Assembly (NCBI GenBank): GCA_036821485.1
Contig: DAISJM010000001.1
Coordinates: 140,313-204,312, forward strand
Source of the DNA: Verrucomicrobiota bacterium
GTDB taxonomy: Bacteria > Verrucomicrobiota > Kiritimatiellia > CAIQIC01 > JAGNIJ01
Length of the DNA stretch: 64,000 nucleotides
Reading direction: 5' to 3'
Below the pieces are notes generated by a model. That model had not been told where the DNA came from, ran no database searches, and saw only the letters and a program-made list of their open reading frames with translations. The position numbers and the translations under genes are program-made. Positions 1 through 64,000 of this stretch are shown piece by piece (positions within the stretch are counted from its first letter, which is position 1; every line of letters begins with the position of its first letter).

Positions 1-1
1 G

Positions 2-91
2 ACGGCGCCGAACGGCGCACCCGTGCTGGGCCTGCGGGACGGATTCAGCGACTACACCGCGTATGCGACGAATCGGGCGGCAGGGCGCTGA
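2..91 (+). CDS. 3' end of an unidentified gene (partial)
   Basis: Open frame from the window edge (TAPNGAPVLGLRDGFSDYTAYATNRAAGR) to TGA at 89-91, with GC-rich codon usage like neighbouring genes. Confidence 0.4.
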   Translation, partial: TAPNGAPVLGLRDGFSDYTAYATNRAAGR

Positions 92-330
92 GTGCCAAGT
101 GCCAAGTTAAAGGTTACAGGTTGGCTGAAGAGTCTGCTCCTTCCACCTGCCACTTTTCACCTTTCACTCCGTGCCCCCTCTCTTCTCACTACTCACTACT
201 CACTGGTCACCCGCCTTCGCCAAGCCTATGGCGTGGCAAGCTGCTTACTGGTCACTGGTCCCTTCCTCCCTCCCTCAGGTTTCAGGTCTCAGCCTTCAGG
301 TTTCTTTCTTCCTCCAATCCCCAACGCTTG
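92..330. repeat. Intergenic tract of degenerate 7-bp-period repeats (CACTGGT/CACTACT, TTTCAGG/TCTCAGC) plus a CCTTCGCCAAG element
   Basis: Low-complexity heptamer runs at about 187-210, 244-261 and 277-304; CCTTCGCCAAG at 214-224 recurs at 27350-27360. Confidence 0.55.
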
Positions 331-337
331 ATGTTGT

Positions 338-1363
338 GTGGGGGAGTTGGTTGAATCCAACACTGTGAAGCTGGTAGTCCTCATCGACATCGAGTGCGTG
401 GAGGAGGGAGACCCTTCCTTTGAAGGCCGGACGGCCGCCGTGCGCCAGACGATGGAGTTCCAGGTGAGCCATGCGCTGCGCGATCTGGGTCACACGGTCG
501 AGGTGATTCCCTTCCAAGCCGATGTCATCCAGGTCATGACGACGCTGCGGGAGAAGTCGCCCGACGTGGTGTTCAACCTGACGGAGCATTTCGGCGGCGA
601 CCGCCGCAAAGACGCGCACGTGGCAGCGATGTTGGACCTGCTCGGGTTGGCGTCCACCGGCACATCGCTCACCGGGTTGATGCTGTGCCGCGACAAGGCG
701 GTTTGCAAGCGCGTGCTGGGCTACCATCGTATCCGCCAGCCGCTCTTTCACGAGGTGCCCGTCGGCCACGCACGGCCGACAGGCCGGCTGGTGTTCCCGA
801 TGATTGTGAAGCCGCTCTTCGAAGACGCGTCGGACGGCATATCGCTTGCCTCCGTTGTTCACACGCGCGAAGAACTCGATGAGCGTGTCGCGCTCATGCA
901 CGGGAAGATGAAGCAGCCGGCAATCTGCGAAGAGTTCATCGAGGGCCGCGAGATTTATGTCGCGCTGCTTGGCAACGAACGGTTGCAGGTGCTGCCGCCG
1001 CGCGAGTTGATGTTCGGCCCGCGCGAGGATGGTGGACCGACCATCGCGACCGCGCGTGTGAAGTTCGATGAGGCCTATCGCAAAAAGTGGGGCATCGAAT
1101 ACCGGCACGCGGAACTCGATCCGTCGCTGCAGAAACAGATCGCCCGAATCAGCAAGCGCGTCTTCCACCTGCTGGGTATGCGCGATTACGGCCGCATCGA
1201 TCTGCGAATCACCCCGGAGAACGAAGTGGTCTTCCTTGAAGCCAACCCCAACCCGGCCCTCGGCGTCGAAGACGACGTGGCCGAGTCGGCGTATCGCGCG
1301 GGCCTGACGTATCCGCAACTGATCGAGCGGATCGTCCATCAGGCAGCGAGACGGAAGGGGTGA
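338..1363 (+). CDS. D-alanine--D-alanine ligase family ATP-grasp protein
   Basis: PDVVFNLTE, DKAVCK, IVKP..DASDGIS, EEFIEGRE, YGRIDLR and FLEANPNP motifs; exact start codon uncertain. Confidence 0.85.
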   Translation: MGELVESNTVKLVVLIDIECVEEGDPSFEGRTAAVRQTMEFQVSHALRDLGHTVEVIPFQADVIQVMTTLREKSPDVVFNLTEHFGGDRRKDAHVAAMLDLLGLASTGTSLTGLMLCRDKAVCKRVLGYHRIRQPLFHEVPVGHARPTGRLVFPMIVKPLFEDASDGISLASVVHTREELDERVALMHGKMKQPAICEEFIEGREIYVALLGNERLQVLPPRELMFGPREDGGPTIATARVKFDEAYRKKWGIEYRHAELDPSLQKQIARISKRVFHLLGMRDYGRIDLRITPENEVVFLEANPNPALGVEDDVAESAYRAGLTYPQLIERIVHQAARRKG

Positions 1364-1489
1364 GGGGGGGCGAGTTCCAAGTTTCAAGTTGTTCCATTCC
1401 GGGATCATCACGCCCGTTCGATCTTGTCGTTCACCCTTTGCGGCTTTGCGAGCTTGGCGTGAAAATCCTCTCCATTGCGTTACTTCCGT

Positions 1490-1567
1490 CGGAGTTAGTG
1501 TGACTTCAGTGACCCTTAGTGGTTAAGAATCTTTGGCCCTCGGCCTTCGCAAGCGAAGGCCCTACAG
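1490..1567. repeat. Composite intergenic repeat, copy A (10-bp-phased TTAGTG array plus GTAG-type REP hairpin on minus strand)
   Basis: Near-identical to 5602-5682; minus strand reads TGTAG-GGCCTTCGC-TT-GCGAAGGCC. Confidence 0.8.
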
Positions 1568-1699
1568 TTCCTTCCGCCTAATTAGCGCGTGCCCTGCGAA
1601 GCCTCTGACGACGTATTTCCTTTGCGCCTTTTCGTAGGCTTTGTGCCATTGCGTTAATAATCCTTTTTTCCGAACGGCTCTCCTGCCTATCATGCGCGC

Positions 1700-4183
1700 A
1701 TGAGAGCGATTGCATCCCGGTTCTCTTCGTTGTTTCTCCTGAGTCTCCTCCTCACCGCGAAAGGGTGGGCGGCCGATCAGGAAGCTCGCATTCAGGAGCT
1801 GATCGATCAGATGTCGTTGGACGACAAGATCGCGATGGTGTCCGGCGAGGATCCGTGGATGACTCATCCAATTCCGCGCCTCGGCATTTCCAGCGTGAAG
1901 GTGGCCGACGGTCCGCATGGCGTCCGTAACGGCGGCAAGGCGACTTGCTTCCCGACGGGCATCGGCATGGCGGCGACTTGGAATCCCGATTTGGTGCGGC
2001 GTGTCGGCGTTGCGCTGGCGGAGGAAACGCGCGGCCGCGGCTTCGACATTCTACTCGGGCCGTGTGTGAACATCTGCCGCACGCCGCTCAACGGTCGGAA
2101 CTTCGAGGCATTCGGAGAAGACCCGTTCCTGATTTCGCGGATCGCGGTGGCGTACGTGAAAGGCATTCAGAGCCGAGGTGTCGGGACCTCGACGAAACAC
2201 CTGGCGTGCAACAACCAGGAGCGGGATCGATTCAGCGTCAATGTCCGCGTCGACGAGCGGGTCCTTCGCGAAATCTATCTGCCCGCGTTTGAAGCGGCGG
2301 TGAAGGAAGCCGATACGTGGACGGTCATGACGGCCCACAACAAGGTGAACGGCTCGTACTGCTCGGCCAACGATTTCCTCGTGAACAAGGTGCTCAAGGG
2401 TGAATGGGATTTCCGCGGCTTTACGGTCTCGGATTGGGGTGGCGTTCACGACACCGTCGGCGCGGCGAACGGCGGGCAGGATTTGGAAATGCCCGGACCC
2501 GCTGCGCAGTTCGGCGCCAAGCTGAAGAGCGCGATTGAAGCCGGGGCGGTCAGCGTGAATACGCTGGATGACAAGGTGCGGCGAATTCTGCGTGTGGTCG
2601 TGCTTGTGGGCGCGCTCGACCCGCGGCCGGCCGGGCCGGTGGGCGGGGTGGATACGCCGGAGCATCGGACCCTCGCGCGCGAAGCGGCGCGCGAGTGCAT
2701 GACCCTGCTCAAGAACACGAACAACGTCCTGCCGTTCGATGCGAAGAAGATCAAGAAGCTGGCGGTGATTGGTCCAAACGCGGATGCGGACAGCGTGGGC
2801 GGTGGGGGGAGTTCGCGTGTCACGCCGTTCTACTTCGTGACGCCGCTTGATGGGCTTCGCGAACGGTGCGGGAAGAACATCGAAATCGTCTACGAGCGCG
2901 GTTGTTCGATGGCGAACGAGTTGGATGCCGTTCCCGCGGGTGTGCTTTTCACATCGCGCACGCTGAAAGAGGCGGGGCTTCGCGCGGAGTATTTTGCGAA
3001 CAAGGATTTGTCCGGTACACCCGCGTTCACGCGCATTGATCCGGCGGTCGATTTCAACTGGCCGGACGGGCCGGGCGAAGGGCTGGCGGCGGACGGCTTC
3101 TCCGTGCGCTGGACAGGCGTTCTTGTAGCGCCGATGACGGGCGATTTTGAATTGGGAACTTACAGCGATGACGGTTCGCGGTTGTTCATCAACGGCGCGA
3201 TGCTGGTGGACAACTGGGGCAATCACGGGCCGCAGACGCAGGCGTATCACATTCAGTTGAGGAAGGGCGAACTGGTCGACCTGAAGATGGAGTATTACCA
3301 GGCTGGCGGTGGTGCGACCGCGAAGCTTGGCTGGATGGGTGGGGACGGCGGGATTCAGAAGGCGGTTGCGGCGGCGGCGCAGAGCGATGCGGCGGTGGTG
3401 TGCGTCGGATTGTCGGCCGAGTGCGAAGGCGAAGACCGTGACCGGCCGGATATGAAACTGCCGGGCAAGCAGGCCGAGCTTATCGAAGCCGTGATGGCCG
3501 CGAATCCGCGAACGATCGTGGTGTTCATCGGTGGGTCGCCCGTGGTGATGAATCCCTGGGTGGACCATGTTCCTGCCGTTGTCTGTGCGTGGTATCCGGG
3601 GCAAGAGTGCGGCCACGCGTTGGCGGACGTTCTGTTCGGCGATGTGAACCCCTCCGGGAAGATGCCGGTGACGTTTCCGAAGCAGTTGGAGGATAACCCG
3701 TCGGCTGAGAACTACCCGGGGAGCGATGGCGTGGAAGACTACGCGGAGGGGTTGCTGGTGGGCTACCGGTATTACGACACGAAGAACGTGGAGCCCCAGT
3801 TTCCGTTCGGGCACGGCCTGTCGTATACCGAATTCAAGTATGACCACCTGAAGGTAGATTCCGTTGGCCGGGTGGTGACCTTTGACGTCAAGAACACGGG
3901 TCGGCGGGCGGGGAAGGAAGTGGCCCAACTCTACATCGGCGATCCGAAGTGCAGCGTGGAGCGTCCGGTGAAAGAGCTGAAAGCCTTCCGGAAGATCGAA
4001 CTGCTTCCCGGTCAGCAGCAGACGGTTCGCTTCCAACTGGACGAGCGTGCCCTGTCCTTCTACGACGTGGCGACGCACCGCTGGGTGGCGGAGCCCGGCG
4101 ATTTTGATGTATCCATCGGAAGCTCCTCGCGTGATATTCGCCTGAAGGGAACGCTCACGCTCTCCTCGTCGGCCAAGCCATGA
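1700..4183 (+). CDS. Secreted GH3 beta-glucosidase/xylosidase with PA14 insertion and C-terminal Fn3-like domain
   Basis: Signal peptide; ADGPHGVR, GRNFE, KH..NNQE, nucleophile SDWG; PA14 segment (FSVRWTG, YSDDGSRLFING); FPFGHGLSYT. Confidence 0.92.
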   Translation: MRAIASRFSSLFLLSLLLTAKGWAADQEARIQELIDQMSLDDKIAMVSGEDPWMTHPIPRLGISSVKVADGPHGVRNGGKATCFPTGIGMAATWNPDLVRRVGVALAEETRGRGFDILLGPCVNICRTPLNGRNFEAFGEDPFLISRIAVAYVKGIQSRGVGTSTKHLACNNQERDRFSVNVRVDERVLREIYLPAFEAAVKEADTWTVMTAHNKVNGSYCSANDFLVNKVLKGEWDFRGFTVSDWGGVHDTVGAANGGQDLEMPGPAAQFGAKLKSAIEAGAVSVNTLDDKVRRILRVVVLVGALDPRPAGPVGGVDTPEHRTLAREAARECMTLLKNTNNVLPFDAKKIKKLAVIGPNADADSVGGGGSSRVTPFYFVTPLDGLRERCGKNIEIVYERGCSMANELDAVPAGVLFTSRTLKEAGLRAEYFANKDLSGTPAFTRIDPAVDFNWPDGPGEGLAADGFSVRWTGVLVAPMTGDFELGTYSDDGSRLFINGAMLVDNWGNHGPQTQAYHIQLRKGELVDLKMEYYQAGGGATAKLGWMGGDGGIQKAVAAAAQSDAAVVCVGLSAECEGEDRDRPDMKLPGKQAELIEAVMAANPRTIVVFIGGSPVVMNPWVDHVPAVVCAWYPGQECGHALADVLFGDVNPSGKMPVTFPKQLEDNPSAENYPGSDGVEDYAEGLLVGYRYYDTKNVEPQFPFGHGLSYTEFKYDHLKVDSVGRVVTFDVKNTGRRAGKEVAQLYIGDPKCSVERPVKELKAFRKIELLPGQQQTVRFQLDERALSFYDVATHRWVAEPGDFDVSIGSSSRDIRLKGTLTLSSSAKP

Positions 4184-5031
4184 CGTCTCGACGAATACTA
4201 TCGATCATTTGTCTTCTTCTCCTGGCGGTGTCGGCAGTGTCCGCGCAGTCGGTGAAGGTGGCGATGTGCCAGATCGTCTGTCTCGACGGGGATCGGGAGG
4301 GCAACTTCGTCCGCATCGAGCGTGCGGTCAGCGAGGCGGTTCGGGCCGGGGCCCACATCGCGTGCTTCCCGGAATCCTCGATTCTCGGCTGGGTTAATCC
4401 CGATGCCCACGCGCGGGCGTGTGCCATTCCCGGCGCGGACTCCGACCGGCTCTGCGACATGGCGCGGCGGCACAGGATTCATCTCTGCATCGGGTTGGAC
4501 GAGAAGGATGGCACGAACCTGTATGATGCCGCGGTGCTGATTGATGATGCGGGGCAGATTCTGCTCAAGCATCGCAAGACGAACAACCTGCTGGACGTCA
4601 AAGATCTGATGGTGCCGCCGTACACATCGGGCAGCGACTTCGCCGTGGCCGATACCCGTTTCGGCAAGTTGGGGGTGATGATTTGCGCCGACACGTTCGA
4701 TGACAACAATCTCCGCCGGATGGCGGCGTTGAAGCCGGCACTGGTGCTGGTGCCGTACGGCTGGGTGGCGGACGAGGCGATGTGGCCGAAGCACGGCGAA
4801 GCTTTGGGCGGAGTCGTGAAGCACGCGGCGGAGGTCATCGGTGCGCCGGTCGTCGGAACGGATCCGGTGGGTCAGGTGTCGCATGGCGCATGGGCGGGGA
4901 AGTACTACGGCGGCGCGAGTGTCGCCTATGACGAAAGCGGAAAACTGCTGGGCGTTGCGGCCGACCGCGACCGCGACGTGAAGATGCTCGACGTCCCGCT
5001 GGTGAGCGGTCGGGGGCAGGCCGACAAGTAG
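4180..5031 (+). CDS. Carbon-nitrogen hydrolase (nitrilase superfamily) with signal peptide
   Basis: E-K-C triad context CFPESS / KHRK / MICADT; ATGA overlap with the GH3 stop codon. Confidence 0.85.
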   Translation: MTSRRILSIICLLLLAVSAVSAQSVKVAMCQIVCLDGDREGNFVRIERAVSEAVRAGAHIACFPESSILGWVNPDAHARACAIPGADSDRLCDMARRHRIHLCIGLDEKDGTNLYDAAVLIDDAGQILLKHRKTNNLLDVKDLMVPPYTSGSDFAVADTRFGKLGVMICADTFDDNNLRRMAALKPALVLVPYGWVADEAMWPKHGEALGGVVKHAAEVIGAPVVGTDPVGQVSHGAWAGKYYGGASVAYDESGKLLGVAADRDRDVKMLDVPLVSGRGQADK

Positions 5032-5171
5032 CCAATACGAAAAAGCGGCTTCTGAACAGACTCCGCGGCGCGAGGCTAGGGTCAGGCCTTGCATCTTGCA
5101 ATTGCGGGAGTGAAGGCGTCTGGAGCCGGACTGACCTGTTTCTTCAGCGCGTCATGACAGCGACCTTCCCT

Positions 5172-5221
5172 TTTTCCAATCCTTGGAAAAACCCGTTCGG
5201 AATTTTCCAACCCTTGGAAAA
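5172..5221. repeat. TTTTCCAA-N3-TTGGAAAA palindrome doublet, 31-bp period
   Basis: Units at 5172-5190 and 5203-5221 with a 12-bp spacer. Confidence 0.9.
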
Positions 5222-5376
5222 AGACGTTGGAAGATTTTCCGGCGGGGGCTGCCGCCGGACGCAGGAACCGCTGCTACAACTCCACCTCCTCAATTCGCGC
5301 GTGCCCTGCGAAGCGCCGCGCGAAGAAGGGTCCATTCGTGTTAATTCGTGGTCGACTTCCTGCAGCGTCGTTCCGT

Positions 5377-5467
5377 TGTCATCTGGTTCTGGGGTCAGAC
5401 CTGTACGGTGTGCTGCCCAAATCCGAGGACGAGATTCTTCTGCCGCAGGAGCGGCATCAGAATGACA
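5377..5467. repeat. TGTCAT...ATGACA-bounded intergenic element
   Basis: Terminal inverted TGTCAT/ATGACA; right part GAGATTCTTC...CAGAATGACA resembles GAGATCCCTC...GGGATGACA at 27384-27430. Confidence 0.5.
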
Positions 5468-5570
5468 GCTTTCGGCGCGTTTCGTTGCTATCGCTCCGCC
5501 TCCGATCCGCGGTATCAGCGACATCCGCGGTTAAATGTCAGAAGCGGACATATTTGGATCGGAGTCTAAC

Positions 5571-5682
5571 CACTAATTTCCACTAAGCTGCACTAAGGGG
5601 GCGGAGTTAGTGTGACTTTAGTGACCCTTAGTGGTTAAGAATCTTCGGCCCTTTCGGCCTTCGACGAGCAAAGGCCCTACAG
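5571..5682. repeat. Composite intergenic repeat, copy B (inverted CACTAA x3 / TTAGTG x3 arrays plus REP hairpin)
   Basis: CACTAA at 5571, 5581, 5591; TTAGTG at 5607, 5618, 5628; 5602-5682 matches 1490-1567. Confidence 0.8.
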
Positions 5683-5737
5683 GGAACTGAAGCAGGAGGT
5701 CGCGAGGGCCCACTGGTTACCGATCACTGACTACCGG

Positions 5738-6262
5738 TCACTTCAGCTCTTCGGCCTTCGGCCCTTTTCGGAACACATTGCGGAAGAAGAGTGCGGTGTC
5801 CACGCCGACCACCTTGGGTGCGCCGCGCTGGAGGGCACGATCCTTTTCGATCTCCGCTTTCAGGAAGTCCTGCACGAGGATCTTGATGGCGCTGATGAAG
5901 CCGACGCACAGGGTCCACTGATCCGCGGCGATCATCTTGAGCGTCAGCATATCGTCCGCGATGGATTCCGGGGTGTCGTTCTTCGCGTGGCCGTGCGGGT
6001 AGAATTCGGTGGCCAGCCAGCCGGCGACGTTGAAAGCGTGGTCGAGTGTGCCGCGCTCAATACCCAGCTTCGGCAGCGCCTGCTGCGCGATGCGTTCGTG
6101 GTCGGATACGCTCGTGCTGAGGAGTTCGCGAACGGCGAGCATGAACGCGGGCAGCTTGGCCGAGCCGAGGCTCAGCATGGCGGCCAGGTCCCCTTTGACG
6201 GCATCCAGCTTCAAGGAATCCTCCTTGAACGCTTCGATATTCTTGAACAATTTCGATTTCAT
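5738..6262 (-). CDS. Hypothetical alpha-helical protein, possibly 3'-truncated
   Basis: 174-aa ORF with an RBS-like GGGAG and a clear upstream promoter; last codons run into repeat-like DNA; no recognisable family. Confidence 0.55.
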   Translation of the reverse strand: MKSKLFKNIEAFKEDSLKLDAVKGDLAAMLSLGSAKLPAFMLAVRELLSTSVSDHERIAQQALPKLGIERGTLDHAFNVAGWLATEFYPHGHAKNDTPESIADDMLTLKMIAADQWTLCVGFISAIKILVQDFLKAEIEKDRALQRGAPKVVGVDTALFFRNVFRKGPKAEELK

Positions 6263-6295
6263 AACTCACTCCCGCTACGAATTAATAACACTAGT

Positions 6296-6323
6296 AGTAT
6301 ACTAGTATGCATAGTATTTGCAA
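6296..6323 (-). promoter_or_regulatory. Sigma70-like promoter TTGCAA-16-TATACT with overlapping ATACTA direct repeats and ACTAGTA-N3-TACTAGT palindrome
   Basis: Read directly on the minus strand upstream of 6262; AT-rich patch. Confidence 0.55.
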
Positions 6324-6485
6324 GTTGCTTGTCTTACTGTGGTTAAACAAGCCACATATGGTGCGCAAGTGGCTGTGGCGAGGGGAGTTAGGGATGGTCC
6401 CGAGCTCCGCGTCTACGCGGAAGCAGACGGCGACGCTTAAGCGCCGCCAAGGCTTCCGGCTGAAGCCGGGACTCTGGCTGGATTC

Positions 6486-7913
6486 CTACAGTCCCGTCTC
6501 GAATCGGAGCGTCTCGCCCTTCTTGATTTCCACTCCCTCGCCGGCGGGCAGGGGTTCGTCCATGCCTTTGACCGTTACCATGACGTCATAGGTGCCGGGC
6601 GGGACGATGAACTGGCGCCATAGCGGTTCCTGGTTGTCGAATCCGCGGCGCACAGAGAGCAGCGGCGTGGTGTTGCCGGAAGGAATCAGGTCCCACCCCT
6701 GCACGCTGGTCTCGGCTGGTTTGACCAGCACGATGCCGGAGTCCAGCGTGACATAGGCCTCCTTGCCCGCAGCCACGTCGATCTTCCCGGCCACCTTGGT
6801 GGGCGAGGGGCTGCGGTAGTAGAGGAACGAGACATCATAGGTGCCGGCCGGAAGGGCCTTGGGTTTGAAGAGGTAGTAGTCGTTGCCGTTCGGTTCGACC
6901 TTCAGCACCTCGCGTCCGGTGGCGCTCTCGGAGATGATGATGGCGCTGACACTCAGGTCGTTCAACTCCTCTGCCATGTTGAAGACGAGATCGCCGAGAA
7001 GGACTTCGGCGACTTCGCCCTTTGCGACGGTGAAATCGGTGAGCGCGACTTCTGTCGGGGGCCTGTAGTTCGGGTTGGCGAAGAGAAGCGTGAGCGAATA
7101 GTCGCCGGACATCAGCGGATGCGTCGAGTCTGCGCCGGGCAGTTCGGCTTCCTTCACCACCTTGCCGTCGGACTTGCGGGTGATGCGGAATCCGGACAGG
7201 CTCTTCAGCGCGCTTTCCGGCATGGCGATGCGCAGTTTGCCGAGACCGGAGACCTTCTGCACGGTGGAGCTCTTCGCCTTCTCGACCTTCTGCTCGATTT
7301 CCTTGCGAACGGTTTCGAATGCCGCGAGCAGGGCCGCCGGGTCGGCGGCATCGAAGTACTGCCCGCCGCCGGCTTCGGCGATGCAGGAGAGCTGGACCTT
7401 GTCCTCATCCGTCACGTCGAAGCCGACCACGTGCATGATGAAGTTGACGCCGGCGGTCTTCAGTGCCTTGACGGTGGCGCATGGATCGCCGCCGCACGTC
7501 TCCTTGCCGTCGCTCACGAGCACGATGGTGGTCTCGGCAGTGCGCCCTTTGAGCAGGTCCGCGACCTGGGTGACGGCGGCGGCAATGGGGGTCATGCCGG
7601 TGGGTTGGATGGCCTTCACGCGCGCGAGGAGTCCGTCGCGGTCTGCGCTGCCGGGGGGTATAAGCACTTCGATATCGGTGCAATCCTTGGCGCGGCGGTG
7701 GCCGTAGGCGGCGAGACCGATGCGAACTTCCGGGGGAACTTCGGGGACGACCTTTTCCATGACGGACTTGGCCGCATCCATCTTGGTCTGAGCTCCCGCC
7801 GGGCCCTGCATGCTGCCGGACCCGTCGAGTATGAATACGGCCTCCGGGAAGCCCGCCGCCTGAACGCATGTGGGAATAAGAATGGATATGATCAGCTTGT
7901 GCAGGGTCCTCAT
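6486..7913 (-). CDS. Secreted VWA (MIDAS) domain protein with C-terminal beta-sandwich repeats
   Basis: GGAGGAGG RBS before ATG 7913; signal peptide; ILDGSGSM MIDAS, TGMTPIA, VSDGKETC; repeated PxGTYDV segments. Confidence 0.85.
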   Translation of the reverse strand: MRTLHKLIISILIPTCVQAAGFPEAVFILDGSGSMQGPAGAQTKMDAAKSVMEKVVPEVPPEVRIGLAAYGHRRAKDCTDIEVLIPPGSADRDGLLARVKAIQPTGMTPIAAAVTQVADLLKGRTAETTIVLVSDGKETCGGDPCATVKALKTAGVNFIMHVVGFDVTDEDKVQLSCIAEAGGGQYFDAADPAALLAAFETVRKEIEQKVEKAKSSTVQKVSGLGKLRIAMPESALKSLSGFRITRKSDGKVVKEAELPGADSTHPLMSGDYSLTLLFANPNYRPPTEVALTDFTVAKGEVAEVLLGDLVFNMAEELNDLSVSAIIISESATGREVLKVEPNGNDYYLFKPKALPAGTYDVSFLYYRSPSPTKVAGKIDVAAGKEAYVTLDSGIVLVKPAETSVQGWDLIPSGNTTPLLSVRRGFDNQEPLWRQFIVPPGTYDVMVTVKGMDEPLPAGEGVEIKKGETLRFETGL

Positions 7914-8029
7914 CTCGTCCGTCCTCCTCCCATGTCCAATACGCAGCGGACGCGGATGCGTTAAGGGTTGCGAACCGATGAGCGCGCAGGCCCCAAACAT
8001 CGGCGGCCGGTTCTGGTATGGTATCCGCC

Positions 8030-9193
8030 ATGAAAGATCGGCGGATGGGGCTGGTGTTGCTGCTGGCGTTTGTCGCGTTCGTGAGTCTTGGACTTCCGGA
8101 CAGCGTACTGGGCGTCGCGTGGCCGTCCATCCGGCGGACCTTCGGGCTGCCGCTCGATGCGCTCGGGCCATACCTTCTTGCGGGGGTCATTGGCTACTTT
8201 CTCTCCAGCTTCAACAGCGGCCGCATTGTTGCGCGATGGGGCGTCGGTCTTGTGCTGGCGGCGAGCAGCCTGCTCACCGCGCTGAGCCTGTTGGGATATG
8301 CGCTTTCCCCGGCGTGGATGGTCATCATCTGCCTTTCTTTTGTCGGCGGGCTTGGGGCGGGCGCGATCGATTCCGGGATCAACACCTTCGCGGCGGTACG
8401 CTTTACGCCGCGGCACATGAACTGGCTCCACGCGTGCTGGGGTATCGGTGCGGCGATGGGGCCGGCGATCATGACCGGCGTGCTGAAGATCGGCGCATCG
8501 TGGCGGTGGGGCTATGTGGCGGTCATGGGGATCCTGCTGCTGCTGACCATCGGATTCTTCGCGACGATTCGCCTGTGGACGATCGACAGCGCGCACGAGC
8601 AGAAGGCCGAACCCCACGCCCGGCGGCGAGATACGCTCGCGATTCCATCGACATGGCTGAGCATGGGCATCTTCTACGTCTACTGCGGCATCGAAGCATC
8701 GACGGGCCAGTGGAGTTACAGTCTGCTTGTGGAATCGCGCGACATCGCCCCGGTGACCGCCGGGTTGTGTGTGAGTCTCTACTGGGGCTCACTGACCGCC
8801 GGGCGATTCCTGATCGGCGCGATCGCGAATCATGTGCCGCCGGTGCGCCTGCTTCGCGTCTGCATGCTGGGCGCGGCAGCCGGGGTGATGGTGCTGGGCT
8901 TGCGCGTGGGGCATGGACTGGAGGCCGTGGGTCTGGGACTGACCGGGTTCTCGCTGGCGGTGATTTTCCCCACGATGATTACGCAGACGCCGGGCCGTTT
9001 TGCGTCGACGCACGTGGCTAACGTGGTTGGGTTTCAGGTCGCGGCTGCCAGTGTCGGGATCGCTACGATCCCGTGGCTGTTCGGCATTATCGCGCGCCGC
9101 GCAGGGCTGGAGGTCCTGCCGTGGCTGCTGCTGGGGGCGACCGTGATCATGATCATTCTTCACGAGGCCGTGGTGCGGCGCGGGAAGGCTTGA
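8030..9193 (+). CDS. MFS transporter
   Basis: About 12 hydrophobic segments; GLPDSVLGVAWP, GLGAGAIDSGIN and NWLHACWGIGA motifs. Confidence 0.85.
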   Translation: MKDRRMGLVLLLAFVAFVSLGLPDSVLGVAWPSIRRTFGLPLDALGPYLLAGVIGYFLSSFNSGRIVARWGVGLVLAASSLLTALSLLGYALSPAWMVIICLSFVGGLGAGAIDSGINTFAAVRFTPRHMNWLHACWGIGAAMGPAIMTGVLKIGASWRWGYVAVMGILLLLTIGFFATIRLWTIDSAHEQKAEPHARRRDTLAIPSTWLSMGIFYVYCGIEASTGQWSYSLLVESRDIAPVTAGLCVSLYWGSLTAGRFLIGAIANHVPPVRLLRVCMLGAAAGVMVLGLRVGHGLEAVGLGLTGFSLAVIFPTMITQTPGRFASTHVANVVGFQVAAASVGIATIPWLFGIIARRAGLEVLPWLLLGATVIMIILHEAVVRRGKA

Positions 9194-9217
9194 ATTGCGG
9201 AATGATTTGTCCTAACC

Positions 9218-9249
9218 CGGACATTGCACGAGAATTCGTGCAATGTCCG
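9218..9249. terminator. 14-bp stem hairpin downstream of the MFS gene (terminator or repeat)
   Basis: CGGACATTGCACGA-gaat-TCGTGCAATGTCCG; no U-tract. Confidence 0.4.
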
Positions 9250-9391
9250 CCCTGCGGGCTTCGACGCGCCGCGCCAGAGCGCGGATTGCTCAGGATAGGC
9301 CTTTCGGCGCGTCGAAGGATTAGCCTTGAGCAAGCTGCGGAGCAGCGCGCCGAAACCTTGGCCGCAGAAGTTTCTGCGGCCAAGGCGCTTA

Positions 9392-9420
9392 TTGCATGAG
9401 CGATTCCTCGCTCATATAAT
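9392..9420 (+). promoter_or_regulatory. Sigma70 promoter TTGCAT-17-TATAAT with a palindrome filling the spacer
   Basis: ATGAGCGA-TTCC-TCGCTCAT at 9396-9415 between the two hexamers, about 40 bp before ATG 9461. Confidence 0.65.
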
Positions 9421-9460
9421 AAACGGGCTAAAGCGGGAGCAACCTACCAAGGAGCAAGAC

Positions 9461-10957
9461 ATGAGAAAGACCGCCTTCGTGTTGATCGTCATCTCGTTGT
9501 GTTTCGCCGGTGTAGGGGCCGCGTGGGCTCAGGATGCGGGTGCGCTGGTCCAGCACGCCAACACATGTCTGCGTGACGCGCAGAACCACTTCTTTGGAGG
9601 GCGGATGTCTCAAGCTGAGGCAAGCCTCGCCGGGGCGGAGGCCTCTGTGACGGCGCTCAAGGGCGTGGATTCCGCCAACGTCCAAATCGCCTCGCTGGAA
9701 CAGAAGTGCGCGAAGATGCGGAAGGATATCGATGCTCGGAAGCCGAAGGCCGCGACTTCTCCGGCCGCCCCGGCCGCGACTACCGCCGCGCCGGCAGGCG
9801 ACAAGCTACCGTCCGGCGCGCAGTTCCGTCTCAAGGAAGCAGGTCGCAGTCTGGACAAGGTGGATCGTATCTTGAGCGGCGTCTCGTCGGCCGACTACAA
9901 GGTCGAGGCCGCGCGCGCCGCCGTGCAGGAGGCGAAGGACAAGTTGGCCGAGATCACGTCCATGTTTGGCGCACAGGCGAGCCCCGATGCGCCGGAGATG
10001 AAGGCGGTCAGCGATCGCATCGCGGCGGCCGAGAAGCAGATCAACGGCGTTCAGGCTGGCGCGGCGCAGGCAGCCGTTCAGCAGGACAAGGTCAAGGCTG
10101 TGGCGGAGGAGTGGCTGAACAAGATGAAGCCCTACGTGATGGGGCAGGGCAACAGCGAGCACAACCCGGACAAGTACCTTGTGCCGGGCAGCACGAGCGA
10201 TCTCAAGGAACTGGTGCGCCGCCAGGCGTTATGGCGTGAGGCCACAGCGTTGCTGGCGGAATATGAGAAGGCCGGGTTGAGCAACGTGTCCGATGAACTG
10301 GCGGAAGCCGAGCGGCAGCTTCGCTACGCGGTGAAGTCGTTCGATGAATCCTATAAGAGTCACATCGAGCGGGCCGTGCAGGATGCCGAACGGCGCGCGG
10401 GGGAGATCGATACATTCCTGAAGCGGCAGGAGGCGGCGGCCGGTCAGGCCATTCTGCTGGAGAAGGACCAGCTCGGCGAGTTGCAGAAGAAGATCGACGA
10501 GGCAGGCGGGTTGGCCGGGATCGCCGATGCGCGCGTGAGCGCGTTACGTTCCATGTTCTCCGGATTGCAGAAGCGGGATGCTGCGCTCCGGCAGGCCCGC
10601 GTGGAGCAGACGCGTATGACCGCGGACCGCTACACCAGCGAGGACCTCGCACAGTTGAAGCAGCGCGCAGAGGCCATCACGCGGGAGTCGCTTGCGAACG
10701 CGAACATTCTCCGCACGACCATCACCAGCGCCGGTTGGAAGGAAGAGAGCGTGATTGAGCCGACGGATACGACGCACACGGCCCTTCGTTTCCGCACGAC
10801 GCGGAGCGTGACGGCGCAGGTGGCGGCGAAGCAGGGCGACAAGGTTCAGCTCCACACGCTCGATCTCAGCAAGGATCTGCAGGCCGGCGGAGCATGGGGT
10901 CCGGTGTATGGGCACATCATGTTCTCCGATCCCATGCTGGAGAAGAACGTAAAGTAG
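9461..10957 (+). CDS. Secreted alpha-helical/coiled-coil hypothetical protein
   Basis: AAGGAG RBS; signal peptide MRKTAFVLIVISLCFAGVGAAWA; Ala/Glu/Lys-rich body and beta-rich C-terminus. Confidence 0.75.
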   Translation: MRKTAFVLIVISLCFAGVGAAWAQDAGALVQHANTCLRDAQNHFFGGRMSQAEASLAGAEASVTALKGVDSANVQIASLEQKCAKMRKDIDARKPKAATSPAAPAATTAAPAGDKLPSGAQFRLKEAGRSLDKVDRILSGVSSADYKVEAARAAVQEAKDKLAEITSMFGAQASPDAPEMKAVSDRIAAAEKQINGVQAGAAQAAVQQDKVKAVAEEWLNKMKPYVMGQGNSEHNPDKYLVPGSTSDLKELVRRQALWREATALLAEYEKAGLSNVSDELAEAERQLRYAVKSFDESYKSHIERAVQDAERRAGEIDTFLKRQEAAAGQAILLEKDQLGELQKKIDEAGGLAGIADARVSALRSMFSGLQKRDAALRQARVEQTRMTADRYTSEDLAQLKQRAEAITRESLANANILRTTITSAGWKEESVIEPTDTTHTALRFRTTRSVTAQVAAKQGDKVQLHTLDLSKDLQAGGAWGPVYGHIMFSDPMLEKNVK

Positions 10958-11054
10958 TTTTCCGCATGGTTCGGCCGAGAATCGCACGGCAAGGCCTTGA
11001 TTAACCCCCTGCCTCGGGCCTATCTTGTGCTTGTACGATGCGGGAGCAACAAAG

Positions 11055-11828
11055 ATGAAATTCAAACTCGCGGTGAAAGAGAACAAGAAGCTGGAGCAGG
11101 TGATCGCCCGCGTGGAGGGTGATGCCGAGTTGAACCAGCTCTGGAAGTGCGCGAACATGAACGCCGTCGATCGCGCGCACATCAGCGATCACGGCGAGAT
11201 TCATATCCGCATTGTCGCGCACGCCGCATTGCGCATCCTGCGCCTGCTGGTGGAAAAGGGGATTCAGCCGAGCATCGTCAAGGATCACAAGATGACGGTC
11301 GAGGACGCGGAGGTGGTGGTGTTTCTCGGCGCGTGCCTGCACGACCTCGGCATCAGCATTCATCGCGACGATCACGAACAGTACAGTCTGTTCCTGGCCT
11401 ATCCGAAGGCGCGTCAGCTTCTGGCGGGGATTTACGACGAACCCGGATTGACAACGGTGGTGGCAGAAACGTTGCACGCGGTGATCGCGCACAATTCCGA
11501 CCAGCGCTGTCTCACGATCGAGGCGGGCGTGTTGAAGGTGGCCGATGCAGTGGACATGAGCGAGGGCCGTTCGCGCATTCCGTTCGAGGCGGGCCAAGTG
11601 AACATCCACTCCGTGTCCGCGCAGGCGATCAAGGAAGTGAAGATCGAAGTGGGGAAGGAGCGGCCGATCCGGCTGTCGATCACCCTCAACAACTCGGCCG
11701 GCATTTTCCAAGTCGATGAGCTCCTCAAGCGCAAGCTGCACAACTCCACGCTGGAACCCTACGTGGAACTGGTCGCCCAGATCCACAACGAGCCTGAGCG
11801 CAGCATCGTTGAGGAGTATCGGCTGTAG
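11055..11828 (+). CDS. HD-superfamily metal-dependent phosphohydrolase (COG3294-like)
   Basis: DHGEIHIRIV, LHDLGISIHRDDHE and DAVDMSEGRSR motifs. Confidence 0.8.
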   Translation: MKFKLAVKENKKLEQVIARVEGDAELNQLWKCANMNAVDRAHISDHGEIHIRIVAHAALRILRLLVEKGIQPSIVKDHKMTVEDAEVVVFLGACLHDLGISIHRDDHEQYSLFLAYPKARQLLAGIYDEPGLTTVVAETLHAVIAHNSDQRCLTIEAGVLKVADAVDMSEGRSRIPFEAGQVNIHSVSAQAIKEVKIEVGKERPIRLSITLNNSAGIFQVDELLKRKLHNSTLEPYVELVAQIHNEPERSIVEEYRL

Positions 11829-11878
11829 GAGAGGCTTTACGCCTCGATTCAGGGTCGAGGGATAAACCCTCTCCTACA
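11824..11878. repeat. Inward-facing GTAG-type REP doublet
   Basis: TGTAGGAGAGG...CCTCTCCTACA terminal inverted repeat overlapping the HD gene stop codon. Confidence 0.7.
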
Positions 11879-12012
11879 AAGCCCGACGATGTGCCTCGAC
11901 GGGCTGCCTGCCGCTCACAACGCGAGCGGCCACACATCCAGTTGCCAACCAGTATGATTAGTGCTAGACATCCCCTTGGACTGGTTACGGTCCCACGAAG
12001 TTGGAGATGGTC

Positions 12013-12882
12013 ATGAAGTCGTTGCATGTTGGTGTTTTGTTGGTTCTTGCCTTGTCGTTGTCCGCTGCTGTTGCCGAGGATTTGCCCGGCCGGGTGAAGG
12101 GCGCGACGCGGCCGAAGACGTCGCCGGGCTACAGTTCCTATACGTTGGTCTCGGCTGCGTGGGACGCTTTCAACGGGAAGGAAAATCGCCGCGCGATTGC
12201 GTTGGCGAACCAGTGCGTGAAGGACTACGCGGCAGCGGCCGTGGACCAGCAGAAATCGTTGCGTGAACTCCCGCCCGCGAACATGATCAACGATTACTGG
12301 GCGCTGAACGATGTGGCCACGGCGCTCTTCATCCGCGGGCGCGCGCTGGAGAAGTTGAACGACTCCGGCGCCGCGCGGATCACCTACGCTGAAATTCTGA
12401 AGCGCTATCCTTACGCACAGTGCTGGGATCCGAAGGATGTGTACTGGTCCGTGGCGGCGGCGGCGCGCGATCGGATTCAGTGCATCGATCAGCACATTGA
12501 TTTCGGCGACTACAAATCCAGCACGCTCACATCGAAAGGCTGGGACTCCCTGAAGCAGAACCGGTCGATGGCGGCGCTGGCCTATGCCGACAAATGCATC
12601 GAGCTGTACGGCGAGAAGGCGAAAGAGATGCAGATGTCGCTTCGCGATTTTCCATCGTCGGGCCTGGAGTGGGAATACTGGGCGCTGAACGACGTCGGTA
12701 CGTGCCTGTTCATCAAAGGCCAGGCGCTGGCGAAGATGGGCAAGGAAGCGGAAGCCAACCGCGCGTTCCAGGACATCCTCGGTTCGTACGGCTACGCGCA
12801 ATGCTGGGACAACAACGGCCAATGGTTCTGGAAGTTGGGCGACGCCGCGCGCAAGCTGCTCTACAAGAACAAGGAAATCTGA
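12013..12882 (+). CDS. Secreted TPR-like protein with two tandem copies of a ~125-aa domain
   Basis: Signal peptide; duplicated YWALNDVxTxLFIxGxAL and YxYAQCWD...W motifs. Confidence 0.75.
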   Translation: MKSLHVGVLLVLALSLSAAVAEDLPGRVKGATRPKTSPGYSSYTLVSAAWDAFNGKENRRAIALANQCVKDYAAAAVDQQKSLRELPPANMINDYWALNDVATALFIRGRALEKLNDSGAARITYAEILKRYPYAQCWDPKDVYWSVAAAARDRIQCIDQHIDFGDYKSSTLTSKGWDSLKQNRSMAALAYADKCIELYGEKAKEMQMSLRDFPSSGLEWEYWALNDVGTCLFIKGQALAKMGKEAEANRAFQDILGSYGYAQCWDNNGQWFWKLGDAARKLLYKNKEI

Positions 12883-13110
12883 CCGGCGGCACCCTCGGAG
12901 CAGTGTAACCACCAATAGACACTAATGGACACTGATACGGGACGGTGAGGATGCGAGTTCGGGTTGGTGTCCCTCGCTGGTGGAGTATCCCCTTCGTTAG
13001 ATTCTGCTCAATACCCCCTCAACCTTTTGCTTGTCGCCGCATCGTTTGCTTGTCAGCATACCTGCGGGAGGAAGATGTCCGGCGCGAGGCCGGGACAGGC
13101 ATTTTTCATC

Positions 13111-16100
13111 ATGGGCAAGAAGGACCACGTCAGTCCCCCGGATGCCGACGGCCGTATTCCGGCCGGCAAGACCATCTCTGAATTTCTATCACAGGAAGGC
13201 CATGCCCGCGGCGTGGATCTCCGCGGTGGTGAGCCCTACGCCGAGTCTTCCATTCTCCGCGTGCAGGGCGGGGGGCGGTACGAAGTTGGCCCCGTCATCG
13301 CCCGCGGTGGCATGGGGGTCATTCACCAGGCGCGCGATCTGAATTCGCGGCGCGTGGTCGCGTTGAAGCTGCTGCCTCGCGATGCGCCGTGTCCAAGGGA
13401 GGACCTCCTCCGCTTCATCCGCGAGGGCCAGCTTACGTCCCAGCTCGAGCACCCGAATATCGTCCCCGTGCACGACATCGGTTTGGATGAATCGGGTCAG
13501 ATGTACTACACGATGAAGCTGGTCGAGGGCCAGACGCTGACGAGCATCTTGCAGGGCATCCGGAAGAACGATGCCGCGATGCTGGCGGAGTATCCGCTGG
13601 CCCGCCTGCTGAACATTTTCCAGAAGGTGTGCGATGCCGTCGCTTTTGCGCACTCGAAAGGCGTGGTGCACCGGGATCTGAAGCCCGACAACATCATGGT
13701 CGGCAGTTTCGGCGAGGTGCAGGTGATGGACTGGGGGCTGGCGCGCATCCTGCGCGCGATGGAAGAGGCGTCGGAGGATGCCGGGGAACGGCGGGCGTCG
13801 TGGGCCGACCGGGAACGGCTGCAGCAGGAAGAGGGTGGGCCGATTCCCACGGACGATTTTGGAGATACGCTCAAGACGATCAGCGGAAGAATCATGGGCA
13901 CGCCGGGCTTTCTCGCGCCCGAGCAGATTCTCCAGGATGCCGCGCAGCCGCCGGGCATGAAGGCGGATGTCTACTCCCTCGGCGCGGTACTCTACGCCAT
14001 CCTGACCCTGCGGCCGACGGTGAAAGGCGCCGACATTTCAGAAATGTTGCGGCATATCGTGGCGGGCGATTTCCCTGCGCCGGCCACGTTCAATGCGGCC
14101 GATGGCGAGGATGCCGGGCGGGCGCGCGAGACGAAGGCCGGATCGGTGCGACAGGGCGGATTCCCGCATTGCCCCGACGGTTGGATACCTACCGCGCTTT
14201 CGGATATTGCCATGAAGGCGCTGGCGACCCGGCCGGAGGATCGTTACAGCTCGGTGCAGGAGCTGCAGCGCGAGATCGAGGATTACCAGAATGGCTACGT
14301 ATGGCACCTGGTGATCGATGAGGATTTCTCGGACCCCGGCGCGTTGTCGCGTTGGGTGGTGTCGGGTGGCCGCGCCGAGATTCAGGACGGCGAATTGCGT
14401 TTGCGCGAGGGCGAGCCACAGGTGTTGATGCTCCGGCGTGAGGTGCCGGGTGATGTCCGCATCGAGTTTGAATGCCGCCAGGTGGGAAGCTACCTGAATT
14501 GCATGGGTTGCTTCATGAACGCGATCCGCGCGGATAACTACCGCGAGATTCCGTGGAGCGGCTACGAGTTTGAGTATGGCGGCTACGAGAACTCGCGCAA
14601 CGCGATCCATCGCTCCAACTCGCAGATGTGGATTGATCCCGCCGCGCCGCTGGCCTCCGACATCAAGTACGAGGTCCTCGCGGAACGCGTCGGGTCGCAC
14701 CTGCGGATGGTGGTCAATGGCCGGGAAGTCGTGGCGCTGACCGATCAGGACCCGTTGTCGGGCAGCGATCGCGTGGCGGTGGGATTCGTGGGGTGGAACA
14801 CGGACACGCGGTTCACGCGGATTCGGATTTCCACGCTGGGCACGCCGTGGAAGGGCGACGTGCTGGATGTTGCCGAGCGGCAGATTCAGAAGGGCCGTTA
14901 CGATGCGGCCATCGGGTTGTTCGAAGATACGCTGGAGTCCTTCCCGGATGCCGAACGGCGGCGGCGCGCGGAGGCGGGTCTGCGCACGGCCCGGCAGCGG
15001 CGCAATTTGGGCCGCCAGTTGCCGGCGTGGAATGCCGCGCTGCAGAAGGCGTGGCCCGGCATGGGGATCGAGTTGCAGGTGGTCAACGATGGGCTGTCGC
15101 TCAATCTCAACGAACTGCCGGTGAGGAACCTGGAACCACTGCGGGGCATGCCGCTCAACATTCTCTATTGCGCGCACGGCGAGATTGCCAGCCTGGAACC
15201 GTTGCGGGGCATGCCGCTGACCGCGTTGAACTGCACGGGAAATCCGATCCGGACATTGGAGCCGCTGCGTGGGATGCCGTTGACGACCCTGCTGGCCGAG
15301 GATTGTCCCGTCGCAGATTTGGAACCGCTGCGCGGCATGAAACTCAAAATGCTGCAGATCGGCTTGAGCGAGGTGGTTGACCTTGAGCCCTTGCGGGGCA
15401 TGCCGCTGACTTTCCTGCACTGCTGGTCATCGCGCGTGGAAAGCTTGGAGCCGCTGCGCGGCATGCGGCTCGACACGCTGAACTGCGCCGGTAACCGGAT
15501 CACGGGCTTGGAGCCGCTCGCGGGCATGCCGCTCAACAACCTGCACTGCGGCGGCAACCGGATCAAGTATCTCGAGCCGCTCGCGGGCATGCCGCTGACC
15601 GTGTTGCATTGCGGGGACAACCAGATCGAGGATATCTCGGTGCTGGCCGGACTGCCGCTGACGATTCTCGGTTGCCACAGCAACCGGATCACGACGTTGC
15701 GCCCGCTGCTCGGCGTACCGCTGGCGTCCGTCACCTGCGGGGATAATCCGATCCGCGACCTGGGGCCGTTTGTGGCGCGCCCGCCGGAAATCATCCACTT
15801 CGAGAGTGAAAGTCTTCCCGATGCCGAACTGGAAAAACTGCGCTCCCAGTGGTCGAAGAATCCCGAGTTCGCCCGGCACGCAAGCGAAGTAGAGACGCTG
15901 CTGCTCCTTCGTCGCGGCGATGTGAAGGGGTTGAAGGCGCGGGCGGCGGAATTCCGGGGACACCGCTATCTCTTCATTCCAAAATTCATGCGATGGGACG
16001 ATGCTCGCGTTTACTGCGAGAAGCTGGGCGGCCATTTGCTGACGATTACGTCGCGCGAAGAGGATGAGTTCATCGCATCGCTTTTTGAAGGCGGCTGTTT

Positions 16101-16287
16101 CTTCTGGATGGGTTTGTTTGTGAGCGAGCGCGGTCCTGAATGGGTGACGGGCGAGCCGTTTACCTACAAGAACTTCGTCGGCGAAATGCACGAAATGTGC
16201 CGCGGTCCGAAAGCCTTTGCGCGCTTCTGGCGCGCCGACCATGTGGCCGATGCGCACAACGGTTTCATGATCGAGTGGGATGCGTAG
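13111..16287 (+). CDS. Hanks-type Ser/Thr kinase fused to a beta-jelly-roll-like domain, about 10 x 21-aa LRRs and a C-type-lectin-like domain
   Basis: ARGGMG, VALK, HRDLKPDN, DWGLAR, GTPGFLAPEQ, DVYSLG; LEPLRGMPL repeats at about 15127-15770; WDDARVYCEKLGGHLLTITS. Confidence 0.85.
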   Translation: MGKKDHVSPPDADGRIPAGKTISEFLSQEGHARGVDLRGGEPYAESSILRVQGGGRYEVGPVIARGGMGVIHQARDLNSRRVVALKLLPRDAPCPREDLLRFIREGQLTSQLEHPNIVPVHDIGLDESGQMYYTMKLVEGQTLTSILQGIRKNDAAMLAEYPLARLLNIFQKVCDAVAFAHSKGVVHRDLKPDNIMVGSFGEVQVMDWGLARILRAMEEASEDAGERRASWADRERLQQEEGGPIPTDDFGDTLKTISGRIMGTPGFLAPEQILQDAAQPPGMKADVYSLGAVLYAILTLRPTVKGADISEMLRHIVAGDFPAPATFNAADGEDAGRARETKAGSVRQGGFPHCPDGWIPTALSDIAMKALATRPEDRYSSVQELQREIEDYQNGYVWHLVIDEDFSDPGALSRWVVSGGRAEIQDGELRLREGEPQVLMLRREVPGDVRIEFECRQVGSYLNCMGCFMNAIRADNYREIPWSGYEFEYGGYENSRNAIHRSNSQMWIDPAAPLASDIKYEVLAERVGSHLRMVVNGREVVALTDQDPLSGSDRVAVGFVGWNTDTRFTRIRISTLGTPWKGDVLDVAERQIQKGRYDAAIGLFEDTLESFPDAERRRRAEAGLRTARQRRNLGRQLPAWNAALQKAWPGMGIELQVVNDGLSLNLNELPVRNLEPLRGMPLNILYCAHGEIASLEPLRGMPLTALNCTGNPIRTLEPLRGMPLTTLLAEDCPVADLEPLRGMKLKMLQIGLSEVVDLEPLRGMPLTFLHCWSSRVESLEPLRGMRLDTLNCAGNRITGLEPLAGMPLNNLHCGGNRIKYLEPLAGMPLTVLHCGDNQIEDISVLAGLPLTILGCHSNRITTLRPLLGVPLASVTCGDNPIRDLGPFVARPPEIIHFESESLPDAELEKLRSQWSKNPEFARHASEVETLLLLRRGDVKGLKARAAEFRGHRYLFIPKFMRWDDARVYCEKLGGHLLTITSREEDEFIASLFEGGCFFWMGLFVSERGPEWVTGEPFTYKNFVGEMHEMCRGPKAFARFWRADHVADAHNGFMIEWDA

Positions 16288-16314
16288 CGAGTCAGGCGTT
16301 CGCGTCCTTCAGAC

Positions 16315-18324
16315 TTACTCGGTCGCCGTCTGAACTGGGTGTAGCCGGATTGCCGCGCCGCCGCTGGTGGCAAGGTGCAGTTTCAGCGTGTCCGAGGCGC
16401 GCACCGTCTTCGATTGGATGTCGAGTGCGGTCGGATTCTTTTCCCAGTCGGCGTCCTGCCCGTCGACATACAGCGTTGCTTCGTAATCCTGATCCGGGCG
16501 GAGGAAGGAGAGGGGCACTTCCATGTCGCGCGCGGTTTCGTCGGTGATCGCGCCGATGAACCAATCCTGCCCGCTGCGGCGGGCGAGGGTGATGAAGTCG
16601 CCGACGGAGCAGTTCAGCGCCCTCGTCTCATCCCACGTCACGGGAACATCGCGGATGAATTGGAAGGCGGGCTGGCCCTCGTAGTTCTCCGGCAGATCGG
16701 CAACCATCTGAAGCGGGCTGAAGATCGTCACGTACAGCGCGAGTTGTTTCGCCAGCGTGGTGTGCACGCGGCGGCCTTCGCGGTACTTCGGGAACGTCAC
16801 GGCAAAGACGCCGGGCGTGTAGTCGATCGCCCCGGCCAATCCACGCGTGAAAGGAATGATGGTGGTGTGCTCGGGGGGATTCCCGTCGCTCCACGCCTCG
16901 TACTCGGTGCCGCGGACGCCTTCGCCCGACATCAGGTTGGGCCATGTCCGGCAGAGCCCGGTCGGCTTGATGGGCTCATGCACGTCGAGTGCGATGCGGT
17001 GCGCTGCGGCCCGCTCGGTCACGCGCTGGTAGTGGTTGATCATCCACTGCCCGTGATGGTGCTGGCCTTTGGGAATGATCTCGCCCGCGTAGCCGGTCTT
17101 CACGGCGTGGATGCCGAGGCTCTCGTAGAGCGCGAAGGCGGCCTCCATCTGCTGCTCGTAGGCGGGAATGTTGCCGCCGGTTTCGTGGTGGCCGATCAGC
17201 GCCACGTTCTTTTCCCGGGCATACTGTGCCAGCGCGGGCAGATCGAAATCAGGATACGGCTCGGTGAAGCTGAATTGCGCGCCGTTGAACCAGGATTCCC
17301 AGCCCTTGTTCCAGCCTTCCACCAGCAGCCCGCGGATTCCGTTCGATGCGGCGAAATCGATGTAGTATTTCGTGTTCTCCGTGGTGGCGCCATGCTTGGG
17401 ACCGGCCGCCCACGTTTCCTTGCCGATGTGCAGGCTCCACCAGATGCCCATGTATTTCATCGGCTCGATCCAGGAGGTGTCCGCGATCTTGCACGGCTCA
17501 TTCAGATTTTCGATGAGATGCGATTCGAGCAGCCCGCCCGCGCGGTCGACGAGCTGAATCGTCCGCCACGGGGTTTGCATGGGGGTCGACGACTTCACCT
17601 TCACGCCGTCGGGCCACGGGACGAGATCGCACTTGAAGCTGTTGGCGTCTTCCGGCACGGGCACGAGGGTCATGCTCGCATAATCCACGAGTGCCGCTTC
17701 GTGGATGCTCAGGTGCAGGCCTTCGTGGGTGCGTATCGTGAGGGGGGTGTTGAGGGCCTGCACTCCGCTCAGCGGAGTGGTGCGGTAGGTGTTCTCGTCG
17801 CCATTGTAATCCACCGGGTGCCACCACGCGGTGTAGTTGCCGGCAAATCGGAACTGTGTTTCCTCGGAGAGAATCGCCACGTCGGTCAGATTGGATTGCG
17901 CGGGGAGAATGTAGCGGAACGCCACGCCGTCGTCGTAAGCGCGAAACACCAGGATCATGTCGCGGTTGGGGTCATCCTGTTCGTGGAGTCGGGCCGTCAA
18001 TTGGTTGTAGTGGTTCCGTACTTCGCTGGCCGTGCCCCAGACGGGTCGCCATGTTTCGTCGCCCGACTCGCGCAGGATGTCGACCGCCTCGAATCGATTG
18101 GTCATCGGCGGGGCGTCTTGCAGGATGAAGCCGAGGGCCGAGGGGCGGATCACCTCGGTGCCCGAGTGAGCGACGGCATAACGCGGTGCGCCATCTTCAA
18201 TGAGCAGGGTGATGGACAGGTTGCCGTCAGGCGAGGTCAGGATCTCGTTGGTCACGGCACCGAACGATTGGGAACTCAAGGCGAGCAGCAGCAGAACCAG
18301 CCATTGTGCATTTCGAGTTCGCAT
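16315..18324 (-). CDS. Secreted GH97 glycoside hydrolase (SusB-like alpha-glucosidase/galactosidase)
   Basis: SPDGNL N-terminus, LIGHHETGGN, DVHEPIKPTGLCRTWPN, GVRGTEY, DYTPG and QMVADLPENY motifs. Confidence 0.92.
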   Translation of the reverse strand: MRTRNAQWLVLLLLALSSQSFGAVTNEILTSPDGNLSITLLIEDGAPRYAVAHSGTEVIRPSALGFILQDAPPMTNRFEAVDILRESGDETWRPVWGTASEVRNHYNQLTARLHEQDDPNRDMILVFRAYDDGVAFRYILPAQSNLTDVAILSEETQFRFAGNYTAWWHPVDYNGDENTYRTTPLSGVQALNTPLTIRTHEGLHLSIHEAALVDYASMTLVPVPEDANSFKCDLVPWPDGVKVKSSTPMQTPWRTIQLVDRAGGLLESHLIENLNEPCKIADTSWIEPMKYMGIWWSLHIGKETWAAGPKHGATTENTKYYIDFAASNGIRGLLVEGWNKGWESWFNGAQFSFTEPYPDFDLPALAQYAREKNVALIGHHETGGNIPAYEQQMEAAFALYESLGIHAVKTGYAGEIIPKGQHHHGQWMINHYQRVTERAAAHRIALDVHEPIKPTGLCRTWPNLMSGEGVRGTEYEAWSDGNPPEHTTIIPFTRGLAGAIDYTPGVFAVTFPKYREGRRVHTTLAKQLALYVTIFSPLQMVADLPENYEGQPAFQFIRDVPVTWDETRALNCSVGDFITLARRSGQDWFIGAITDETARDMEVPLSFLRPDQDYEATLYVDGQDADWEKNPTALDIQSKTVRASDTLKLHLATSGGAAIRLHPVQTATE

Positions 18325-18406
18325 GCGACCTCCGCGGGTTGGGGGACATGATGCCGGAGGAGGCAGCAGGAACAAAGAGTTTTGTTTGTTCAGTGCGGTG
18401 GCTGCG

Positions 18407-20917
18407 CTACGGCAGGCGCACGCCGAGGCGATAAAATCGACGTTCGGATGCGCAGGCATTGGTGACCGAGATCATTCCGTTGCGGCCGGGCAGGTTGGAG
18501 AAGACCGTCGACCACGAGCCGGTGGGGCTGTTGTCGCAGAAGCGCAGGCTGTAGTAGCGGTGGCCCGCGGCGGTGAATGAGAGGATTGTCTGGTCCGGCC
18601 CGATGCCGGGGACAATGTCGAGCGCCAGCGCGGTGGCTCCGCTGGTCGGCGAACTGCACGCGATGTACTCGTCCAGATTGGACAGCCTGTCGTTATCCGC
18701 GTCCGCCGCCGCATCGTTGCTGGACGTGTTCAGTCCCTGCTGCTGTTCCCAAATGTCCGGCATGCCATCGGCATCGGCGTCGATTGAAGGCGCGATGAGT
18801 ATGAGTTCATTGGTGCCCGTTCCCTCGGGAAGGGAGAGGTTCTGCACAACGGAAGTCGTCGTGCCCACGACGATAGTCAGCTTGTAGGTTCCGTGGAATC
18901 CGCGGAAGTTCAGGACGCCGTAGGTGTCGGTGATTTTGTTCGTGTGGGTGGTCCACGAAGCGAGAAGTTGTTCGTACATGCGACCGGCGGCGTTGGTGGT
19001 CCAGTCGGCGTTGACGATTGCGGCGTCCGCGCCGCGCCAGTGGTTGCTGCTCCAGAAGCCCCACATGAGAATGCCGTCGACGCCGGGATGGCTGAACGCG
19101 GTTTTATAGAAGGTCTTCAGCAACCGCGCGCGCTCGACCTCGTCGGGATGCGCGACATCGAACTCCGAACACCAGATCGGCAGGTTCAGTTCGGCGAGCG
19201 TGTTGAGGCGATTGAGCACGAGGTACGGATTGATTTCCCACATGTGACACTGCGCCCCGACGCCGCCGACCGGCGCGCCGCTTTCGATGAGATCGCGAAT
19301 GTGGGTCACGTACTTGTCGGTGTCGGAATAGGAGACGACGCCATAGTCGTTGACGAATAGTTTCGCGTCGGGATCCAGTTCCTGCGCGCGCTGGAACATC
19401 CAGGTTCGGGCGGTGTTGCCAAGGTTGTTGGAGTAGAAATCGCCGTGCAGCATCTCGTTGTTTACGTCCCAGTGCTCGAAGTGGTCGGCATAGCGCGGGA
19501 CGATGGCGTCGAGGCGGTTGGAGACGGCCGCGAACAGGTCGGCGGATGAGTTGGTCAGATCCTGCACCCAATCCTGCACGTATTGTTGGACCTCCCAGAA
19601 GATGCAGTGCCCGCGCATGCGGATGCCGTTGGAGCTGCAGAACGCGTACATGGTGTCGGCGTCGCCATAGCTGAAATTGGTCTGGTCGGGCTCGTTCCAG
19701 CCCCACTTGGTTTCGTTCTCGAACACGGCCCATTCGAAATGGTTGGTGAAGAAACTCCGGTATTGGCTATTGCTGATGACGTGGTAGCTGAGCGCGGAGC
19801 CGAACGCAAAGTCGTGCTTCACCTGCCGGATATCGACCGCGGCGTTGGTGAGGGGGCGGCCAAGGCAGTCGTAAAGCGCGATGCGGACATCGCGCTTGCG
19901 GATCGACTCAATACGCGCGTCGGCGTCCGCTTCCCACGAGCCGCTGCCGACGACGGCCGCATCGTCGATATAGAAAGACACGCCGGCGTCCGGACCCTCG
20001 ACGTAGATGTTCAGTTCCGACAGCGTGCCGGTGTATTCGAGCGTGTAGGCGCCGATCAGTTGGACCCATTGGTTGCTGTAGGCGGTCGCGTTGGCAATGT
20101 TGGTCCACGTGGAGATGCCGTTGGCGGTCTTCTTGACGGTGAGGGACACGTTGGCGGTTGCGGCATTGGCGAGGCGGATCCATGCGCTGTTGGTGTAGGT
20201 GTAGCCGTTGGCCATGATATTGAGGAGATCGTGTACCGGTCCCTGCCAGTACTGATCGCGCGAGTGGATGTAGCCGGCGCGGCTTCCGCTGTGGACGTGC
20301 GCGGTGGTGGTGGTGACGATGGCCGGCGAGTACGCCCACCAGTAGGCGGCGCCTTCCTCGAAGCCGGGATTGGTGAGCAGGTTGTCGCTGGGCGTCGGTG
20401 GCGCGCCGACCCACACGATGGCCATGCGGTCGACGTACAGCGTGTCGAGCGACTTCTTGTTGTTCCTGTGGTTCGTATCCTGCACGCGGATGAAAATGGT
20501 GCCCATGATCGAACTCGGCAGCGTGAAAGTCTGCGGCGTGTTGTCGTCGGAGGACTTGGTCACCGTCAGCATATTGCTGAACGTGCTGCCGTCCTGCGAA
20601 TAGGAGAAAACGAAGTCATCGCCATCGCTGTTGCTGGGCCGGTAGGCCTCGACGTAGAAGGTGAGGGCGGTGCCGCCGGTGACGTAGAACGTCCACTTGT
20701 GTTCGAGGTAGCTGTAGCGGCTGTTCACGACCTCGGTGAGCGACTGGTAGATGTTGTCGCTGGAGTGGGTGTTGGTGTAGCTGCCGTTGATGGTGCCGGA
20801 AAGAAACAGCTGCCCACCCGCCACGTTGGTGACGGACTGCGCCATGGCGGTGGAACTCCAGCACAGCGTGGCAAGCAGGGCGAGGACGACTGAACGACTG
20901 AACAACCTGTACGTCAT
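18407..20917 (-). CDS. Secreted modular GH10 endo-xylanase (unknown N-terminal module, CBM4/22-like domain, GH10, DxDxDG repeats plus C-terminal domain)
   Basis: NLLTNPGFEEG CBM start; FENETKW, MRGHCIFW, acid/base WDVNNE and nucleophile WCSEFD. Confidence 0.88.
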   Translation of the reverse strand: MTYRLFSRSVVLALLATLCWSSTAMAQSVTNVAGGQLFLSGTINGSYTNTHSSDNIYQSLTEVVNSRYSYLEHKWTFYVTGGTALTFYVEAYRPSNSDGDDFVFSYSQDGSTFSNMLTVTKSSDDNTPQTFTLPSSIMGTIFIRVQDTNHRNNKKSLDTLYVDRMAIVWVGAPPTPSDNLLTNPGFEEGAAYWWAYSPAIVTTTTAHVHSGSRAGYIHSRDQYWQGPVHDLLNIMANGYTYTNSAWIRLANAATANVSLTVKKTANGISTWTNIANATAYSNQWVQLIGAYTLEYTGTLSELNIYVEGPDAGVSFYIDDAAVVGSGSWEADADARIESIRKRDVRIALYDCLGRPLTNAAVDIRQVKHDFAFGSALSYHVISNSQYRSFFTNHFEWAVFENETKWGWNEPDQTNFSYGDADTMYAFCSSNGIRMRGHCIFWEVQQYVQDWVQDLTNSSADLFAAVSNRLDAIVPRYADHFEHWDVNNEMLHGDFYSNNLGNTARTWMFQRAQELDPDAKLFVNDYGVVSYSDTDKYVTHIRDLIESGAPVGGVGAQCHMWEINPYLVLNRLNTLAELNLPIWCSEFDVAHPDEVERARLLKTFYKTAFSHPGVDGILMWGFWSSNHWRGADAAIVNADWTTNAAGRMYEQLLASWTTHTNKITDTYGVLNFRGFHGTYKLTIVVGTTTSVVQNLSLPEGTGTNELILIAPSIDADADGMPDIWEQQQGLNTSSNDAAADADNDRLSNLDEYIACSSPTSGATALALDIVPGIGPDQTILSFTAAGHRYYSLRFCDNSPTGSWSTVFSNLPGRNGMISVTNACASERRFYRLGVRLP

Positions 20918-21016
20918 ACGAATGATACGGGTAACAATCTAAGCAATATAGTACTTGGTGGGCATGCGGTTGTGTAGGGCAAACGGAAAGAAAAGGCGGT
21001 TTTCGCGCCGCCGGGC

Positions 21017-21646
21017 CTATTCCGTGGAGATGCGGTAATGGTAGGGGCCCGCTCCGGTGGCCGTCTCGTCGGTGTAAACATTGATCGTCGGCGTGGCGGT
21101 GATGTTGGTCTTCAGGTTGGAGAAGTTCGTGGTGAGAAGGCCGCTGGATCTTTGCAGGCGGTACTTTTTCCCGGCGACGCTGGACCACGAGATCACGGAG
21201 TTCGACGCTTGAAACCTGAGACTTGAAACTTGGAACACTGAGGCCGCGTTAGTCGGCTGCGTGCCTGCGAGCAGTTCGTCCGTATTCCACATTCCGTCGC
21301 CGTCGGTGTCCGGGTCCGTCGGGTCCGTCTGATCCTGGTAGTGTTTCAGGTTGCTGATGGTGTCCTGGTTGAAATCGCCGGCGGCGGTGTTGGTGAGACC
21401 GTTGAACCAAACCAACTCCCACGCGTCGGGGAGGGTGTCGCCCTCGGTGTCCGCTTCTCCCTGGATGCCGATGGCGACGGACTGCGTGATGTTGCCGAAC
21501 GAGTCGTAGGCGTAGTTCACGCGTTGCGTGCTCGAGAGGCGCGACTCCGACAGTCGCCCATCGCTGTCGAAGACGAACGATTGAGAGCGCGCTGTCACGG
21601 TCAGCGCGGCCCATGCCATGCACCACACTATGATTCGTCTTGTCAT
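21017..21646 (-). CDS. Secreted single-YD-repeat protein with DxDGDG repeats and ...HYR C-terminal domain (RHS partner)
   Basis: ATG overlaps the RHS TGA (TGATG); signal peptide; FDSDGRL...YAYDSFGNIT; DTDGDGMWNTDELLAGTQP. Confidence 0.75.
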   Translation of the reverse strand: MTRRIIVWCMAWAALTVTARSQSFVFDSDGRLSESRLSSTQRVNYAYDSFGNITQSVAIGIQGEADTEGDTLPDAWELVWFNGLTNTAAGDFNQDTISNLKHYQDQTDPTDPDTDGDGMWNTDELLAGTQPTNAASVFQVSSLRFQASNSVISWSSVAGKKYRLQRSSGLLTTNFSNLKTNITATPTINVYTDETATGAGPYHYRISTE

Positions 21647-24600
21647 CAGAATGAGCTCGGCATCGAATTCCAGACGGCCTGTTCCTCCGGCGTCATCGGA
21701 GTCTCCGATACGACGCACCGCCATTGTGCTTCCAGCGCGCGCTGCCTTTCTCCGTTTTCCCAGGCAGAGCGCTCATACTGTTCAAGCAACTTCGCCGCGA
21801 GCGCCTCCAGTTCGCTGGCTTCGACGGGACCGATGATGCCGGCCTCGGCCAGACCCTTTCCAAATCCGCTCAACTCCGATCCTTGAAGGATGTCGTCGCT
21901 GATGGATGTTGCCATTTCCACCGAGCCTTCGAGGTCAAAGGTGTTGTCGTCCTCCGTGCCTTCCGGGTCTATCCGGTCCACCGGATTGCCGCGCACGTAG
22001 CGGTATACATTCACATCCGGCAGCAGGCCCAGCGGATCGCGCTGGAGGAATCGGCCGGCGGTCGCGTCGTAACAGCGGGCCTTCATGAAGTAGAGCCCGC
22101 CGCCTTCGTCCGTCACGCCGTACCGGCCGATGAAGGTGAACGGGTTGTTCATCCGGCTGTAACCGCCCGCCGGCTGGCCGTAGGCGTCGTACCGATAGAG
22201 CGCCGACAGTTTCCCTTGCTCGTCGGTCATCGCGATGGTGCTGCCGTTCTTGTCGGCGTGGTAGAAGTGAGTGCCCCTGCCGGCGAACCACGCCGCGACC
22301 AGCGCCCGGCCGCGGTAGAAGTAGAGCGCGGTGACGCGGGAGGCTCCGTCATCTTCGCAGATCAGTCGATCGGCGTGGTCGTAGTACAGCCGCCGTGCGG
22401 AGCCCCCGGTTGTCACGCTCGCGCGGCGCCCGAGCGCGTCGTAGGTCCACGCGCTGTTCGTTCCCCCGCGAGTGATGGAGGTCAGCCGGTTTGCGGTGTC
22501 GTAGGCGGCGGTAAAGTTGGTTCCGGCGGTCTGATTGCCGTCCGCATCGTAGGTGCAGGCGGATGTGTTGCGTTGGGTGGCCTCGTTGGCCACGTCGAAC
22601 CGCGCGCGGTTCGTGGCGGGGGACTGCAGGGGCGACCACGGGATCAACCCACCTTGCTTCACGATGTTCGTCGTTTGACCGGCGGCATCGCGGTAGTAGG
22701 CAAGCTGGATGAGGTTGCTGGTGCCGGCGCGGTGGAGGATTCCGGTGGGATCGTTGGCGGCGTCCCAGCCCCAGTAGGTATCGCCGCCGTTCGAGCGCTG
22801 TTCGCGGAGCGGATTGCCTTCCGCGTCATACGTGAAGCGAATCCAGTTCGCACCCCACGCCATGTTGGTGACGCGGTCACGGCTGTCGCAGGCGTAGGAA
22901 ACGACGGTGCCGTCGGGATAGGTCATGGTGGTGACGTTGCCCTCCGGGTCGCGCGCGAACGACAGCGTCCTGCCGCCGGGATAGCGCGCGGCAATCACGT
23001 CGCCGCGAGCGTCGTAGGTGTACGAGAATGAACCGGCATCGTTGGAGAAATTCGTCAGCCGCAACGCGGCGTCGTAGGCGAAGACGCTGGCTGCCCCGTT
23101 TTCCACGCGGCCGATCAGCAACCCGTCCGCGTCGTAGGTGAAGCCTGTCCGCTGGAAGCGGGCGTTGAACGTGTTGGTGAGTCGGCCCAGCGGATCGTAG
23201 TAGCAGCTCGTGAAATGCCACAGCGGATCGTTGATCGACTGCACGCGATTCATGCAGTCGAAGCTGAAGCTGTAGAAGTCGCTGGAGAACGCGCTGGTGC
23301 TGACCGACGAGATGTTGTCGTTCGCATCGTAGGTGTAGTACATGGAGCGGCCGAGCGCGGTGATGTGGTTGGTCATCCGGCCCGCGGCGTCGTACCGGTA
23401 CGTGTTGGTTCGCGCGAGCGGATCGACGATGCGCTTGAGCTTGTTGAAGTTGTTGTAGGCGTAGGTCGTGCGACGCCCCATGGGGTCGATCGACGCCGTC
23501 GGCCACAGCATGGCGTTGCGCTCGACCGTGGTGGTCCGACTGTTCCCGTCGATCCGCTGCGATTCCGCGCAGCAGTCATACACGATCCGTTCGGTTGTGC
23601 CGTCGGGCCGGATGGTTCGCGTGCGCCGCCGCAGCGCATCGTATTCGAAGCGGGTGACGAAGCCGCGCCGGTTGGTGATGGCGACGACATCGAAGCCCGC
23701 GGCGTCATAACCGAAGGTCGCGGAGTACCCGAGCGGATCGGTCATGCGGGTGGGTTTGCCGAGCGAGTTGAACGCGAAGGTGGTGCGTTCGCCGGCGGCG
23801 TTGACGGCGGCCGTGACGAGGCCGAGCGCGTTGTACTGCCAGCGTTGTTCGCGGCCGCCGAACGAGACGAGATTGGTGAGGTTGCCGCGGCTGTCGTATC
23901 CGAATCGCATGGCCTGTCCAAGCGCGTTGGTTGCCGCCGCGATGCGGCCCTTGGCGTCGTAGCCGCGGGTTTCGACCGTGCCGTCGTAGTTCACGCGCCG
24001 CAGCAGGCGCCCGTGTGGATCGTAGCTCATGCGCATCGTGCAGCCGCCGGGGTTGGTGACGGTCGTCGCCCAGCCGTTGCTGTACGAGGTGAGCGTATAG
24101 CGGTCCGTGGGGTCCTTGACCTGCGTGGTCATTCCGTTGCTGCTGTAGTAGATCCAGAATCCGCCGGTCGGATCGTCACGCCAGACCGCGCGGTTGTCCA
24201 TGGGCTGGCTCATCGCGTAGTAGTAATTGGTGCGGCCGAGCGCGTCCGCGACCGTTGAAATCCGCGTGTACGTTCCTGCCACGCTGCCGGTCTCCCAGGT
24301 GAAGGTCCACGTCCGGCCCTCGGTGGACATGTTCGTCATGTAGTGCTGGGCGTTGTAACGAAAGAGGGTTGTGTTGCCGGCCGCATCGCGGCTTTCGACA
24401 AGATTCTGGTTCGCGTCGTAACGGTACGCGCAGGCCGCGCCGCCCGGCACGATCACGTTGGTGCAGCGGCCCTGTGCGTCGTACTGGAATCGGGTTGAGC
24501 GGCCGACGGCGTCGGTGATGTTGGTCAGGCGCGTGCCGTTGTAGCCGAGCGTCACCCGGTTCGAATTGCCGTCCTCGATGCGCACCAGCGGAATCCAGGC

Positions 24601-25830
24601 ATCGCGCACATCGGCGCTTTCGTAATACCACGTGTCGCCGGTCCGGGGATCGAACCACTCGTAGACCCAGACGCCGCGGGCCGTGTCGTTCGTGCGCCGG
24701 AAGCGGCGCGTCTCGCCGGGCGGCACGACATAGTCGCCGTCCCATGTGACGAGCGGAGTGACGGAATCCGACGAGCGCGCGCTCGTGTTGGTCACGTAGT
24801 ACACGGGGATTTCTCCGCCCGCCTGGTTCGTGTCGATGCTGCCCGGCGGAACGCCGTAGTACATCGCCTGGCCGGAGCCGCCGTAGCGGGAGACGGTCAG
24901 GTACGAGCCGGAGAGATGGGACTCGGCGGAGAACGTCCAGCCGCGTCCGAACATGCCCGTCGCCGCGGGGTTCGCGTTCCATGTGCGGGTGAAGGTGAGG
25001 TCGGGGCCCGGGCTGGAGTAGGCGTAGTCGGTGTCTTCGACGAGGAGGTTCAGTGTGCACGTGTTGATGCGGAAGCCGGGCAGGCCCATCGGCACGCACC
25101 CGCCGCAGCCCTCGGGTTTGTGGAACTTCACCGGCGGCTCGAAGCCGGTGTATTCCGGCAGGCCCATGAGCCATTCCCAGTAGCCGATGGCGAGCGCGTC
25201 TTTCGGGATGATGTAGATGTACACGAATTTCATGTCGCGGATGTCGGGCCAGTAGTTCGTCTGCGAATCAAGGGTGGCCGAGAGGATTTCAATCTGGCTG
25301 TACGTCCGGTTGGGCACAAAGGGATCGCGGTGTGTGAGATTGAGCACGGCGGGCGGCGACCCCTCCGCGTGCCAGACCAGGTGCGAGCGCCAGAGGCAGT
25401 GCGTGTAGGGAATGTCGATCCGGCCCTGCCGCTCAAGCGGGATCGAGTTGGAGAGCAGCTGGGTATTGGCCACGCTCATCGAAACGCCGTAGCTCATGTC
25501 CGGCTTCAGCGGCGCGGCGTAGGTGATCTGCGTTATCTCCGGTGTGTCGGACCGGCTGACCAGTTGAATTTGCGCGTCGGGAATTTCGGCGATCGACCAC
25601 TGCACCGTGATGAGTCCGCCGGTGGAGGTCATGCCCGGGGCGATTGCGGGCACAAGGAGGACCAGCACGGCGACGATTTTCCAAGCGTTGGAAAAATGGC
25701 GGCGCGATTTTCCAAGGGTTGGAAAAACTGAACGGGATTTTTCCAAGGGTTGGAAAAACCGTCCCGCACACCACCTCGTCACGGCTTTGTACACGTTGAC
25801 GCCCATGGTGAGAACAAGCGCCCGGCCCAT
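21646..25830 (-). CDS. RHS/YD-repeat protein with N-terminal signal peptide and RHS-associated core; short acidic C-terminal tip
   Basis: AAGGAGG upstream; DUF6531-like TFTRTWN...MFGRGW; more than 25 YDxxG repeats; core RFLQRDPLG...NPVDRIDPEG; start codon uncertain (25830 or 25806). Confidence 0.88.
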   Translation of the reverse strand: MGRALVLTMGVNVYKAVTRWCAGRFFQPLEKSRSVFPTLGKSRRHFSNAWKIVAVLVLLVPAIAPGMTSTGGLITVQWSIAEIPDAQIQLVSRSDTPEITQITYAAPLKPDMSYGVSMSVANTQLLSNSIPLERQGRIDIPYTHCLWRSHLVWHAEGSPPAVLNLTHRDPFVPNRTYSQIEILSATLDSQTNYWPDIRDMKFVYIYIIPKDALAIGYWEWLMGLPEYTGFEPPVKFHKPEGCGGCVPMGLPGFRINTCTLNLLVEDTDYAYSSPGPDLTFTRTWNANPAATGMFGRGWTFSAESHLSGSYLTVSRYGGSGQAMYYGVPPGSIDTNQAGGEIPVYYVTNTSARSSDSVTPLVTWDGDYVVPPGETRRFRRTNDTARGVWVYEWFDPRTGDTWYYESADVRDAWIPLVRIEDGNSNRVTLGYNGTRLTNITDAVGRSTRFQYDAQGRCTNVIVPGGAACAYRYDANQNLVESRDAAGNTTLFRYNAQHYMTNMSTEGRTWTFTWETGSVAGTYTRISTVADALGRTNYYYAMSQPMDNRAVWRDDPTGGFWIYYSSNGMTTQVKDPTDRYTLTSYSNGWATTVTNPGGCTMRMSYDPHGRLLRRVNYDGTVETRGYDAKGRIAAATNALGQAMRFGYDSRGNLTNLVSFGGREQRWQYNALGLVTAAVNAAGERTTFAFNSLGKPTRMTDPLGYSATFGYDAAGFDVVAITNRRGFVTRFEYDALRRRTRTIRPDGTTERIVYDCCAESQRIDGNSRTTTVERNAMLWPTASIDPMGRRTTYAYNNFNKLKRIVDPLARTNTYRYDAAGRMTNHITALGRSMYYTYDANDNISSVSTSAFSSDFYSFSFDCMNRVQSINDPLWHFTSCYYDPLGRLTNTFNARFQRTGFTYDADGLLIGRVENGAASVFAYDAALRLTNFSNDAGSFSYTYDARGDVIAARYPGGRTLSFARDPEGNVTTMTYPDGTVVSYACDSRDRVTNMAWGANWIRFTYDAEGNPLREQRSNGGDTYWGWDAANDPTGILHRAGTSNLIQLAYYRDAAGQTTNIVKQGGLIPWSPLQSPATNRARFDVANEATQRNTSACTYDADGNQTAGTNFTAAYDTANRLTSITRGGTNSAWTYDALGRRASVTTGGSARRLYYDHADRLICEDDGASRVTALYFYRGRALVAAWFAGRGTHFYHADKNGSTIAMTDEQGKLSALYRYDAYGQPAGGYSRMNNPFTFIGRYGVTDEGGGLYFMKARCYDATAGRFLQRDPLGLLPDVNVYRYVRGNPVDRIDPEGTEDDNTFDLEGSVEMATSISDDILQGSELSGFGKGLAEAGIIGPVEASELEALAAKLLEQYERSAWENGERQRALEAQWRCVVSETPMTPEEQAVWNSMPSSF
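25677..25757. repeat. TTTTCCAA-N3-TTGGAAAA palindrome triplet, 31-bp period, inside the RHS ORF
   Basis: Units at 25677, 25708 and 25739 with 12-bp spacers. Confidence 0.92.
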
Positions 25831-25935
25831 TCCGGAAGCATGCCTCCTTGGGGCGTATTCTAGGAGATCGGGCGGAATCTGTCACGGTCATGCCGCGCTG
25901 GATTTTGGGGCGTTCCGGCCCTAGAGTGGGGCGCC

Positions 25936-26970
25936 ATGTCGATTCTGCTCAAGAACCAGACGGCGGAGGAATTGCACGCGGCGCTGGCGTTGGCCGGCAT
26001 GACCCCGCGTGCTGCCCGCATCATCCAGACCGCGGCGGTTCGCCGCAACGAATGGCCTGCGCCGCAGACCGGAATGTCCGCCGACTTGTTGGCGCGGGTG
26101 CAGGCGGCTGCGACGATTCCGAACCTGGAGGTGGCCGGCAAAACGGTTTCGCCGACGGATGGCTTCACGAAGTATCTCTTTCGCGGTGCCGACGGCGAGA
26201 CGTTTGAGTCCGTACGCATTCCGATTCTCCACCGTCCGGAAGACCGGAAGCTCATCATCTGCGTCAGCTCGCAGGTCGGTTGCGCACTCGGTTGTGCGTT
26301 TTGTTTCACCGGGCGTATGGGTTTCAAGCGTAACCTCGCCGCGTGGGAAATTGTCGATCAGGTGCTGAAGATCCGCGATGACTCCGACCTGCCCGTGCGC
26401 GGTGTCGTCTTCATGGGCATGGGCGAGCCGATGCTGAATTACGAAGCCGTGATGACGGCGGCATCGATCTTGTCCGAGCCGTGCGGTATGGCCATCGATT
26501 CCAAGTCCATCACGATTTCGACTGCGGGCATTGTCCCCGGCATTCGCCGATTCACCGCCGAGCGGCGGCGGTTCCAGCTCATTGTCTCGCTCACGACGGC
26601 GAACGCCGCGCGGCGTGCCGAACTGCTGCCGGTGGAGAAAGCGCACCCGACACCGGACTTGATCGCGGCCCTGCGCGAGTATCACGCCGCCACACGGCGG
26701 CGCGTGACGCTGGCGTGGATCATGATGTCCGGCATCAACACCGGCGAGCGGGATGCGGAGGAACTGGCGGAACTCACCAGGGATCTGCCGGTGAAAATCG
26801 ACCTCATCGACGTCAACGATCCGACCGGCCAATTCAAACCGCCGACGCGCGAGGAACTGAGCCGTTTCCGTGACGTGTTGCGGAAGCACGTCGGCGCGCC
26901 GGTGCTTCGCCGCTACAGCGGCGGGGCCGATATCTGGGCGGCCTGCGGAATGCTCGCAGGCAAGACCTGA
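25936..26970 (+). CDS. rlmN: RlmN/Cfr-family radical SAM RNA methyltransferase
   Basis: CVSSQVGCALGCAFC, FMGMGEP and C-terminal AACGML cysteine; divergent SLTTA in place of SLHA. Confidence 0.75.
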   Translation: MSILLKNQTAEELHAALALAGMTPRAARIIQTAAVRRNEWPAPQTGMSADLLARVQAAATIPNLEVAGKTVSPTDGFTKYLFRGADGETFESVRIPILHRPEDRKLIICVSSQVGCALGCAFCFTGRMGFKRNLAAWEIVDQVLKIRDDSDLPVRGVVFMGMGEPMLNYEAVMTAASILSEPCGMAIDSKSITISTAGIVPGIRRFTAERRRFQLIVSLTTANAARRAELLPVEKAHPTPDLIAALREYHAATRRRVTLAWIMMSGINTGERDAEELAELTRDLPVKIDLIDVNDPTGQFKPPTREELSRFRDVLRKHVGAPVLRRYSGGADIWAACGMLAGKT

Positions 26971-26979
26971 CCTGCGCGA

Positions 26980-27309
26980 TTACGGCAGAAACGAGCAGAT
27001 GTATTCGCAAAGGCCGGATTTGATCTCGATATCGAATCCGGATTTCGCCGGAACCTCGAAGACCTGGCCGCCGGAATAGGAATTCACCGCCGGCTTGCCG
27101 TCGAGTTTTACCTCGCACTGACCGGCGACGATTTCCATCCGCTCGGCTTTGTCCGTGCCGAAGTGGAACTTGCCGGGATAGATCAGCCCGAGCGTTTTCT
27201 TGCTGCCGTCCGGAAAGAGAATGCTGTGGCTGACCACCTTGCCGTCGAAATAGACATTGGCTTTGGCGATCGCCGTCACGCCGGGAAATTCAGTCGGTAT
27301 GGTTTTCAT
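26980..27309 (-). CDS. ppnP: Pyrimidine/purine nucleoside phosphorylase (DUF1255)
   Basis: KANVYFDGKVVSHS, KKTLGLIYPG, FGTDKAERME, FEVPAKSGF and YICSF motifs. Confidence 0.9.
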   Translation of the reverse strand: MKTIPTEFPGVTAIAKANVYFDGKVVSHSILFPDGSKKTLGLIYPGKFHFGTDKAERMEIVAGQCEVKLDGKPAVNSYSGGQVFEVPAKSGFDIEIKSGLCEYICSFLP

Positions 27310-27346
27310 GGGGCACCAGTTTCGAAATTCAGGGAAGGAAGTCAAT

Positions 27347-27430
27347 CCTCCTTCGCCAAGGCTTCGGCGGATATGGGCAGGGCGAGATCCCTCACCCCGA
27401 CGTCTCGGAGAGTCAGGGTTCGGGATGACA
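27347..27430. repeat. Two stacked intergenic repeat elements (CCTTCGCCAAGGCTTCGGCGG; GAGATCCCTC...GGGATGACA)
   Basis: Shared motifs with 211-240 and 5431-5467. Confidence 0.5.
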
Positions 27431-27474
27431 GAGGCGCGCTTCGCGATCGGGACGAGGAATCTCGTCGGCGAATC

Positions 27475-28005
27475 CTACAAACCTTCGAACAACGATAACT
27501 GCGTTGGTTGGGCGGGCGTGGCGGGGGTCTCGTAGCCGTCATCCGTCGGGAGGTCCGCAGCCTGCCGTGCTGCGACCGCCAGTTCATCACAGCGGGAGTT
27601 TTCCTTGTTGTCCGTATGTCCCCGCACCCAGATGAAGTTCGCATCGTGCAGCGCGCAAAGATCCAGCAGGATTTCCCAGAGGTCGGGGTTCTTTGCCGGA
27701 TCCTTTCCCTTGTTGCGCGTCCAGCCATCCCGCCGCCATTGCTGCGCGTAGCCGCCGTTGATCATGTTCACAACATACTGCGCGTCGCTGTAGACGGTCA
27801 CCTTGCCATGGGGCAGTTCCAGTTCGCGCAGGGCGCGGATGACGGAGAATAGTTCCATGCGGTTGTTGGTGGTCTTGAGGAACCCGCCGGAAAGCTCTTG
27901 CCGCTGCCCGTCGGCGATCAGGACGACGCCATAGCCGCCGGGGCCGGGATTGGCCTGGCACGCGCCGTCCGTGTAGATCGTGATATCGCCGGGAGACTTG
28001 AACAT
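27475..28005 (-). CDS. rnhA: Ribonuclease HI
   Basis: IYTDGACQANPGPGGYG, TNNRMEL, YSDAQYV, KNPDLW and WVRGH..N.EN..CDELA motifs. Confidence 0.95.
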   Translation of the reverse strand: MFKSPGDITIYTDGACQANPGPGGYGVVLIADGQRQELSGGFLKTTNNRMELFSVIRALRELELPHGKVTVYSDAQYVVNMINGGYAQQWRRDGWTRNKGKDPAKNPDLWEILLDLCALHDANFIWVRGHTDNKENSRCDELAVAARQAADLPTDDGYETPATPAQPTQLSLFEGL

Positions 28006-28038
28006 CGCGGGAGTATTGCAGAGTTGGCGGCGGGATCA

Positions 28039-28057
28039 ATTTCCAAGCATCGGAAAA
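28039..28057. repeat. Degenerate solo copy of the TTTTCCAA-N3-TTGGAAAA palindrome
   Basis: ATTTCCAA-GCA-TCGGAAAA in the divergent rnhA/ABC-F promoter region (two mismatches). Confidence 0.5.
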
Positions 28058-28105
28058 TTCGTCCCTGACTCCGGGCGCTCAATGCAGTAACGTCCCCGGT
28101 CTCTC

Positions 28106-30004
28106 ATGCTAACGATTTCTGGAATGACCAAGGCTTTTGGCGAGCGCGCCCTCTTCGAGGACGTATCGCTGCAGGTCGGCGACACCGACCGGATCGGGCT
28201 TGTAGGCCCGAACGGCGCGGGCAAGTCCACGCTCTTCTCGCTCATTCTTGGGCGGGACACGGCGGATGCGGGCGAGGTGTTGATGGATCGCAATCTCTCG
28301 ATCGGGCATCTCCCGCAGGAGACCGCGCCGGTCAACGACGAGACGGTGCTGCAGTTGGCGACGGCGATCACGCCGGAGGTGGTGGAGCTTCAGCGGCGGA
28401 TGAAGGAATTCGATGCGGGGCATGACACCGAGTCGCATGATTTTCACGAGGTACAGGCGCGGTTCGACGAGGTGGGGGGCTACCAGCTTGAGCCGCGGGC
28501 CAAGACGATCCTGCGCGGGCTGGCGTTTCGGGAGAAGGATTTCGACCGGCCGCTTCGCGCGATGAGCGGCGGCTGGATCATGCGCGCGCATCTCGCGCGG
28601 CTGCTCGTTCAGCAGCCTGACCTGCTGATGCTCGACGAGCCGACGAACCACCTCGACCTTGAGGCGCTGCAATGGTTCCAGGGTTACCTCAAGACATACC
28701 CCGGTTCGATTCTGCTGATCTCGCACGATCGCGAGTTTCTGAACCAGCTCGTCGGCAGCATCGTGGAGATTCGCCAGAGCCGGCTGATTCGCTACCGCGG
28801 CAACTACGACGAATATCTTCTCCAGCGCGCGGCACAGGAGGAGCAGCAGCTCGCGGCCTACAAGGCGCAGCAGAAGAAGATCCAGCAGCTCCAGGAGTTC
28901 GCCGACCGCTTCCGGGCGAAGAATACGAAGGCTGCGCAGGCGCAATCGAAGCTCAAGCAGATCGAGCGGATGGACAAGATCGAGGCGCCGGAGCGGGACA
29001 ACCGGGCGATCAGGTTCCGGTTCCCGCAGCCGGTGCGCAGCGGGCACCGCGTCATCACGCTGAAGGACATTCATCACTCGTACGGCGAGAATGTGGTCTA
29101 TCGCGGCATGCATTTCGAGGCCGAGCGTGGCCAGCGGCTCGTGCTGGTCGGTCCAAACGGCGCGGGCAAGTCCACGCTGCTGAAGCTGCTGGCGGGCGTG
29201 CTGCCGGTCCAGTCCGGCACGCGCGAACTGGGCCTGCACGTGAAGGCAGGCTACTATGCGCAGCACCGCGTCGAAATGCTCCAGCCGGGGCGCACGGTGC
29301 TGGCCGAAGCGTTGGACACGCCGCGGCAGTTGTCGGAAGAATTCGCGCGCACGGTGCTCGGCTCATTCCTGTTCACCGGCGACGACGTGTTCAAGCAGGT
29401 GTCGGTGCTCAGCGGCGGCGAGAAGAGCCGGCTGGCGCTGGTGAAGCTGCTGCTTGATCCGCCGAATCTCCTGCTGATGGACGAGCCGACCACGCACCTG
29501 GACATGACCAGCATCGACGCGCTGATTCGCGCGTTGGAGCCGTTCGAGGGCACGCTCATCTTCATCAGCCACGACGTCTACTTCATTCGCAAGCTGGCCC
29601 GGCAGGTGTTGCACGTCGATGCCGGGCGGCTCACGCCCTATCACGGCGATTACCAGTACTACCTCGACAAGGCGGCGGTGCAGGCGGCGTGCGCAGCGGG
29701 GCTGCCCAAGCCTGCCAAGCCGCCGGAAGAGAAGTCGAAGAAGCGGCTCGAGGCTGAAGCGCGCCAAGCGCGCTCGCGCGAGCGGCGCGGGTTGGAGAAG
29801 GAAGTCGACAAACTCGAAGCGGAAATCGCCCGGCTGGAACTTAAGCAGAAGGAGTTCGCCACCGAGCTCGAGAATCCCGCGACCTATGACCAACCCGGCC
29901 GTGCGGTCGCCGTGAACCGCGAGCTTCAATACGTTACCGAGGATCTCGAACGCGCGACCAAGGAGTGGGAAGCCGCCGCGTCGAAGCTGGAAGCGCTGCA
30001 GTAG
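28106..30004 (+). CDS. ABC-F family ribosome-associated ATPase (YheS/YdiF-like)
   Basis: Two GPNGAGKST Walker A motifs, LDEPTNHLD/MDEPTTHLD, PtIM linker and C-terminal coiled coil; no TM segments. Confidence 0.9.
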   Translation: MLTISGMTKAFGERALFEDVSLQVGDTDRIGLVGPNGAGKSTLFSLILGRDTADAGEVLMDRNLSIGHLPQETAPVNDETVLQLATAITPEVVELQRRMKEFDAGHDTESHDFHEVQARFDEVGGYQLEPRAKTILRGLAFREKDFDRPLRAMSGGWIMRAHLARLLVQQPDLLMLDEPTNHLDLEALQWFQGYLKTYPGSILLISHDREFLNQLVGSIVEIRQSRLIRYRGNYDEYLLQRAAQEEQQLAAYKAQQKKIQQLQEFADRFRAKNTKAAQAQSKLKQIERMDKIEAPERDNRAIRFRFPQPVRSGHRVITLKDIHHSYGENVVYRGMHFEAERGQRLVLVGPNGAGKSTLLKLLAGVLPVQSGTRELGLHVKAGYYAQHRVEMLQPGRTVLAEALDTPRQLSEEFARTVLGSFLFTGDDVFKQVSVLSGGEKSRLALVKLLLDPPNLLLMDEPTTHLDMTSIDALIRALEPFEGTLIFISHDVYFIRKLARQVLHVDAGRLTPYHGDYQYYLDKAAVQAACAAGLPKPAKPPEEKSKKRLEAEARQARSRERRGLEKEVDKLEAEIARLELKQKEFATELENPATYDQPGRAVAVNRELQYVTEDLERATKEWEAAASKLEALQ

Positions 30005-30043
30005 CCTTTCGCCTGACCACCTATCCTGCACGAGAACGGAATC

Positions 30044-30082
30044 TTGACATGCATGCATGACTCGTGTAGTCATGCATACATG
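30044..30082 (+). promoter_or_regulatory. vapBC promoter/operator; probably leaderless
   Basis: TTGACA at 30044-30049; inverted repeat CATGcATGCATGAC-N7-GTCATGCATaCATG ending on the vapB ATG; no SD. Confidence 0.65.
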
Positions 30083-30319
30083 AAGACGATTACTCTGACG
30101 GACGAGGCCTATGAGCGGTTGCTCTCCTGGAAGGGTGCCTCCAAGGAATCGTTTTCCAAGGTGGTGCTGTCGGTCGTTCCTAAGAAAGGAACCTTGGGGC
30201 AGATGTTGGAAGACGTGAAATCCCTGCCGGCGTTGTCGTCGAGACAGGTCAGGGTGATGGAGGAGGCCGCAACCTGGGGCAGGAAGCCTGAGACGCTGAA
30301 GGACAAATGGACCTCCTAG
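30080..30319 (+). CDS. vapB: VapB-type antitoxin (archaeal-style VAPB_antitox/DUF217-like)
   Basis: MKTITLTDEAYERL...ESFSKVV; overlaps the PIN toxin gene. Confidence 0.75.
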   Translation: MKTITLTDEAYERLLSWKGASKESFSKVVLSVVPKKGTLGQMLEDVKSLPALSSRQVRVMEEAATWGRKPETLKDKWTS

Positions 30320-30714
30320 CTGACACCACGTTCCTGATCGATCTATGGCGGGAGCAACGCGCCCCGGGTTCCGCCACGAGTTTCGCCAAGCGGAGCGCGG
30401 ACCTTGCGTTGGGATTGCCCTGGGTTGTTGTGGGGGAATTCCTCAGTGGAGGAGTGCTTGCCGGGCAGGATGGAGAACTCCTGGACGCTTTTGTGCAGCG
30501 CTATTCCATCATTCATTCCACGGATCGTATCGTGAACAGCTATGCGCAGATCTTCGCCTCTGTTCGAAAGGAGAGGATTTCCATGGGGCCCAACGATCTC
30601 TGGATTGCGGCATGTGCGGATGCTCTTGATCTTCCCTTGGTCACGCGGAACGCGGCGGACTTTGAGGTGGTATCATCCATTCGTGTGTTGAGTTACAAGG
30701 ACGGGGGTCTGTGA
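30307..30714 (+). CDS. vapC: PIN-domain VapC toxin
   Basis: LADTTFLID, VVGEF, GPNDLWIAA and LVTRNAADF acidic PIN motifs. Confidence 0.9.
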   Translation: MDLLADTTFLIDLWREQRAPGSATSFAKRSADLALGLPWVVVGEFLSGGVLAGQDGELLDAFVQRYSIIHSTDRIVNSYAQIFASVRKERISMGPNDLWIAACADALDLPLVTRNAADFEVVSSIRVLSYKDGGL

Positions 30715-30727
30715 ACGGGAGGTGGCC

Positions 30728-31240
30728 ATGAAGCGATGGATACTGTGCATGTGCCTGATGGGGATGTTGGCTGGGACGTCGTGGAGCGAGGAGAATGCAG
30801 CGCCTCCGCCGAAGGAAGAGAAGAAGGGGCACAGTTTTGGCCACAAGGTGTTGTTCTATCTGCCCAACCGCGCGTTCGATCTTTTTGACATGGTGCGACT
30901 GCGTCTTCGCCTCGGACCGGGGTTGGCTGTTGGCGTGCGCGCGACGGAGCCTCTCAGTGCCTACCTGGGTTCCTATGTCTCGGTGTACGGCGGTTTGCCC
31001 GGGCCCCGGCAAAGGCGTGGGATTCCGATTCCTGTCGGCTTTGAAAGCTACAACGGGGCGACGTTGAGCGTTGTTCACGCGGCCACCGGGGTGGGGCTCG
31101 GCCCGGACTACTCCCCGACTGAAATCGGCGGCAGCCTGCACCTTCTTATCATCGGCGCAGACGTGGATGTGGATCCGATGGAGGTCGTCGACCTGCTCGT
31201 GGGCTTCTTTGGTTTCGACCCGCGCCACGACGATTTCTGA
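30728..31240 (+). CDS. Exported hypothetical protein
   Basis: Signal peptide; Gly-rich beta-type body (LFYLPNRAFDLFD...); GGAGG-like RBS. Confidence 0.65.
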   Translation: MKRWILCMCLMGMLAGTSWSEENAAPPPKEEKKGHSFGHKVLFYLPNRAFDLFDMVRLRLRLGPGLAVGVRATEPLSAYLGSYVSVYGGLPGPRQRRGIPIPVGFESYNGATLSVVHAATGVGLGPDYSPTEIGGSLHLLIIGADVDVDPMEVVDLLVGFFGFDPRHDDF

Positions 31241-31375
31241 CGCACCTCTCGAGGAGTCGGCGAATTCATATTTGGGCCTGTTTCGGGCCTAATTCGTTAT
31301 AGTAAAGCGCTTGACGTTCGTGTCTGGGCGGGTTAACTATTATCTCATCCCAATTTCATAGTGGAGGGTGTGGCG

Positions 31376-32146
31376 ATGAGAAAGCTATTCATCGTTGCCT
31401 TGTTTGTGGTTTGTGTGGCCGTGACTCACGCGTCGCTGTTGGCTTCCGACAACGCAAGCGATGCTGCCTATAACAACGGTTGGACGAATGGTGCTGACGG
31501 CGGGACGGGATTTGGCGCCTGGACACTGAATGCGGCGGCCAACGCCGGGTACTTCGTCGGCTCTTCGGTCAACAACGGAACCTTTCCCAGCGGTGGCATC
31601 GACACGTCCGGAGGAAAGTCGTGGGGTTTCTACGCGAATAGCGGTTCGTCGGCGCACGGCTACCGGCAGTTTGAAGGCGGGGCGCTTTCGGTCGGACAGT
31701 ATTTCATGATTGATTACGACAACGGCTGGCTTGGCGGTGGGTCGAGCGTTGGCTGGGGTCTCCAGAATGCCAGCGGCGAGAATCTGTTTGAGTGGTACTT
31801 CGCGGGTGGTGATTCCTTCTACACGATCAACAAGTATGGGGGCATCGGCGCCAGCAGCAATGGATGGACCGATGGCGGCTTGAAGCTTCAGTTCGGTTTG
31901 GTCAGCACCACGAACTTCTCATTGTCGGTCATTCAGGGTACGCAAACCAACACCTACAGTGGCTCGCTTCTCGCTCCGGCCGATCAAGGCATCCAGCAGG
32001 TGCACGTCTGGAACTACAACGCAGGGTCCGGCCAGAACTACGACGCTTTTGTCAACAGCATGCAGGTGGTTCCGGAACCGTCCGCGATTATCCTGACACT
32101 GCTGGGCGCGGGCATGCTCCTCGGGCTTGTGCTCAAGATGTTCTGA
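31376..32146 (+). CDS. PEP-CTERM sorting-domain surface protein
   Basis: Signal peptide; Gly/Asn/Trp-rich domain; C-terminal VPEPS plus hydrophobic helix. Confidence 0.88.
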   Translation: MRKLFIVALFVVCVAVTHASLLASDNASDAAYNNGWTNGADGGTGFGAWTLNAAANAGYFVGSSVNNGTFPSGGIDTSGGKSWGFYANSGSSAHGYRQFEGGALSVGQYFMIDYDNGWLGGGSSVGWGLQNASGENLFEWYFAGGDSFYTINKYGGIGASSNGWTDGGLKLQFGLVSTTNFSLSVIQGTQTNTYSGSLLAPADQGIQQVHVWNYNAGSGQNYDAFVNSMQVVPEPSAIILTLLGAGMLLGLVLKMF

Positions 32147-32153
32147 CGCCGGC

Positions 32154-33146
32154 TCAAATGCCTGTCAGCGATGGCTCGTCGAGCAGCGTCGGCTTGCTTT
32201 CCAGAAATGCGAGCGCTGTTTCCCTTGCCGCATCGAGCGTCGGCGCGTTGGACACGGCGGCCTGAAATCCGTGGCCGAACGTAAAGTTCCGCGCGTAGTA
32301 CTTGGTGAACAGCTTGATCCGTGAGATGGCGACTTCAGGCGCGAAATCCTCGAGGATGTTGTCGAACATGCTCGTCCAGACCTTCGTATAATCCACGCTT
32401 GCAGGCTTGTTCCAGCCCGCGAAAACCCATGGCTGGGCGATGGCCATGCGCCCGATCATCAATCCTGCAGCGGGCTTGAACAGCTCCGGATTTTTGCGAA
32501 GGATGGCCGATCCCATGATGTCGCCGTTGGCGATGATGGGGATGCGTGTGAGCGATGCAGCCCACGCGAGATGCTCATGCCGCGCGCGTCGCTTGAACTT
32601 GTCCTCGAAGAAACGCGGATGAAGAACGACGGCATCGACACCGTTATCTTCGAAGCATTTCATTCTCTCCGTGAACCGTTCCTGCCAGCCGTCGGCGTCG
32701 CGGCCCAATCGGATCTTCACGGTAAGCAATCCGGGCCAGCAGCGGCGGACGGTTGCAAGCACGGAGGTCAGCGCGGGCAGGTCCTCGAATAGACTGCTGC
32801 CGGCGTCGAGGTTGCGGATCACGGGCGCGTGGCAGGCGAGATTGATATCGACGCCGTCGGGGCCTATTTCTGCAAGACGCGAGATGATTCGCTCGATCGG
32901 GTCATCCTGGCGGAGCATCAACTGGTAGATCAGGCGATGCTCGCCGGGGCTTCTGCGGAGATAGGGTGAGCAACGCGGGTCCTCGCGCAGGATCTGTTTC
33001 GCCGCGAGCATTTCGGTCCAGAATCCGCCGCAGCCGCCAAAGTTGGCGACGACGCGCCGAAAGGCGCTGTGCGTGAGCCCCGCCAGTGGCGCGCAGAACA
33101 GCGCGGGGTTGAACGTGACTCCGCGAATGGTTGCTTCCTTGAACAT
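32154..33146 (-). CDS. tRNA-dihydrouridine synthase family protein
   Basis: APLAGLTHSAFRR, DINLAC, LTVKIRLG, IANGDI and GLMIGR motifs; start uncertain. Confidence 0.8.
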   Translation of the reverse strand: MFKEATIRGVTFNPALFCAPLAGLTHSAFRRVVANFGGCGGFWTEMLAAKQILREDPRCSPYLRRSPGEHRLIYQLMLRQDDPIERIISRLAEIGPDGVDINLACHAPVIRNLDAGSSLFEDLPALTSVLATVRRCWPGLLTVKIRLGRDADGWQERFTERMKCFEDNGVDAVVLHPRFFEDKFKRRARHEHLAWAASLTRIPIIANGDIMGSAILRKNPELFKPAAGLMIGRMAIAQPWVFAGWNKPASVDYTKVWTSMFDNILEDFAPEVAISRIKLFTKYYARNFTFGHGFQAAVSNAPTLDAARETALAFLESKPTLLDEPSLTGI

Positions 33147-33289
33147 CGATGGCCCCATCAATAGCAGAAAAGCCGACATGTTGCGCCATATCCTGCGATT
33201 CTTGCTTGTGCCCCAATTAGCTTGTGTTTTTGGGATAAAATGCAGATAAGTCTCCATTGAGAGCGGTTGCAGTAACGGGGGGCTGTTCC

Positions 33290-35485
33290 ATGTGTTCCAA
33301 GCATTTCATTGCACTGCAGAAGGTGGCGTTTCTGCTGGGCTCCTTTCTGCTGGCCGGGACGGCCTTGTCAGCAACGCTGCATGTAGATGCCGCAAACCCA
33401 TCCTGCGACAACGTGGAGGGCGCACCGTACTGCTCTCTCCAGTCGGCGATTGACGCCGCGACCCCGGGCGACACGATCATCGTCAGCAATGGCGTCTACG
33501 CCGGCGAGATCGTTGTGAACAAGCCGCTGACGATCGAGGGCTCAGGCGATACGAGGCTGGCCGGCAGCGCCAACCAGCGCGCGGTGTTTGTCCAAGCTGG
33601 CCATGCGGTGACGCTTCGCAATGTGATCATCGTAAACGGCGATAAGGACATCGGTGGCGGCATCCTAAATGAAGGCACCCTGACGATCATCGACAGCACG
33701 ATCGTGAGCAACACGGCAAACGGGAACCTGACGCAGGTGACCGGACGTGGCGGCGCAATCTACAACGCTGCGACGGTCAGCTTGGAGCGCTGTGTCGTGG
33801 AGTGGAACCGGGCGGTGGGCGACTACGGCTACGGCTATGCGTCCCGCGGCGGTGCGATCTACTGCACGGCCAATGCCACCCTCGTGATCAGCAACAGCAC
33901 GATCCGTGACAACACAGCGGACAGGACCGGCAACACCAGTATCCGTGACGGTGTGGATGGCTACGGTGGGGGCATTTGTGCCGAGGGCTACACGCTCCTC
34001 GTGGACTCGACGGTTGCCGGCAACACGGCGTGCGGATCGTATGGCTACCGCTACGGCGGCGGCTCGTACGGCGGCGGTATTCACAACCAGGGCACGCTGA
34101 TCATCCGCAACTGCACGATCGCGAGCAACGTCGCGGACCTGAGCCTGACCCGCGCCTACTACGGCGGCGGTGGCGGCGCGATCTATAACACGGCGACGGT
34201 CATCGTGGAGCGTTCCTCGGTGGAGTACAACCGGGTGTTCACGGACTTCAATAGCCTGGGGTTCGTGGTTCGCGGGGGCGGGATCGGCTGCGCGGCCGGC
34301 ACCACGCTCGTGATCAGCAACAGCGTGATTCTCGGGAATATGGCCGAGGGAAGTCCGGGTTCCCGTCCTCAGATCGGTGGTGGGGGTATTTGCTCCGAGG
34401 GCGGCACGCTCCTCGTGAACTCGACAGTCGCCAGCAATACGGCGTACGCAGTCGTCGATGCGAGCGGCGCGGCGTACGGGGGTGGCATCTACTCCCTGGG
34501 CACGCTGGAGATTCTGAACTGCACGATTGCGCAGAACTACGCCCACGCCGGGGGAACTCCGAGCGGTTACTCTGCTGCCCAAGGTGGCGGCGTTTACGCG
34601 CTGAATCGCTCCGTCACCCTCCGCAACACGATCCTGGCCGACAACCTCGCGACCTCCACCCAGCCCGACTTGTACGGAACGGTCAACTCACTCGGCTATA
34701 ACCTCATCGAGAGTTTCTGCACCATCACCAACGTCACCGCGTCGGTGATTACCGGAACGGATCCGTTGCTTGCGCCATGCCGGTCGTACGGTGGCGCGCG
34801 CCCCGCGTTCCTTCTCCGGCTCGGCAGCCCGGCGATTGACCACGGCGGCGCGGGCGGCCCGTCCGCCGACCAGCGCGGGGTCCCGCGCCCCCTGGACTTC
34901 GACGGTGTCGCGAACGCCGATGACGGTTCTGACATCGGCGCCGTCGAGTTTGACAATCGTGATTTGGATTCGGACGGGATGTTCAACGACTGGGAGTTCC
35001 AGAACAGTCTCAACCCAACCAACGCGGGAGACGCCACGCAAGACCCGGACGGCGACGACCTGAACAATCTGGCGGAGTTTCAGCATGTGACCGATCCCGG
35101 AAACTCCGACACCGACGGCGACGGCATGGGGGACGGTTGGGAATCGCTGTACGCCTTCAACCCGACCAACGCGGCTGATGCACTGGAAGACTTGGACGGT
35201 GACGGCGCGCTGAATCGCGACGAGTTCATCGCGGACACCCATCCGACGAACGCGGCATCGAGGTTCGTGCTCAGCATCGGCTGGACGGCGACGCAGAACG
35301 TGTATTGCCTGTCTGTGCCGTCCTCCACCGCGCGGCAATACCTCTTGCAGTACAGAACGAACCTGGAGAGCGGCGCATGGAATGATGTGGCGGCCGAGAC
35401 CGCCGGCAACGGCGGCACGTTGTCCGTGAGCTCGACCAACACGTTGTTCTGCATCTACTACCGCGCGAAGGTGCGGAAGCCGTAG
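33290..35485 (+). CDS. Secreted beta-helix (PMP/pectin-lyase-like repeat) protein with choice-of-anchor-Q-like domain, DxDGDG repeats and ...YYR C-terminal domain
   Basis: SLQSAIDAATPGDTI; repeated GGAIYN/GGGI..N motifs; GYNLI...DPLLAP...SPAIDHG...DQRG...DIGAVE. Confidence 0.82.
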   Translation: MCSKHFIALQKVAFLLGSFLLAGTALSATLHVDAANPSCDNVEGAPYCSLQSAIDAATPGDTIIVSNGVYAGEIVVNKPLTIEGSGDTRLAGSANQRAVFVQAGHAVTLRNVIIVNGDKDIGGGILNEGTLTIIDSTIVSNTANGNLTQVTGRGGAIYNAATVSLERCVVEWNRAVGDYGYGYASRGGAIYCTANATLVISNSTIRDNTADRTGNTSIRDGVDGYGGGICAEGYTLLVDSTVAGNTACGSYGYRYGGGSYGGGIHNQGTLIIRNCTIASNVADLSLTRAYYGGGGGAIYNTATVIVERSSVEYNRVFTDFNSLGFVVRGGGIGCAAGTTLVISNSVILGNMAEGSPGSRPQIGGGGICSEGGTLLVNSTVASNTAYAVVDASGAAYGGGIYSLGTLEILNCTIAQNYAHAGGTPSGYSAAQGGGVYALNRSVTLRNTILADNLATSTQPDLYGTVNSLGYNLIESFCTITNVTASVITGTDPLLAPCRSYGGARPAFLLRLGSPAIDHGGAGGPSADQRGVPRPLDFDGVANADDGSDIGAVEFDNRDLDSDGMFNDWEFQNSLNPTNAGDATQDPDGDDLNNLAEFQHVTDPGNSDTDGDGMGDGWESLYAFNPTNAADALEDLDGDGALNRDEFIADTHPTNAASRFVLSIGWTATQNVYCLSVPSSTARQYLLQYRTNLESGAWNDVAAETAGNGGTLSVSSTNTLFCIYYRAKVRKP

Positions 35486-35512
35486 CGCCTGAATCTGGGC
35501 TGCGCTGAACCC

Positions 35513-35542
35513 GGGGGCCGCGGCAGAGATGCCACGGCCCCC
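35513..35542. terminator. GC-rich hairpin between convergent genes
   Basis: GGGGGCCG-C-GGCA-gaga-TGCC-A-CGGCCCCC followed by a T-rich tail on plus. Confidence 0.6.
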
Positions 35543-35554
35543 GTTGTGTTTTCA

Positions 35555-36751
35555 TCACGGCAGCAGGGTCCACAGCTCCCGGGCCAGGATCCGCATGCCG
35601 GTCTCCATCGACGCGTCGTCCGCGTGCGTGAAGTTCAGCCGCATGGTGTTGAACTCCGGCCGGCCGGGGTAGAACGAGCGGCCTGGCGCAAAGGCCACGC
35701 CGTGCCGGATCGTCGCCGCCAGCAGCTCATCGGCCGACACGGCCTCGGGCAGCGTGACCCAGATGAACATGCCGCCCTGCGGCGTCGTGTATTTTGTGCC
35801 GGGCGGGAACAGCGTCCGGATCCAGTGAAGCATCCGGTCGCGCTGATGCCGATACGCCTCGCGCAGGCCGGCGATATGCCGGTCCATGTCGAGGTGCGTC
35901 AGGCATTCGTAGAGCACCCGCTGCGTCAGGTCGCTGGAGCAGAGGTCGGACGCCTGCTTGGCGACGGTCATGTGCCGCAGGATTTCCGGGCGCGCGTAGG
36001 CCCAGCCCATACGCAGGCCGGGCGAGAGCACCTTGGAAAAGGAGCCCATCAGCACGGCGGACTGCTCCGGGTCGCGGAGCACGGGCCGCTCGTCCTCTCC
36101 CTCAAACCGCAGTTCGCGGTACGGGTCGTCTTCCACGAGCACCGTGTCGTACATGCGCAGCAGGTGTGACACGGCACACCGGTTCTCTCCCGAGTAGCTC
36201 AGGCCTGTCGGGTTCTGGAAGTTCGGCACCAGGTAGATCAGCTTCGGCGACCAGCGTTCCAGCGCTTCGGCCAGCAGGTACGGATCCATGCCGTCGCTGT
36301 TCAGGCGCACCGGCACGAACCGTGGCTGGTAGAGCTCGAACGCCTGGATGGCGCTGAGGTACGCCGGCGATTCCATCACCACCGGATCGCCCGGCTCGAT
36401 GAACACCTTGCCGACAAGGTCCAGCGCCTGCTGTGACCCGTTCGTGATCAACACGTCATCCGGCGATGCAGTGATCCCGCGTCGTGGCAGGACATGCTCC
36501 GCCACGTATTCGCGCAGCGGGAGAAAGCCCTCGCTCGACGAATACTGAAGGGCGGAGGAGCCGTGATCCTTCAGGACGCGCGCGGCGGCCTCGGCGATGG
36601 TATCAACCGGGAACAGCCGGGGGCTGGGCAGACCTCCTCCGAAAGAGATCACATTGCGGCTCGAAGCCGCCTTCATGATCTCGCGCACGCAGCTCGGGCG
36701 CAGCGTGAGCACGCGTCCCGCGAAGCGGGTCTCAGTCCGGGTTGTGGTCAT
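35555..36751 (-). CDS. Fold-type I PLP aminotransferase (MocR-like/2-aminoadipate-type)
   Basis: ISFGGGLP, GSQQALDL, PNFQNPTG, VEDDPY and GSFSKVLSPGLRMGW motifs. Confidence 0.9.
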   Translation of the reverse strand: MTTTRTETRFAGRVLTLRPSCVREIMKAASSRNVISFGGGLPSPRLFPVDTIAEAAARVLKDHGSSALQYSSSEGFLPLREYVAEHVLPRRGITASPDDVLITNGSQQALDLVGKVFIEPGDPVVMESPAYLSAIQAFELYQPRFVPVRLNSDGMDPYLLAEALERWSPKLIYLVPNFQNPTGLSYSGENRCAVSHLLRMYDTVLVEDDPYRELRFEGEDERPVLRDPEQSAVLMGSFSKVLSPGLRMGWAYARPEILRHMTVAKQASDLCSSDLTQRVLYECLTHLDMDRHIAGLREAYRHQRDRMLHWIRTLFPPGTKYTTPQGGMFIWVTLPEAVSADELLAATIRHGVAFAPGRSFYPGRPEFNTMRLNFTHADDASMETGMRILARELWTLLP

Positions 36752-36884
36752 ACGGCCCTCCTCTCCGTTCTCGATATGGCGTGGGTAGGGCGTGCTCTCC
36801 GAGCGCGCCGTATGTCACGCGGACGGCTCGGCGAGCCGTCCCTACCAAGTTGGTCTCAATCGCAATCCACACATTCTTCTTCAT
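36732..36884 (-). CDS. 50-aa small ORF (MKKNVWIAIETNL...) carrying an in-frame REP doublet
   Basis: Strong AAAGGAG RBS before ATG 36884; stop overlaps the aminotransferase start; not in the ORF track. Confidence 0.4.
   Translation of the reverse strand: MKKNVWIAIETNLVGTARRAVRVTYGALGEHALPTPYRERRGGPYDHNPD
36784..36846. repeat. Inward-facing GTAG-type REP doublet
   Basis: GGTAGGG-CGTGCTCTCCGAGCGCGCC ... GGACGGCTCGGCGAGCCGT-CCCTACC. Confidence 0.75.
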
Positions 36885-36920
36885 CTCGTTCTCCTTTGGG
36901 TTGGGGTTTCACTACACGCA

Positions 36921-36952
36921 GAAGGCCTTCCGGGTTTCCCCGGAAGGCCTTC
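36921..36952 (-). promoter_or_regulatory. Perfect 14-bp stem GAAA-tetraloop hairpin in the aminotransferase leader (attenuator-like)
   Basis: GAAGGCCTTCCGGG-GAAA-CCCGGAAGGCCTTC on the minus strand; weak U-tract. Confidence 0.45.
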
Positions 36953-37176
36953 AAACTGAAGTCAGTTATGGAAGACGCCTACGGAGAAGCCCCGGGGGCC
37001 GCGGCCAACATGGCTACGGCGACGGAGTTCTTCGCGCAGGAGATAATGGAATTGCAGAAAAAGCCCGTGCGCGGAAGCCGACGGCTTTCGCGTTCGCGGT
37101 GCGTAGATGTGTGACTGCAATTCATGTTCAGGCGATTAAATACGCCGATGGATCGGACAAGTAAAGCAGGATTGGA

Positions 37177-38844
37177 TCAGGGCGCAGTCGCGGCAGCCGG
37201 GTAATGCGTCACGATGGTTGAGGGCTGGATGCGGTCTCCGAACCAGCGCACGCGCAAATCCCACGCCATGGCGAGGACCCTGGCGCCGAATCGGACGAAG
37301 CGTTCCTTGGCTTCGATGGGTCCAAGCTCGCGTCGCTCCTTTTCGAGGGCCAGCGCGCGCTGCCGTTCCGTCTCGTTCACTGCGCGCCGGGCGATGACGG
37401 GAAGAAGTTGTGAGTATTCCCGGGCTCGCGCGCGAAGTTGCTGGAATCGGGCTTCGGTGCAGGCATCTCTCGACTTCATGGCCGCCAGCGTGTGGTATCC
37501 GCGGAAAGAGGTTTCGATCATCCGGTAAATGGAACTGGAGTTGACCTCGAAGTCTTTCTGAAAGGCGTAATCGAGCCAGATTTTCGCCTCGCCGTCGGGG
37601 AAGGCCGGATGGTTCCAGTTCATCAGGTTCTGCCCATGCCATTCCTCGAACGGCACATCCGGGTTCAGCAGCCCGCGGGCCTTGTGGTCCTCGTAGAGTT
37701 GCGTCACGGGCATGCCGGTGTAGAGCATGAACTGGCAGAAGTCCGTCTGCAGGCCGACGACATAGTCAATCTCGCCGGCGATGTTGTCGGGCGTGTGATG
37801 TTCCATGCACATGATGGCCGAGCCGAGGACGGAGATGCCGTGGTCGCGCAGTTCGCGGACGAGGCGGGCGGCGTCGATGCCGGTATTCTTCGCGAAGAGC
37901 TTCTCGGTGTTGGGCGATTCGAACCCGATCCAGACGAAGACCACGCCGAGCCGCATCATGTTCTCGACGCCGAAGGCGGTGATCGCCTCGGCCGAGGATG
38001 AAATGTAGAAGCGGAACCACCGCTGATGTTTCTCCATCAGCGCCAGCAGATCCAGCGCGCGGGCGCGGTCCTTCAGGAAGTTCTCGTCCATGATGTAGAA
38101 CTCGGGCGTGCCGCGTGCGTCGGCGATCCGGCAGCATTCTTCGAAGACATCCTTGCCGGTGCGGAGGAACGAGACATAGGCCTTCTCAAAGAAGTGCGAT
38201 GTGCAGCAGAAGTTGCATCCGTTTACGCAGCCGAGGCCTGGCACGAGTACGCTCGGCGTCGCGCCGGGGATCGGGATGCCGAAGATACTGCCGTACTCGC
38301 TGCTCGGCATGATGGGGTGTGTGATCGGGGCCTCGGTGTCCTGACCGAGAAATTGGCGCATCCAGCGGATGCCTTCCCCGCGGGCGACATGGTCGCATTC
38401 GATCAGTTTGTCGACGCCCTCGATGGCCGCGCCGTGTCCACCGAGGACGATGACGGAATCGGGCGAGTGGAGCCGGATCAGCCGCGCCATTTCGCGGGCC
38501 TTCAGAAAATTGGGGGTGATGAACGAGATGCCGATGATGTCGTAGTGGTTCCGGAGCTCGCGGATGAAACGCTCCTTGGAAGGGAAGTCGAGGATCGTGG
38601 TGTCGGCGTGGATGTTGGCGGCAATGAAGTAGAGGCCGAACGAGCGGTGATGAAATCGCAATGAAGCCGGTCCCTGGATGCGGGTGACCTGGTTGTGGTA
38701 GAGCTCCATGAGATTCTCTTTGCGCCCGTATTCGTCGTCCACGCCATACGGTCCAAAGACTCCGCAAAGAAGGACGCGGGGGACCTGGCCCGAGAAACTT
38801 CGTGCCTTGCGGTCTGCGCTTTCGGGGTGTGATGCCTGTTGCAT
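37177..38844 (-). CDS. B12-binding radical SAM protein
   Basis: N-terminal cobalamin-binding region (IGISF...VLGGHGA); GLGCVNGCNFC; FYIMDENF. Confidence 0.85.
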   Translation of the reverse strand: MQQASHPESADRKARSFSGQVPRVLLCGVFGPYGVDDEYGRKENLMELYHNQVTRIQGPASLRFHHRSFGLYFIAANIHADTTILDFPSKERFIRELRNHYDIIGISFITPNFLKAREMARLIRLHSPDSVIVLGGHGAAIEGVDKLIECDHVARGEGIRWMRQFLGQDTEAPITHPIMPSSEYGSIFGIPIPGATPSVLVPGLGCVNGCNFCCTSHFFEKAYVSFLRTGKDVFEECCRIADARGTPEFYIMDENFLKDRARALDLLALMEKHQRWFRFYISSSAEAITAFGVENMMRLGVVFVWIGFESPNTEKLFAKNTGIDAARLVRELRDHGISVLGSAIMCMEHHTPDNIAGEIDYVVGLQTDFCQFMLYTGMPVTQLYEDHKARGLLNPDVPFEEWHGQNLMNWNHPAFPDGEAKIWLDYAFQKDFEVNSSSIYRMIETSFRGYHTLAAMKSRDACTEARFQQLRARAREYSQLLPVIARRAVNETERQRALALEKERRELGPIEAKERFVRFGARVLAMAWDLRVRWFGDRIQPSTIVTHYPAAATAP

Positions 38845-38895
38845 GAACGCCTTCCGTGGTGAGCCCACGCGGATAGAGTAACCCGTCGATGCGGC

Positions 38896-40146
38896 TTATT
38901 CAATGCGGCTGTCGGGTTTGTCCGCCGGCAGCACGAGATTGAGGATGACGCCGAGGAGTCCCGCGAGGCCGATGCCGCTCAACGTGAGGCGGCCGCAGCA
39001 GAGCTCCATGTCGCCGATGCCGGCGACGAGAATAACCGCGGCAATCACGAGGTTGCGTGGGCGAGACATGTCCACATTCCCCCTGATCAACGCGCCGACG
39101 CCGATGACGGCGATCATGCCGAAAAGCAGGATAAGGATGCCGCCCATGACCGGTGTCGGGATGGTCTTGAGCAGGCCGCCGAGCTTGCCGACGAAGGCGA
39201 GGAGAATGGCGGTCACGGCCGCAATGCGCATGTAGACCGGGTCGAACGCGCGGGTCAGCGCGACGGCGCCGGTGACTTCGGAGTAGGTCGTATTGGGCGG
39301 TCCGCCGAGCAGCGCTGCGAGCGAAGTGGCCAGCCCGTCGCCGAGCAGGGTCCGGTGCAGGCCGGGGCTCTTGATGAAGTCCTTGCCGGTCACCGACGAG
39401 ATCGCGAGGATGTCGCCCACGTGTTCGATGGCAGGGGCGATCGCTACGGGCAGCATGAACACGATGGCCGTCCACTCAAAACGCGGAATGGCGAACGAGC
39501 CGTTGGCTACGGCGATATCCCAGGGGTTGGAAATCCACGCCGCGGAGTAGACCGCCGAGAAATCGATCACGCCCATGAAGAACGCGAAGACATAACCGAC
39601 CGCGATGCCGCAGAGGATGGGGATGACGCGGATGAGCCCCTTGCCGAACATGACGGCGATGATGGCCGTGGCGAGCGAGATGGTGGAGAGGAGCATTGCG
39701 CGCGCGTCCATGCAGCCGGACCCGTCGAAGCTGCGCGCCATGCGCACGGCGACGGGCGCGAGCTTGAGACCGATCACCATGATGACGGGCCCGGTGACGA
39801 TCGGTGGCAGGTATTTCTTGATCGTGCCGATGCCGCCGAGCCGGACGCCCGCGCTGAGGAGCGTGTAGACCAGCCCCGTGCATATCAGCGCGCCGAGCGT
39901 CGCAGCCACGCCAAACGTTTTCATGCCATATTGAATCGGCGCGATGAAGGCAAACGAGCTGGCGAGGAAGATGGGGATCGTTCCGCCGGTGATGAGTTGG
40001 AAGAGCAGGGTACCTGCGCCCGCGGTCAGGAGGGCCAATGATGGATCGAGCCCGGTCAGCAGGGGAACCAGCACGAGTGCACCGAAAGCGACGAAAAGCA
40101 TCTGCACGCCAAGAATAGTCTTCTGCACGGGAGAGACAACATCCAT
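38896..40146 (-). CDS. uraA: Uracil/xanthine (NAT/NCS2) permease
   Basis: QMLFVAFGALVLVP, SSFAFIAP, EHVGD and NAT signature TTYSEVTG. Confidence 0.9.
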   Translation of the reverse strand: MDVVSPVQKTILGVQMLFVAFGALVLVPLLTGLDPSLALLTAGAGTLLFQLITGGTIPIFLASSFAFIAPIQYGMKTFGVAATLGALICTGLVYTLLSAGVRLGGIGTIKKYLPPIVTGPVIMVIGLKLAPVAVRMARSFDGSGCMDARAMLLSTISLATAIIAVMFGKGLIRVIPILCGIAVGYVFAFFMGVIDFSAVYSAAWISNPWDIAVANGSFAIPRFEWTAIVFMLPVAIAPAIEHVGDILAISSVTGKDFIKSPGLHRTLLGDGLATSLAALLGGPPNTTYSEVTGAVALTRAFDPVYMRIAAVTAILLAFVGKLGGLLKTIPTPVMGGILILLFGMIAVIGVGALIRGNVDMSRPRNLVIAAVILVAGIGDMELCCGRLTLSGIGLAGLLGVILNLVLPADKPDSRIE

Positions 40147-40204
40147 GACCGGGCCTCCTTGCGCCTGATCTTGCCGACTCCGGCCGCAAAATCAACACGA
40201 CAGT

Positions 40205-41362
40205 TCAGGCACGGGCTGCGTCGGTCAGATTGTGCGACTGGGCCGTGGGGTCCCAGATCACCTGGTTCTTGTAGGGGCAGTTTCCGCAGTACGGGATGCT
40301 GTCGATGTCGGTCTTGTACTGCCGGCGGAATGCCCGTGCGGTCGCATTGTTCCAGCACTCCGTGAGCGGCGTGGGATCGTCGAGGCGCGCGAGTATGTGA
40401 TTTCGTTCCAGATCGAATTCGCATGGGACGATGACGCCATCGGCAAACACGTGCGCGCGACGCCACGGCCGGTAGCAGTAGAAGGGGCGTGGGATGTCCG
40501 TTACCTGGTCCGAGGTTTCGTTCATCGCATAGCGCTGAAACTGCGCAAGGGTCGGGAAGTCCGGATTGCGGCCGCCCTTGCGGTAATCGCACAGCGTCTT
40601 GTAAGAGACAATATCTACGCCGAGCTTTTTGCCCGTTTCCAGAAACTCGTCCACCTGGTGCTGGTTGTGGCGCATGACCAACATGCGCATGTTGATCAGC
40701 GGGCTCGACAGGCCCAGCCGTTGTTTCGTTGCCACCAGCCGCCGGATGTTGTCGAGGACGAGTTCCAGCCGTCCGCCGATGCGGTACTTGCCGTAGGTCT
40801 CCTGGTCGAGTCCGTCCACGGCGACGATGAGCTGTGACAGGCCGCACCGGACGAGTTCCTCCAGTTCGGCGTCATCCATCTTCACATTGCCGTTGGTGCT
40901 ACAGATGACGACGATGTCCTTCGCGCGGGCGAGGCGGATCATGTCGTACACCTTCTTATTAAGGAGAGGTTCGCCCCAGCCCCAGAGCCAGATCACGGTC
41001 AGGTAATCGCCAAGCTCGTCGATGATCCGGCGGAACATCTCGAGCGTCATGTAGCGAGATTGGGCCTTGTGTGCCGGGTCGTTGGTCCAGCAGCCGGTGC
41101 AGTTGAGGTTGCAGAGATCCGTGGGTTCGATCATCAGGCCGGTCGGCTGGGACCACACGCGTTCGCCGCGCAGGAGGTGGTCCACGCCGGCCTTGAGCAG
41201 ATTCCATTTCCGTCGGGCGGGTACGTGGCGGATGTTCCAGACCTTGCCCTCGCAGTAGAACGACAGTTTCGAGCGCAGCAGGAGGTGCAGCATCGCGCGC
41301 AAGCCGAACTGATTCTTGGGATAGACGCCGGTCTTCCTCATGGATGGGGCATCATACCTCAT
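40205..41362 (-). CDS. Radical SAM protein with SPASM/twitch domain
   Basis: IEPTDLCNLNCTGC, GWGEPLLN; C-terminal C..PW....V..DG.IVPC...CGNC. Confidence 0.85.
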   Translation of the reverse strand: MRYDAPSMRKTGVYPKNQFGLRAMLHLLLRSKLSFYCEGKVWNIRHVPARRKWNLLKAGVDHLLRGERVWSQPTGLMIEPTDLCNLNCTGCWTNDPAHKAQSRYMTLEMFRRIIDELGDYLTVIWLWGWGEPLLNKKVYDMIRLARAKDIVVICSTNGNVKMDDAELEELVRCGLSQLIVAVDGLDQETYGKYRIGGRLELVLDNIRRLVATKQRLGLSSPLINMRMLVMRHNQHQVDEFLETGKKLGVDIVSYKTLCDYRKGGRNPDFPTLAQFQRYAMNETSDQVTDIPRPFYCYRPWRRAHVFADGVIVPCEFDLERNHILARLDDPTPLTECWNNATARAFRRQYKTDIDSIPYCGNCPYKNQVIWDPTAQSHNLTDAARA

Positions 41363-41442
41363 GCCGCGGGCACTGCAATTCGGGAACGACGTTCATGCTC
41401 GTGCTTGACGCTGGGGCGGCGCTTTGATACTTACGCGCACCC

Positions 41443-41571
41443 ATGGGACAACAACTCAGAATTCGTGGTAAGCGGGCAGCGCGCAAGCGACGTGTGAAGA
41501 GGCAGAAGGCCGCAAAGCGGGCCCAAAGCCAGAAGAAGAAAGTCGCTGCGCCGGCTCAGCCTGCCACCTGA
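41443..41571 (+). CDS. 42-aa highly basic small protein (MGQQLRIRGKRAARKRRVKRQK...)
   Basis: Below the ORF-track cut-off; TTGACG promoter element at 41405; 15 K/R residues in 42 aa. Confidence 0.6.
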   Translation: MGQQLRIRGKRAARKRRVKRQKAAKRAQSQKKKVAAPAQPAT

Positions 41572-41631
41572 TCCTCCTCGGGTCGTTCAGGAATCGTTGA
41601 TCACGCGGGCTCACCCGCGTCGTCGCCTGTT

Positions 41632-41681
41632 TTTTCCAATGCTTGGAAAAACGGGCCGCACTTTTTCCAACCCTTGGAAAA
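41632..41681. repeat. TTTTCCAA-N3-TTGGAAAA palindrome doublet, 31-bp period
   Basis: Units at 41632 and 41663 with a 12-bp spacer, about 57 bp upstream of the E1 alpha start. Confidence 0.9.
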
Positions 41682-41738
41682 CTCCCGATTTCATTTCGTC
41701 TTTACCCTCTTTGGTGCGCTGGCTAGACTTGGGGGGCT

Positions 41739-42719
41739 GTGAATAGCGATACAAAAAGCCTGCCGAAGGGCGCATGGGTTGATCTCGTGCGCTGCATGCA
41801 GCTTTCCCGACTGATCGAGGATCGGCTGGTGCGGCTTTACCACCAGGGCCGTATCTTCGGCGGCGTCTACACCGGCATTGGGCAGGAAGCGGTGGGCGCA
41901 GCTACGGCGATGGCTTCCGGCAAGAATGATCTTCTTTCCCCGCTGATTCGCGACATGACCGTTCACCTCGCGCGCGGGCAGACCGCGCTCAACATTTTCC
42001 GTCAGTATCTCGGCCGTGCGACCGGACCGACGCGTGGTCGCGACGGCAACGTGCACCACGGCTCTGCTGCGCAGGGCGTTTATGCGATGATTTCCCATCT
42101 CGGCGCGATGCTGCCGGTGCTGGTGGGCGGCGTCATGGCGCGCCGGCGGCAGGGGCGCGATACCATCGGCCTTGGCTATATCGGTGATGGCGCGACGAGC
42201 ACGGGCGATTTTCACGAGTCGGTCAATTTCGCCGCCGTGTTCGACGTCCCCGTGATTTTCGTCATCGAGAACAACAAGTACGCCTACTCGACGCCCAACA
42301 GCACGCAGTTCCGCTGCGCGCGCCTGGCCGACCGCGCGGCGGGTTACGGGATCGAGGGCATCACGACGGACGGCAATGACGCCATCGCCCTGCATCTTCT
42401 CGCGCGCGAGTTGATCGCATCGATCCGTGCCAAGCCGCGGCCGATTTTGCTGGAGTGCGATACGCTTCGCATGCGCGGCCATGGCGAGCATGACGACAGC
42501 TCCTACGTGCCGAAGGAATTGAAGGAACACTACGCGGCCCGCGATCCGCTCCGGCTCATTCGTGATCGGCTGGTGAAGGACGGCGTGGCGAAAGCTGCGG
42601 AGTGGGATGTTTTGGAACGGGACTGTCTGGCCGTGGTGGATCGCGCCTATCACGAGGCGCTCGCCGACCCGCGGCCCGATCCATCCACTCTCACGGAGGG
42701 CGTCTATGCCGATGCGTGA
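41739..42719 (+). CDS. pdhA: 2-oxoacid (pyruvate/branched-chain) dehydrogenase E1 alpha
   Basis: GQEAV; TPP motif GDGATSTGDFHE...ENN; RMRGHGEHDD. Confidence 0.85.
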   Translation: MNSDTKSLPKGAWVDLVRCMQLSRLIEDRLVRLYHQGRIFGGVYTGIGQEAVGAATAMASGKNDLLSPLIRDMTVHLARGQTALNIFRQYLGRATGPTRGRDGNVHHGSAAQGVYAMISHLGAMLPVLVGGVMARRRQGRDTIGLGYIGDGATSTGDFHESVNFAAVFDVPVIFVIENNKYAYSTPNSTQFRCARLADRAAGYGIEGITTDGNDAIALHLLARELIASIRAKPRPILLECDTLRMRGHGEHDDSSYVPKELKEHYAARDPLRLIRDRLVKDGVAKAAEWDVLERDCLAVVDRAYHEALADPRPDPSTLTEGVYADA

Positions 42720-43689
42720 GATCACCTATTTGGATGGTATCAGCGAGGGGCTGCGCCGCCTGATGCGCGAGCGGCCCGATGTCGTGATTTACGGCGAGGA
42801 TGTCGGCAAGTTTGGCGGCGCGTTCAAGGTCACGCTGGGGTTCCAGGAGGAGTTTGGAGTCGAACGCGTGTTTGACACGCCGATCAGCGAATCGGCCATC
42901 TTGGGCTCGGCGATCGGCATGGCGACGCAGGGTTTGCGGCCGGTGGTGGAACTGCAGTTCGTGGATTTCGGTACGACGGCGCTGCATCACATCCTCAACA
43001 ACGCGGGGACGACACATTATCGGACGGGCGTGCCGGTGCCGATGACCGTGCGGGCGCCGTGCGGTGGCGGATTCGGCGGCGGACCGTTCCACTCCGAGGA
43101 GCTGGAGGCGATCTTCTGCAACATGCCCGGCATCAAGGTGGTCTATCCGGCGTTTCCGTCCGATGCGCGCGGATTGATCTATTCCTCGGTACTCGACCCG
43201 AATCCGGTGATCTTCCTTGAGAACAAGTACCTCTATCGGCACGTGAAGGAACTGGTGTCGGAGAAATTCGAACCCATTCCTCTGGGTGCGGCGCGCGTTT
43301 GCCGGGCCGGCCGGGACGCGGTGATCCTGACGTACGGCGCGATGGTGCATGAATCGCTTCGCGCGGCGGAGCGGCTGTCGGCGGACGAGGGGCACGAGGT
43401 CATGGTGCTCGACCTCCGCACGCTGAAGCCGTTCGATGCGGATGCCGTGCTGACCGCGGTGGCGGCGACAAACCGAGTGCTGATCGTTCACGAAGGGTGG
43501 CGGACGAACGGATTTGGCGGCGAGTTGGCCGCGCTCGTGGCGGACCGCGCGTTCCATCTTCTCGACGCGCCGGTACGACGTGTGGCGGCGCCGGATGTGC
43601 CGGTGCCGTTTGCGCCGGAACTCGAAAACGTCTACCGTCCGAACGCCGAGCGCATTGAGCAGGCGCTGGTGGATTTGATAGAATACTAA
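42712..43689 (+). CDS. pdhB: 2-oxoacid dehydrogenase E1 beta
   Basis: GEDVG..GGAFKVT, DTPISE, ELQFVDF, GGPFHSE and DLRTLKP motifs. Confidence 0.88.
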   Translation: MREITYLDGISEGLRRLMRERPDVVIYGEDVGKFGGAFKVTLGFQEEFGVERVFDTPISESAILGSAIGMATQGLRPVVELQFVDFGTTALHHILNNAGTTHYRTGVPVPMTVRAPCGGGFGGGPFHSEELEAIFCNMPGIKVVYPAFPSDARGLIYSSVLDPNPVIFLENKYLYRHVKELVSEKFEPIPLGAARVCRAGRDAVILTYGAMVHESLRAAERLSADEGHEVMVLDLRTLKPFDADAVLTAVAATNRVLIVHEGWRTNGFGGELAALVADRAFHLLDAPVRRVAAPDVPVPFAPELENVYRPNAERIEQALVDLIEY

Positions 43690-43704
43690 CAAGGCGATGA
43701 TTTC

Positions 43705-44997
43705 ATGACACAGGTTTCCGTCATCATGCCGCAGATGGGGCAGAGCGTGGCCGAGGGGACGATCCTTCGCTGGCTCAAGAAAGTCGGCGAGGAAGTGAAG
43801 GCCGACGAAATCCTTCTCGAGGTGGAGACGGACAAGACCACCGTCGAAGTCGAGAGTCCTGCGGAAGGGCGACTGGTGACATGCCTGAAACAGGCCGGCG
43901 AGATTGCCGCGGCGGGGGAGACCATTGCGATGATCGAAGCGGAGGTTGCCCCGGCGGAAGCCCCGATGGCGCAACCGAAAGCCAACGCGCCGCACGGCGG
44001 CGCGGCGCAGCCCGAAGCGCGGCTGGTTCATGTGCAGGACCTCGATCCCTATCATAACAGCGCGCCGCTGCCCGAAATGGACCGCGACCGCTATTCGCCT
44101 TACGTGCTGCGGCTGGCGATGTTCAACAACGTGTCGCTGCAGGATCTGGAGCAGATCCAGGGCACGGGCCGGCAGGGCCGCGTGACGAAGAACGACGTGC
44201 TGCAGTTCCTCGCGCGGCGGCCGATTGCCGCGCCGACGGTGCAGGCGCTTGCGGGCAAGGAAGACCTTTCGACCTCGGATATGGCGGCGTTGGGCGAGGT
44301 CATGCCGATGAGCACGTTGCGGCGGACGATCGCGGATCATATGGTGCAATCCATCCGCACCAGCGCGCACGTGACCATGGTTCATGCGGTGGACCTGACG
44401 AACGTCGTGCTGTTGCGCGAGAGGATCAAGGATGAGTTCCTCAAGAAGTACAACGCGCGTATGACGTACACGGCGGTGATCCTGTTTGCCGCTTCCCGCG
44501 TGCTGAAGAAGTTCCCAAAGATCAACGCGTCGATCCACGGCACCAACATCATTTTCCGCAAGGACATCAATATCGGCTGCGCCGTGGCGCTGGCCGACGA
44601 ATCGCTGGTGGTGCCTGTCGTCCGCAATGCGGACCGGTTGAGTTTTCCCGAGATTGCGCAGGAGTTGGCGCGGCTGATCGATATCGCGCGTCGCAAGCAG
44701 TTGAAGCGGGAGGACGTGGATAATGGCACGTTCACGATCTCCAACTTCGGGTCGTTCGGCAGCTTGATTGGTACGCCGATCATCAACCAGCCGCAGGTGG
44801 CGATTCTGGGTATGGGGGCGGTCCGCAAGGCGCCGGTGGTGGTGGACGGGCAGATTGCCGTGCACGATCAACTCTACCTCAGCTTCTCGTTCGATCACCG
44901 GATCATTGACGGCGACCTCGGCGGCCGGTTCCTGAACGAGATCCAGCAGGTCGCGGAATCGCTCTCCGAGGAAACGTTGAGCGTTCACGTGTTGTGA
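43705..44997 (+). CDS. pdhC: Dihydrolipoamide acyltransferase E2
   Basis: Lipoyl EVETDKT; E3-binding GTGRQGRVTKND; catalytic SFDHRIIDG. Confidence 0.88.
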   Translation: MTQVSVIMPQMGQSVAEGTILRWLKKVGEEVKADEILLEVETDKTTVEVESPAEGRLVTCLKQAGEIAAAGETIAMIEAEVAPAEAPMAQPKANAPHGGAAQPEARLVHVQDLDPYHNSAPLPEMDRDRYSPYVLRLAMFNNVSLQDLEQIQGTGRQGRVTKNDVLQFLARRPIAAPTVQALAGKEDLSTSDMAALGEVMPMSTLRRTIADHMVQSIRTSAHVTMVHAVDLTNVVLLRERIKDEFLKKYNARMTYTAVILFAASRVLKKFPKINASIHGTNIIFRKDINIGCAVALADESLVVPVVRNADRLSFPEIAQELARLIDIARRKQLKREDVDNGTFTISNFGSFGSLIGTPIINQPQVAILGMGAVRKAPVVVDGQIAVHDQLYLSFSFDHRIIDGDLGGRFLNEIQQVAESLSEETLSVHVL

Positions 44998-45099
44998 GCG
45001 GACCCGGCGGCCTGCGGGAAGATTTCAGCGGCCGCAACCATTCGGTACGTGACATCGTTCGCGGCCTCTCCTATGCTTTGAATCGACAGGGGTAACGCC

Positions 45100-45453
45100 A
45101 TGATTCTGGTGGTAGACGACGACAAAGTTCTGACTCAGCTTCTGAAGACGCTGCTCGAAGATGCGGGCTACGAGGTCCACATCGCTCACGACGGCGAAAC
45201 GGCCTACAAGCACCTCCGGGACCCCAAATGCCGCGGCATGCTCCTGGATATCCGTATGCCGGGCATCAACGGCGCCGAACTGCTCATGCTCATGGCGGCA
45301 GAGGGCATCAAGGTGCCCGTCATCGTCATGGCCGGGTTCCCGGATTTTGACGAAGAAGAGATGAAGCAGTTTCCCAATGTCAGGAAGCTCTTCCACAAAC
45401 CGCTTTATCCCGAAGCCGTTCTTGCGGCGGTGCGTGAATACGCGCACAAGTAG
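45100..45453 (+). CDS. Single-domain response regulator (CheY-like)
   Basis: ILVVDDD, LLDIRMPGING and KPL motifs. Confidence 0.88.
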   Translation: MILVVDDDKVLTQLLKTLLEDAGYEVHIAHDGETAYKHLRDPKCRGMLLDIRMPGINGAELLMLMAAEGIKVPVIVMAGFPDFDEEEMKQFPNVRKLFHKPLYPEAVLAAVREYAHK

Positions 45454-45507
45454 AGCCCATCCGAGCGTTCTTGACCCGCTGTCGAATCCCCGCCATAACA
45501 TGCTTTC

Positions 45508-46449
45508 ATGATCATGAAACGTGTGCTGACCGTGGCCCTGACGTTGCTGCTGGCCGCCGGCTGCAAGCTTCCTTCTTCTTCCTCGTCCGCCCGCCGCTTC
45601 TCGCCCTATCGCGCGGGCGGCATTGTGAAGCCGGTCGTTGCGGTTTCCGATTTCGAGAACCTTGCCAGCCCTCCCGCGCAATGGAACCTGGGGCGTGGTA
45701 TGGCGGACCTGCTGATCACCGAACTGCTGGATACGGAGAAGGTGACGGTGCTCGAGCGCAAGGATCTTGGTGACGTGGTCGGCGAGATCGTCCTGCAGGG
45801 CAAGGAAATCTTCCGGAAGGAAGGACGCGTGGAACGCGGCCGCCTGAAGAATGCCAAGTATCTGCTCCGCGGTGTGGTGACCGATTTCAGCGAGATGAGC
45901 CGCAAGTCCGGCAAGCTGGGCTTTCCCGGGTTCTCCCTGTTTGGCGGCAAGAATCGCGCGCGCGTGGCGATCAACATCAAGGTGTCCGATGTGGAGACCG
46001 GCGAGATCGTGGCGTCGGTCAAGGTCGAGGAGATCGTGTCGGCGGGCGGAGTCGGCGCCGAAGGCCGGTATAAGAATGTACAGTTTGGCGGCGATGCGTT
46101 CTTCCGGACGCCGCTGGGCAAGGCGACCGAGCGGGCAATCCGCGATGCCACGAAGCGGGTCCTACGCGAGCTGCCCGTTTCGCGCTGGACACCGCGCGTG
46201 GCCGAGGCGGGGCCGGACGGCGTGATCATCAACGGCGGCGAGGATGTGCGTCTTCGCGAAGGCAGCATCTTCCTCGTGCGCGAGGCGGGGCGCGATGTGA
46301 CGGATCCGGAGACGGGCAACGTCATCGAGCGCGTGCCCGGCAAGGTCGTGGGTCGCATTCGGGTGGTCAGCGTGCAGCCACTGGCCGCGCATGCGGAGTT
46401 GCTGGAAGGCAAGGCTCAGCGCGGGCAGTTCCTTGTGCCTGTGGAGTGA
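45508..46449 (+). CDS. CsgG/HfaB-family lipoprotein with FlgT-like C-terminal domain
   Basis: Lipobox LAAGC; VAVSDFEN...MADLLITEL...TVLERKDL; C-terminal TDPETG. Confidence 0.72.
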   Translation: MIMKRVLTVALTLLLAAGCKLPSSSSSARRFSPYRAGGIVKPVVAVSDFENLASPPAQWNLGRGMADLLITELLDTEKVTVLERKDLGDVVGEIVLQGKEIFRKEGRVERGRLKNAKYLLRGVVTDFSEMSRKSGKLGFPGFSLFGGKNRARVAINIKVSDVETGEIVASVKVEEIVSAGGVGAEGRYKNVQFGGDAFFRTPLGKATERAIRDATKRVLRELPVSRWTPRVAEAGPDGVIINGGEDVRLREGSIFLVREAGRDVTDPETGNVIERVPGKVVGRIRVVSVQPLAAHAELLEGKAQRGQFLVPVE

Positions 46450-46507
46450 CGCGTTTCGGGTTTGGCGGCGCGCCGGGAACGCCGTATGATCGCCAAGTGA
46501 TATCGGC

Positions 46508-47101
46508 ATGATCGCATTTCTTCAAGGGATACTGGTGGAGAAAGAACCTACGCACATCCTGATGGATGTCGGCGGGGTGGGTTACGAGGTCTTCATTCCA
46601 CTGAGCAGTTACGAGCGGCTGCCGGCGGTCAACACGGCTTGTCGCATCCTGACCTATGACCACGTACGCGAGGACGCGCACGTGCTTTACGGGTTCATGA
46701 CCGCCGAGGAGCGGCGGATGTTTCTCCTGCTCATTGATGTCAGCGGGATCGGCCCGAAGCTGGCCATGACGGCGCTCAGTGGTCTTTCCGTACGCGACCT
46801 CAAGGCGTCCGTCGCGCAGGCCGATGTGAAGCGGCTGAGCGCGGTATCGGGCATCGGGAAGAAGACGGCCGAGCGGATTGTGCTGGAGTTGAAGGACAAA
46901 CTTGGCGCGGGCGAGTCGATGGAAGCCGTGACCGGCGGTGCGGAGCCGACGGAAGAGAATCTCAGAATGAGGGATGCGATCCTCGCGCTGGTCTCGCTGG
47001 GTTACAAGCAGGCGGATGCGCAGGACTTGGTCCGGAAGGTGGCGGCGACGACGCCCGATGCCAGCCTGGAAGACTTGGTGCGCAAAGCGCTGGCGAAATG
47101 A
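46508..47101 (+). CDS. ruvA: Holliday junction branch migration protein RuvA
   Basis: [31 protein letters not shown] and [15 protein letters not shown] motifs. Confidence 0.95.
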
Positions 47102-47105
47102 ACAT

Positions 47106-48122
47106 ATGACGGACCGATTCATAACGGACACGCTGAACAAGTCGGACACCGACTTTGACATCAGCCTGCGGCCGACGCTGTTCACGGATTTCGTGGGACA
47201 GAACAAGGTTCGCGAGCGGCTGGAGCTTTTTGTGGACGCGGCCAAGGGTCGCAAGGACGTGCTGGACCATGTCCTGCTTTCAGGCCCGCCGGGCCTGGGC
47301 AAAACCACGCTTGCCTACATTCTGGCCAATTCGATGAAGGTCAACATCAAGTCGACCTCTGGCCCCGTTATCTCAAAACCGGCGGACCTCGCCGGCCTCC
47401 TTACGAACCTCGAGCGCGGCGACATTCTATTCATCGATGAAATCCACCGCTTGCAGAAGTCGGTCGAGGAGTACCTGTATTCGGCGATGGAGGACTTTGT
47501 CATCGATATCATGATCGATCAGGGGCCGCACGCCCGGTCGGTCCGGCTGAACCTCCCGCGCTTCACGCTGATCGGCGCGACGACCCGGAGCGGCCTGCTG
47601 ACGGCGGCTTTGCGCTCGCGGTTCGGGCTCAACACGCGGCTGGATTACTACGGGGCGAACGACCTGCAGTCCATCATCAAGCGGTCGGCCCGGATCGTGA
47701 ACGTGGATGTGGATGAAGAGGGTTCGGCCGAAATCGCCAAACGCGCCCGTGGAACTCCGCGCATCGCCAACAATCTGCTTCGTTGGGTGCGTGACTACGC
47801 ACAGGTGCGCGCGGACAACAAGATCACCAAACCGATTGCAGACAAGGCCTTGTCCATGCTCGATATCGACGAGCACGGGCTGGACGAAATGGACAAGCGC
47901 ATTCTCGAAACCATCCTGCACAAGTTTGCCGGCGGCCCGGTGGGCGTCAACTCGATCGCGGTTTCCGTGGGCGAGGAGCCGGATACGATCGAGGAAGTGT
48001 ACGAGCCGTTCCTGATCCAGGAAGGCTACCTGAAGCGCACGCCGCAGGGGCGGGTGGCGACCGAGCGGTGTTACGAGAAGTTCGGCCTGAGACCGGGGAC
48101 GAAGCAGGGGGACCTGTTCTGA
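47106..48122 (+). CDS. ruvB: Holliday junction DNA helicase RuvB
   Basis: [31 protein letters not shown] and [11 protein letters not shown] motifs. Confidence 0.96.
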
Positions 48123-48138
48123 GCGTCGGCCCGCGGGG

Positions 48139-48167
48139 TTGACTCGGGCCGGTCTTGCCGATAGCCT
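48139..48167 (+). promoter_or_regulatory. Sigma70 promoter TTGACT-17-TAGCCT for proS
   Basis: Consensus spacing, about 42 bp upstream of ATG 48210. Confidence 0.55.
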
Positions 48168-48209
48168 GCCGCTGTTTTTCCGTTGGTCATCAGCAACAAA
48201 GGTGCAGTT

Positions 48210-49736
48210 ATGGCAAAGCAGGGAAATAACGCAATCAGTCCGGCCCGCGCGGAAGATTATGCCGAGTGGTACCAGCAGGTCGTGCGCGCTGCGGAGTTGG
48301 CCGAGACCAGCCCCGTGCGCGGCTGCATGGTCATCAAGCCGTGGGGCTACGCGCTCTGGGAGAACATCCAGGACGTTTTGGACGGCATGTTCAAGGCGAC
48401 GGGTCACGTGAACGCCTACTTCCCTTTGTTCATTCCGCTGAGCTTTCTCGAGAAAGAAGCGGAGCACGTCGAAGGCTTTGCGAAAGAATGTGCGGTGGTC
48501 ACGCATCACCGGCTTGAAGCCGGGCCCGAAGGCGGGCTGGTGCCCGCGGGCGAACTCGAGGAGCCGCTGGTGGTCCGGCCGACGTCGGAGACCATCATCG
48601 GCGCGATGTACGCCAAGTGGGTGCAGAGCTACCGCGATCTGCCGCTCCTCATTAACCAGTGGGCAAACGTGGTTCGGTGGGAGATGCGCACGCGCCTCTT
48701 CCTGCGGACGACGGAGTTCCTCTGGCAGGAAGGGCATACCGCGCACGAGACTCGCGACGAAGCGTGGGAAGAAACCATCAAGATGCTCGGCGTGTATCGG
48801 AAGTTCGCCGAGGAATACATGGCCATGCCGGTCTACACGGGCGAGAAGACGGCCTGCGAGCGTTTTCCGGGTGCCGTGAATACCCTGTGTATCGAGGCGA
48901 TGATGCAGGATCGGAAGGCTTTGCAGGCGGGTACGAGCCACTTCCTCGGGCAGAACTTTGCCAAGGCGTCCGGCATCCAGTTTCAGTCGCGCGCCAGCCA
49001 GACCGAGTTCGCGTGGACGACCTCGTGGGGTGTTTCGACGAGGCTCATCGGTGGCATGGTGATGACGCATGCGGACGACGATGGCATGGTCATTCCGCCG
49101 CGGCTCGCGCCGAGCCACGTGGTGATTTTGCCGATCATTCGAGCCGACACGGACCGCGAGGCGGTGCTGGGTTATTGCGAGAGCCTCGCCGCGGAACTGC
49201 GCGGGCAGTCGTATGACGGCAAGCCGGTTTGCGTGGTGCTTGATACGCGCGACATCAACGCCGGCGAGAAGGGTTGGAACTGGGTCAAGAAAGGCATCCC
49301 GCTGACGGTGGAAGTTGGCCCGCGCGACATCCAGTCGGGCAGCGTCTATGTGGGCCGTCGCGACAAGACGCGCAAAGAGCGGTACTCCGCCAAGCGCGAG
49401 GAATTCGTCGCGTCCGTCGGTGGCGTGCTTGAGGACATGCAGAAGAATCTCTTCAACCGCGCGTTGGCCTATCGTACGGAGAACACGCGAGAGATTGACG
49501 ACGAGGCCTCGTTCAAGGCGTTCTTCACGCCGAAGAATGCGGAGCAGCCGGAGATTCACGGCGGGTTCGCCCTGTCGCACTGGTGCGGTGGCGCGGAATG
49601 CGAGACCAAGCTGAACGACACCCTTTCCGTCACCATCCGATGCATTCCGACGGACCATCAGAAATCCGGTCCGGGCCACTGCATTGTATGCGGAAAAGAC
49701 AGCCCCGGCCGGGTCCTCTTCGCAAAGGCCTACTAA
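48210..49736 (+). CDS. proS: Proline--tRNA ligase (archaeal/eukaryote-type)
   Basis: VRPTSET, RWEMRTRLFLRTTEFLWQEGH, QAGTSHFLGQNF, TSWGVSTR; C-terminal HWCG...CIP...CIVCG. Confidence 0.95.
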   Translation: MAKQGNNAISPARAEDYAEWYQQVVRAAELAETSPVRGCMVIKPWGYALWENIQDVLDGMFKATGHVNAYFPLFIPLSFLEKEAEHVEGFAKECAVVTHHRLEAGPEGGLVPAGELEEPLVVRPTSETIIGAMYAKWVQSYRDLPLLINQWANVVRWEMRTRLFLRTTEFLWQEGHTAHETRDEAWEETIKMLGVYRKFAEEYMAMPVYTGEKTACERFPGAVNTLCIEAMMQDRKALQAGTSHFLGQNFAKASGIQFQSRASQTEFAWTTSWGVSTRLIGGMVMTHADDDGMVIPPRLAPSHVVILPIIRADTDREAVLGYCESLAAELRGQSYDGKPVCVVLDTRDINAGEKGWNWVKKGIPLTVEVGPRDIQSGSVYVGRRDKTRKERYSAKREEFVASVGGVLEDMQKNLFNRALAYRTENTREIDDEASFKAFFTPKNAEQPEIHGGFALSHWCGGAECETKLNDTLSVTIRCIPTDHQKSGPGHCIVCGKDSPGRVLFAKAY

Positions 49737-49860
49737 GCCGTAACGGCACACCCGACACGGAATGTGCGCCACAATGGCGCACTGTCGCGTATCTCGACTT
49801 CCGCCTTCAACAAATCGGATAATCTGCAAAACATTGATTAACAGGTATTTACATCTTAAC

Positions 49861-49903
49861 AGTGTGACGTTGATGTCACACTTGGCATGGCAGTTGCTAT
49901 AGT
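49861..49903 (+). promoter_or_regulatory. dnaK-groESL promoter: sigma54-like TTGGCA-N6-TTGCT (or extended -10) next to an AGTGTGAC-N6-GTCACACT palindrome
   Basis: GG-N10-GC at 49884-49897; palindrome at 49861-49882; TGcTATAGT at 49895-49903. Confidence 0.6.
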
Positions 49904-49957
49904 ACAGGGGCAATTACTTTGTAGTGAGAGTGAAACTGAAAGTGAGGGGTTAAAACC

Positions 49958-51916
49958 ATGTCCAAGGTACTCGGCATAGATTTGGGTACGACGAACTCGT
50001 GTATGGCGGTGATGGAGGGTGGCGAGCCGCTCGTCCTGGAGAATTCGGAAGGCAAACGGACAACTCCGTCGATTGTGGCTTTCACCAAGACGGGTGAGCG
50101 TTTGGTCGGTGATGCGGCAAAGCGTCAGGCTGTGACGAATTCGCGCAACACGATTTACTCCATGAAGCGTTTCATGGGCCGCAAGTTTGACGAGGTGCAG
50201 GAAGAGGCCAAGCGCGTTCCGTACAAAGTCGTGCGCGCGGCCAACGGCGATGCAGCGGTCGAAGTCGAGGTGGACGGGCAGACCAAGCAGTACTCGCCGC
50301 CGGAGATCTCCGGAATGATCCTGGCCAAGATGAAGGCCGACGCGGAAATGCGCCTCGGCGAGAAGATCACGCAGGCCGTCATTACGGTCCCCGCCTATTT
50401 CAATGACTCGCAACGGCAGGCGACGAAAGACGCCGGCCGGATTGCCGGCCTTGAAGTTCTCCGCATCATTAACGAGCCGACCGCGGCTTCGCTGGCGTAC
50501 GGTCTCGACAAGAAGAAGGAAGAGAAGATCGCCGTGTACGACCTTGGTGGCGGCACGTTCGATATTTCCGTCCTCGATATCGGCGAAGGCGTTTTCGAGG
50601 TGAAGGCGACGAACGGCGATACGCACCTTGGCGGCGACGACTGGGACAACAGGATCATGGATTGGATTCTGGACCAGTTCAAAAAGGATCAGGGCATCGA
50701 TCTCCGCAAACAGGCCGACGCGCTGCAGCGCATCAAGGAAGAAGCTGAGAAGGCGAAGATCGCTCTTTCCAGCGCCCAGGACTACGAAATCAGCCTGCCT
50801 TTCATCACGGCCGATGCAAGCGGCCCGAAGCACATCACCATGAAGTTGTCGCGGGCGAAGTTGGAGCAGCTTTGCGATGACCTGTTCGAACGCACCGTGC
50901 TTCCGGTTCAGAACTGCCTGCGCGATTCCGGCGTCAGCCTGGACAAGATCGATGAGCTGGTTCTCGTCGGCGGCATGACCCGCATGCCCCGCGTTGTTGA
51001 GACCGCACGCAAGCTGGTCAACAAGCCCCCGCACCAGGGCGTGAATCCGGATGAAGTGGTGGCCATTGGCGCCGGCATCCAGGGCGGCGTGCTCAAGGGC
51101 GAGGTCAAGGATGTGCTGCTGCTCGACGTGACGCCGCTGACGCTCGGTATCGAGACCTTGGGCGGTATCGCGACGCCGCTCATTGAGCGCAATACGACGA
51201 TCCCGACGAAGAAGAGTGAAATCTTCAGCACCGCTTCGGACAACCAGACGACGGTGGAAATTCATGTTCTGCAGGGCGAACGGAAGATGGCCGGGCAGAA
51301 CAAGTCGATCGGTCGATTCCACTTGGACGGCATTCCGCCGGCCGCGCGTGGCGTGCCGCAGATCGAGGTGACCTTTGACATCGATGCCAACGGCATTCTG
51401 CATGTCAACGCCAAGGACCTCGGTACAGGCAAGGAGCAGAAGATCACGATCACCGCGTCCAGCGGTCTCTCGAAGGACGAGATCGAAAAGATGCGGCGAG
51501 ATGCCGAAGCGCATGCGGCCGAAGACGCAAAGATTCGCGAGGAGGCCGAGACGCGCAACAAGGCCGACAGCATCGTCTACCAGACCGAGAAGTTCCTCAA
51601 GGAGAACGCGGACAAGGTGTCGGCCGACAAGAAGGCCGGGGTCGAGACTGTCATCGCGAGCCTGAAGGACGCGATCAAGGCGCAGGATATTGAGAAGATG
51701 AAGTCGGGGATCGAGGCTGTGAATACTGCGATGCAGGCGTTGTCGGCGGAGATGTACTCCCAGGCGCGTGCGCAGGGACCCCAGGGGGGCGCTGCGGCCG
51801 GGGCGGGTGAACCGGCGGCGGGCCAGCAGGCCGGCGCGGGAGCACAGGGGGACAAGCAGGGAGACGTGATCGACGCCGATTTTGAAGTGGTCGACGACGA
51901 CAAGAAAAAGAAGTAA
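49958..51916 (+). CDS. dnaK: Chaperone DnaK
   Basis: [25 protein letters not shown] and [10 protein letters not shown] motifs. Confidence 0.98.
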
Positions 51917-52041
51917 CGGCAGGGTGGTGCTCCGTCGCGGGACGGGGTGCCCCGCCAGCGTCCATGCGAAGGGATTCGCTGCGGCGCAGAGAGCCCTGTC
52001 CGAAAAATCGAGTACAACAAACAGAAGGAGGAGAGTGCTGC

Positions 52042-52332
52042 ATGAAGATTCAACCGTTGGGTGACCGGGTGTTGGTCGAGCCTGTCAAGGAAGGCGAAGT
52101 CAAGAAGGGCGGGATCATCATTCCGGATACCGCGAAGGAAAAACCCCAGCAGGGCCGCGTTGTGGCGGTGGGCACCGGCAAGCTGGATGACAGCGGCAAG
52201 GTGATCCCGTTCAACGTCAAGAAGAACGACCAGGTCCTGATGCCGAAATACGGTGGCACCGAGGTGAAGATCGACGGCAAGGATTACCTGATCCTGCGCG
52301 AAGAAGACATCCTCGGCATCATCGAAGGCTGA
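52042..52332 (+). CDS. groES: Co-chaperonin GroES
   Basis: [24 protein letters not shown] and KYGGTEV motifs. Confidence 0.98.
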
Positions 52333-52368
52333 ACGCGTTAACGAACCAGAACAAAGGAGAAAGAACCT

Positions 52369-54018
<1,650 letters not shown>

Positions 54019-54034
54019 GACCGGTAATTGCCGG

Positions 54035-54078
54035 TTGACAATCGGGGAGCGGGGCGCCTATAGTGCGCCCCGCTTCTC
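54035..54078 (+). terminator. groEL terminator-like hairpin overlapping a TTGACA-18-TATAGT promoter for rpoZ
   Basis: Stem 54044-54057/54065-54078; TATAGT at 54059-54064 is in the loop; TTGACA at 54035-54040. Confidence 0.55.
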
Positions 54079-54102
54079 TTATAGGACTTTGGAGGCCGCA
54101 TT

Positions 54103-54345
54103 GTGAATCCGAACTATCTGGAACTGGCCCGGGAACGTATTTCGAACGTTCCGTTGTTGATCAATGTTGTTTCGCGGCGCGTGCGCCAGCTGAACCAAGG
54201 CCACAGGCCTCTCGTGAAGCCCGACACTCCCCAGATGCCCAATATGGACCTCGCGTTGAAGGAAATCGCTGAAGGCAAGCTCTCGGCTGAAATCTCCTTT
54301 ACCCCGGCCCGTAATTTGCCCGAAGAGAAACCGATCAGCCTGTAA
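54103..54345 (+). CDS. rpoZ: RNA polymerase omega subunit (PVC type)
   Basis: LINVVSRRVRQLNQG.RPLV...DLALKEIAEGK. Confidence 0.8.
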   Translation: MNPNYLELARERISNVPLLINVVSRRVRQLNQGHRPLVKPDTPQMPNMDLALKEIAEGKLSAEISFTPARNLPEEKPISL

Positions 54346-54375
54346 CCGTCCGGCGTGCCGGGCGGGAGACCGACC

Positions 54376-54870
54376 ATGGCCCCCGACGACAGGAAACCCG
54401 CGGCGGGCAAAGTTCTTGCCACCAATCGCAAGGCATTCCGGGATTACTTTGTCCTCGAAAAGATCGAGGCGGGTATCGAGTTGCGTGGTGCCGAAGTCAA
54501 ATCTCTCCGCGAGGGACGCTTCAGCCTGGCCGAGGGTTTCGCACTCATAGAGGACGGGCAGGTCTTCCTCCAAGGGCTGCATATCCAGCCGTATGTTCAC
54601 GCGCGCGCAGCCGAACAGGATCCTGATCGCCGCAAACGCCTCCTTCTTCATCGTCGCGAGATTGACCGCATCCTGGGCCAGGCCGCGGTCAAGGGGCACG
54701 CGCTGATTCCGCTGACCATCTACTTCAAACACGGCATGGTCAAGGTCGAGCTGGGCATCTGCAAAGGCAAACATGCCGAGGATAAGCGCGACGCGCTGCG
54801 CAAGAAGACGGCCGATCGCGAGGCCGAACGCGCAATGGCGTCGCGAACCCGACGATCCGTTCGCTCGTGA
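54376..54870 (+). CDS. smpB: SsrA-binding protein
   Basis: NRKAFRDY, EAGIEL.GAEVKSLR, RKRLLLHRREI and GKHAEDKR motifs. Confidence 0.95.
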   Translation: MAPDDRKPAAGKVLATNRKAFRDYFVLEKIEAGIELRGAEVKSLREGRFSLAEGFALIEDGQVFLQGLHIQPYVHARAAEQDPDRRKRLLLHRREIDRILGQAAVKGHALIPLTIYFKHGMVKVELGICKGKHAEDKRDALRKKTADREAERAMASRTRRSVRS

Positions 54871-54872
54871 CG

Positions 54873-55748
54873 TTACGGCGATTCTGTCGGCGAGGCGAGG
54901 CGCAGGCCTTCCCGTACCAGTGCGTTGGAGAAGGCGGCCCATTCGGCAGGCAGAACATTCTCCGGGCGTGCTTCAGCCCGTACGCCAATGCCGGCCAGCA
55001 TGCGATCAGCGATGGCTCTGCCGTCGGCGTGAAACTCCGATGCAAGCACGGTGTGTAGTTGCTTGCGTCTGCGCGAAAAAGCCAGCTTGAGAAGTGCCGT
55101 CAGTTGATCGACGTCGGCCACGGTCGGCGGCTGCTCCAAGAGTTGCAGATTCACGATGGAGGAATGCACTTCCGGCGCGGGGAGGAAGCACGTGGGCCTG
55201 ACATCCTTCTCGATCACGACGTCGTAGCGAAGCTGGGTCAGGATGCTCAACAGGCCATAATCCTTCGTCTCGGGCTTTGCATTCAACCGGTGCGCGACTT
55301 CCTTCTGCACCGTGATGACCATGCGCTCGGGCGGCTGCGGGCTCTGAATCAGTGTCACCAGCAAGCGGCTGGCAATGGAGTAGGGCAGATTCGCAACCAT
55401 TTTGTTGATGCCGCCGGCGAGAAGTTTAGCCAAATCGACATCGAGCACATCCGCGTGGATCAACTCCACGCGATCCGACTTCGCAAATCGGTCCTTCAGG
55501 TGTTCAAAAAGACGCCGGTCCTTCTCAATCGCGACGACGCGACCTGCCCAACGTTCCAACCATTCGGTGACCACACCCAGGCCCGGACCAACCTCCAGCA
55601 CCTGGTCGCTTTGTCTCAGCTCGGCCGCCGCGAGGAGAATGCGGAGAATATTGGCATCGATCAGGAAATTCTGTCCGAGAACCTTGCTGGGGCGCAGGTC
55701 GAGCTGGTCCAGCAGTGCTTTAACCTCGGAAGGAGCGGTGAGATTCAT
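54873..55748 (-). CDS. rsmA: 16S rRNA m6,2A dimethyltransferase KsgA
   Basis: LGQNFLID, VLEVGPGLG, VANLPYSI, QKEVA.RL and PAPEVHS motifs. Confidence 0.95.
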   Translation of the reverse strand: MNLTAPSEVKALLDQLDLRPSKVLGQNFLIDANILRILLAAAELRQSDQVLEVGPGLGVVTEWLERWAGRVVAIEKDRRLFEHLKDRFAKSDRVELIHADVLDVDLAKLLAGGINKMVANLPYSIASRLLVTLIQSPQPPERMVITVQKEVAHRLNAKPETKDYGLLSILTQLRYDVVIEKDVRPTCFLPAPEVHSSIVNLQLLEQPPTVADVDQLTALLKLAFSRRRKQLHTVLASEFHADGRAIADRMLAGIGVRAEARPENVLPAEWAAFSNALVREGLRLASPTESP

Positions 55749-55812
55749 GGGGCGGGGGGAGAGGGAAAGAATGGTTAATGGTTCTATGGTTAAAGGATGC
55801 TGACCACGCCGG

Positions 55813-56820
55813 TTAGCGGGCTCTCCACGGGTTCTTGCGTTGCGCGAGTTTCACAGCCCAGCGGACGGCCTCGACCATGCTCGACGGATTGGCGATGCCG
55901 CGCCCTGCAATATCGAACGCGGTTCCATGGTCGGGCGACGTCCGGACGATGGGAAGGCCAAGCGTGATGTTTACGCCGCATTCAAAGGCGAGCATCTTCA
56001 GCGGACCCAATCCCTGGTCATGATACATGGCCACGACGGCGTCGTGTTGTCCGTTGATGGCCTGATGAAAGATGACATCGGCCGGGATCGGCCCTGCGAC
56101 GCGAAAACCTTTTCGGCGGGCGGCGACGATGGCGGGGGTGATGACGCGCTTCTCTTCGCTGCCCAGCGCGCCGCCGTCGCCGGCGTGGGGGTTCAGTCCG
56201 CAGACGCCGATGCGAGCGCCGCGACAGCCCAGCCACGGCAGCGCCTCCCCGGTCAGTTCGATGGTCTCCAGCAGTGCGGCCGTGTTGAGTGTTGCCGCAA
56301 CCTTGGCGAGAGGAACGTGGCGCGTGGCCAGGATGACGCGCAGGCCGGGGCCGAACAGCATCATGGCAAAGCGTTTCGTTCCGCACAACCGGGCAAGCAT
56401 TTCCGTGTGGCCCGGCGCGCGAATACCTGCGGCTTGCAGCCCCTCTTTGCAGATCGGAGCTGTCACCATGCCGTGCAGCTTGCGATTGAGACAGGCCGCA
56501 ACGGCTGCATGAATCCAGGCTTCAGCGGCGCGCGAAGCGGCGGCTGTGACGCGTCCCGGCTTCAAGGTTGGTGTGAGCCGAGGCGCCGGATCCCAAATCG
56601 AAATGGCCGGAAGCGCAGATGTCGGAAGATCGAGTGGACAGACAGGGGGCGTGGAGAGGTGCAGGCGGCGTGCCTGCCGGGCAACGACAGACGGCGACCC
56701 GATCAGTACAAAATGAACATTACGTGGCCAGCCACGCTGGTGCACGGCCTTGAGGGCGATCTCAGGGCCTATGCCGTTGACATCACCGAGCGTGATGCCG
56801 ATGCGGACGGCTTTCTTCAT
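55813..56820 (-). CDS. pdxA: 4-hydroxythreonine-4-phosphate dehydrogenase
   Basis: GDVNGIGPE, GHTE, GLNPHAG, AMYHDQG and RTSPDHGTAFDIAG motifs. Confidence 0.95.
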   Translation of the reverse strand: MKKAVRIGITLGDVNGIGPEIALKAVHQRGWPRNVHFVLIGSPSVVARQARRLHLSTPPVCPLDLPTSALPAISIWDPAPRLTPTLKPGRVTAAASRAAEAWIHAAVAACLNRKLHGMVTAPICKEGLQAAGIRAPGHTEMLARLCGTKRFAMMLFGPGLRVILATRHVPLAKVAATLNTAALLETIELTGEALPWLGCRGARIGVCGLNPHAGDGGALGSEEKRVITPAIVAARRKGFRVAGPIPADVIFHQAINGQHDAVVAMYHDQGLGPLKMLAFECGVNITLGLPIVRTSPDHGTAFDIAGRGIANPSSMVEAVRWAVKLAQRKNPWRAR

Positions 56821-56829
56821 GGCGAAAGC

Positions 56830-57816
56830 TTACTCCTCCGACGTGTGGAAGACCTTGACGTAGTACTTGTCCTTCAGGCGCTGAATCCACGCCTTGTACA
56901 AGCGATCTTCCTCTGTCTTGCGAAGTTCTTTCTCAATGGACTGCTGCGCCTCTTCGAAGGGCGTTACTGCGGCGCTCTTCTTCGCCTCGACCTTGAGAAT
57001 GTAGAGTTCGTCCTGGGTGGGGATGACCTCGCTGATGCGCCCCGGCTCAAGCCCGTTGGCTGCATCGGCCAATTCCGGGCGGAGGCTGCCGGGCTCGACC
57101 CAGCCCATGTCGCCGCCTTTTGCCGCCTTGATGCCCTCCGACGATGCTTTGGCGACCTCGCCAAAGTCCTCGCCTGCGAGCAAGCGTTCGCGGATATGCT
57201 CTGCTTCACCAAGCTTTGCAGCCTGATCTTCCTCTGTCGTACCCTTGTGCAGCGCAATCATGCGGAGCTTGATCTGGGCCGGGGTACGATACTTGTCGAT
57301 GCTGGCATCATAGACTTCGCGCACGGCGCGCGGCGCGATGATGACCTTGTCGGTCACTTCCTTCCGCCGGAGAATGGTGACCTCGAGGCGGTTTCGGGTC
57401 TCCGTGCGCCAGTCGTCCAGCGTCAGGCGATCTTCCGTGAGGGCCTTGAGGAAGGCCGCGCGGTCGTTGTTGAAGTGATCGCTGACAATCTCGCTGATCT
57501 GATCGTCGATGAAGCGGTCCGGGATCACTCCGCCTTGGGCCGTGAATTCCTCGAGGATGAGGGCACGCTCTATCAGCGCCTGAAGACCGGTCTGGAAGGC
57601 TTCTTCTGTCTTGGTTTCCAGTTCGTCGCCTGAGTAGCTGCTTTCCAGCTGGAGCCGAACGGGTTGAATGAGTGCCAGCACATCGCCGACCGTGATCACG
57701 CGGCTGTTGACCAGAGCGGCGTAACCATCCACTTCCATGCCGGCGCCGTGCGAGGGTCCGGCGCAACAGGCCAGGACGGCGGCCGCGAATAGAACCATAT
57801 ACAGACGTGTTTTCAT
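56830..57816 (-). CDS. surA: SurA/PpiC-type peptidyl-prolyl isomerase chaperone
   Basis: Signal peptide; ALVNSRVIT; FGEVAKASS....KGGDMGW; position upstream of pdxA-rsmA. Confidence 0.8.
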   Translation of the reverse strand: MKTRLYMVLFAAAVLACCAGPSHGAGMEVDGYAALVNSRVITVGDVLALIQPVRLQLESSYSGDELETKTEEAFQTGLQALIERALILEEFTAQGGVIPDRFIDDQISEIVSDHFNNDRAAFLKALTEDRLTLDDWRTETRNRLEVTILRRKEVTDKVIIAPRAVREVYDASIDKYRTPAQIKLRMIALHKGTTEEDQAAKLGEAEHIRERLLAGEDFGEVAKASSEGIKAAKGGDMGWVEPGSLRPELADAANGLEPGRISEVIPTQDELYILKVEAKKSAAVTPFEEAQQSIEKELRKTEEDRLYKAWIQRLKDKYYVKVFHTSEE

Positions 57817-57875
57817 GGGTAAATCGATATCGGCCGAATATGGCAGATGAATCCGGCCTTCGCAACGTGTTTCAA

Positions 57876-58835
57876 TCAGACCGGCGGCATGTCGATGAGT
57901 ACTTTGAGGGCACCCGGCTGGGTTGCGGCGGCAAAGGCCTCGACCGCGCGGTCGAGCGGAAAGCGGTGGGTGATCAGGCCTTCAAGCGGGAAGCAGTGTC
58001 GGGCGATTTCGGCGAGTCCGCGCCGGAAGTCGCCGCATCGTGAGCCGAGAATGTTGATCTCATGAATTACGACGGGGGCCAGGTTCATGCCGCCCTCGGC
58101 GGCGATCGTGGATTTTAGCACCACGGTGCCGCGTGGCCGGCAAAGCGCGATGGACTCCATGAGGCCCGCGGAGGTGCCGGTGGCTTCCACCACCACGTCT
58201 GCGCCACCGTCCTCCGCGCCGGTCTTTGCCGTTGTTCGGACGCCGTTCCATCGGGCCTTCTTCAGTTTCCCGGGGTGGTGCCCGACCAGCGTGACATGCC
58301 GCGAGACGGTGGAGAGGGCCCAGGCGCAAAGAATGCCCAGTTTGCCGTCGCCGAGTACCATGCAGCGGTCGGTCGGCGAGATGGGCAACTGATCCAGAAT
58401 TCGGAACGCGGCAGAAAGTGGCTCCACAAAAACCGCGGCATCGTCAGAAATGTCGTCCGGCACGGCGTACAGATTGGAGCTTGGAAGTGTGCAGTATTCG
58501 GCGAAGCAGCCGTCGAGGTTGAAGATGCCAAGCGTGGATCGGTTTGGGCAATGGTGGCCGAGCCCGCGTCGGCACCAATCGCAATCGCCGCATGCGGCGT
58601 TGATGTCGCCGACCACGCGCCGGCCGAGAAGCGATGCGTCATCGCTCTGATCGACGATACCGACGAACTCATGGCCGGGCACACCGCGGAAGTTCATGTA
58701 GCCGCGCGTGATTTCCTGGTCGGTCCGGCAGATGCCGGCGCGGATCACGCGGATGCGCGTCCAGCCGGGACGCGGAGCGGGAAGGGGATGATTCGCGTCG
58801 AGCCTCAGGTGGCCGTCAAACACCAGTGCTTTCAT
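57876..58835 (-). CDS. Zinc-dependent MDR alcohol dehydrogenase
   Basis: AGICRTD, GHEFVG, CGDCDWC.......C and GDGKLG motifs. Confidence 0.9.
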   Translation of the reverse strand: MKALVFDGHLRLDANHPLPAPRPGWTRIRVIRAGICRTDQEITRGYMNFRGVPGHEFVGIVDQSDDASLLGRRVVGDINAACGDCDWCRRGLGHHCPNRSTLGIFNLDGCFAEYCTLPSSNLYAVPDDISDDAAVFVEPLSAAFRILDQLPISPTDRCMVLGDGKLGILCAWALSTVSRHVTLVGHHPGKLKKARWNGVRTTAKTGAEDGGADVVVEATGTSAGLMESIALCRPRGTVVLKSTIAAEGGMNLAPVVIHEINILGSRCGDFRRGLAEIARHCFPLEGLITHRFPLDRAVEAFAAATQPGALKVLIDMPPV

Positions 58836-58889
58836 GAGCGTCACCATATCGGGCGCGGGACCGGCGATCAAGTGCCTTGCGGCACATGC

Positions 58890-58918
58890 TTGACACCGTG
58901 GTCGGTGATTCCTAGCGT
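58890..58918 (+). promoter_or_regulatory. Sigma70 promoter TTGACA-17-TAGCGT
   Basis: Consensus spacing, 30 bp upstream of ATG 58949. Confidence 0.55.
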
Positions 58919-58948
58919 AGTCGTCCAATATTCCAACGAGGGGTTGCC

Positions 58949-60043
58949 ATGAACATCGGTATCGTCGGATGCGGCAATGTCAGCGATGTGTACCTCCAGA
59001 ACCTCAAGCGCTTCGATGCTGTGAGCGTTCGGGCGTGCGCTGATGTGGACGCTGAACGCGCCCGGGCGAAAGCGGAGCATCATGCGATTGCGCGGGCCTG
59101 CACCATGGATGAACTCGTGACCGATCCCGAGATTCAGTTGATCGTCAATCTAACCCCGCCCAAAACGCACTTTGACATCGCGCTGAAGGCGCTCGAGGCG
59201 GGCAAGCACGTTTACAATGAGAAGCCGTTGGCCCTGACTCGTGACGAGGGCCGGCGGCTGATGGACCTGGCCGCGTCGAAGGGCCTCCGGGTTGGCGGCG
59301 CGCCGGACACCTTTATGGGTTCCTCGCTGCAGACTTGCCGAAAGGTCATCGATTCGGGCGTGATTGGCGTACCCGTGGCGGCGTCGGCCTTCATGCTTTG
59401 TCATGGTCACGAGAGCTGGCACCCCAACCCCGGGTTCTTCTATGAGGCGGGTGGCGGCCCCCTGTTCGACATGGGGCCCTACTACCTTACAGCGCTGGTC
59501 AGTCTTATCGGGCCGATACGTCGTGTTGCCGGCTCCGCCTCTTCGGCATTTCCCGAGCGCACGGTGGGTGCCGGCGAGAAGCAGGGGCAGAAGATTGCCG
59601 TGCAAACGCCCACCCATATCGGGGCGTTGCTCGAGTTCGCCGAAGGACAAGCCGGTACGCTCACGATGAGTTTCGACGTGTGGCACCACCAGCTTCCGTG
59701 CATCGAGGTCTACTGCACGGACGGCACGCTGAGCGTGCCGGATCCCAATATGTTTGATGGCGAGGTGCGTGTTCGTGCGTCCAACGGCAAGACGTGGCGG
59801 AAGATTGGTTCGACCCATGGCTACGCGGAGAACAGTCGCGGGCTGGGTGTGGCCGACATGGCCCGCGCGATCGACACCGGACGCCCGCATCGCGCCAGCG
59901 GGGAGATGACTTTTCACGTGCTGGACGTGATGCAGTCCATCCTGGAGGCGGCCCGCGAAGGCCGGCACGTGGATGTGGCAAGCCGTTGTGCGAGGCCGGC
60001 GCGCATGCCGCAGGAAATGGAATTCGGGCAGATCGACGACTAG
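58949..60043 (+). CDS. Gfo/Idh/MocA family oxidoreductase
   Basis: IGIVGCGNVS, HVYNEKPLA and GGPLFDMGPYY motifs. Confidence 0.9.
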   Translation: MNIGIVGCGNVSDVYLQNLKRFDAVSVRACADVDAERARAKAEHHAIARACTMDELVTDPEIQLIVNLTPPKTHFDIALKALEAGKHVYNEKPLALTRDEGRRLMDLAASKGLRVGGAPDTFMGSSLQTCRKVIDSGVIGVPVAASAFMLCHGHESWHPNPGFFYEAGGGPLFDMGPYYLTALVSLIGPIRRVAGSASSAFPERTVGAGEKQGQKIAVQTPTHIGALLEFAEGQAGTLTMSFDVWHHQLPCIEVYCTDGTLSVPDPNMFDGEVRVRASNGKTWRKIGSTHGYAENSRGLGVADMARAIDTGRPHRASGEMTFHVLDVMQSILEAAREGRHVDVASRCARPARMPQEMEFGQIDD

Positions 60044-60052
60044 CTGCGATTA

Positions 60053-61453
60053 CTACTCTTTTCCTGTCCAGCAGTAGGTGCAGACCTTTTCCGCGGGCAG
60101 GCCGATGGCCTCGATGAGATCCTCGATGCGCTGATATTTCAGCGTGGTCAGCCCGAGCCGCTTTCGGATGGACTCGACCATCGCGCAGTGTTTTTCCGAG
60201 TCGGACAGTGCGTAGGTTTGCAGATCTTTTCCGTCTTCGCCTTCGAGTTCTTTGACGGCGCGCCGGCCCGCAAGATCCAGCTCCGACCGTGAACGCGAGA
60301 AGTTCAGGAACTTGCAGCCGAACAGGAGCGGCGGGCAGGCCGGACGCATATGCACTTCCTTTGCGCCGCTGTCAAAGAGACGCTTGATGGTGTCCTGTAG
60401 TTGGGTTCCGCGCACGATGGAGTCTTCGCAGAACAGCAGCTTCTTGTCCTTGATGATTTCCCGAACCGGGATCAACTTCATGCGGGCGACCAGATCCCGG
60501 ATGCCTTGATCCTGCGGCATGAAGCTGCGCGGCCAGGTGGGTGTGTATTTCACGAACGGCCGGCGGTAAGGAATCTTCGCCTCGCTGGCGTACCCGATTG
60601 CATGGCCGACGCCGGAGTCGGGGATGCCGGCCACCATGTCGACCTGGACATTGTCCTTCCGCGCGAGTGCCGCGCCGCACCGATTACGCGCGTCTTCGAC
60701 GTTGATCCCTTCGTAGCTGGAGGCCGGGTAGCCGTAATAGACCCACAGGAAAGCGCAGATCTGCATCCGTTGCTGCGGTGGGCGGCGCTGTTCCACGCCT
60801 TCCGGCGTGATGCGGACGATTTCGCCGGGACCCAGGTCCCTCGTGACCTCGTAGCCAAGGTTGGGAAACGCGCAGGTCTCCATGGTGACGGCATAGGAGT
60901 CGTCCTTCTTGCCCAGGATCACCGGTGTGCGGCCGAGCCGGTCGCGTGAGGCATAAATCCCGTGATCCGTGAGCAACAGGATGGATGCGGAACCCTCAAT
61001 CGCGGCCTGGGCCTTCTGAATGCCGGCCTCGAAGGTCGCCTCTTCGTTGATCAGGGTGGCGATGATTTCCGTCGGGTTGATTTCTTCGCCGCTCATTTCG
61101 GAGAAGTGTGTCGTCCGCTTCTGGAACGCCTTCTTTGTCAACTCTTCGGCGTTCTTTACCACGCCCACCGTCACGATGGCGTAGGTGCCGAGATGCGAGC
61201 CGATGATAAGCGGTTGGTCTTCGTAGTCGCTGATCACGCCGATGCCGGTGTGGCCGTGCAGCTTGGTGATGTCGTGTTCAAACTTTGAGCGGAACTGCGC
61301 ATTGGAGATGTCGTGGATGAATCGGTTGAGCCCGTTGCCATTGCGAACGGCCAGGCCGCCACGCTTGGTGCCCAGATGCGAGTGATAGTCTGTTCCGTAG
61401 AAGAGATCGGTGACACAGTCCTGTTTCGAGGCCACGCCGAAGAAGCCGCCCAT
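60053..61453 (-). CDS. purF: Amidophosphoribosyltransferase-like protein lacking the N-terminal catalytic Cys
   Basis: GGAGG RBS; MGGFFG start; RDRLGRTP, GIPDSG, PRPP loop EDSIVRGT; Fe-S Cys (ICAF, RPACPP..FGC, CTYC). Confidence 0.8.
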   Translation of the reverse strand: MGGFFGVASKQDCVTDLFYGTDYHSHLGTKRGGLAVRNGNGLNRFIHDISNAQFRSKFEHDITKLHGHTGIGVISDYEDQPLIIGSHLGTYAIVTVGVVKNAEELTKKAFQKRTTHFSEMSGEEINPTEIIATLINEEATFEAGIQKAQAAIEGSASILLLTDHGIYASRDRLGRTPVILGKKDDSYAVTMETCAFPNLGYEVTRDLGPGEIVRITPEGVEQRRPPQQRMQICAFLWVYYGYPASSYEGINVEDARNRCGAALARKDNVQVDMVAGIPDSGVGHAIGYASEAKIPYRRPFVKYTPTWPRSFMPQDQGIRDLVARMKLIPVREIIKDKKLLFCEDSIVRGTQLQDTIKRLFDSGAKEVHMRPACPPLLFGCKFLNFSRSRSELDLAGRRAVKELEGEDGKDLQTYALSDSEKHCAMVESIRKRLGLTTLKYQRIEDLIEAIGLPAEKVCTYCWTGKE

Positions 61454-61510
61454 GAGAGTCCTCCTGTTGAAAACCCGGATGATAGTGTGGCGATCGCGGA
61501 ACGGCAAGGT

Positions 61511-62203
61511 TCAGTGAACAAGATCGGCAAATCCGCGCCGCGCCTCATCGGCGAAGCAGCGGACGAGGGCTTCATCCTTCCGGCCATCGGGGCCTTCGAC
61601 GCCGGTATGGGCGTCGACGCCAGCGGGATGGACCCGGGCAATGGCGTCATAGACGTTGTCGGGCTTGAGGCCACCTGCGAGGATGACGGGCCGCGGAGAG
61701 ATCGCGACGAGGTTGGCGCTGATCCGCCAATCGTGAAGCTTCCCTGTCGCGCCGGTCGCCCCGGTGGCGGGGTCGTAAGTGTCGGTGATGAAGGCATCCA
61801 CAACGTCTGCGAGGTCAGCGACTTCGCGTTGCAGGCCGGATTCGTTTTCGCCGCGCACAATCAGACTCTTGATGACCAGAAGTTCCGGATCGAGCCTGCG
61901 CAGTTCAGCCAATTCGCCCCGCGACACATCGCCGTGAAGTTGGACGTGCCGCGAGCCGAGTTTCCGGCAGAAAGCATCGATGTCGCGCGCCTTGTCGAGA
62001 TAGGTGATCAGCACTCCAAACGATGGGGCGGGAAGGGAGGCGATGATTCGGGCTGCCTCGTCCTCCGTGAGGTCCTCCCGGTGGACGGCAAGGCGCAGCG
62101 GAAAGCCGAGTGCCGGAACGCCGCAACGGATGACGAGGTCTGCCTCTGCGGAGTCGCAGATGCCGGCGATCTGGATGAACGGATAAGGCAGAACCGGTTT
62201 CAT
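61511..62203 (-). CDS. trpF: Phosphoribosylanthranilate isomerase-like (beta/alpha)8 protein
   Basis: VQLHG, ITDT, GKLHDW, LAGGLKPDNV and GVEGPDGRKD motifs; N-terminal IQIAG in place of VKICG. Confidence 0.75.
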   Translation of the reverse strand: MKPVLPYPFIQIAGICDSAEADLVIRCGVPALGFPLRLAVHREDLTEDEAARIIASLPAPSFGVLITYLDKARDIDAFCRKLGSRHVQLHGDVSRGELAELRRLDPELLVIKSLIVRGENESGLQREVADLADVVDAFITDTYDPATGATGATGKLHDWRISANLVAISPRPVILAGGLKPDNVYDAIARVHPAGVDAHTGVEGPDGRKDEALVRCFADEARRGFADLVH

Positions 62204-62258
62204 GATGGCTGTTCCACGGTGTCACAAAAGACGGCCGCGGACAAGCGTGCCGCTTGCG

Positions 62259-62543
62259 TCAGTCACGATAAACTTCGTCGTGCGAACCGATGTCCAGCAG
62301 CACGATCTCCCGGGCTTTGACCCGGAGTATCAGGACGATACGGTGACTGTACGTCAAGCTGGCGGCGAGCTTTCCGTGATGCTTGCCTTTTAATGCATGC
62401 AATCGCAGCCGGGGCGCATGAGGGTCGTCCTCGAGTTGCTTGAGTGCTGCGTGGAGTTCGCCTGCCAGCTCCGGGTTCCGGCGGATGAACTTTTTTGCTG
62501 TTCGCAGGAACGATTCGGTCCAGACGAGTTGGTGGGTGGGCAT
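62259..62543 (-). CDS. RelE/ParE-superfamily (YafQ/HigB-like) mRNA interferase toxin
   Basis: LVWTESFLRTAKK, DDPH.P.LRLHALKG, LLDIGSHDEVY motifs. Confidence 0.85.
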   Translation of the reverse strand: MPTHQLVWTESFLRTAKKFIRRNPELAGELHAALKQLEDDPHAPRLRLHALKGKHHGKLAASLTYSHRIVLILRVKAREIVLLDIGSHDEVYRD

Positions 62544-62547
62544 CGCG

Positions 62548-62802
62548 TCACGCACCTTTTCGAATGGCGTGCATCAACTGCGCGGCGGACCCGCGCTGGA
62601 TGCGGCCTGCCTTCAGATCGGCATCCGATGCCGCCAGCCGCGCTTCGGCAAGGTCGTTCAGCATTTGCTGATAGTCGGATTCCGACATGACAACGTACTG
62701 GGCCCGACTCTCCTTGATGACGTGGACGGGCCCGTTCTCCACAGGCTTGTCCACGGCCGAGATGCCGCGCCGCTTGATTTCCCCAGCCGATATGATGTTC
62801 AT
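62548..62802 (-). CDS. Phd/YefM-family antitoxin
   Basis: ISAGEIKRRG...GPVHVI......YVVMSESDY; directly upstream of the toxin. Confidence 0.8.
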   Translation of the reverse strand: MNIISAGEIKRRGISAVDKPVENGPVHVIKESRAQYVVMSESDYQQMLNDLAEARLAASDADLKAGRIQRGSAAQLMHAIRKGA

Positions 62803-62817
62803 CTGGATTCCTTTGTC

Positions 62818-62854
62818 ACAGTACTAATATAAGTACCGTATAAGGTACTGTCAA
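62818..62854 (-). promoter_or_regulatory. TA promoter TTGACA-17-TATATT with ACAGTAC...GTACTGT operator
   Basis: Near-consensus hexamers; GTAC cores at 62821, 62833 and 62845 (12-bp period). Confidence 0.75.
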
Positions 62855-62870
62855 CAGTGCTGGGTGGGCT

Positions 62871-63602
62871 TCAGGTCTCAAAGTCGCAGATCAGGGGCAG
62901 GTGATCTGAGAAAAGGACGCGCGGCATCTCGAAGTGGGTTACGCGGATGTCCGGGCTATGGAGGATGAAGTCGATTTCGCGCTTCGGCGAACGGCTGGGA
63001 TGCGTGGGCAAATCATTCACATTTGCGCTGCGGAGGCCGGAGGCGGCAAGGAAGAGCTCGATCTCGTCATCGCCCCACAGGGGATTGAAGTCGCCGACCA
63101 CGATGCAGGGCTTCTTGACCTCCTTGACCATCTTGTAGAGGTCGAATAGCTGCCCGTGGCGGTGCCGGAACTTGACCGAAAGGTGCACGAGGAAAATCGT
63201 GAGGTCGTCCAGCTCGAGTTCGATGACGAGCCGCTTGATGCCTTTGCGGAAGTAGTGGAACTTCTGCGTCTTGATCTCCTCGCTCGTCAGGAATGCGTTG
63301 ACCTGCTTGCTGACGATGGGCAGCCGCCGGATCATCGAGGAGCTGTCGTATTTCGATTCGTAAATGTGGTAATGGCCTAGGGCCTTGGCGATGACGGAAG
63401 CCTGGTTGAGTTTGCGCGCGCGGAACGAGCCGCTATCCACCTCGATCAGACCGACGATGTCCGGCTTGTAGGACTTGATGAACGCCGTGATGTTCTCAAG
63501 ATTCTCACCGGTGTGCTTGAGGTACCCGCCGAACGGAACAGGAAGGTGGAAGCGCGCGCCGGCCCCGGTCCCGTAACGCATGTTGTACGCAAGCAGTCTC
63601 AT
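62871..63602 (-). CDS. Endonuclease/exonuclease/phosphatase (EEP) family protein
   Basis: LAYNM, DIVGLIEVD, VHLS, GDFN, IDFI and SDHLPL motifs. Confidence 0.88.
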   Translation of the reverse strand: MRLLAYNMRYGTGAGARFHLPVPFGGYLKHTGENLENITAFIKSYKPDIVGLIEVDSGSFRARKLNQASVIAKALGHYHIYESKYDSSSMIRRLPIVSKQVNAFLTSEEIKTQKFHYFRKGIKRLVIELELDDLTIFLVHLSVKFRHRHGQLFDLYKMVKEVKKPCIVVGDFNPLWGDDEIELFLAASGLRSANVNDLPTHPSRSPKREIDFILHSPDIRVTHFEMPRVLFSDHLPLICDFET

Positions 63603-63640
63603 CGCCCAGCAGACTACCCCTTGCGGGCAGAATCATCAAA

Positions 63641-63690
63641 TTTTCCAATGATTGGAAAATGCGGGGCCTGTTTTTCCAATGATTGGAAAA
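63641..63690. repeat. TTTTCCAA-N3-TTGGAAAA palindrome doublet, 31-bp period
   Basis: Units at 63641 and 63672 (both TGA centre) with a 12-bp spacer, between mfd and the EEP gene. Confidence 0.9.
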
Positions 63691-63700
63691 ACCAGTGACA

Positions 63701-64000
63701 TCAGGCCTTGCGGGCCAGTGCGAGGAGTTCGTCAAGGCAGGCTGAGGGGTCGGTGGAGATGAGGCGAGGGAAGCGGCTGCCGGTCATGAGGTAGTCCCGG
63801 TCGCGCATCATCATCACTTTGCCCTCGCGCGTTTCGATGGACTGGAGGCGGCGTGTGGAGGCGACAATGCGGAGCCGGGCAACTTGGAGGAGGCGTTCAG
63901 TTGGCATGGGCAGCGGGCCGAAGCGGTCACGGAAGTCCTCGGCGATGGCGTCGATGTCCGGCTCGGTGACGGCTGCGGCGATCTTGCGGTATGCGGCGAG
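63701..64000 (-). CDS. mfd: Transcription-repair coupling factor, C-terminal TRCF domain (partial)
   Basis: LAAYRKIAAA......I.EDFRDRFGPLP...RLL.VARLR. Confidence 0.85.
   Translation of the reverse strand, partial: LAAYRKIAAAVTEPDIDAIAEDFRDRFGPLPMPTERLLQVARLRIVASTRRLQSIETREGKVMMMRDRDYLMTGSRFPRLISTDPSACLDELLALARKA

Follow-up and report, generated by a model that had tools for sequence, protein, structure and literature searches.

A dispersed family of REP/BIME-like palindromes runs through the 64-kb window (the whole stretch of DNA analysed) and through related genomes. With about even confidence, we read its core, TTCCAA-N-S-N-TTGGAA, as the putative double-stranded site of a conserved homodimeric protein of the Kiritimatiellia-type lineage. 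The preliminary description had offered a protein-site array or a mobile repeat as alternatives; the evidence backs elements of both, and the two are not exclusive. Symmetry through the centre, the lack of strand bias and helical phasing point to a double-stranded dimer site, and in-frame insertions (murD, murF and nadE), genome-specific dialects, shared spacers and poor positional conservation point to the behaviour of a repeat element.

A pattern scan of the window recovered nine exact TTTTCCAA-N3-TTGGAAAA units in four arrays, all listed without a strand. Exact matches to TTTTCCAANNNTTGGAAAA start at 5172, 5203, 25677, 25708, 25739, 41632, 41663, 63641 and 63672, against 0.00 expected by chance from 100 dinucleotide-preserving shuffles of the window. 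Array 1 (5172..5221) has two perfect 19-bp units with centres TCC and CCC, array 2 (25677..25757) three with centres GCG, GGG and GGG, array 3 (41632..41681) two with centres TGC and CCC, and array 4 (63641..63690) two that both have the centre TGA. A solo degenerate unit, ATTTCCAAGCATCGGAAAA, lies at 28039..28057 and differs at 2 of 16 positions. The unit-to-unit distance inside the arrays is 31 bp in all five cases, the centre is 3 nt long in all nine units, and the five 12-nt spacers are mutually unrelated. Conservation is all-or-none: with up to three mismatches allowed, the window has ten sites, nine perfect, none with one mismatch, one with two and none with three. Two of the eight pairs of the unit stem are G-C, AAAA comes after the stem, and the logo of unit and flanks has only T/A-rich or S+T-tract flanks. 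The four arrays and degenerate solo reported in the preliminary description were thus confirmed by exact scan, and its five spacers were re-read identically from the sequence.

Outside the window, a pattern scan picked up the element in 119 stretches belonging to 46 assemblies (GC 0.44-0.73), which are labelled Kiritimatiellia, Lentisphaerae, Verrucomicrobia or unclassified, apart from two with other labels. The 12-base core TTCCAA-NSN-TTGGAA is the same throughout these assemblies, and the palindrome spans 15-19 bp. The element thus extends well past the window, and the suggestion that it is lineage-wide is supported. Arrays hold 2-7 units, and multi-unit arrays occur about once per 16-17 kb, whether counted in the window or in unselected portions of related loci, which sustains the earlier extrapolation to hundreds per genome.

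Over the scanned range of 19-49 bp, unit spacings take values of 21-22 bp (15 cases), 30-33 bp (170 cases) and 42-44 bp (10 cases) and no others, and longer unit-to-unit gaps cluster near 53, 63, 74 and 95 bp. The three classes are multiples of about 10.5 bp, that is, whole helical turns. The preliminary description had called the 31-bp period invariant; this stands for the source genome (5/5) and fails in its relatives, where the dominant period is 31 or 32, genome by genome, with 21-22 and 42-44 as minor classes. Its broader argument that a fixed length with free sequence reflects a geometric constraint is supported by the restriction to whole-turn spacings (19-49 bp scanned) across the 46 assemblies, and a broad spacing distribution, named beforehand as refuting, was not seen in the related loci.

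The centre is equally constrained in length, with 392 cases at 3 bp and none at the other lengths tested (0-7) in the related loci. G or C occupies its middle position in 475 of 485 units, and its first and third bases are complementary in 49.5% of cases against 25% expected, so the palindrome continues across a position that would be unconstrained in a hairpin loop. Half-site centres lie 9-11 bp apart. Centre, flank and spacer or period follow a dialect particular to each genome; spacers agree best within an array (identity 0.58), less within a genome (0.51) and least between genomes (0.41), and some spacers are common to several loci. Recurrent GC-rich mini-palindromes occur in some of the 42-43-bp spacers, and the length classes could therefore partly reflect linker modules rather than pure geometry.

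The units have no RNA-hairpin signature. Centres are not biased in orientation with respect to transcription (TCA 39, TGA 43), single mismatches are divided evenly among sense-GU (9), antisense-GU (10) and transversions (12), and the element has no Rfam match. Taken as single strands, two-unit arrays are predicted to fold into long hairpins of -17 to -23 kcal/mol (z -2.6 to -5.6 against shuffles), and four of the eight double-mutant units are mirror-compensatory (TTCCAG...CTGGAA), so that HUH-type recognition of a single-strand hairpin could still operate.

The arrays of the window occupy very different gene contexts. Array 1 is inside a 706-bp gene-free convergent gap between a CN_hydrolase gene (4180-5031, plus strand) and a 174-aa ORF (5738-6262, minus strand). 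At 5484-5522, away from the arrays, there is a sub-threshold CRISPR-DR match, under its gathering cut-off. Array 2 stands between two divergent genes, the RHS-repeat gene (minus strand) and one for a radical-SAM protein (25936-26970, plus strand). A consensus scan places a promoter-like GTGACA-17-TAGAAT upstream of this array on the minus strand (25857..25885); if real, array 2 would be transcribed within the RHS 5' region. The solo unit sits in a 100-bp divergent gap between genes for RNase H (27475-28005, minus strand) and an ABC-F ATPase (28106-30004, plus strand). Array 3 stops 57 nt short of the GTG start (41739, plus strand) of a downstream E1alpha-E1beta-E2 2-oxoacid dehydrogenase operon, and 270 nt separate it from a divergent radical-SAM/SPASM gene. 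Array 4 lies 10 nt past the mfd stop codon (63701, minus strand) and adjoins the -35 of a promoter-like site of the Exo_endo_phos gene (62871-63602, minus strand). This candidate sigma-70-like promoter, TTGATG-17-TAGTCT (63611..63639, minus strand), was read by eye from the sequence, is outside the repeat and has 8 nt between its -10 and the ATG. It is kept in the orthologous xth loci L126 and L127, of which L127 has two degenerate units and L126 none. By eye, promoter-like -35 hexamers can be read 0-19 nt downstream of where the solo unit, array 3 and array 4 end. No canonical terminator was found between the mfd stop and the next promoter, where array 4 sits, and terminator-like hairpins are unenriched in the window (19 found, 14.5 expected).

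Gene contexts in the related loci were taken from our own crude gene caller. Arrays were seen in every type of gap (convergent, divergent and tandem), with no depletion in the divergent ones, and tight convergent cases were confirmed by Pfam (UxaE with FAD_oxidored, Iso_dh with PATR). Copies are mostly extragenic. Arrays often begin 1-10 nt past a stop codon, some extend into signal-peptide coding starts, and several downstream genes encode secreted proteins. At least four arrays are inserted in frame in genuine genes: murF is longer by a 22-aa insertion than its ortholog, murD by about 47 residues and NadE by about 38 residues in its linker, and a kinase gene carries an array in the kinase-FGE linker. 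At one locus (L088), canonical hairpin-plus-T-tract terminators stand on both sides of the array. Array positions are poorly conserved between species, and no units were found at four orthologous E1alpha operons.

The neighbours have little in common. The 101 array-adjacent proteins match 122 Pfam families, none of which occurs in more than two of them, and their functions are unrelated (Mfd, RNase H, ABC-F, E1 dehydrogenase, PurM, MreC, EF-Ts and sulfatases, for example). No motif recurs at a constant distance in the flanks of arrays, on the start side or on the stop side. No candidate binding-protein gene is linked to the arrays in 850 kb of related loci and about 72 kb of the source contig, no transposase, including Y1, is present among the 101 array-adjacent proteins or in those 72 kb, and no flanking duplication was seen at the units.

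In the literature searched, we found no description of this element, and it is best read as an apparently undescribed, REP/BIME/RPE-like dispersed repeat family. In the definition of REPs, one end of the unit carries a conserved tetranucleotide, GTAG or CGTC (PMC3733652). The preliminary description had pointed to the absence of this foot, and the logo of unit and flank indeed has no such tag; a tagged REP was rejected on these grounds and because the core is found in 46 assemblies of GC 0.44-0.73, whereas a REP consensus is species- or genus-specific. As REPs are high-copy, clustered extragenic palindromes of 20-40 bp, so these units are 19 bp long and clustered in arrays of 2-7. The repeat further resembles the REP/BIME elements of enterobacteria and pseudomonads (with their RAYTs and REPINs) in its hundreds of mostly extragenic copies, often just past stops, its discrete linker lengths, its presence or absence between relatives and its doublets that fold into long hairpins. 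It differs in being untagged, in its class-wide core and whole-turn spacing with free spacers, and in occurring also in divergent promoter gaps and inside genes. REP genomes have a Y1/HUH RAYT gene, typically with REPs on its flanks; here no RAYT was seen among the 101 array-adjacent proteins or in about 72 kb of the source contig. Unlike REP/BIME, the units have no orientation, since they are perfectly symmetric. With the Rickettsia palindromic elements (RPE) it shares in-frame palindromic insertions at tolerated positions of conserved proteins, here MurF, MurD, NadE and the kinase-FGE linker; RPEs, in contrast, are single elements of 100-150 bp, and the present units are 15-19 bp long, arranged in phased arrays, mostly intergenic and from another lineage. 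The Neisseria dRS3/NIME repeats have inverted arms (ATTCCC-N8-GGGAAT), and their spacers are repeat families of 50-150 bp that are not helically phased; dRS3 is a phage integration site. Conserved inverted arms, a variable centre and intergenic arrays with intervening segments are common to both, whereas helical phasing is found here and nothing like phage integration was seen.

Other known classes fit less well. CRISPR arrays also have identical palindromic repeats and unique spacers of constant length, but their repeats (23-47 bp) and spacers (21-72 bp) exceed the 19-bp units and 12-bp spacers, as anticipated earlier, and this class was rejected on size and for the lack of cas families by Pfam nearby; arrays of 2-7 units where CRISPR arrays are long, an extrapolated hundreds of loci and centres that vary within an array differ as well. 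A MITE, with terminal inverted repeats around a body of 50-800 bp, a target-site duplication and a related autonomous transposon, was rejected because the unit consists of arms plus 3 bp only, the spacers in the window are unrelated, and neither a flanking duplication nor a nearby transposase was seen. An intrinsic terminator was rejected on the 2/8 G-C stem, the AAAA in place of a U-tract and the undepleted divergent gaps, and a regulon operator array on the 122 Pfam families among 101 neighbours, the absence of a fixed-distance motif and the convergent and intragenic sites. In half-site and whole-turn geometry, the repeat resembles an array of cooperative, helically phased double-stranded DNA sites. 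Such sites are known for Lrp at pap/ilvIH, Fis at rrnB P1, the NtrC enhancer and the ARG boxes of ArgR, with spacings of about 21, 31-32 and 41-42 bp. Palindromic dimer sites of 15-19 bp, centre-to-centre distances of 2, 3 or 4 turns, A/T-rich flanks and symmetric CA/TG steps are shared with them. Those sites are degenerate, fixed to promoters and tied to defined regulons, whereas the present ones are near-perfect, promoter-independent, mobile-like and, by extrapolation, in the hundreds per genome.

In the model we favour, the half-sites would lie about one helical turn apart, so that a dimer contacts successive major grooves, and neighbouring units would keep a distance of 2, 3 or 4 whole turns (21-22, 31-32 or 42-43 bp). 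Whole-turn spacing would place bound dimers on one helix face, where they could touch, and touching dimers may oligomerise cooperatively or wrap the intrinsically A/T-tract-flanked DNA; the right length would be the only requirement on the spacer. Arrays probably originate and lengthen through tandem duplication of a unit with its spacer and through ectopic copying from one identical unit to another, persist where they are tolerated (any type of intergenic gap, the signal-peptide n-region, inter-domain linkers) and turn over fast between species. The putative protein could serve nucleoid architecture, manage supercoils or itself be the enzyme by which the repeat spreads. Ordinary regulator sites do not usually show such near-perfect, all-or-none conservation over 16 positions, which fits copying or drive at least as well as selection for binding. 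A more specific version, which we put forward tentatively and consider rather unlikely, is that the arrays are the footprint of a class-wide, sequence-specific nucleoid system in which a dimer nucleates and then oligomerises or wraps in helical register at hundreds of sites, forming a chromosome-architecture or supercoil-domain element that is renewed by copying and not conserved in position.

The repeat may instead be a REP/REPIN-type selfish element, a single-stranded hairpin whose folded unit or doublet is recognised and copied by a dedicated HUH/RAYT-like or other nuclease or transposase, with phasing as a secondary feature, which we regard as unlikely. High-copy, intergenic, all-or-none units, doublets that fold into long hairpins, compensatory changes in 4/8 double mutants, in-frame gene insertions, dialects, shared spacers and fast positional turnover all agree with such an element. 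It would, however, have to do without the GTAG/CGTC tag, without a Y1 transposase among the 101 array-adjacent proteins or the 72 kb around the window, and with one class-wide core across GC 0.44-0.73 where a REP consensus is species- or genus-specific, and it explains neither whole-turn spacing with free spacers nor a G/C-only, often self-complementary centre. An uptake or other drive signal of the USS/DUS type, by which carrier DNA is preferentially taken up or recombined and the motif builds up wherever it is tolerated, would likewise account for all-or-none conservation, the lack of orientation preference and of a linked gene, copies in tolerant coding segments, a lineage-wide core with dialects and fast positional turnover. 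Known uptake sequences, however, are asymmetric, 9-12 bp long, common inside genes and present about once per kb, and the density here (about one per 16-17 kb) is 10-20 times lower; nothing seen here links the motif to competence genes, whole-turn-spaced arrays are not a known property of uptake sequences, and we consider this proposal very improbable.

Three further proposals concern gene expression. Tightly bound protein could act as a roadblock or insulator that stops read-through or separates supercoiling domains at transcription-unit borders, and unit symmetry would let it work both ways. The many arrays 1-10 nt past stop codons, array 4 in a stretch from the mfd stop to the following promoter that lacks a canonical terminator, the filled tight convergent gaps, the symmetric units with no strand bias and the unenriched terminator-like hairpins (19 against 14.5 expected) are consistent with this; yet a strong block would be harmful inside the essential murD, murF and nadE or in array 2 downstream of a promoter-like site, the L088 array is already flanked by canonical terminators, divergent gaps are not depleted and positions are unconserved between species, and we think it improbable. 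The units as operators of a global transcription factor (Lrp-, ArgR- or NtrC-like, with a regulon such as the secretome or polysaccharide use) seem less probable again: the by-eye -35 hexamers 0-19 nt downstream of the solo unit and arrays 3 and 4, the roughly three-turn spacing that matches Lrp and NtrC enhancer geometry and the secreted products of several downstream genes are set against unrelated neighbours with no recurring family, genuine convergent gaps and intragenic sites, the lack of a constant distance to promoter elements, four orthologous operons with no units and conservation far sharper than that of usual regulon operators. We give least credence to an RNA-level element, with untranslated 5' or 3' hairpins controlling mRNA stability, termination or translation. 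Units near stop and start codons and folds predicted to be stabler than shuffles would suit it, but the stem is followed by A's and not a U-tract, centres show no strand bias and mismatches no G-U-compatible bias, units occur in divergent gaps and between two canonical terminators, Rfam has no match, and whole-turn spacing is meaningless for RNA.

If the protein-docking reading holds, a Kiritimatiellia genome would, by extrapolation, carry a few hundred near-identical, helically phased docking arrays. The Kiritimatiellia degrade polysaccharides and form a PVC lineage of environmental importance that has been little studied, and an array used as a 50-bp probe would give a direct experimental handle on the putative lineage-wide DNA-binding protein. 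The arrays could also help to decide whether repeats of the REP-like kind are selfish DNA, part of the host's architecture or both. On the practical side, the repeat could act as a sequence signature by which Kiritimatiellia-type contigs are binned or classified, and it is probably behind some contig breaks in MAGs. It explains the odd insertions in the essential enzymes encoded by murD, murF and nadE, as well as spurious N-terminal extensions in gene calls such as that of the RHS gene here. In the automatic gene call, array 2 falls within the N-terminus of the RHS ORF, and its last unit reads in frame as FSNAWK, followed by a signal-peptide-like hydrophobic stretch.

An exact search of the window returned nine matches to the palindrome TTTTCCAANNNTTGGAAAA, at 5172/5203 (array 1, 5172-5221), 25677/25708/25739 (array 2, 25677-25757), 41632/41663 (array 3, 41632-41681) and 63641/63672 (array 4, 63641-63690), and zero matches in 100 dinucleotide-preserving shuffles of the same sequence. 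With up to three mismatches allowed, the sole extra site was a solo unit at 28039-28057 with two mismatches; beside the nine perfect units there was none with a single mismatch or with three, and the conservation of the window units is thus all-or-none. Neighboring units within an array were 31 bp apart in all five cases, as the preliminary description had it, and the five 12-nt spacers it quoted were correct letter for letter; these spacers and the 3-bp centres of the palindromes are mutually unrelated sequences. The arrays are not assembly artefacts, because independent JGI, ENA and Logan assemblies contain the identical sequence; the window is part of contig CAZGBH010000002.1 of assembly GCA_964523715.1. 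The window has a G+C content of ~62%, and its E1alpha protein has as closest homologues MAG proteins that their sources label Kiritimatiellae, Verrucomicrobia or Lentisphaerota. No tRNA genes were found in the window, and a known RNA family was rejected as Rfam returned zero families over its whole length at the gathering threshold; a permissive Rfam search of 5000-5800 gave sub-threshold noise only.

Array 1 is flanked by two convergent genes, with a gap of 706 bp, and array 2 by an RHS-repeat gene and a radical-SAM gene that diverge. The solo unit is also in a divergent gap, with RNase H and ABC-F genes on its two sides, and array 3 is upstream of the E1alpha/E1beta/E2 2-oxoacid dehydrogenase operon (from 41739, + strand). 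Array 4 starts 10 nt past the mfd stop codon, ahead of an Exo_endo_phos gene (hereafter, xth; 62871-63602, - strand). Based on Pfam, the genes around the five sites have no function in common. The gene-free gap of array 1 also contains three direct CACTAA repeats followed by three TTAGTG repeats (CCACTAAtttCCACTAAgctgCACTAAgggggcggagTTAGTGtgactTTAGTGacccTTAGTGG, 5565-5637), a long composite inverted repeat without an Rfam match. Toxin-antitoxin pairs (VapB/PIN, and an antitoxin with a YafQ-like toxin) were found at 30017-30714 and 62548-63000 of the window and in one related locus (L120, 3833-4376), close to two of the arrays; this closeness is probably a coincidence.

We scanned one genome per species for two consecutive units (TTCCAA-N3-TTGGAA, a gap of 4-34, TTCCAA-N3-TTGGAA), which admitted periods of 19-49 bp. 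The pattern was found in at least 119 stretches from at least 46 assemblies, in line with the lineage-wide occurrence that had been proposed from the window. The titles among the matches listed name Kiritimatiellia/-ae/-ales, Tichowtungia, Pontiella, Lentisphaerae, Verrucomicrobia and 'uncultured bacterium', and three further records are labelled Spartobacteria, Prevotellaceae and plain 'bacterium', the last two being atypical; the G+C content of the listed stretches was 0.44-0.73. The distances between perfect units among the matches listed were 21 (4 cases), 22 (11), 30 (4), 31 (90), 32 (72), 33 (4), 42 (7), 43 (2) and 44 bp (1), with zero distances between these three classes in the 19-49 bp range, and longer, rarer gaps of 53, 62-66, 73-74, 82 and 95 bp. 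The classes of 21-22, 30-33 and 42-44 bp are two, three and four turns of ~10.5 bp. The period described as invariant therefore holds for the window, and elsewhere a genome-specific preference for 31, 32 or 42 bp takes its place, with the 31-bp peak still present in the wider distribution. In the main class, consensus among the spacers was limited to their A/T-rich ends. Multi-unit arrays occurred at ~1 per 16 kb in the window and, counting only the unselected parts, at one per 17.4 kb in the related loci, so a few hundred arrays per genome are expected by extrapolation, which agrees with the earlier estimate of hundreds.

The units themselves show the symmetry of a duplex site. In the related loci the centre was 3 bp long in 392 units and had none of the other lengths from 0 to 7; 475 of 485 units had G or C as its middle base, and the two bases beside this one were complementary to each other in 49.5% of units, where chance predicts 25%. 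The commonest centres were TSA and GSC. Because the centre is fixed in length, G/C-middled and often self-complementary, the symmetry extends through what would be the free loop positions of a hairpin, suggesting that the unit is not a hairpin but a putative dimer site in duplex DNA. The orientation of the centre relative to transcription had no bias (TCA 39, TGA 43), and single mismatches compatible with G-U pairing on the sense strand (9) or the antisense strand (10) were about as frequent as transversions (12). An RNA hairpin was rejected on this lack of strand bias, and any role at the RNA level is unlikely given that strand asymmetry is wholly absent. Units oriented by their centre had no asymmetric flank consensus, and a directional repeat was likewise rejected. 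Folded units may also be recognized as single strands, since four of eight doubly mutated units were mirror-compensatory and the predicted single-strand folds of two-unit arrays are long hairpins (-17 to -23 kcal/mol).

Array contexts in the related loci were called with our own simple gene caller, which placed the arrays listed in 118 tandem, 34 divergent and 25 convergent gaps, roughly as would be expected if each gap type were hit according to its frequency. Stop codons were found no more than 25 nt from 39 array ends, and for many of these at 1-8 nt. Three convergent gaps were confirmed by Pfam, between UxaE and FAD_oxidored (L060), between an isocitrate/isopropylmalate dehydrogenase and a PATR protein (L088, where the array is bordered by canonical hairpin-plus-T-tract terminators) and, in a wider gap, between SBF and GH57 (L058). 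Across 153 start-side and 112 stop-side flanks, the composition by position revealed no fixed-distance motif beyond the first two A's, and a promoter element was rejected on this basis. By eye, sigma-70-like promoters were seen 0-19 nt downstream of the solo unit (TTGATC-16-AATACT, 28012-28039, - strand), array 3 (TTTACC-17-TAGACT, 41701-41729, + strand) and array 4 (TTGATG-17-TAGTCT, 63611-63639, - strand), the last being kept in both orthologous xth loci. They end so close to the start codons (6-10 nt) that the mRNAs of this organism may be leaderless or nearly so. Array 2, unlike these, has a promoter-like site upstream of it, so arrays and promoters have no fixed relation. In ~20 cases, an open reading frame runs from the last unit directly into a signal-peptide-like hydrophobic stretch (e.g., FSNDWK-TGCALLAVLLCAVGTAQA), in which case the unit codes for the charged n-region. 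One of these cases is the window's RHS gene; the public call (21646-25830, - strand, 1394 aa) starts upstream of array 2, with the three units translated in the N-terminus, but its true start is uncertain. The signal-peptide-like stretch directly follows the last unit.

Arrays were also found inside genuine genes as in-frame insertions. At one locus (L006), a two-unit array forms a 22-residue insertion in MurF relative to an ortholog (L042), and MurD is longer by ~47 residues, a three-unit array among them, at a point flanked by blocks alignable to solved MurD structures; the 27-nt spacer of this murD array reappears in the murF array with an internal expansion. Another two-unit array is in a ~38-residue linker insertion of a glutamine-dependent NAD synthetase (L061), and a fourth example separates a kinase domain from an FGE-sulfatase domain (L065). 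Genomes have their own dialects of centre (TSA in 76 of 77 units of one genome, mostly GSC in another) and of flank (T/A runs, or S then a T-tract). The identity of equal-length spacers was 0.58 within an array, 0.51 within a genome and 0.41 between genomes, and near-identical spacers occur at separate loci within one genome.

The positions of arrays are poorly conserved between species. At one of the two orthologous xth loci (L126, L127) a degenerate pair of units persists with the 31-bp spacing, and the other is free of units, and four orthologous E1alpha operons (71-75% identity) had zero units, though one of these genomes bears arrays elsewhere. The murE/murF junction has arrays in two genomes (three units at 43-bp periods, two units 32 bp apart), a comparison biased because both loci were selected as array-bearing. 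Six near-identical contigs of the same species had identical arrays and are thus uninformative on this point, and the tblastx comparison of the six-unit arrays at L018, L029 and L083 was noisy at high GC. Upstream of one orthologous E1alpha operon (L151, ~1850-2200), two similar tRNA-like segments were found on the reverse strand (gggattcgaacccatgttac), with a GIY-YIG gene nearby.

When the 659 proteins predicted from the loci were clustered all-against-all, no family spanned more than five loci, and those that recurred were large paralogous families or had common housekeeping roles (ABC ATPases, sulfatases, RsbU-type phosphatases, HIT and RidA). The 101 array-adjacent proteins, among them PurM, MreC, EF-Ts, shikimate kinase and DNA polymerase III delta', matched 122 Pfam families, each in at most two proteins. 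These 101 proteins and the ~72 kb of the source contig that are annotated yielded neither a transposase nor an HUH enzyme nor any DNA-binding protein that recurs.

The symmetry, the strict geometry, the whole-turn spacing with free spacer sequence, and a core constant over the class and a 30-point G+C range point to duplex-DNA recognition. The recognizer would be a conserved dimer, with neighbors interacting on one helix face. On the other side, all-or-none units, dialects, shared spacers, insertion at tolerated sites including essential genes, and fast turnover are behavior of the REP/BIME/RPE type. Because both sets of features need explaining, we interpret the element as a new family of REP-like repeats, its core being the likely cognate site of a putative protein, either a host architectural factor or the agent spreading the repeat. 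Tandem duplication, together with ectopic copying between identical units, would enlarge the arrays.

The rival readings fit less well. With arrays inside murD, murF and nadE, a role as strong roadblocks or terminators is unlikely, and a terminator was rejected as the weak stem is followed by A's with no U-tract and arrays also occupy divergent gaps. Operators of a regulon are unlikely given unrelated neighbors and convergent and intragenic sites; a regulon was rejected as Pfam gave no common function among the window neighbors, the recurrent clusters or the array-adjacent proteins, and in these three sets neither a DNA-binding family nor a transposase was detected.

The arm-centre-arm design of this REP-like family is that of Neisseria dRS3, and its spacing geometry is that of Lrp, Fis, NtrC and ArgR site arrays. 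It shares its distribution with REP/BIME elements and in-frame insertion with RPEs, is far below CRISPR dimensions, has neither MITE body nor target-site duplication and, unlike an intrinsic terminator, no U-tract in its unit. It also lacks the GTAG/CGTC tag that is a defining feature of REPs (PMC3733652). Full-text literature searches (motif strings; Kiritimatiellia and repeats; palindromes and nucleoid proteins) retrieved no description of it. We would rate the family among the dispersed palindromic repeats, with class-wide identity and helical phasing as its unusual properties, which make a search for the putative binding protein worthwhile.

The pattern had 16 matches in viral contigs, ~10 of which resemble host-type arrays, and the remainder have A/T centres or irregular spacing and are unrelated arrays. 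One IMG/VR contig (3300018422_000008; L146, 7607-7846) has six copies of GGAGTTCCAAASTTTGGAACTCC at irregular spacings of 36-60 bp, with a related core, a longer palindrome and no helical phasing, probably a separate phage operator or iteron array. In several genomes, long perfect or near-perfect G+C-rich palindromes (e.g., ggggtcagagtaccagcttgctagtaagctggtactctgacccc) adjoin the arrays (L004, ~4440-4480; L014, ~5150-5200; L104, ~4200-4260), and these may represent another family, of repeats or of terminators, that is unrelated to the arrays.

Follow-up and report, generated by a model that had tools for sequence, protein, structure and literature searches.

A Sec-type RHS gene and its translationally coupled YD-headed partner in a Verrucomicrobiota bacterium: a candidate adaptor acting in trans

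Introduction

RHS proteins of known structure, Tc toxins and T6SS Rhs proteins, form a closed cocoon, cleave themselves at a DPxG motif and keep a tip of about 100 aa inside, and most mechanistic work on RHS proteins concerns these two groups. In the Tc toxin BC component (TcB-TcC; 4o9x, 4igl), the cocoon is built of YD strands from two polypeptides, each of which contributes about half of the shell, and the sheet is continuous across their interface. WapA-type RHS toxins of Gram-positive bacteria leave the cell through Sec and stay attached to its surface, with wall-binding domains in cis at the N-terminus, and the immunity gene wapI follows. Teneurin-type proteins have an NHL propeller and an FN-plug as accessory domains. 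For bacterial teneurin-like proteins (9ifo/9pt5), one published account describes a surface-exposed YD shell that holds a C-terminal toxic protein, and reports associated immunity proteins (PMC13018210).

Here we describe a two-gene operon in a 64,000-nucleotide stretch of DNA (the window) from the MAG of a Verrucomicrobiota bacterium (GCA_036821485.1, DAISJM010000001.1:140313-204312). Our reading of its sequence is that it may encode a Sec-exported polymorphic RHS cage together with a dedicated adaptor that gives the cage a localization module in trans, to which we assign a probability of roughly 0.45.

The RHS protein of the window is closest to the T6SS Rhs effectors (RhsP, 8h8a/8h8b; RhsA, 7q97; S. 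bongori Rhs, 8qjb-d; Tse5; Tse15; and Tre23-Rhs, 7pq5), with which it shares a YD cocoon of the same size, a core with DPxG autoprotease motifs and a variable C-terminal tip. The sequences are colinear over residues 562-1292 (E = 8×10−44), and in Foldseek the shell matches T6SS Rhs cores at E of about 1×10−55 over about 1050 columns. Unlike these effectors, it has a Sec-type leader instead of PAAR, VgrG, prePAAR or an Eag chaperone, the system is without a recognizable toxin domain or immunity gene, and a YD-headed secreted partner stands in the immunity-gene position. Similarity to the fold of Tc BC is weaker (E about 1×10−24, Foldseek). The Tc pair is the precedent for YD strands shared between polypeptides and for an encapsulated, autoproteolysed, hypervariable C-terminal payload such as we propose for the window protein, but here the RHS protein by itself makes up a shell of full size, and the hairpins of the partner number only two. 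There is also no β-propeller gate, SpvB domain or TcA gene, and the partner tail is a generic exoprotein module. In contrast to WapA, the putative localization module belongs to a second protein, and the gene 3′ of the RHS gene is not one for immunity. The match to the bacterial teneurin-like fold is likewise weaker (E = 1×10−38, TM 0.24, Foldseek), and neither the NHL propeller nor the FN-plug was found in the window protein in a Pfam scan.

Results and Discussion

Architecture of the RHS protein and its partner

The features of the operon are listed in Table 1. The original prediction had described a 1394-aa RHS protein with a Sec-type leader and an intact NPVDRIDPEG core, lacking PAAR and VgrG, and the ORF, the leader and the domain scan all agree with it. 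Pfam RHS_repeat matches the protein in 15 stretches (E = 5×10−79) and TIGR01643 in 12, and the AF2 model of the shell is an unbroken series of hairpins (pLDDT 80-92). The core also contains the other aspartyl-protease motif, RFLQRDPLG, and both motifs are intact in 12 of 12 sequences of relatives. Judged from the sequence, plug, shell and autoprotease core are intact, and self-cleavage is predicted. Cys242 and Cys245, just before DUF6531, are invariant, with CGGC in most sequences, and so are Cys456 and Cys753-Cys754 in the shell. The leaders of RHS orthologs are short and canonical. The N-terminal domain that follows is weakly kept (10-43% identity to the window sequence) and, being too divergent for the word index, gave zero matches in a homolog search. 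Another search with residues 201-800 returned mostly generic RHS proteins, the only useful relatives being P0036 and P0037. Scans of the RHS protein and of 27 further ORFs of the window detected no PAAR, VgrG, prePAAR or toxin domain, no Eag/DUF1795 chaperone and no T6SS gene.

Table 1. Coordinates of the operon features and of related elements in the window
Feature	Position	Strand	Basis or remark
Promoter-like site GTGACA-17-TAGAAT, upstream of RHS ORF	25857..25885	-	Consensus match only
Three tandem palindromic 19-mers TTTTCCAAnnnTTGGAAAA, 31-nt spacing	25677..25757	.	Within annotated 5′ end of RHS ORF
RHS gene, 1394 aa	21646..25830	-	Stop at 21646-21648
Putative N-terminal leader of RHS, codons 1-66, Sec-type hydrophobic core KIVAVLVLLVPAIAPG	25633..25830	-	Read from sequence
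Family-specific N-terminal domain of RHS, codons 67-254	25069..25632	-	Without Pfam match
DUF6531 plug-type domain, codons 255-307	24910..25068	-	31 bits vs cutoff 24
YD-repeat shell, codons 308-1213	22192..24909	-	RHS-repeat profile matches, AF2, Foldseek
Rhs-associated core, codons 1214-1291	21958..22191	-	TIGR03696, 61.6 bits vs cutoff 32.5
Hypervariable acidic tip, codons 1292-1394, 103 aa, one Cys at 1372	21649..21957	-	Presumed encapsulated payload
Partner gene, 209 aa	21017..21646	-	ATG overlaps RHS stop (TGATG), offset -1
Putative partner signal peptide, codons 1-22, leader MTRRIIVWCMAWAALTVTARS	21581..21646	-	Read from sequence
Partner YD head, two YD hairpins, codons 23-60, at mature N-terminus	21467..21580	-	Pfam, alignment, AF2, Foldseek
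Acidic linker and TSP3-type calcium-binding region, codons 61-136	21239..21466	-	Profile match, alignment
Predicted Fn3-like β-sandwich C-terminal domain, codons 137-209	21020..21238	-	Model, Foldseek
Terminator-like hairpin GGCGGCGCGAAAACCGCC then TTTTCTTTCC, directly 3′ of partner stop	20995..21012	-	Consensus match only
Paralogous C-terminal module, end of GH10 xylanase, outside operon	18407..18643	-	
Paralogous C-terminal module, end of choice-of-anchor-Q β-helix protein, outside operon	35252..35485	+	

The small downstream gene had been described as coupled to the RHS stop and as encoding a signal peptide, a single YD hairpin, DxDGDG repeats and a C-terminal domain common to two other window proteins. 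All of this stands except the number of hairpins, which is two. The leader consensus of the partner family ends in AxAQ, and AF2 places a helix at residues 2-15. Pfam RHS_repeat matches residues 26-55 (23.2 bits against a cutoff of 22), the AF2 model of the head has four strands (residues 23-59) with a free edge strand, and Foldseek aligns the head to the solved Rhs structure 7pq5. Among 20 homologs, D27 and R31 of the YD motif never vary, and G30, Y45, D48 and G51 almost never do. The YD head is thus a match above chance. TSP3_bac (PF18884) matches residues 113-134 with 20.4 bits, under its cutoff of 25; DPDTDGDG is invariant in the 20 homologs and the whole DPDTDGDG...N..E motif is invariant or nearly so. 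The last 75 or so amino acids align with the C-termini of the GH10 protein (18407-20917) and of the protein at 33257-35485.

The partner had been thought to supply an RHS strand. If this means completion of the barrel, it is not supported, and we rejected the idea of a partner filling a gap: the shell is full-size and aligns colinearly with solved Rhs cores that are complete and of similar size. Since the shell misses no hairpin, any docking would add to the cage and not complete it. The head was also considered as a copy of one particular RHS repeat, which was rejected since its best matches fall at inconsistent positions; it is a generic YD pair.

Conservation of the gene pair

A survey of gene neighborhoods, a check named in the original prediction, recovered the partner beside the RHS gene in 13 of the 13 related pairs examined, at 12 loci that each have other flanking genes. 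One locus has a tandem duplicate of the whole pair. The partner start lies between -20 and +11 nt from the RHS stop in every locus, and the pairing persists even where the RHS gene is fragmented. Within this RHS clade, the partner gene is a conserved companion of the RHS gene, and the two are coupled in translation. The family is small, with about 25 members found, all of them in MAGs and metagenome contigs. Only three true members came from a scan of GTDB species representatives, and among the matches listed from a metagenome scan with the partner profile there were generic TSP3 proteins and no family member.

The GH10 and GH97 genes, upstream of which the pair had been noted to lie, are absent from all 12 other RHS-partner loci, and a terminator-like hairpin lies between. 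Because the pair recurs among unrelated flanking genes, the GH10/GH97 neighborhood is incidental. A functional tie to these genes or to the divergent radical-SAM gene was rejected, as neither is kept at any other locus.

The partner head varies with the cage and the tail does not

Among 36 pairs of loci, the identity of the partner head correlates with that of the RHS body (Pearson 0.74), a co-variation that could stem from linkage alone, whereas there is no such relation to the body for the TSP3 region (-0.27) or for the C-terminal domain (-0.19). Between the window and its closest relative, L170, identity is 68% in the body, 82% in the head, 61% in the TSP3 region and 43% in the C-terminal domain. 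In the two closest pairs, dN/dS of the head is 0.14 and 0.21 (dS 0.55-0.88), against 0.17 and 0.19 for the RHS body. These ratios indicate purifying selection on the head at the protein level, similar to that on the RHS body. The YD head is, by these comparisons, the only RHS-specific part of the partner.

The tail is a generic C-terminal module of PVC-group exoproteins. A profile of the partner C-terminal domain matched 20,897 clusters, 3610 of them at E ≤ 1×10−10, and the named carriers are PVC-group bacteria. The domain rides on diverse passenger domains, and all 38 single-copy matches among the best 150 end within 3 aa of the protein C-terminus. It is also found as internal tandem repeats of up to 35 copies; such arrays are more usual for the Ig-like domains of stalks or adhesins than for a domain that is purely a secretion signal. 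In this respect the tail differs from the T9SS CTD, PEP-CTERM and LPXTG signals, with which it has in common that it ends very many secreted proteins of unrelated kinds; moreover, it matched none of the curated sorting-domain models in Pfam and NCBIfam. PVC-group bacteria are not known to possess a T9SS, and we know of no cognate sorting machinery for this domain. In four of four proteins tested, the module follows a choice-of-anchor Q domain, a class named for its adjoining alternative anchors (bioRxiv 10.1101/2023.03.06.531300). Our literature search returned no account of a YD-headed RHS partner or of its C-terminal domain.

The same head (head HMM E = 7×10−10 and 2×10−8; Pfam RHS_repeat E = 4×10−9) also occurs in the small partners of a related RHS clade, L173, which shares the clade-specific cysteines Cys456 and CC753/754. 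There it is joined to a tail that is unrelated to the window tail and resembles the GCX_COOH domain. As the head is kept and the tail swapped in this second clade, the tail likely has a function of its own.

These patterns are consistent with the following mechanism. The C-terminus of the RHS protein would be buried in the cage, and therefore the protein could not itself bear a C-terminal localization domain. Such a domain would be supplied in trans by the partner, whose N-terminal YD hairpins would dock on the cage, probably by β-sheet augmentation at an exposed edge, and whose tail may retain, export or target the complex at the cell surface.

It is also conceivable, if unlikely, that the partner acts in the periplasm as a chaperone or edge-cap. 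The YD hairpins would then shield an exposed β-edge of the folding RHS spiral against aggregation or gate the shell, and the tail would have no role in localizing the cage. Translational coupling implies 1:1 co-production, and the head sits with its free edge strand at the extreme mature N-terminus and is constrained as strongly as the shell, as would suit a cap. Yet a simple cap would hardly need a conserved 150-aa tail of TSP3 and Fn3-like parts, of which the TSP3 part (codons 61-136) is the best-kept region of the whole partner (mean identity 63%), and the L173 clade keeps the head and swaps in another domain of C-terminal type, which speaks for a function of the tail itself.

An equally improbable explanation denies any physical coupling. 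The partner would then be an independent secreted surface protein and its head a remnant of an RHS fragment, kept partly as the 3′ homology arm for swaps of tip cassettes, with the core as the 5′ arm. DNA homology between the window and L170 (blastn) does flank the displaced tip on both sides, ending at nt 3867, with the tip beginning at nt 3874, and returning at the mature N-terminus of the partner; the head is a generic YD repeat and the partner tail recombines independently. Nevertheless, a homology arm calls for mere nucleotide conservation, and the selection on the head acts on the protein, with the YD-motif residues invariant or nearly so among homologs that are 39-65% identical to the window protein. 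The pairing in all 13 cases, even with fragmented RHS genes, argues in the same direction, and a pair of hairpins of 40 aa is unlikely to fold alone.

The tip is hypervariable and of constrained length

The tip of the window protein has 21 acidic (D+E) and 6 basic (K+R) residues, and its model is largely disordered with one predicted helix. Tips change abruptly at DPxG. The window and L170 tips are 22% identical, the mean across relatives is about 19%, and there are several unrelated types; in the closest pair, dN is about fivefold higher in the tip than in the body. Some tips (L005 and L173) have glycine-zipper or TM-like segments. Tip length stays between 103 and 143 aa and exactly one Cys is present in 12 of 12 tips, so the tip must be under some constraint. 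The absence of a recognizable toxin motif, already noted in the original prediction, extends to the relatives: neither the window tip nor nine others had any match in Pfam or NCBIfam at E ≤ 5. Tip and partner have no ORF between them, nor space for an immunity gene. Within the adaptor mechanism, the tip would, speculatively, be a polymorphic effector let go on contact, and its single Cys may tie it to the conserved cysteines of the shell until reduced, which is likewise speculative.

The lack of a toxin domain in all 10 tips, their acidic and, in the window, mostly disordered nature and the missing immunity gene could instead be explained by a non-toxic, teneurin-like adhesin or receptor, in which the tip would be filler under no constraint and would vary by neutral drift. 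A possibly non-toxic device had indeed been suggested for this locus. We consider this quite unlikely: none of the 12 sequences has lost the autoprotease motifs, the replacement of the tip sets in precisely at DPxG, as it does in polymorphic toxins, with a sharp break in homology and a raised dN, and the constraint on length and Cys and the membrane-like segments of some tips do not fit with filler. That the partner is a periplasm-acting immunity or neutralizing protein for the tip, as its place directly 3′ of the RHS gene and its signal peptide (found in immunity proteins against periplasm-acting toxins) might suggest, is very improbable, in line with the earlier view of the gene as not immunity-like: the partner keeps its sequence (39-65% identity to the window protein in alignment A1) beside hypervariable tips, variation in its C-terminal domain is not matched by that of the tip (Spearman -0.07), the window and L170 combine closely related heads with strongly diverged tips, its architecture is common to enzymes, and it matched no immunity family in Pfam or NCBIfam.

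Implications for RHS systems and PVC-group exoproteins

It is a doubtful but not negligible generalization that some diderm Sec-dependent RHS systems use small trans adaptors, composed of a cage-zipping YD head and a swappable tail that is TSP3 and Fn3-like in one clade and coathanger-like in another. If so, a conserved adaptor would give a testable answer to how Sec-dependent RHS toxins of Gram-negative type exit the periplasm or stay bound to the surface, and it would be a second mode, beside TcB-TcC, of sharing YD strands between polypeptides. The tail would then be an undescribed and very common C-terminal localization domain of PVC-group bacteria. Verrucomicrobiota, Kiritimatiellia and Lentisphaerae are important polysaccharide degraders, and the sorting of their exoproteins is poorly understood; an unannotated domain in more than 20,000 protein clusters is a candidate localization signal in these groups. 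Polymorphic tips without immunity genes are at odds with the standard toxin-immunity picture, and under the adaptor reading the single-Cys tips might be redox-released effectors against non-kin targets.

Putative regulatory sites at the operon borders

The promoter-like site upstream of the RHS gene is one found against 0.9 expected. Terminator-like sites number five in the scanned region, against 4.2 expected from shuffles, and the hairpin behind the partner gene is suggestive only of a terminator parting the pair from GH10. The three palindromic 19-mers fall in RHS codons of about 25 to 51, and their place within the annotated start of the ORF makes it uncertain which codon begins the RHS gene (ATG 25830, TTG 25746 or GTG 25668). 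A shared regulon marked by these repeats was rejected, since the other genes beside them have nothing in common. The tandem palindromic element, for which zero occurrences are expected by chance, is also present at three further sites in the window, and the copies in the 5′ end of the RHS gene likely represent an operator or a REP-like element.

The RHS gene and its coupled partner

Both ORFs of the two-gene system proposed in the original prediction were found again, together with their TGATG overlap and domain layout. The RHS protein has 15 Pfam RHS repeats (E 5e-79), and the 103 residues after DPEG (21 acidic, 6 basic) match no family. No PAAR, VgrG or other T6SS domain was found in the RHS protein or in 27 other window ORFs scanned. 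These results agree with the description of a Sec-type RHS protein free of PAAR and VgrG, with an intact NPVDRIDPEG core and an acidic tip of ~100 aa. Signal peptides of RHS and partner were called by eye: the RHS N-terminus has a Sec-type hydrophobic core, and leaders in the orthologues are short and canonical. Three palindromic 19-mers in codons about 25-51 make the start codon of RHS uncertain.

The partner has a typical leader, a Pfam RHS_repeat match at residues 26-55 and a DPDTDGDG TSP3 motif. Its AF2 model (20-sequence family alignment, mean pLDDT 73) begins with a leader helix and four beta-strands (23-59), which a disordered acidic linker and then a short helical TSP3 region connect to a seven-strand beta-sandwich (139-208). 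The four strands, which we call the head, form two YD hairpins rather than the one first described. In Foldseek, the head matches the solved Rhs protein 7pq5, and the sandwich (the tail) resembles Fn3 domains, e.g., those of the pectate lyases PelI and Pel3.

Coordinates of the RHS-partner pair, related features and repeats (window positions unless another locus or residues are named)
Feature	Location	Strand	Remarks
RHS ORF	21646-25830	minus	1394 codons
Partner ORF	21017-21646	minus	209 aa; ATG overlaps RHS TGA (TGATG)
DUF6531 domain	RHS residues 255-307		domain search
TIGR03696 Rhs-associated core	RHS residues 1214-1291		both aspartyl-protease motifs, RFLQRDPLG and NPVDRIDPEG
Fn3-like C-terminal domain	21020-21238 (partner); 18407-18643 (GH10); 35252-35485		also in proteins P0047-P0196, from the search with the profile of this domain
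RHS-partner genes of L173 (more distant RHS clade)	L173 6001-9869; 13376-15090	plus; minus	two RHS genes, each then a 149-150-aa protein
Fragmented RHS in three relatives' loci	L001 6469-8465; L003 5901-10008; L174 8001-10978		partner intact
19-mer TTTTCCAAnnnTTGGAAAA sites	5172-5221; 25677-25757; 41632-41681; 63641-63690		tandem copies

Conservation of the pairing

A protein search gave about 25 full-length partner homologues (198-257 aa, 45-66% identical by BLASTP) of uniform layout; relatives are labelled Verrucomicrobiota or Opitutia. It is a small family, with members only from metagenomes so far, and all evidence is comparative. The survey for RHS and YD-CTD gene pairs that had been suggested shows that the pairing is conserved, with 13 pairs in 12 loci (the window, L001, L003/L004, L005, L006 with two tandem pairs, L007, L009, L012, L013, L170, L172 and L174), and every locus with enough upstream DNA has one. 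The upstream gene encodes a DUF6531-RHS protein of about 1350-1450 aa and runs up to the partner start, located -20 to +11 nt from the RHS stop throughout and often preceded by GGAGG within the last RHS codons. In several tips the acidic last codons (e.g., ...AEDWDE, ...GEEGQW) contain this Shine-Dalgarno sequence of the partner (window 21646-21700 and equivalents); therefore part of the acidic C-terminal bias of the tips may be a translational-coupling constraint.

The pair does lie upstream of GH10 and GH97, as the original prediction had it, but flanking genes differ in every paired locus and this neighbourhood is peculiar to the window's own genome. Since a terminator-like hairpin follows the partner stop (a consensus match only, with 5 such sites vs 4.2 expected from shuffles), GH10 and GH97 probably form a transcription unit of their own. 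At three loci the called RHS gene is broken into two to four pieces (frameshifts, assembly errors or decay), next to an intact partner. L006 (1-7015) carries a tandem duplication of the whole pair, with different tips and different partner heads; these heads are 29% and 26% identical to the window head.

The head follows the RHS protein and the tail does not

Between the window and L170, its closest relative, identity is 68% in the RHS body (63-75% in most 100-aa windows), 22% in the tip, 82% in the head, 61% in the TSP3 region and 43% in the C-terminal domain. At the DNA level, homology (71%) runs through RHS and ends at nt 3867, the tip starting at nt 3874; it comes back (75%) at the mature N-terminus of the partner and fades past codon 92. 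Among the nine complete loci (36 pairs), head identity correlates with RHS-body identity (Pearson 0.74), whereas the TSP3 region (-0.27) and the C-terminal domain (-0.19) do not follow it. In the two closest pairs dN/dS (Nei-Gojobori) is 0.14 and 0.21 for the head and 0.17 and 0.19 for the RHS body; the head is thus under the same purifying selection as the body. Synonymous divergence of the tail is higher or saturated in this comparison, indicating that its history differs; the partner has evolved as a mosaic.

The L173 clade, whose RHS is 32% identical, carries the same head on other small proteins. These have a leader and the YD head, recognised both by Pfam RHS_repeat (E 4e-9 and 1e-8) and by an HMM of the head (E 7e-10 and 2e-8), and end in an unrelated, cysteine-rich tail that resembles the GCX_COOH "3-coathanger stack" C-terminal domain, just missing its cutoff (23.1 bits against 26). 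Together with the co-variation, these results indicate that the element kept constant and linked to RHS is the head, and that tails can be exchanged. One L173 RHS is apparently frameshifted where the tip begins, with transposases close by.

A complete shell with variable tips

Its repeats, plug, core and variable tip place the RHS protein firmly in the Rhs/YD cocoon family, for which a closed cocoon and autoproteolysis are established biology. It is colinear with complete solved Rhs cores (residues 562-1292 vs 421-1152 of RhsP 8h8b), and AF2 of residues 196-1394 gives a confident, unbroken hairpin array (pLDDT 80-92) matching T6SS Rhs cores at E about 1e-55 over about 1050 columns. There is no sign of a missing strand, so the proposal that the partner fills such a gap is not supported. 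The core and the tip are of low confidence, the tip being disorder plus one long helix.

Tips of 12 relatives are 103-143 aa long, mostly acidic and of several unrelated sequence types, with a mean identity of 19% vs 42% for the body; none of the 10 searched matched Pfam. Some (L005 and both L173 tips) have glycine-zipper or TM-like segments, and a subset has in common an ERRKxREA...C...P(D/E)S(F/Y) motif and an acidic end. All 12 tips have exactly one cysteine (1372 in the window). In the RHS bodies, cysteine is invariant at five positions (242 and 245, as CGGC in most; 456; and the CC pair 753/754), giving with the tip cysteine an even conserved count; a tip-shell disulfide is therefore possible. 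The L173 clade also has Cys456 and the CC pair, which are absent from the other RHS proteins aligned.

The sharp break at DPxG is characteristic of polymorphic RHS toxins whose C-terminus has been displaced, so the earlier suggestion of a possibly non-toxic device is not favoured. A non-toxic adhesin with a filler tip would accord with tips in which no toxin was identified and with the lack of an immunity gene, and we consider it improbable given that break. No ORF lies between tip and partner. The partner stays conserved as the tips diverge, shows no co-variation with them and consists of generic exoprotein parts; these features indicate that it is not an immunity protein, as had been noted, and we give that role very little credence.

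A widespread C-terminal domain

As predicted, the partner's C-terminal domain is common to two other secreted window proteins, aligning with the C-termini of the GH10 xylanase (18407-20917) and the beta-helix protein 33257-35485. The TSP3-sandwich module occurs free of any YD head at the C-terminus of subtilisins, GH10 and a beta-helix protein. Searching 1.84 billion representative proteins, the sandwich profile matched 20,897 clusters, of which 3,610 reached E <= 1e-10. The top 150 include 38 single-copy matches, and every one of these ends within 3 residues of the protein C-terminus. Passengers are varied (beta-helix, Kelch, PPC, Ig, pertactin-like), and named carriers are Kiritimatiellia, Verrucomicrobia and Lentisphaerae. 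It can also be internal, in tandem arrays of up to 35 copies, and therefore cannot be regarded purely as a terminal signal.

The C-terminal domain is covered by no model in Pfam or NCBIfam, and the literature searched contains no description of it or of a YD-headed RHS partner. We regard it, from these comparisons, as a candidate sorting or anchor domain, hitherto undescribed, in bacteria of the PVC group. It is often preceded by TSP3 repeats and a choice-of-anchor Q domain; in 4/4 proteins tested, including 33257-35485, the module immediately follows the latter. The name choice-of-anchor refers to surface proteins with alternative C-terminal anchors (bioRxiv 10.1101/2023.03.06.531300).

The partner as a putative adaptor

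The most economical reading, to which we give a probability of about 0.45, is that the partner is an adaptor whose head docks on the cage and whose tail localises it. The RHS C-terminus would end up inside the cage, leaving no room there for a C-terminal localisation domain. Beta-sheet augmentation would be the obvious docking mode, and TcB-TcC offers a precedent for YD strands shared between chains; the resemblance to Tc BC complexes is confined to this idea of strands contributed in trans. The tail would do for the cage what it does for GH10, subtilisins and choice-of-anchor-Q proteins, i.e., surface retention, export or target binding. It is unlikely that the partner is instead a chaperone or edge-cap with no localisation role, and equally so that the two proteins do not interact, the head being a recombination arm or remnant.

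Under the adaptor reading, the RHS would be Sec-dependent and held at the surface like WapA, and the C-terminal beta-sandwich would follow the logic of T9SS-type cargo. Unlike a canonical polymorphic-toxin locus, the RHS has no recognisable toxin domain and no cognate immunity gene, and it lacks all features of T6SS delivery. The pair is a clean, conserved and testable module.

Other features of the window

The palindromic 19-mer TTTTCCAAnnnTTGGAAAA is present in nine copies at four places, in tandem at exactly 31-nt spacing (0 expected by chance). At three of these places the copies fall between minus-strand ORFs, close to gene starts; the fourth has three copies within the annotated 5' end of the RHS ORF. 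Genes adjoining the sites in the window have no obvious common function. The 19-mer is likely an operator or REP-like element.

A long minus-strand ORF (49856-51514) matches Pfam NAD-GH (PF10712), a family whose sequences stem from the antisense strand of genes for large NAD-glutamate dehydrogenases. Therefore the plus strand probably carries the real gene at about 47.4-53.6 kb, and the ORFs of this region on the minus strand are probably shadow ORFs. Adjoining the GH97 gene, 12964-16287 (plus strand) encodes a 1107-aa protein with a Ser/Thr kinase domain, LRR repeats and a C-type lectin domain.

What the first reader, a model, noticed from the sequence alone, without database searches (positions are those of the whole stretch)
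25677..25757. Palindrome triplet translated in frame inside the RHS signal-peptide region
Seen: the only intragenic array is also the only triplet. It spans 81 bp (27 codons; three periods = 93 bp), so the frame is kept, whereas a doublet (50 or 62 bp) would shift it. The three copies are read in the three different frames (FFQPLEK, FPTLGK, FSNAWK). They sit between a basic n-region (…YKAVTRWCAGR) and the hydrophobic core (IVAVLVLLVPAIAPG). An AAGGAGG SD lies upstream of ATG 25830, and no usable start exists between the repeat and the hydrophobic core. Inference: the repeat was recruited into a coding sequence, analogous to Rickettsia palindromic elements. Gain or loss of one unit would switch the RHS gene off (possible phase variation), or a bound protein could roadblock its transcription.
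Basis: partly seen in the sequence, partly recalled or inferred. Interest (0 to 1): 0.75.

Follow-up and report, generated by a model that had tools for sequence, protein, structure and literature searches.

The report
Palindrome array translated inside signal peptide
Three copies of a 19-bp DNA palindrome, which occurs in regularly spaced arrays throughout the genomes of Kiritimatiellia bacteria, lie inside the start of an RHS toxin gene and are most likely translated as a lysine-rich extension of its export signal, so the same DNA probably serves as a protein-binding site and as coding sequence.

Summary
Three perfect copies of TTTCCAA-N3-TTGGAAA lie at 25678, 25709 and 25740, exactly 31 bp apart (0 expected by chance). 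They sit in the open frame of a 1394-aa RHS protein, between an AAGGAGG+ATG (25830) and a hydrophobic core that begins at the codon after the last copy.

The array is not a one-off. The same palindrome (TTTTCCAAT-S-ATTGGAAAA) forms arrays of 1-7 units in more than 115 loci from about 35 Kiritimatiellia-type MAGs. Spacings are 22, 31, 42 or 62 bp, near whole helical turns.

In at least 13 loci the signal-peptide core of a secreted protein (sulfatase, PKD, FG-GAP, TIG/Kelch, beta-lactamase) follows the last unit at once and in frame. Several have no possible start codon in between. Translation of the repeat is therefore likely (about 0.75).

- Frame-keeping triplets: translated arrays have 2-6 units, and 79% of all frames run open through arrays.
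- Phase variation: orthologous sulfatases both keep 4 units.
- RPE-like insertion: in thiL the units arose in place, without any length change.

The family looks like phased binding sites for an unidentified dimeric DNA-binding protein. I found no description of it in the literature searched.

The parts
25857..25885 (-). sigma-70-like promoter match GTGACA-17 nt-TAGAAT. It would place the transcription start near 25850.
   Evidence: 10 of 12 consensus matches; 1 site found against 0.1 expected in shuffles. This is a consensus match only.
25843..25849 (-). Shine-Dalgarno sequence AAGGAGG, 12 nt upstream of ATG 25830
   Evidence: This genome uses SD sequences: a 5-mer SD precedes the first in-frame ATG of 22% of genes, against 3.9% of background windows. 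About four of the other nine AAGGAGG copies in the window also sit just upstream of a start codon.
25828..25830 (-). most likely start codon of the RHS gene
25758..25827 (-). codons 2-24 (GRALVLTMGVNVYKAVTRWCAGR) and the first two bases of codon 25, before the array
   Evidence: codon score +0.05 in the ORF frame against -0.56 and -0.47 in the other frames. This lies between coding (0.33 +/- 0.15) and intergenic (-0.46 +/- 0.36) values.
25740..25756 (.). palindrome unit 1 in gene order, read as F-Q-P-L-E-K. It contains an in-frame TTG at 25746-25744, a possible alternative start.
25709..25725 (.). palindrome unit 2, read as F-P-T-L-G-K
25678..25694 (.). palindrome unit 3, read as F-S-N-A-W-K. 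Its last AAA supplies the lysine that abuts the hydrophobic core.
25633..25677 (-). signal-peptide h/c-region IVAVLVLLVPAIAPG. It contains the rival start GTG 25668-25666 and is followed by the rival start ATG 25632-25630.
   Evidence: codon score +0.34 in frame
21646..25830 (-). RHS/YD-repeat protein, 1394 aa (DUF6531, 13 RHS repeat stretches, DPLGL motif before a C-terminal tail of about 110 aa)
5173..5220 (.). sister array, doublet with period 31, between convergent genes
28040..28056 (.). single degenerate unit between divergent rnhA and an ABC-F gene
41633..41680 (.). sister array, doublet with period 31, 58 nt upstream of the E1 dehydrogenase gene
63642..63689 (.). sister array, doublet with period 31, 39 nt upstream of an endonuclease/exonuclease/phosphatase-family gene

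Best explanation
The triplet is one array of a family of helically phased palindromic sites found across the class Kiritimatiellia. The consensus unit is TTTTCCAAT-S-ATTGGAAAA and the usual period is 31 bp.

In this gene the array lies about 95-175 nt downstream of the probable promoter and inside the reading frame. Translation most likely starts at ATG 25830, behind the AAGGAGG, and runs through all three units. The units then form a long, lysine-rich n-region (FFQPLEK..FPTLGK..FSNAWK) directly in front of the hydrophobic core of a Sec-type signal peptide on an exported RHS toxin.

The array is tolerated there for three reasons. The invariant part of the palindrome has no stop codon in any frame. 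Its GGAAAA end reads as Gly-Lys or Trp-Lys in two of the three registers. And signal-peptide n-regions accept almost any basic sequence.

Shown:
- the array, its register and the absence of a usable start between the array and the core;
- recurrence of the same architecture in unrelated secreted proteins and in orthologues;
- the symmetric, DNA-type conservation of the site and its helical phasing.

Inferred:
- ATG 25830 is the start that is actually used;
- the sites bind an unidentified dimeric DNA-binding protein. Because the array lies in the transcribed region, that protein would act on this gene as a roadblock or repressor, or as a chromosome-organising factor.
For: Anatomy of the RHS locus:
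- establish the array and its register.
- Codon usage of the h-region is coding-like only in the ORF frame.
- A promoter-like site, the SD and the ATG lie in the right order upstream.

Family-wide distribution:
- More than 115 loci from about 35 PVC/Kiritimatiellia MAGs carry the doublet.
- Arrays have 1-7 units, with spacings of 31 (213 intervals), 30/32 (52), 22 (35), 42-43 (8) and 62-63 (5) bp.

Nature of the site (252 units):
- The centre base is G or C in 250 of 252 units, and positions 8 and 10 prefer T and A. The palindrome therefore runs through its centre.
- There is no orientation bias relative to the gene (TGA 43 against TCA 37).
- There is no compensatory covariation and no excess of G.U over A.C mismatches. 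This pattern fits a double-stranded DNA site for a dimer, not an RNA hairpin.

Translation in analogous genes:
- Of the 21 reading frames (three per strand, both strands, tested after each of the 177 arrays) in which a strongly hydrophobic stretch follows the array at once, 71% have an upstream in-frame ATG and 33% an SD+ATG. In 937 non-hydrophobic control frames the figures are 28% and 4%.
- L002, L096, L097 and L004 have no canonical start between the array and the hydrophobic core.
- These proteins carry extracellular domains: PKD, beta-lactamase x4, TIG/Kelch, FG-GAP, LamG, sulfatase.
- The sulfatase orthologues L013 and L123 both carry 4 units between a conserved ATG and the core, while Prosthecobacter-type orthologues have ordinary 18-22 aa signal peptides.

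Origin of units inside genes:
- Units lie inside thiL at the same offsets in 7 orthologues, with no gap against solved ThiL structures.
Against: - There is no experimental start-site, transcript or proteome data.
- The segment before the array has only intermediate codon usage (+0.05). About 8% of intergenic windows score as high.
- GTG 25668, 11 nt after the GGA of the last unit, could be a start. That would leave the array in the 5' UTR.
- The promoter call is a single consensus match, and the same scan found nothing in three analogous loci.
- A Pro follows the AIA motif, so the cleavage site is uncertain. No trained signal-peptide predictor was available.
- The binding protein is hypothetical.
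- Part of the 31-bp peak, and all of the core conservation, is ascertainment bias: the loci were fetched with a 31-bp doublet pattern. The loop, flanks, copy numbers and other spacings are not biased in this way.
- Gene calls in the loci came from a crude script of my own.
Confidence: 0.6

Rival explanations
1. The array lies in the 5' untranslated leader. The RHS protein starts downstream, at GTG 25668 (using the GGA of the last unit as a weak ribosome-binding site) or at ATG 25632. The open frame through the repeat is then an accident of a stop-free palindrome in a GC-rich genome.
For: - 79% of all frames run open through arrays.
- Most arrays in the family lie upstream of the start codon, often 2-60 nt from it.
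- Automatic gene callers pick starts inside arrays, for example a TTG in the last unit for P0121 and a GTG in a spacer for P0122.
- The codon score of the segment before the array is only +0.05.
Against: - A start at GTG 25668 leaves an N-terminus MLVLLVPAIAPG with no basic n-region. A start at ATG 25632 removes the only hydrophobic segment of a protein type that must be exported.
- The h-region has coding-type codon usage.
- A perfect AAGGAGG plus an in-frame ATG lies upstream.
- Four analogous genes have no canonical start after the array.
Confidence: 0.2
2. The units are selfish, REP- or RPE-like mobile palindromes that inserted into the RHS gene and elsewhere and are merely tolerated. They have no function of their own.
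For: - Presence/absence between relatives: L083 has a 2-unit array exactly between the ruvA stop and the ruvB ATG, where the window has only ACAT.
- L065 has an array that is absent from the homologous region of L062.
- Arrays occur between convergent genes (14 of 177) and inside genes.
Against: - The same consensus is kept across MAGs with 51-70% GC and many genera. REP families usually differ between species (general knowledge).
- In thiL the units overlie existing codons with no length change and stay at the same offsets in 7 orthologues. An epimerase gene shows conserved units at orthologous positions as well.
- Spacers differ while spacing is held at helical-turn multiples.
- No transposase link was examined.
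Confidence: 0.15
3. The palindromes act as RNA hairpins in the 5' part of mRNAs, controlling translation initiation, elongation pausing before membrane targeting, or mRNA stability.
For: - Many arrays must be transcribed, because they lie 2-30 nt from start codons or between cistrons.
- The RHS 5' region folds more stably than shuffled sequence (-96 against -80.6 kcal/mol, z = -3.1).
Against: - Conservation is symmetric through the loop: the centre is always G or C in either orientation, and positions 8 and 10 are complementary, which a triloop hairpin does not need.
- There is no bias relative to the direction of transcription, no compensatory changes and no G.U tolerance on the sense strand.
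- Arrays also occur between convergent genes.
- There is no Rfam match.
Confidence: 0.12
4. The array is a phase-variation switch: gain or loss of one 31-bp unit shifts the frame and turns the RHS gene off.
For: - 31 is 1 modulo 3, so a one-unit change would break the frame from ATG 25830 (direct from the sequence).
- Copy number differs between arrays in the family (1-7 units).
Against: - No length polymorphism was observed.
- The only orthologous pair of translated arrays (L013 and L123) has the same 4 units in the same registers despite about 18% protein divergence.
- Spacers within an array differ, so the repeats are short (17-21 bp) and not prone to high-rate slippage.
- The one candidate for an out-of-phase allele (L006) lies in an unreliable ORF.
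Confidence: 0.05

Closest known systems
Rickettsia palindromic elements (RPE)
   Same: Repeated palindromic DNA found inside protein-coding genes and translated in frame, in tolerant parts of proteins.
   Different: From general knowledge, RPEs are 100-150 bp mobile insertions confined to Rickettsia, and they add residues to the protein. Here the units are 19-21 bp in phased arrays and are conserved across a whole class. In thiL they replaced existing codons without adding length.
REP/BIME elements of Enterobacteria and Pseudomonas
   Same: Short palindromes present in many copies per genome, clustered, often within transcribed intergenic regions, and known to bind host proteins (IHF, gyrase).
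   Different: REPs are extragenic, imperfect and GC-rich, alternate in orientation, and differ between species (general knowledge). Here the palindromes are perfect, AT-rich and also occur inside genes. They are direct arrays at helical-turn spacing, with one consensus across many genera. A link to a RAYT transposase was not tested.
HIP1 (highly iterated palindrome, cyanobacteria) and DNA uptake sequences (USS/DUS)
   Same: A lineage-wide, highly over-represented motif written into coding regions by substitution in codon-compatible registers, and kept at orthologous positions.
   Different: HIP1 is 8 bp, and USS/DUS are 9-12 bp and not palindromic (general knowledge). None of them forms phased arrays near the 5' ends of genes.
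Phased operator arrays such as tandem NrdR boxes (two 16-bp palindromes 31-32 bp apart)
   Same: Palindromic sites for a dimer, repeated at about three helical turns so that the bound proteins lie on one face of the DNA.
   Different: NrdR boxes occur only upstream of nrd genes and have a different sequence (general knowledge). Here arrays lie next to very diverse genes, with 5 arrays in 64 kb and up to 7 units per array.
Extended signal peptides (for example ESPR of type V secreted proteins)
   Same: A long N-terminal extension precedes an otherwise ordinary n-h-c signal peptide on large secreted proteins.
   Different: ESPR is a conserved protein motif. Here the extension is the by-product of a DNA motif read in three registers, and it has no protein-level conservation outside the units.

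Membership tests
Rickettsia palindromic elements | Element of about 100-150 bp with terminal inverted repeats | tested here: not met
   Units are 17-21 bp palindromes with 10-14 bp variable spacers.
Rickettsia palindromic elements | Insertion adds residues relative to orthologues that lack the element | tested here: not met
   The thiL doublet aligns without gaps to solved ThiL structures. For the RHS gene this cannot be tested, because its N-terminal domain has no homologues.
REP/BIME | Strictly extragenic location | tested here: not met
   Units lie inside thiL, an epimerase gene, pabB, hypF, a kinase gene and signal-peptide coding regions.
REP/BIME | Association with a RAYT (IS200/IS605-type) transposase | not tested
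   Whole genomes were not available for scanning.
Sec-type signal peptide (RHS N-terminus) | Positively charged n-region followed by a hydrophobic core of 7-15 residues | tested here: met
   The n-region has K/R/H at 12 positions if translation starts at ATG 25830. The core IVAVLVLLVPAIA has 13 residues.
Sec-type signal peptide (RHS N-terminus) | Small residues at -3 and -1 of a cleavage site, scored by a trained predictor | tested here: inconclusive
   AIA is followed by Pro, which is unfavourable at +1. APG|M is an alternative site. No SignalP-type tool was available.
RHS/YD-repeat toxin | RHS repeat shell, with DUF6531 upstream and a DPxGL-type motif before a variable C-terminal tail | tested here: met
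   Pfam RHS_repeat E=4.6e-79 in 13 stretches; DUF6531 E=2.9e-7. '...QRDPLGLLPD...' is present in the translation.
Phase-variable contingency locus | Observed length polymorphism of the repeat tract that switches the frame | not testable with these tools
   No reads or second assemblies of this locus were available. The orthologous sulfatase arrays keep 4 units, which argues against high instability.
Operator array for a dimeric DNA-binding protein | Dyad-symmetric site conserved through its centre, with spacing in whole helical turns | tested here: met
   The caveat is ascertainment bias for the 31-bp class.
Operator array for a dimeric DNA-binding protein | An identified protein that binds the site | not testable with these tools
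   No candidate was identified.

The most novel reading that the evidence does not exclude
Kiritimatiellia possess an undescribed global DNA-binding protein. Its phased palindromic sites have been written into their genomes, including into coding sequence by substitution, as in thiL and an epimerase gene. At genes for secreted proteins the same DNA doubles as code for an extended, lysine-rich signal-peptide n-region. One stretch of DNA would then be under selection both as a binding-site array and as a peptide.
Probability: 0.35. Interest if true: 0.8.

Novelty: new variant of a known kind. Interest (0 to 1): 0.68.

Why it matters
If the reading is right, it matters in four ways.
- Annotation: automatic gene callers place the start of such genes inside the array (P0121 starts at a TTG within a unit). 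This would truncate signal peptides and mislabel secreted sulfatases, glycan-binding proteins and toxins in a lineage studied for polysaccharide degradation.
- Regulation: it points to an uncharacterised regulator or nucleoid protein specific to this lineage, with arrays at about one in ten gene junctions in this window. The protein could be found by DNA pull-down in cultured Kiritimatiella or Pontiella.
- Evolution: it is a clean natural example of DNA with two uses, a binding site and a coding sequence. It shows that the signal-peptide n-region is a place where such overlap is tolerated.
- Origin of genomic palindromes: the thiL case shows sites arising in place, not by insertion, which bears on how highly iterated palindromes spread.

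Tried and rejected
- Orthologues of the RHS N-terminus. There were none in 5.8 billion proteins. A metagenome scan found only a weak hit to the RHS-repeat part.
- Rfam on the whole window: no match.
- Sigma-70 consensus scans. They gave one hit in the window, none in three analogous loci, and no positional pattern over 90 arrays. The position of the arrays relative to promoters remains open.
- RNA-hairpin reading. I tested it through covariation, G.U asymmetry and orientation bias and found no support.
- Synonymous-site constraint in thiL. GAA and AAA are invariant in the units, but they are common codons there (53% and 77%), and 21 of 144 invariant columns use a single codon anyway. This is not decisive.
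- L006 as a possible out-of-phase allele. Rejected, because the downstream ORF looks non-coding.
- Viral contigs: only 2 hits among 2.9 million, which is uninformative.
- Literature. Four searches and two Kiritimatiellia genome papers do not mention the motif.
- My first classification put 52 arrays 'deep inside' ORFs. Inspection showed that several of these are antisense or spurious ORFs (L047, L095). Only thiL, hypF, pabB, the kinase gene and the epimerase gene are accepted as real.
Full report
**1. The observation**

The window at 25677-25757 holds three perfect copies of TTTCCAA-N3-TTGGAAA, with cores at 25678, 25709 and 25740, exactly 31 bp apart. A search allowing one mismatch finds 10 units in the window against 0.00 expected from shuffles. 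Allowing three mismatches gives 12 against 1.05.

The other units are doublets at 5173/5204, 41633/41664 and 63642/63673, all with period 31, and one degenerate unit at 28040. The triplet lies in ORF 21646-25830 (-), a genuine RHS protein (RHS_repeat E=4.6e-79, DUF6531). The three units are read as FFQPLEK, FPTLGK and FSNAWK.

AAGGAGG sits at 25849-25843, 12 nt before ATG 25830. The hydrophobic run IVAVLVLLVPAIAPG begins at 25677, the codon after the last unit.

**2. The family**

They come from about 35 MAGs labelled Kiritimatiellae, Kiritimatiellales, Tichowtungia, or more loosely Lentisphaerae, Verrucomicrobiota or Spartobacteria, with 51-70% GC. One of them, L083, is 74-85% identical in DNA to the window around ruvB.

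Arrays have 1-7 units: 47, 68, 31, 27, 8, 13 and 2 arrays with 1 to 7 units respectively. Centre-to-centre distances are 31 (213 intervals), 30 or 32 (52), 22 (35), 42-43 (8) and 62-63 (5) bp, that is, about 2, 3, 4 or 6 helical turns. At least one 31-bp interval per locus is due to the search pattern. The window, which was not chosen in that way, shows 31 bp in all five of its intervals.

I aligned 252 units, oriented by the downstream gene. The palindrome extends through its centre:
- Position 8 prefers T and position 10 prefers A.
- The centre base is G (130) or C (120), almost never A or T (1 each).
- Loop orientation is unbiased (TGA 43, TCA 37).
- Deviations in the two half-sites are independent (G/C at the outermost pair: 4 observed, about 6 expected).
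- G.U-type and A.C-type mismatches are about equal.

This is the signature of a double-stranded site for a symmetric dimer, not of an RNA hairpin. There is no Rfam match. I found no mention of the motif in four literature searches or in two Kiritimatiellia genome papers.

**3. Where arrays sit**

I used a crude codon-usage gene caller of my own. Of 177 arrays, 60 lie at the 5' end of a gene with the stop-to-stop frame open through them. A further 38 lie in intergenic regions facing a gene start, and 26 face only 3' ends. About 50 lie inside ORFs, and several of those ORFs are spurious.

The downstream genes are very diverse. They include ATP synthase beta, enolase, valS, ruvB and aroC, and many encode secreted proteins. 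The last unit is often only 2-30 nt from the start codon. In L083 a two-unit array fills the space between the ruvA stop and the ruvB ATG, where the window has only ACAT. Many arrays must therefore be transcribed, and their presence differs between relatives.

**4. Is the RHS triplet translated?**

Several lines of evidence agree.

(a) Codon usage. The 15 codons after the array have coding-type usage only in the ORF frame (+0.34 against -0.30 and -0.73; coding windows average 0.33 +/- 0.15). Translation must therefore begin at or above 25677. The 24 codons before the array score +0.05 (other frames -0.56 and -0.47). That is intermediate: 4% of coding windows score lower and 8% of intergenic windows score higher.

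(b) Upstream signals. A sigma-70-like site, GTGACA-17-TAGAAT, lies at 25885-25857 (0.1 expected). It would start the transcript just before the AAGGAGG. SD sequences are genuinely used in this genome.

(c) Recurrence. In other MAGs, the hydrophobic core of a large ORF follows the last unit at once and in frame. Examples are:
- L002: SKHWK-IALAALLALLGASGWAMA
- L004: SNGWK-LFFVALAGLPLSAQA
- L014, L068, L096, L097, L106, L013, L089, L111 and others.

I tested all six reading frames after each array. Of the 21 frames with a strongly hydrophobic stretch right after the array, 71% have an upstream in-frame ATG and 33% an SD+ATG. In 937 control frames the figures are 28% and 4%. L002, L096, L097 and L004 have no canonical start between array and core. 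The proteins carry extracellular domains: PKD, four beta-lactamase domains, TIG/Kelch, FG-GAP, LamG and sulfatase.

(d) Orthologues. The sulfatases of L013 and L123 (about 82% identical) both have four units, in the same registers, between a conserved ATG and the core. The ATG follows TTGACA-17-TAGAAG/TAGATA and lies within a GntR-type operator. Orthologues from Prosthecobacter and others have ordinary signal peptides of 18-22 residues.

In some genes translation probably starts inside the array. L014 and L091 have an ATG in the loop of the last unit (CCA ATG ATT GGA AAA), L004 has an ATG in the last spacer, and L097 has an ATG in the loop of the second-last unit. For the RHS gene the only internal candidate is TTG 25746, which has no SD. 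I put the probability that at least the last unit is translated at about 0.8, and that ATG 25830 is the start at about 0.7.

**5. What is not supported**

The claim that a triplet keeps the frame while a doublet would not is not a rule. Translated arrays have 2-6 units, and 79% of all frames are open through arrays, because the invariant part of the palindrome contains no stop codon.

Phase variation has no support. The only orthologous pair keeps its copy number, and no polymorphism data exist.

The RPE analogy holds only in the loose sense that palindromes are translated. In thiL of L072 and six orthologues, units sit at the same offsets (about 278, 310, 654 and 740-790), read as FQTLEK..FSNLWK and so on. 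The region aligns without gaps to solved ThiL structures (DFQTLEKIYAEFSNLWKTYG against DHEWLEGFSQGIYDCCNQFG). So the sites arose there by substitution, not by insertion. An epimerase gene next to thiL also keeps a perfect unit in several orthologues. Further doublets inside genes occur in pabB (L039), hypF (L074) and a kinase gene (L018).

**6. Mechanism**

The best reading is that the units are sites for an unidentified dimeric DNA-binding protein that binds cooperatively on one face of the helix. Arrays lie mostly in the first part of transcription units. Where the 5' leader is short, they overlap the coding sequence.

That overlap is tolerable in signal-peptide n-regions. All three registers give short peptides ending in Lys (FSNxWK, FPxxGK, FQxLEK), and n-regions need little beyond positive charge. 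On the RHS gene, a protein bound at about +95 to +175 would be expected to hinder transcription. That step is inferred.

The rivals are a 5' UTR location with a downstream start (0.2), a selfish REP/RPE-like element (0.15), an RNA hairpin function (0.12) and a phase-variation switch (0.05).

**7. Verdict**

The repeat is probably translated. The frame-count, RPE and phase-variation arguments fall away. The underlying element is a conserved family of phased palindrome arrays found across the class, for which I found no description.

Noticed in passing
L072:3514-3562 and 3890-4032; the same CDS offsets in L117-L122: thiL of Kiritimatiellales carries 4-5 palindrome units inside the coding sequence, at conserved offsets in 7 orthologues. 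They read as FQTLEK..FSNLWK, IPMxG and FP(R/M)IG(K/N). There is no length change relative to solved ThiL structures, so the units arose by substitution and not by insertion. They are decaying in L120 and L122.
   Followed up: yes
L072:792; L117:396; L118:397: A single perfect or near-perfect unit (TTTCCAATCATTGGAAA) lies inside the NAD-epimerase gene divergent from thiL. It overlies the FPMIGSG motif and is kept in three orthologues.
   Followed up: partly
L083:4340-4400 against window 47090-47105: A two-unit array fills the ruvA-ruvB junction in a relative, L083 (about 74-85% DNA identity to the window in this region), with the last unit 2 nt before the ruvB ATG. The window has only ACAT between the ruvA stop and the ruvB start.
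   Followed up: yes
L013:7130-7260 (-) and L123:1000-1125: The array-bearing sulfatase gene is divergent from a GntR/UTRA regulator gene. Two conserved palindromes, GTGGC-CTA-GCCAC and GTGGC-TAT-GCCAC, flank a TTGACA-17-TAGAAG promoter and are probably the regulator's operators. The second contains the likely start ATG.
   Followed up: partly
P0121 and P0122: Public gene calls start these sulfatases at a TTG inside the last palindrome unit (MELPAIALA...) or at a GTG in a spacer. The first gives a signal peptide with an acidic n-region and no basic residue, which is probably a mis-annotation caused by the array.
   Followed up: partly
window 5173-5250: This doublet lies between convergent genes. 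It is followed by TTGGAAGATTTTCC and a lone left half-site at the expected next 31-bp position, which looks like a decayed third unit. About 500 bp (5230-5737) after it have no convincing gene and no Rfam match.
   Followed up: partly
window 21017-21724 (-): A 235-aa ORF overlaps the 3' end of the RHS gene. It carries one RHS repeat and a bacterial TSP3 repeat. It may be an orphan RHS fragment rather than an immunity gene.
   Followed up: partly
window 30044-30714 (+): A VapB-type antitoxin (91 aa) and a PIN-domain toxin (135 aa) with overlapping ends form a VapBC pair.
   Followed up: partly
window 31361-32146 (+): A secreted protein ends in VPEPSAIILTLLGAGMLLGLVLKMF, a PEP-CTERM-type sorting signal. 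It has no Pfam hit.
   Followed up: no
window 12964-16287 (+), tandem repeat 15443-15596: A large Ser/Thr kinase carries LRR repeats and a C-type lectin domain. The 63-bp tandem repeat found by TRF lies within or next to the part of the gene that encodes the LRR repeats.
   Followed up: no
L009, L022, L046, L053, L056, L071, L092, L111, L115 (rumen MAGs): In rumen Kiritimatiellae the arrays alternate 22- and 30/31-bp spacings (a 52-bp super-period) instead of a uniform 31 bp.
   Followed up: no
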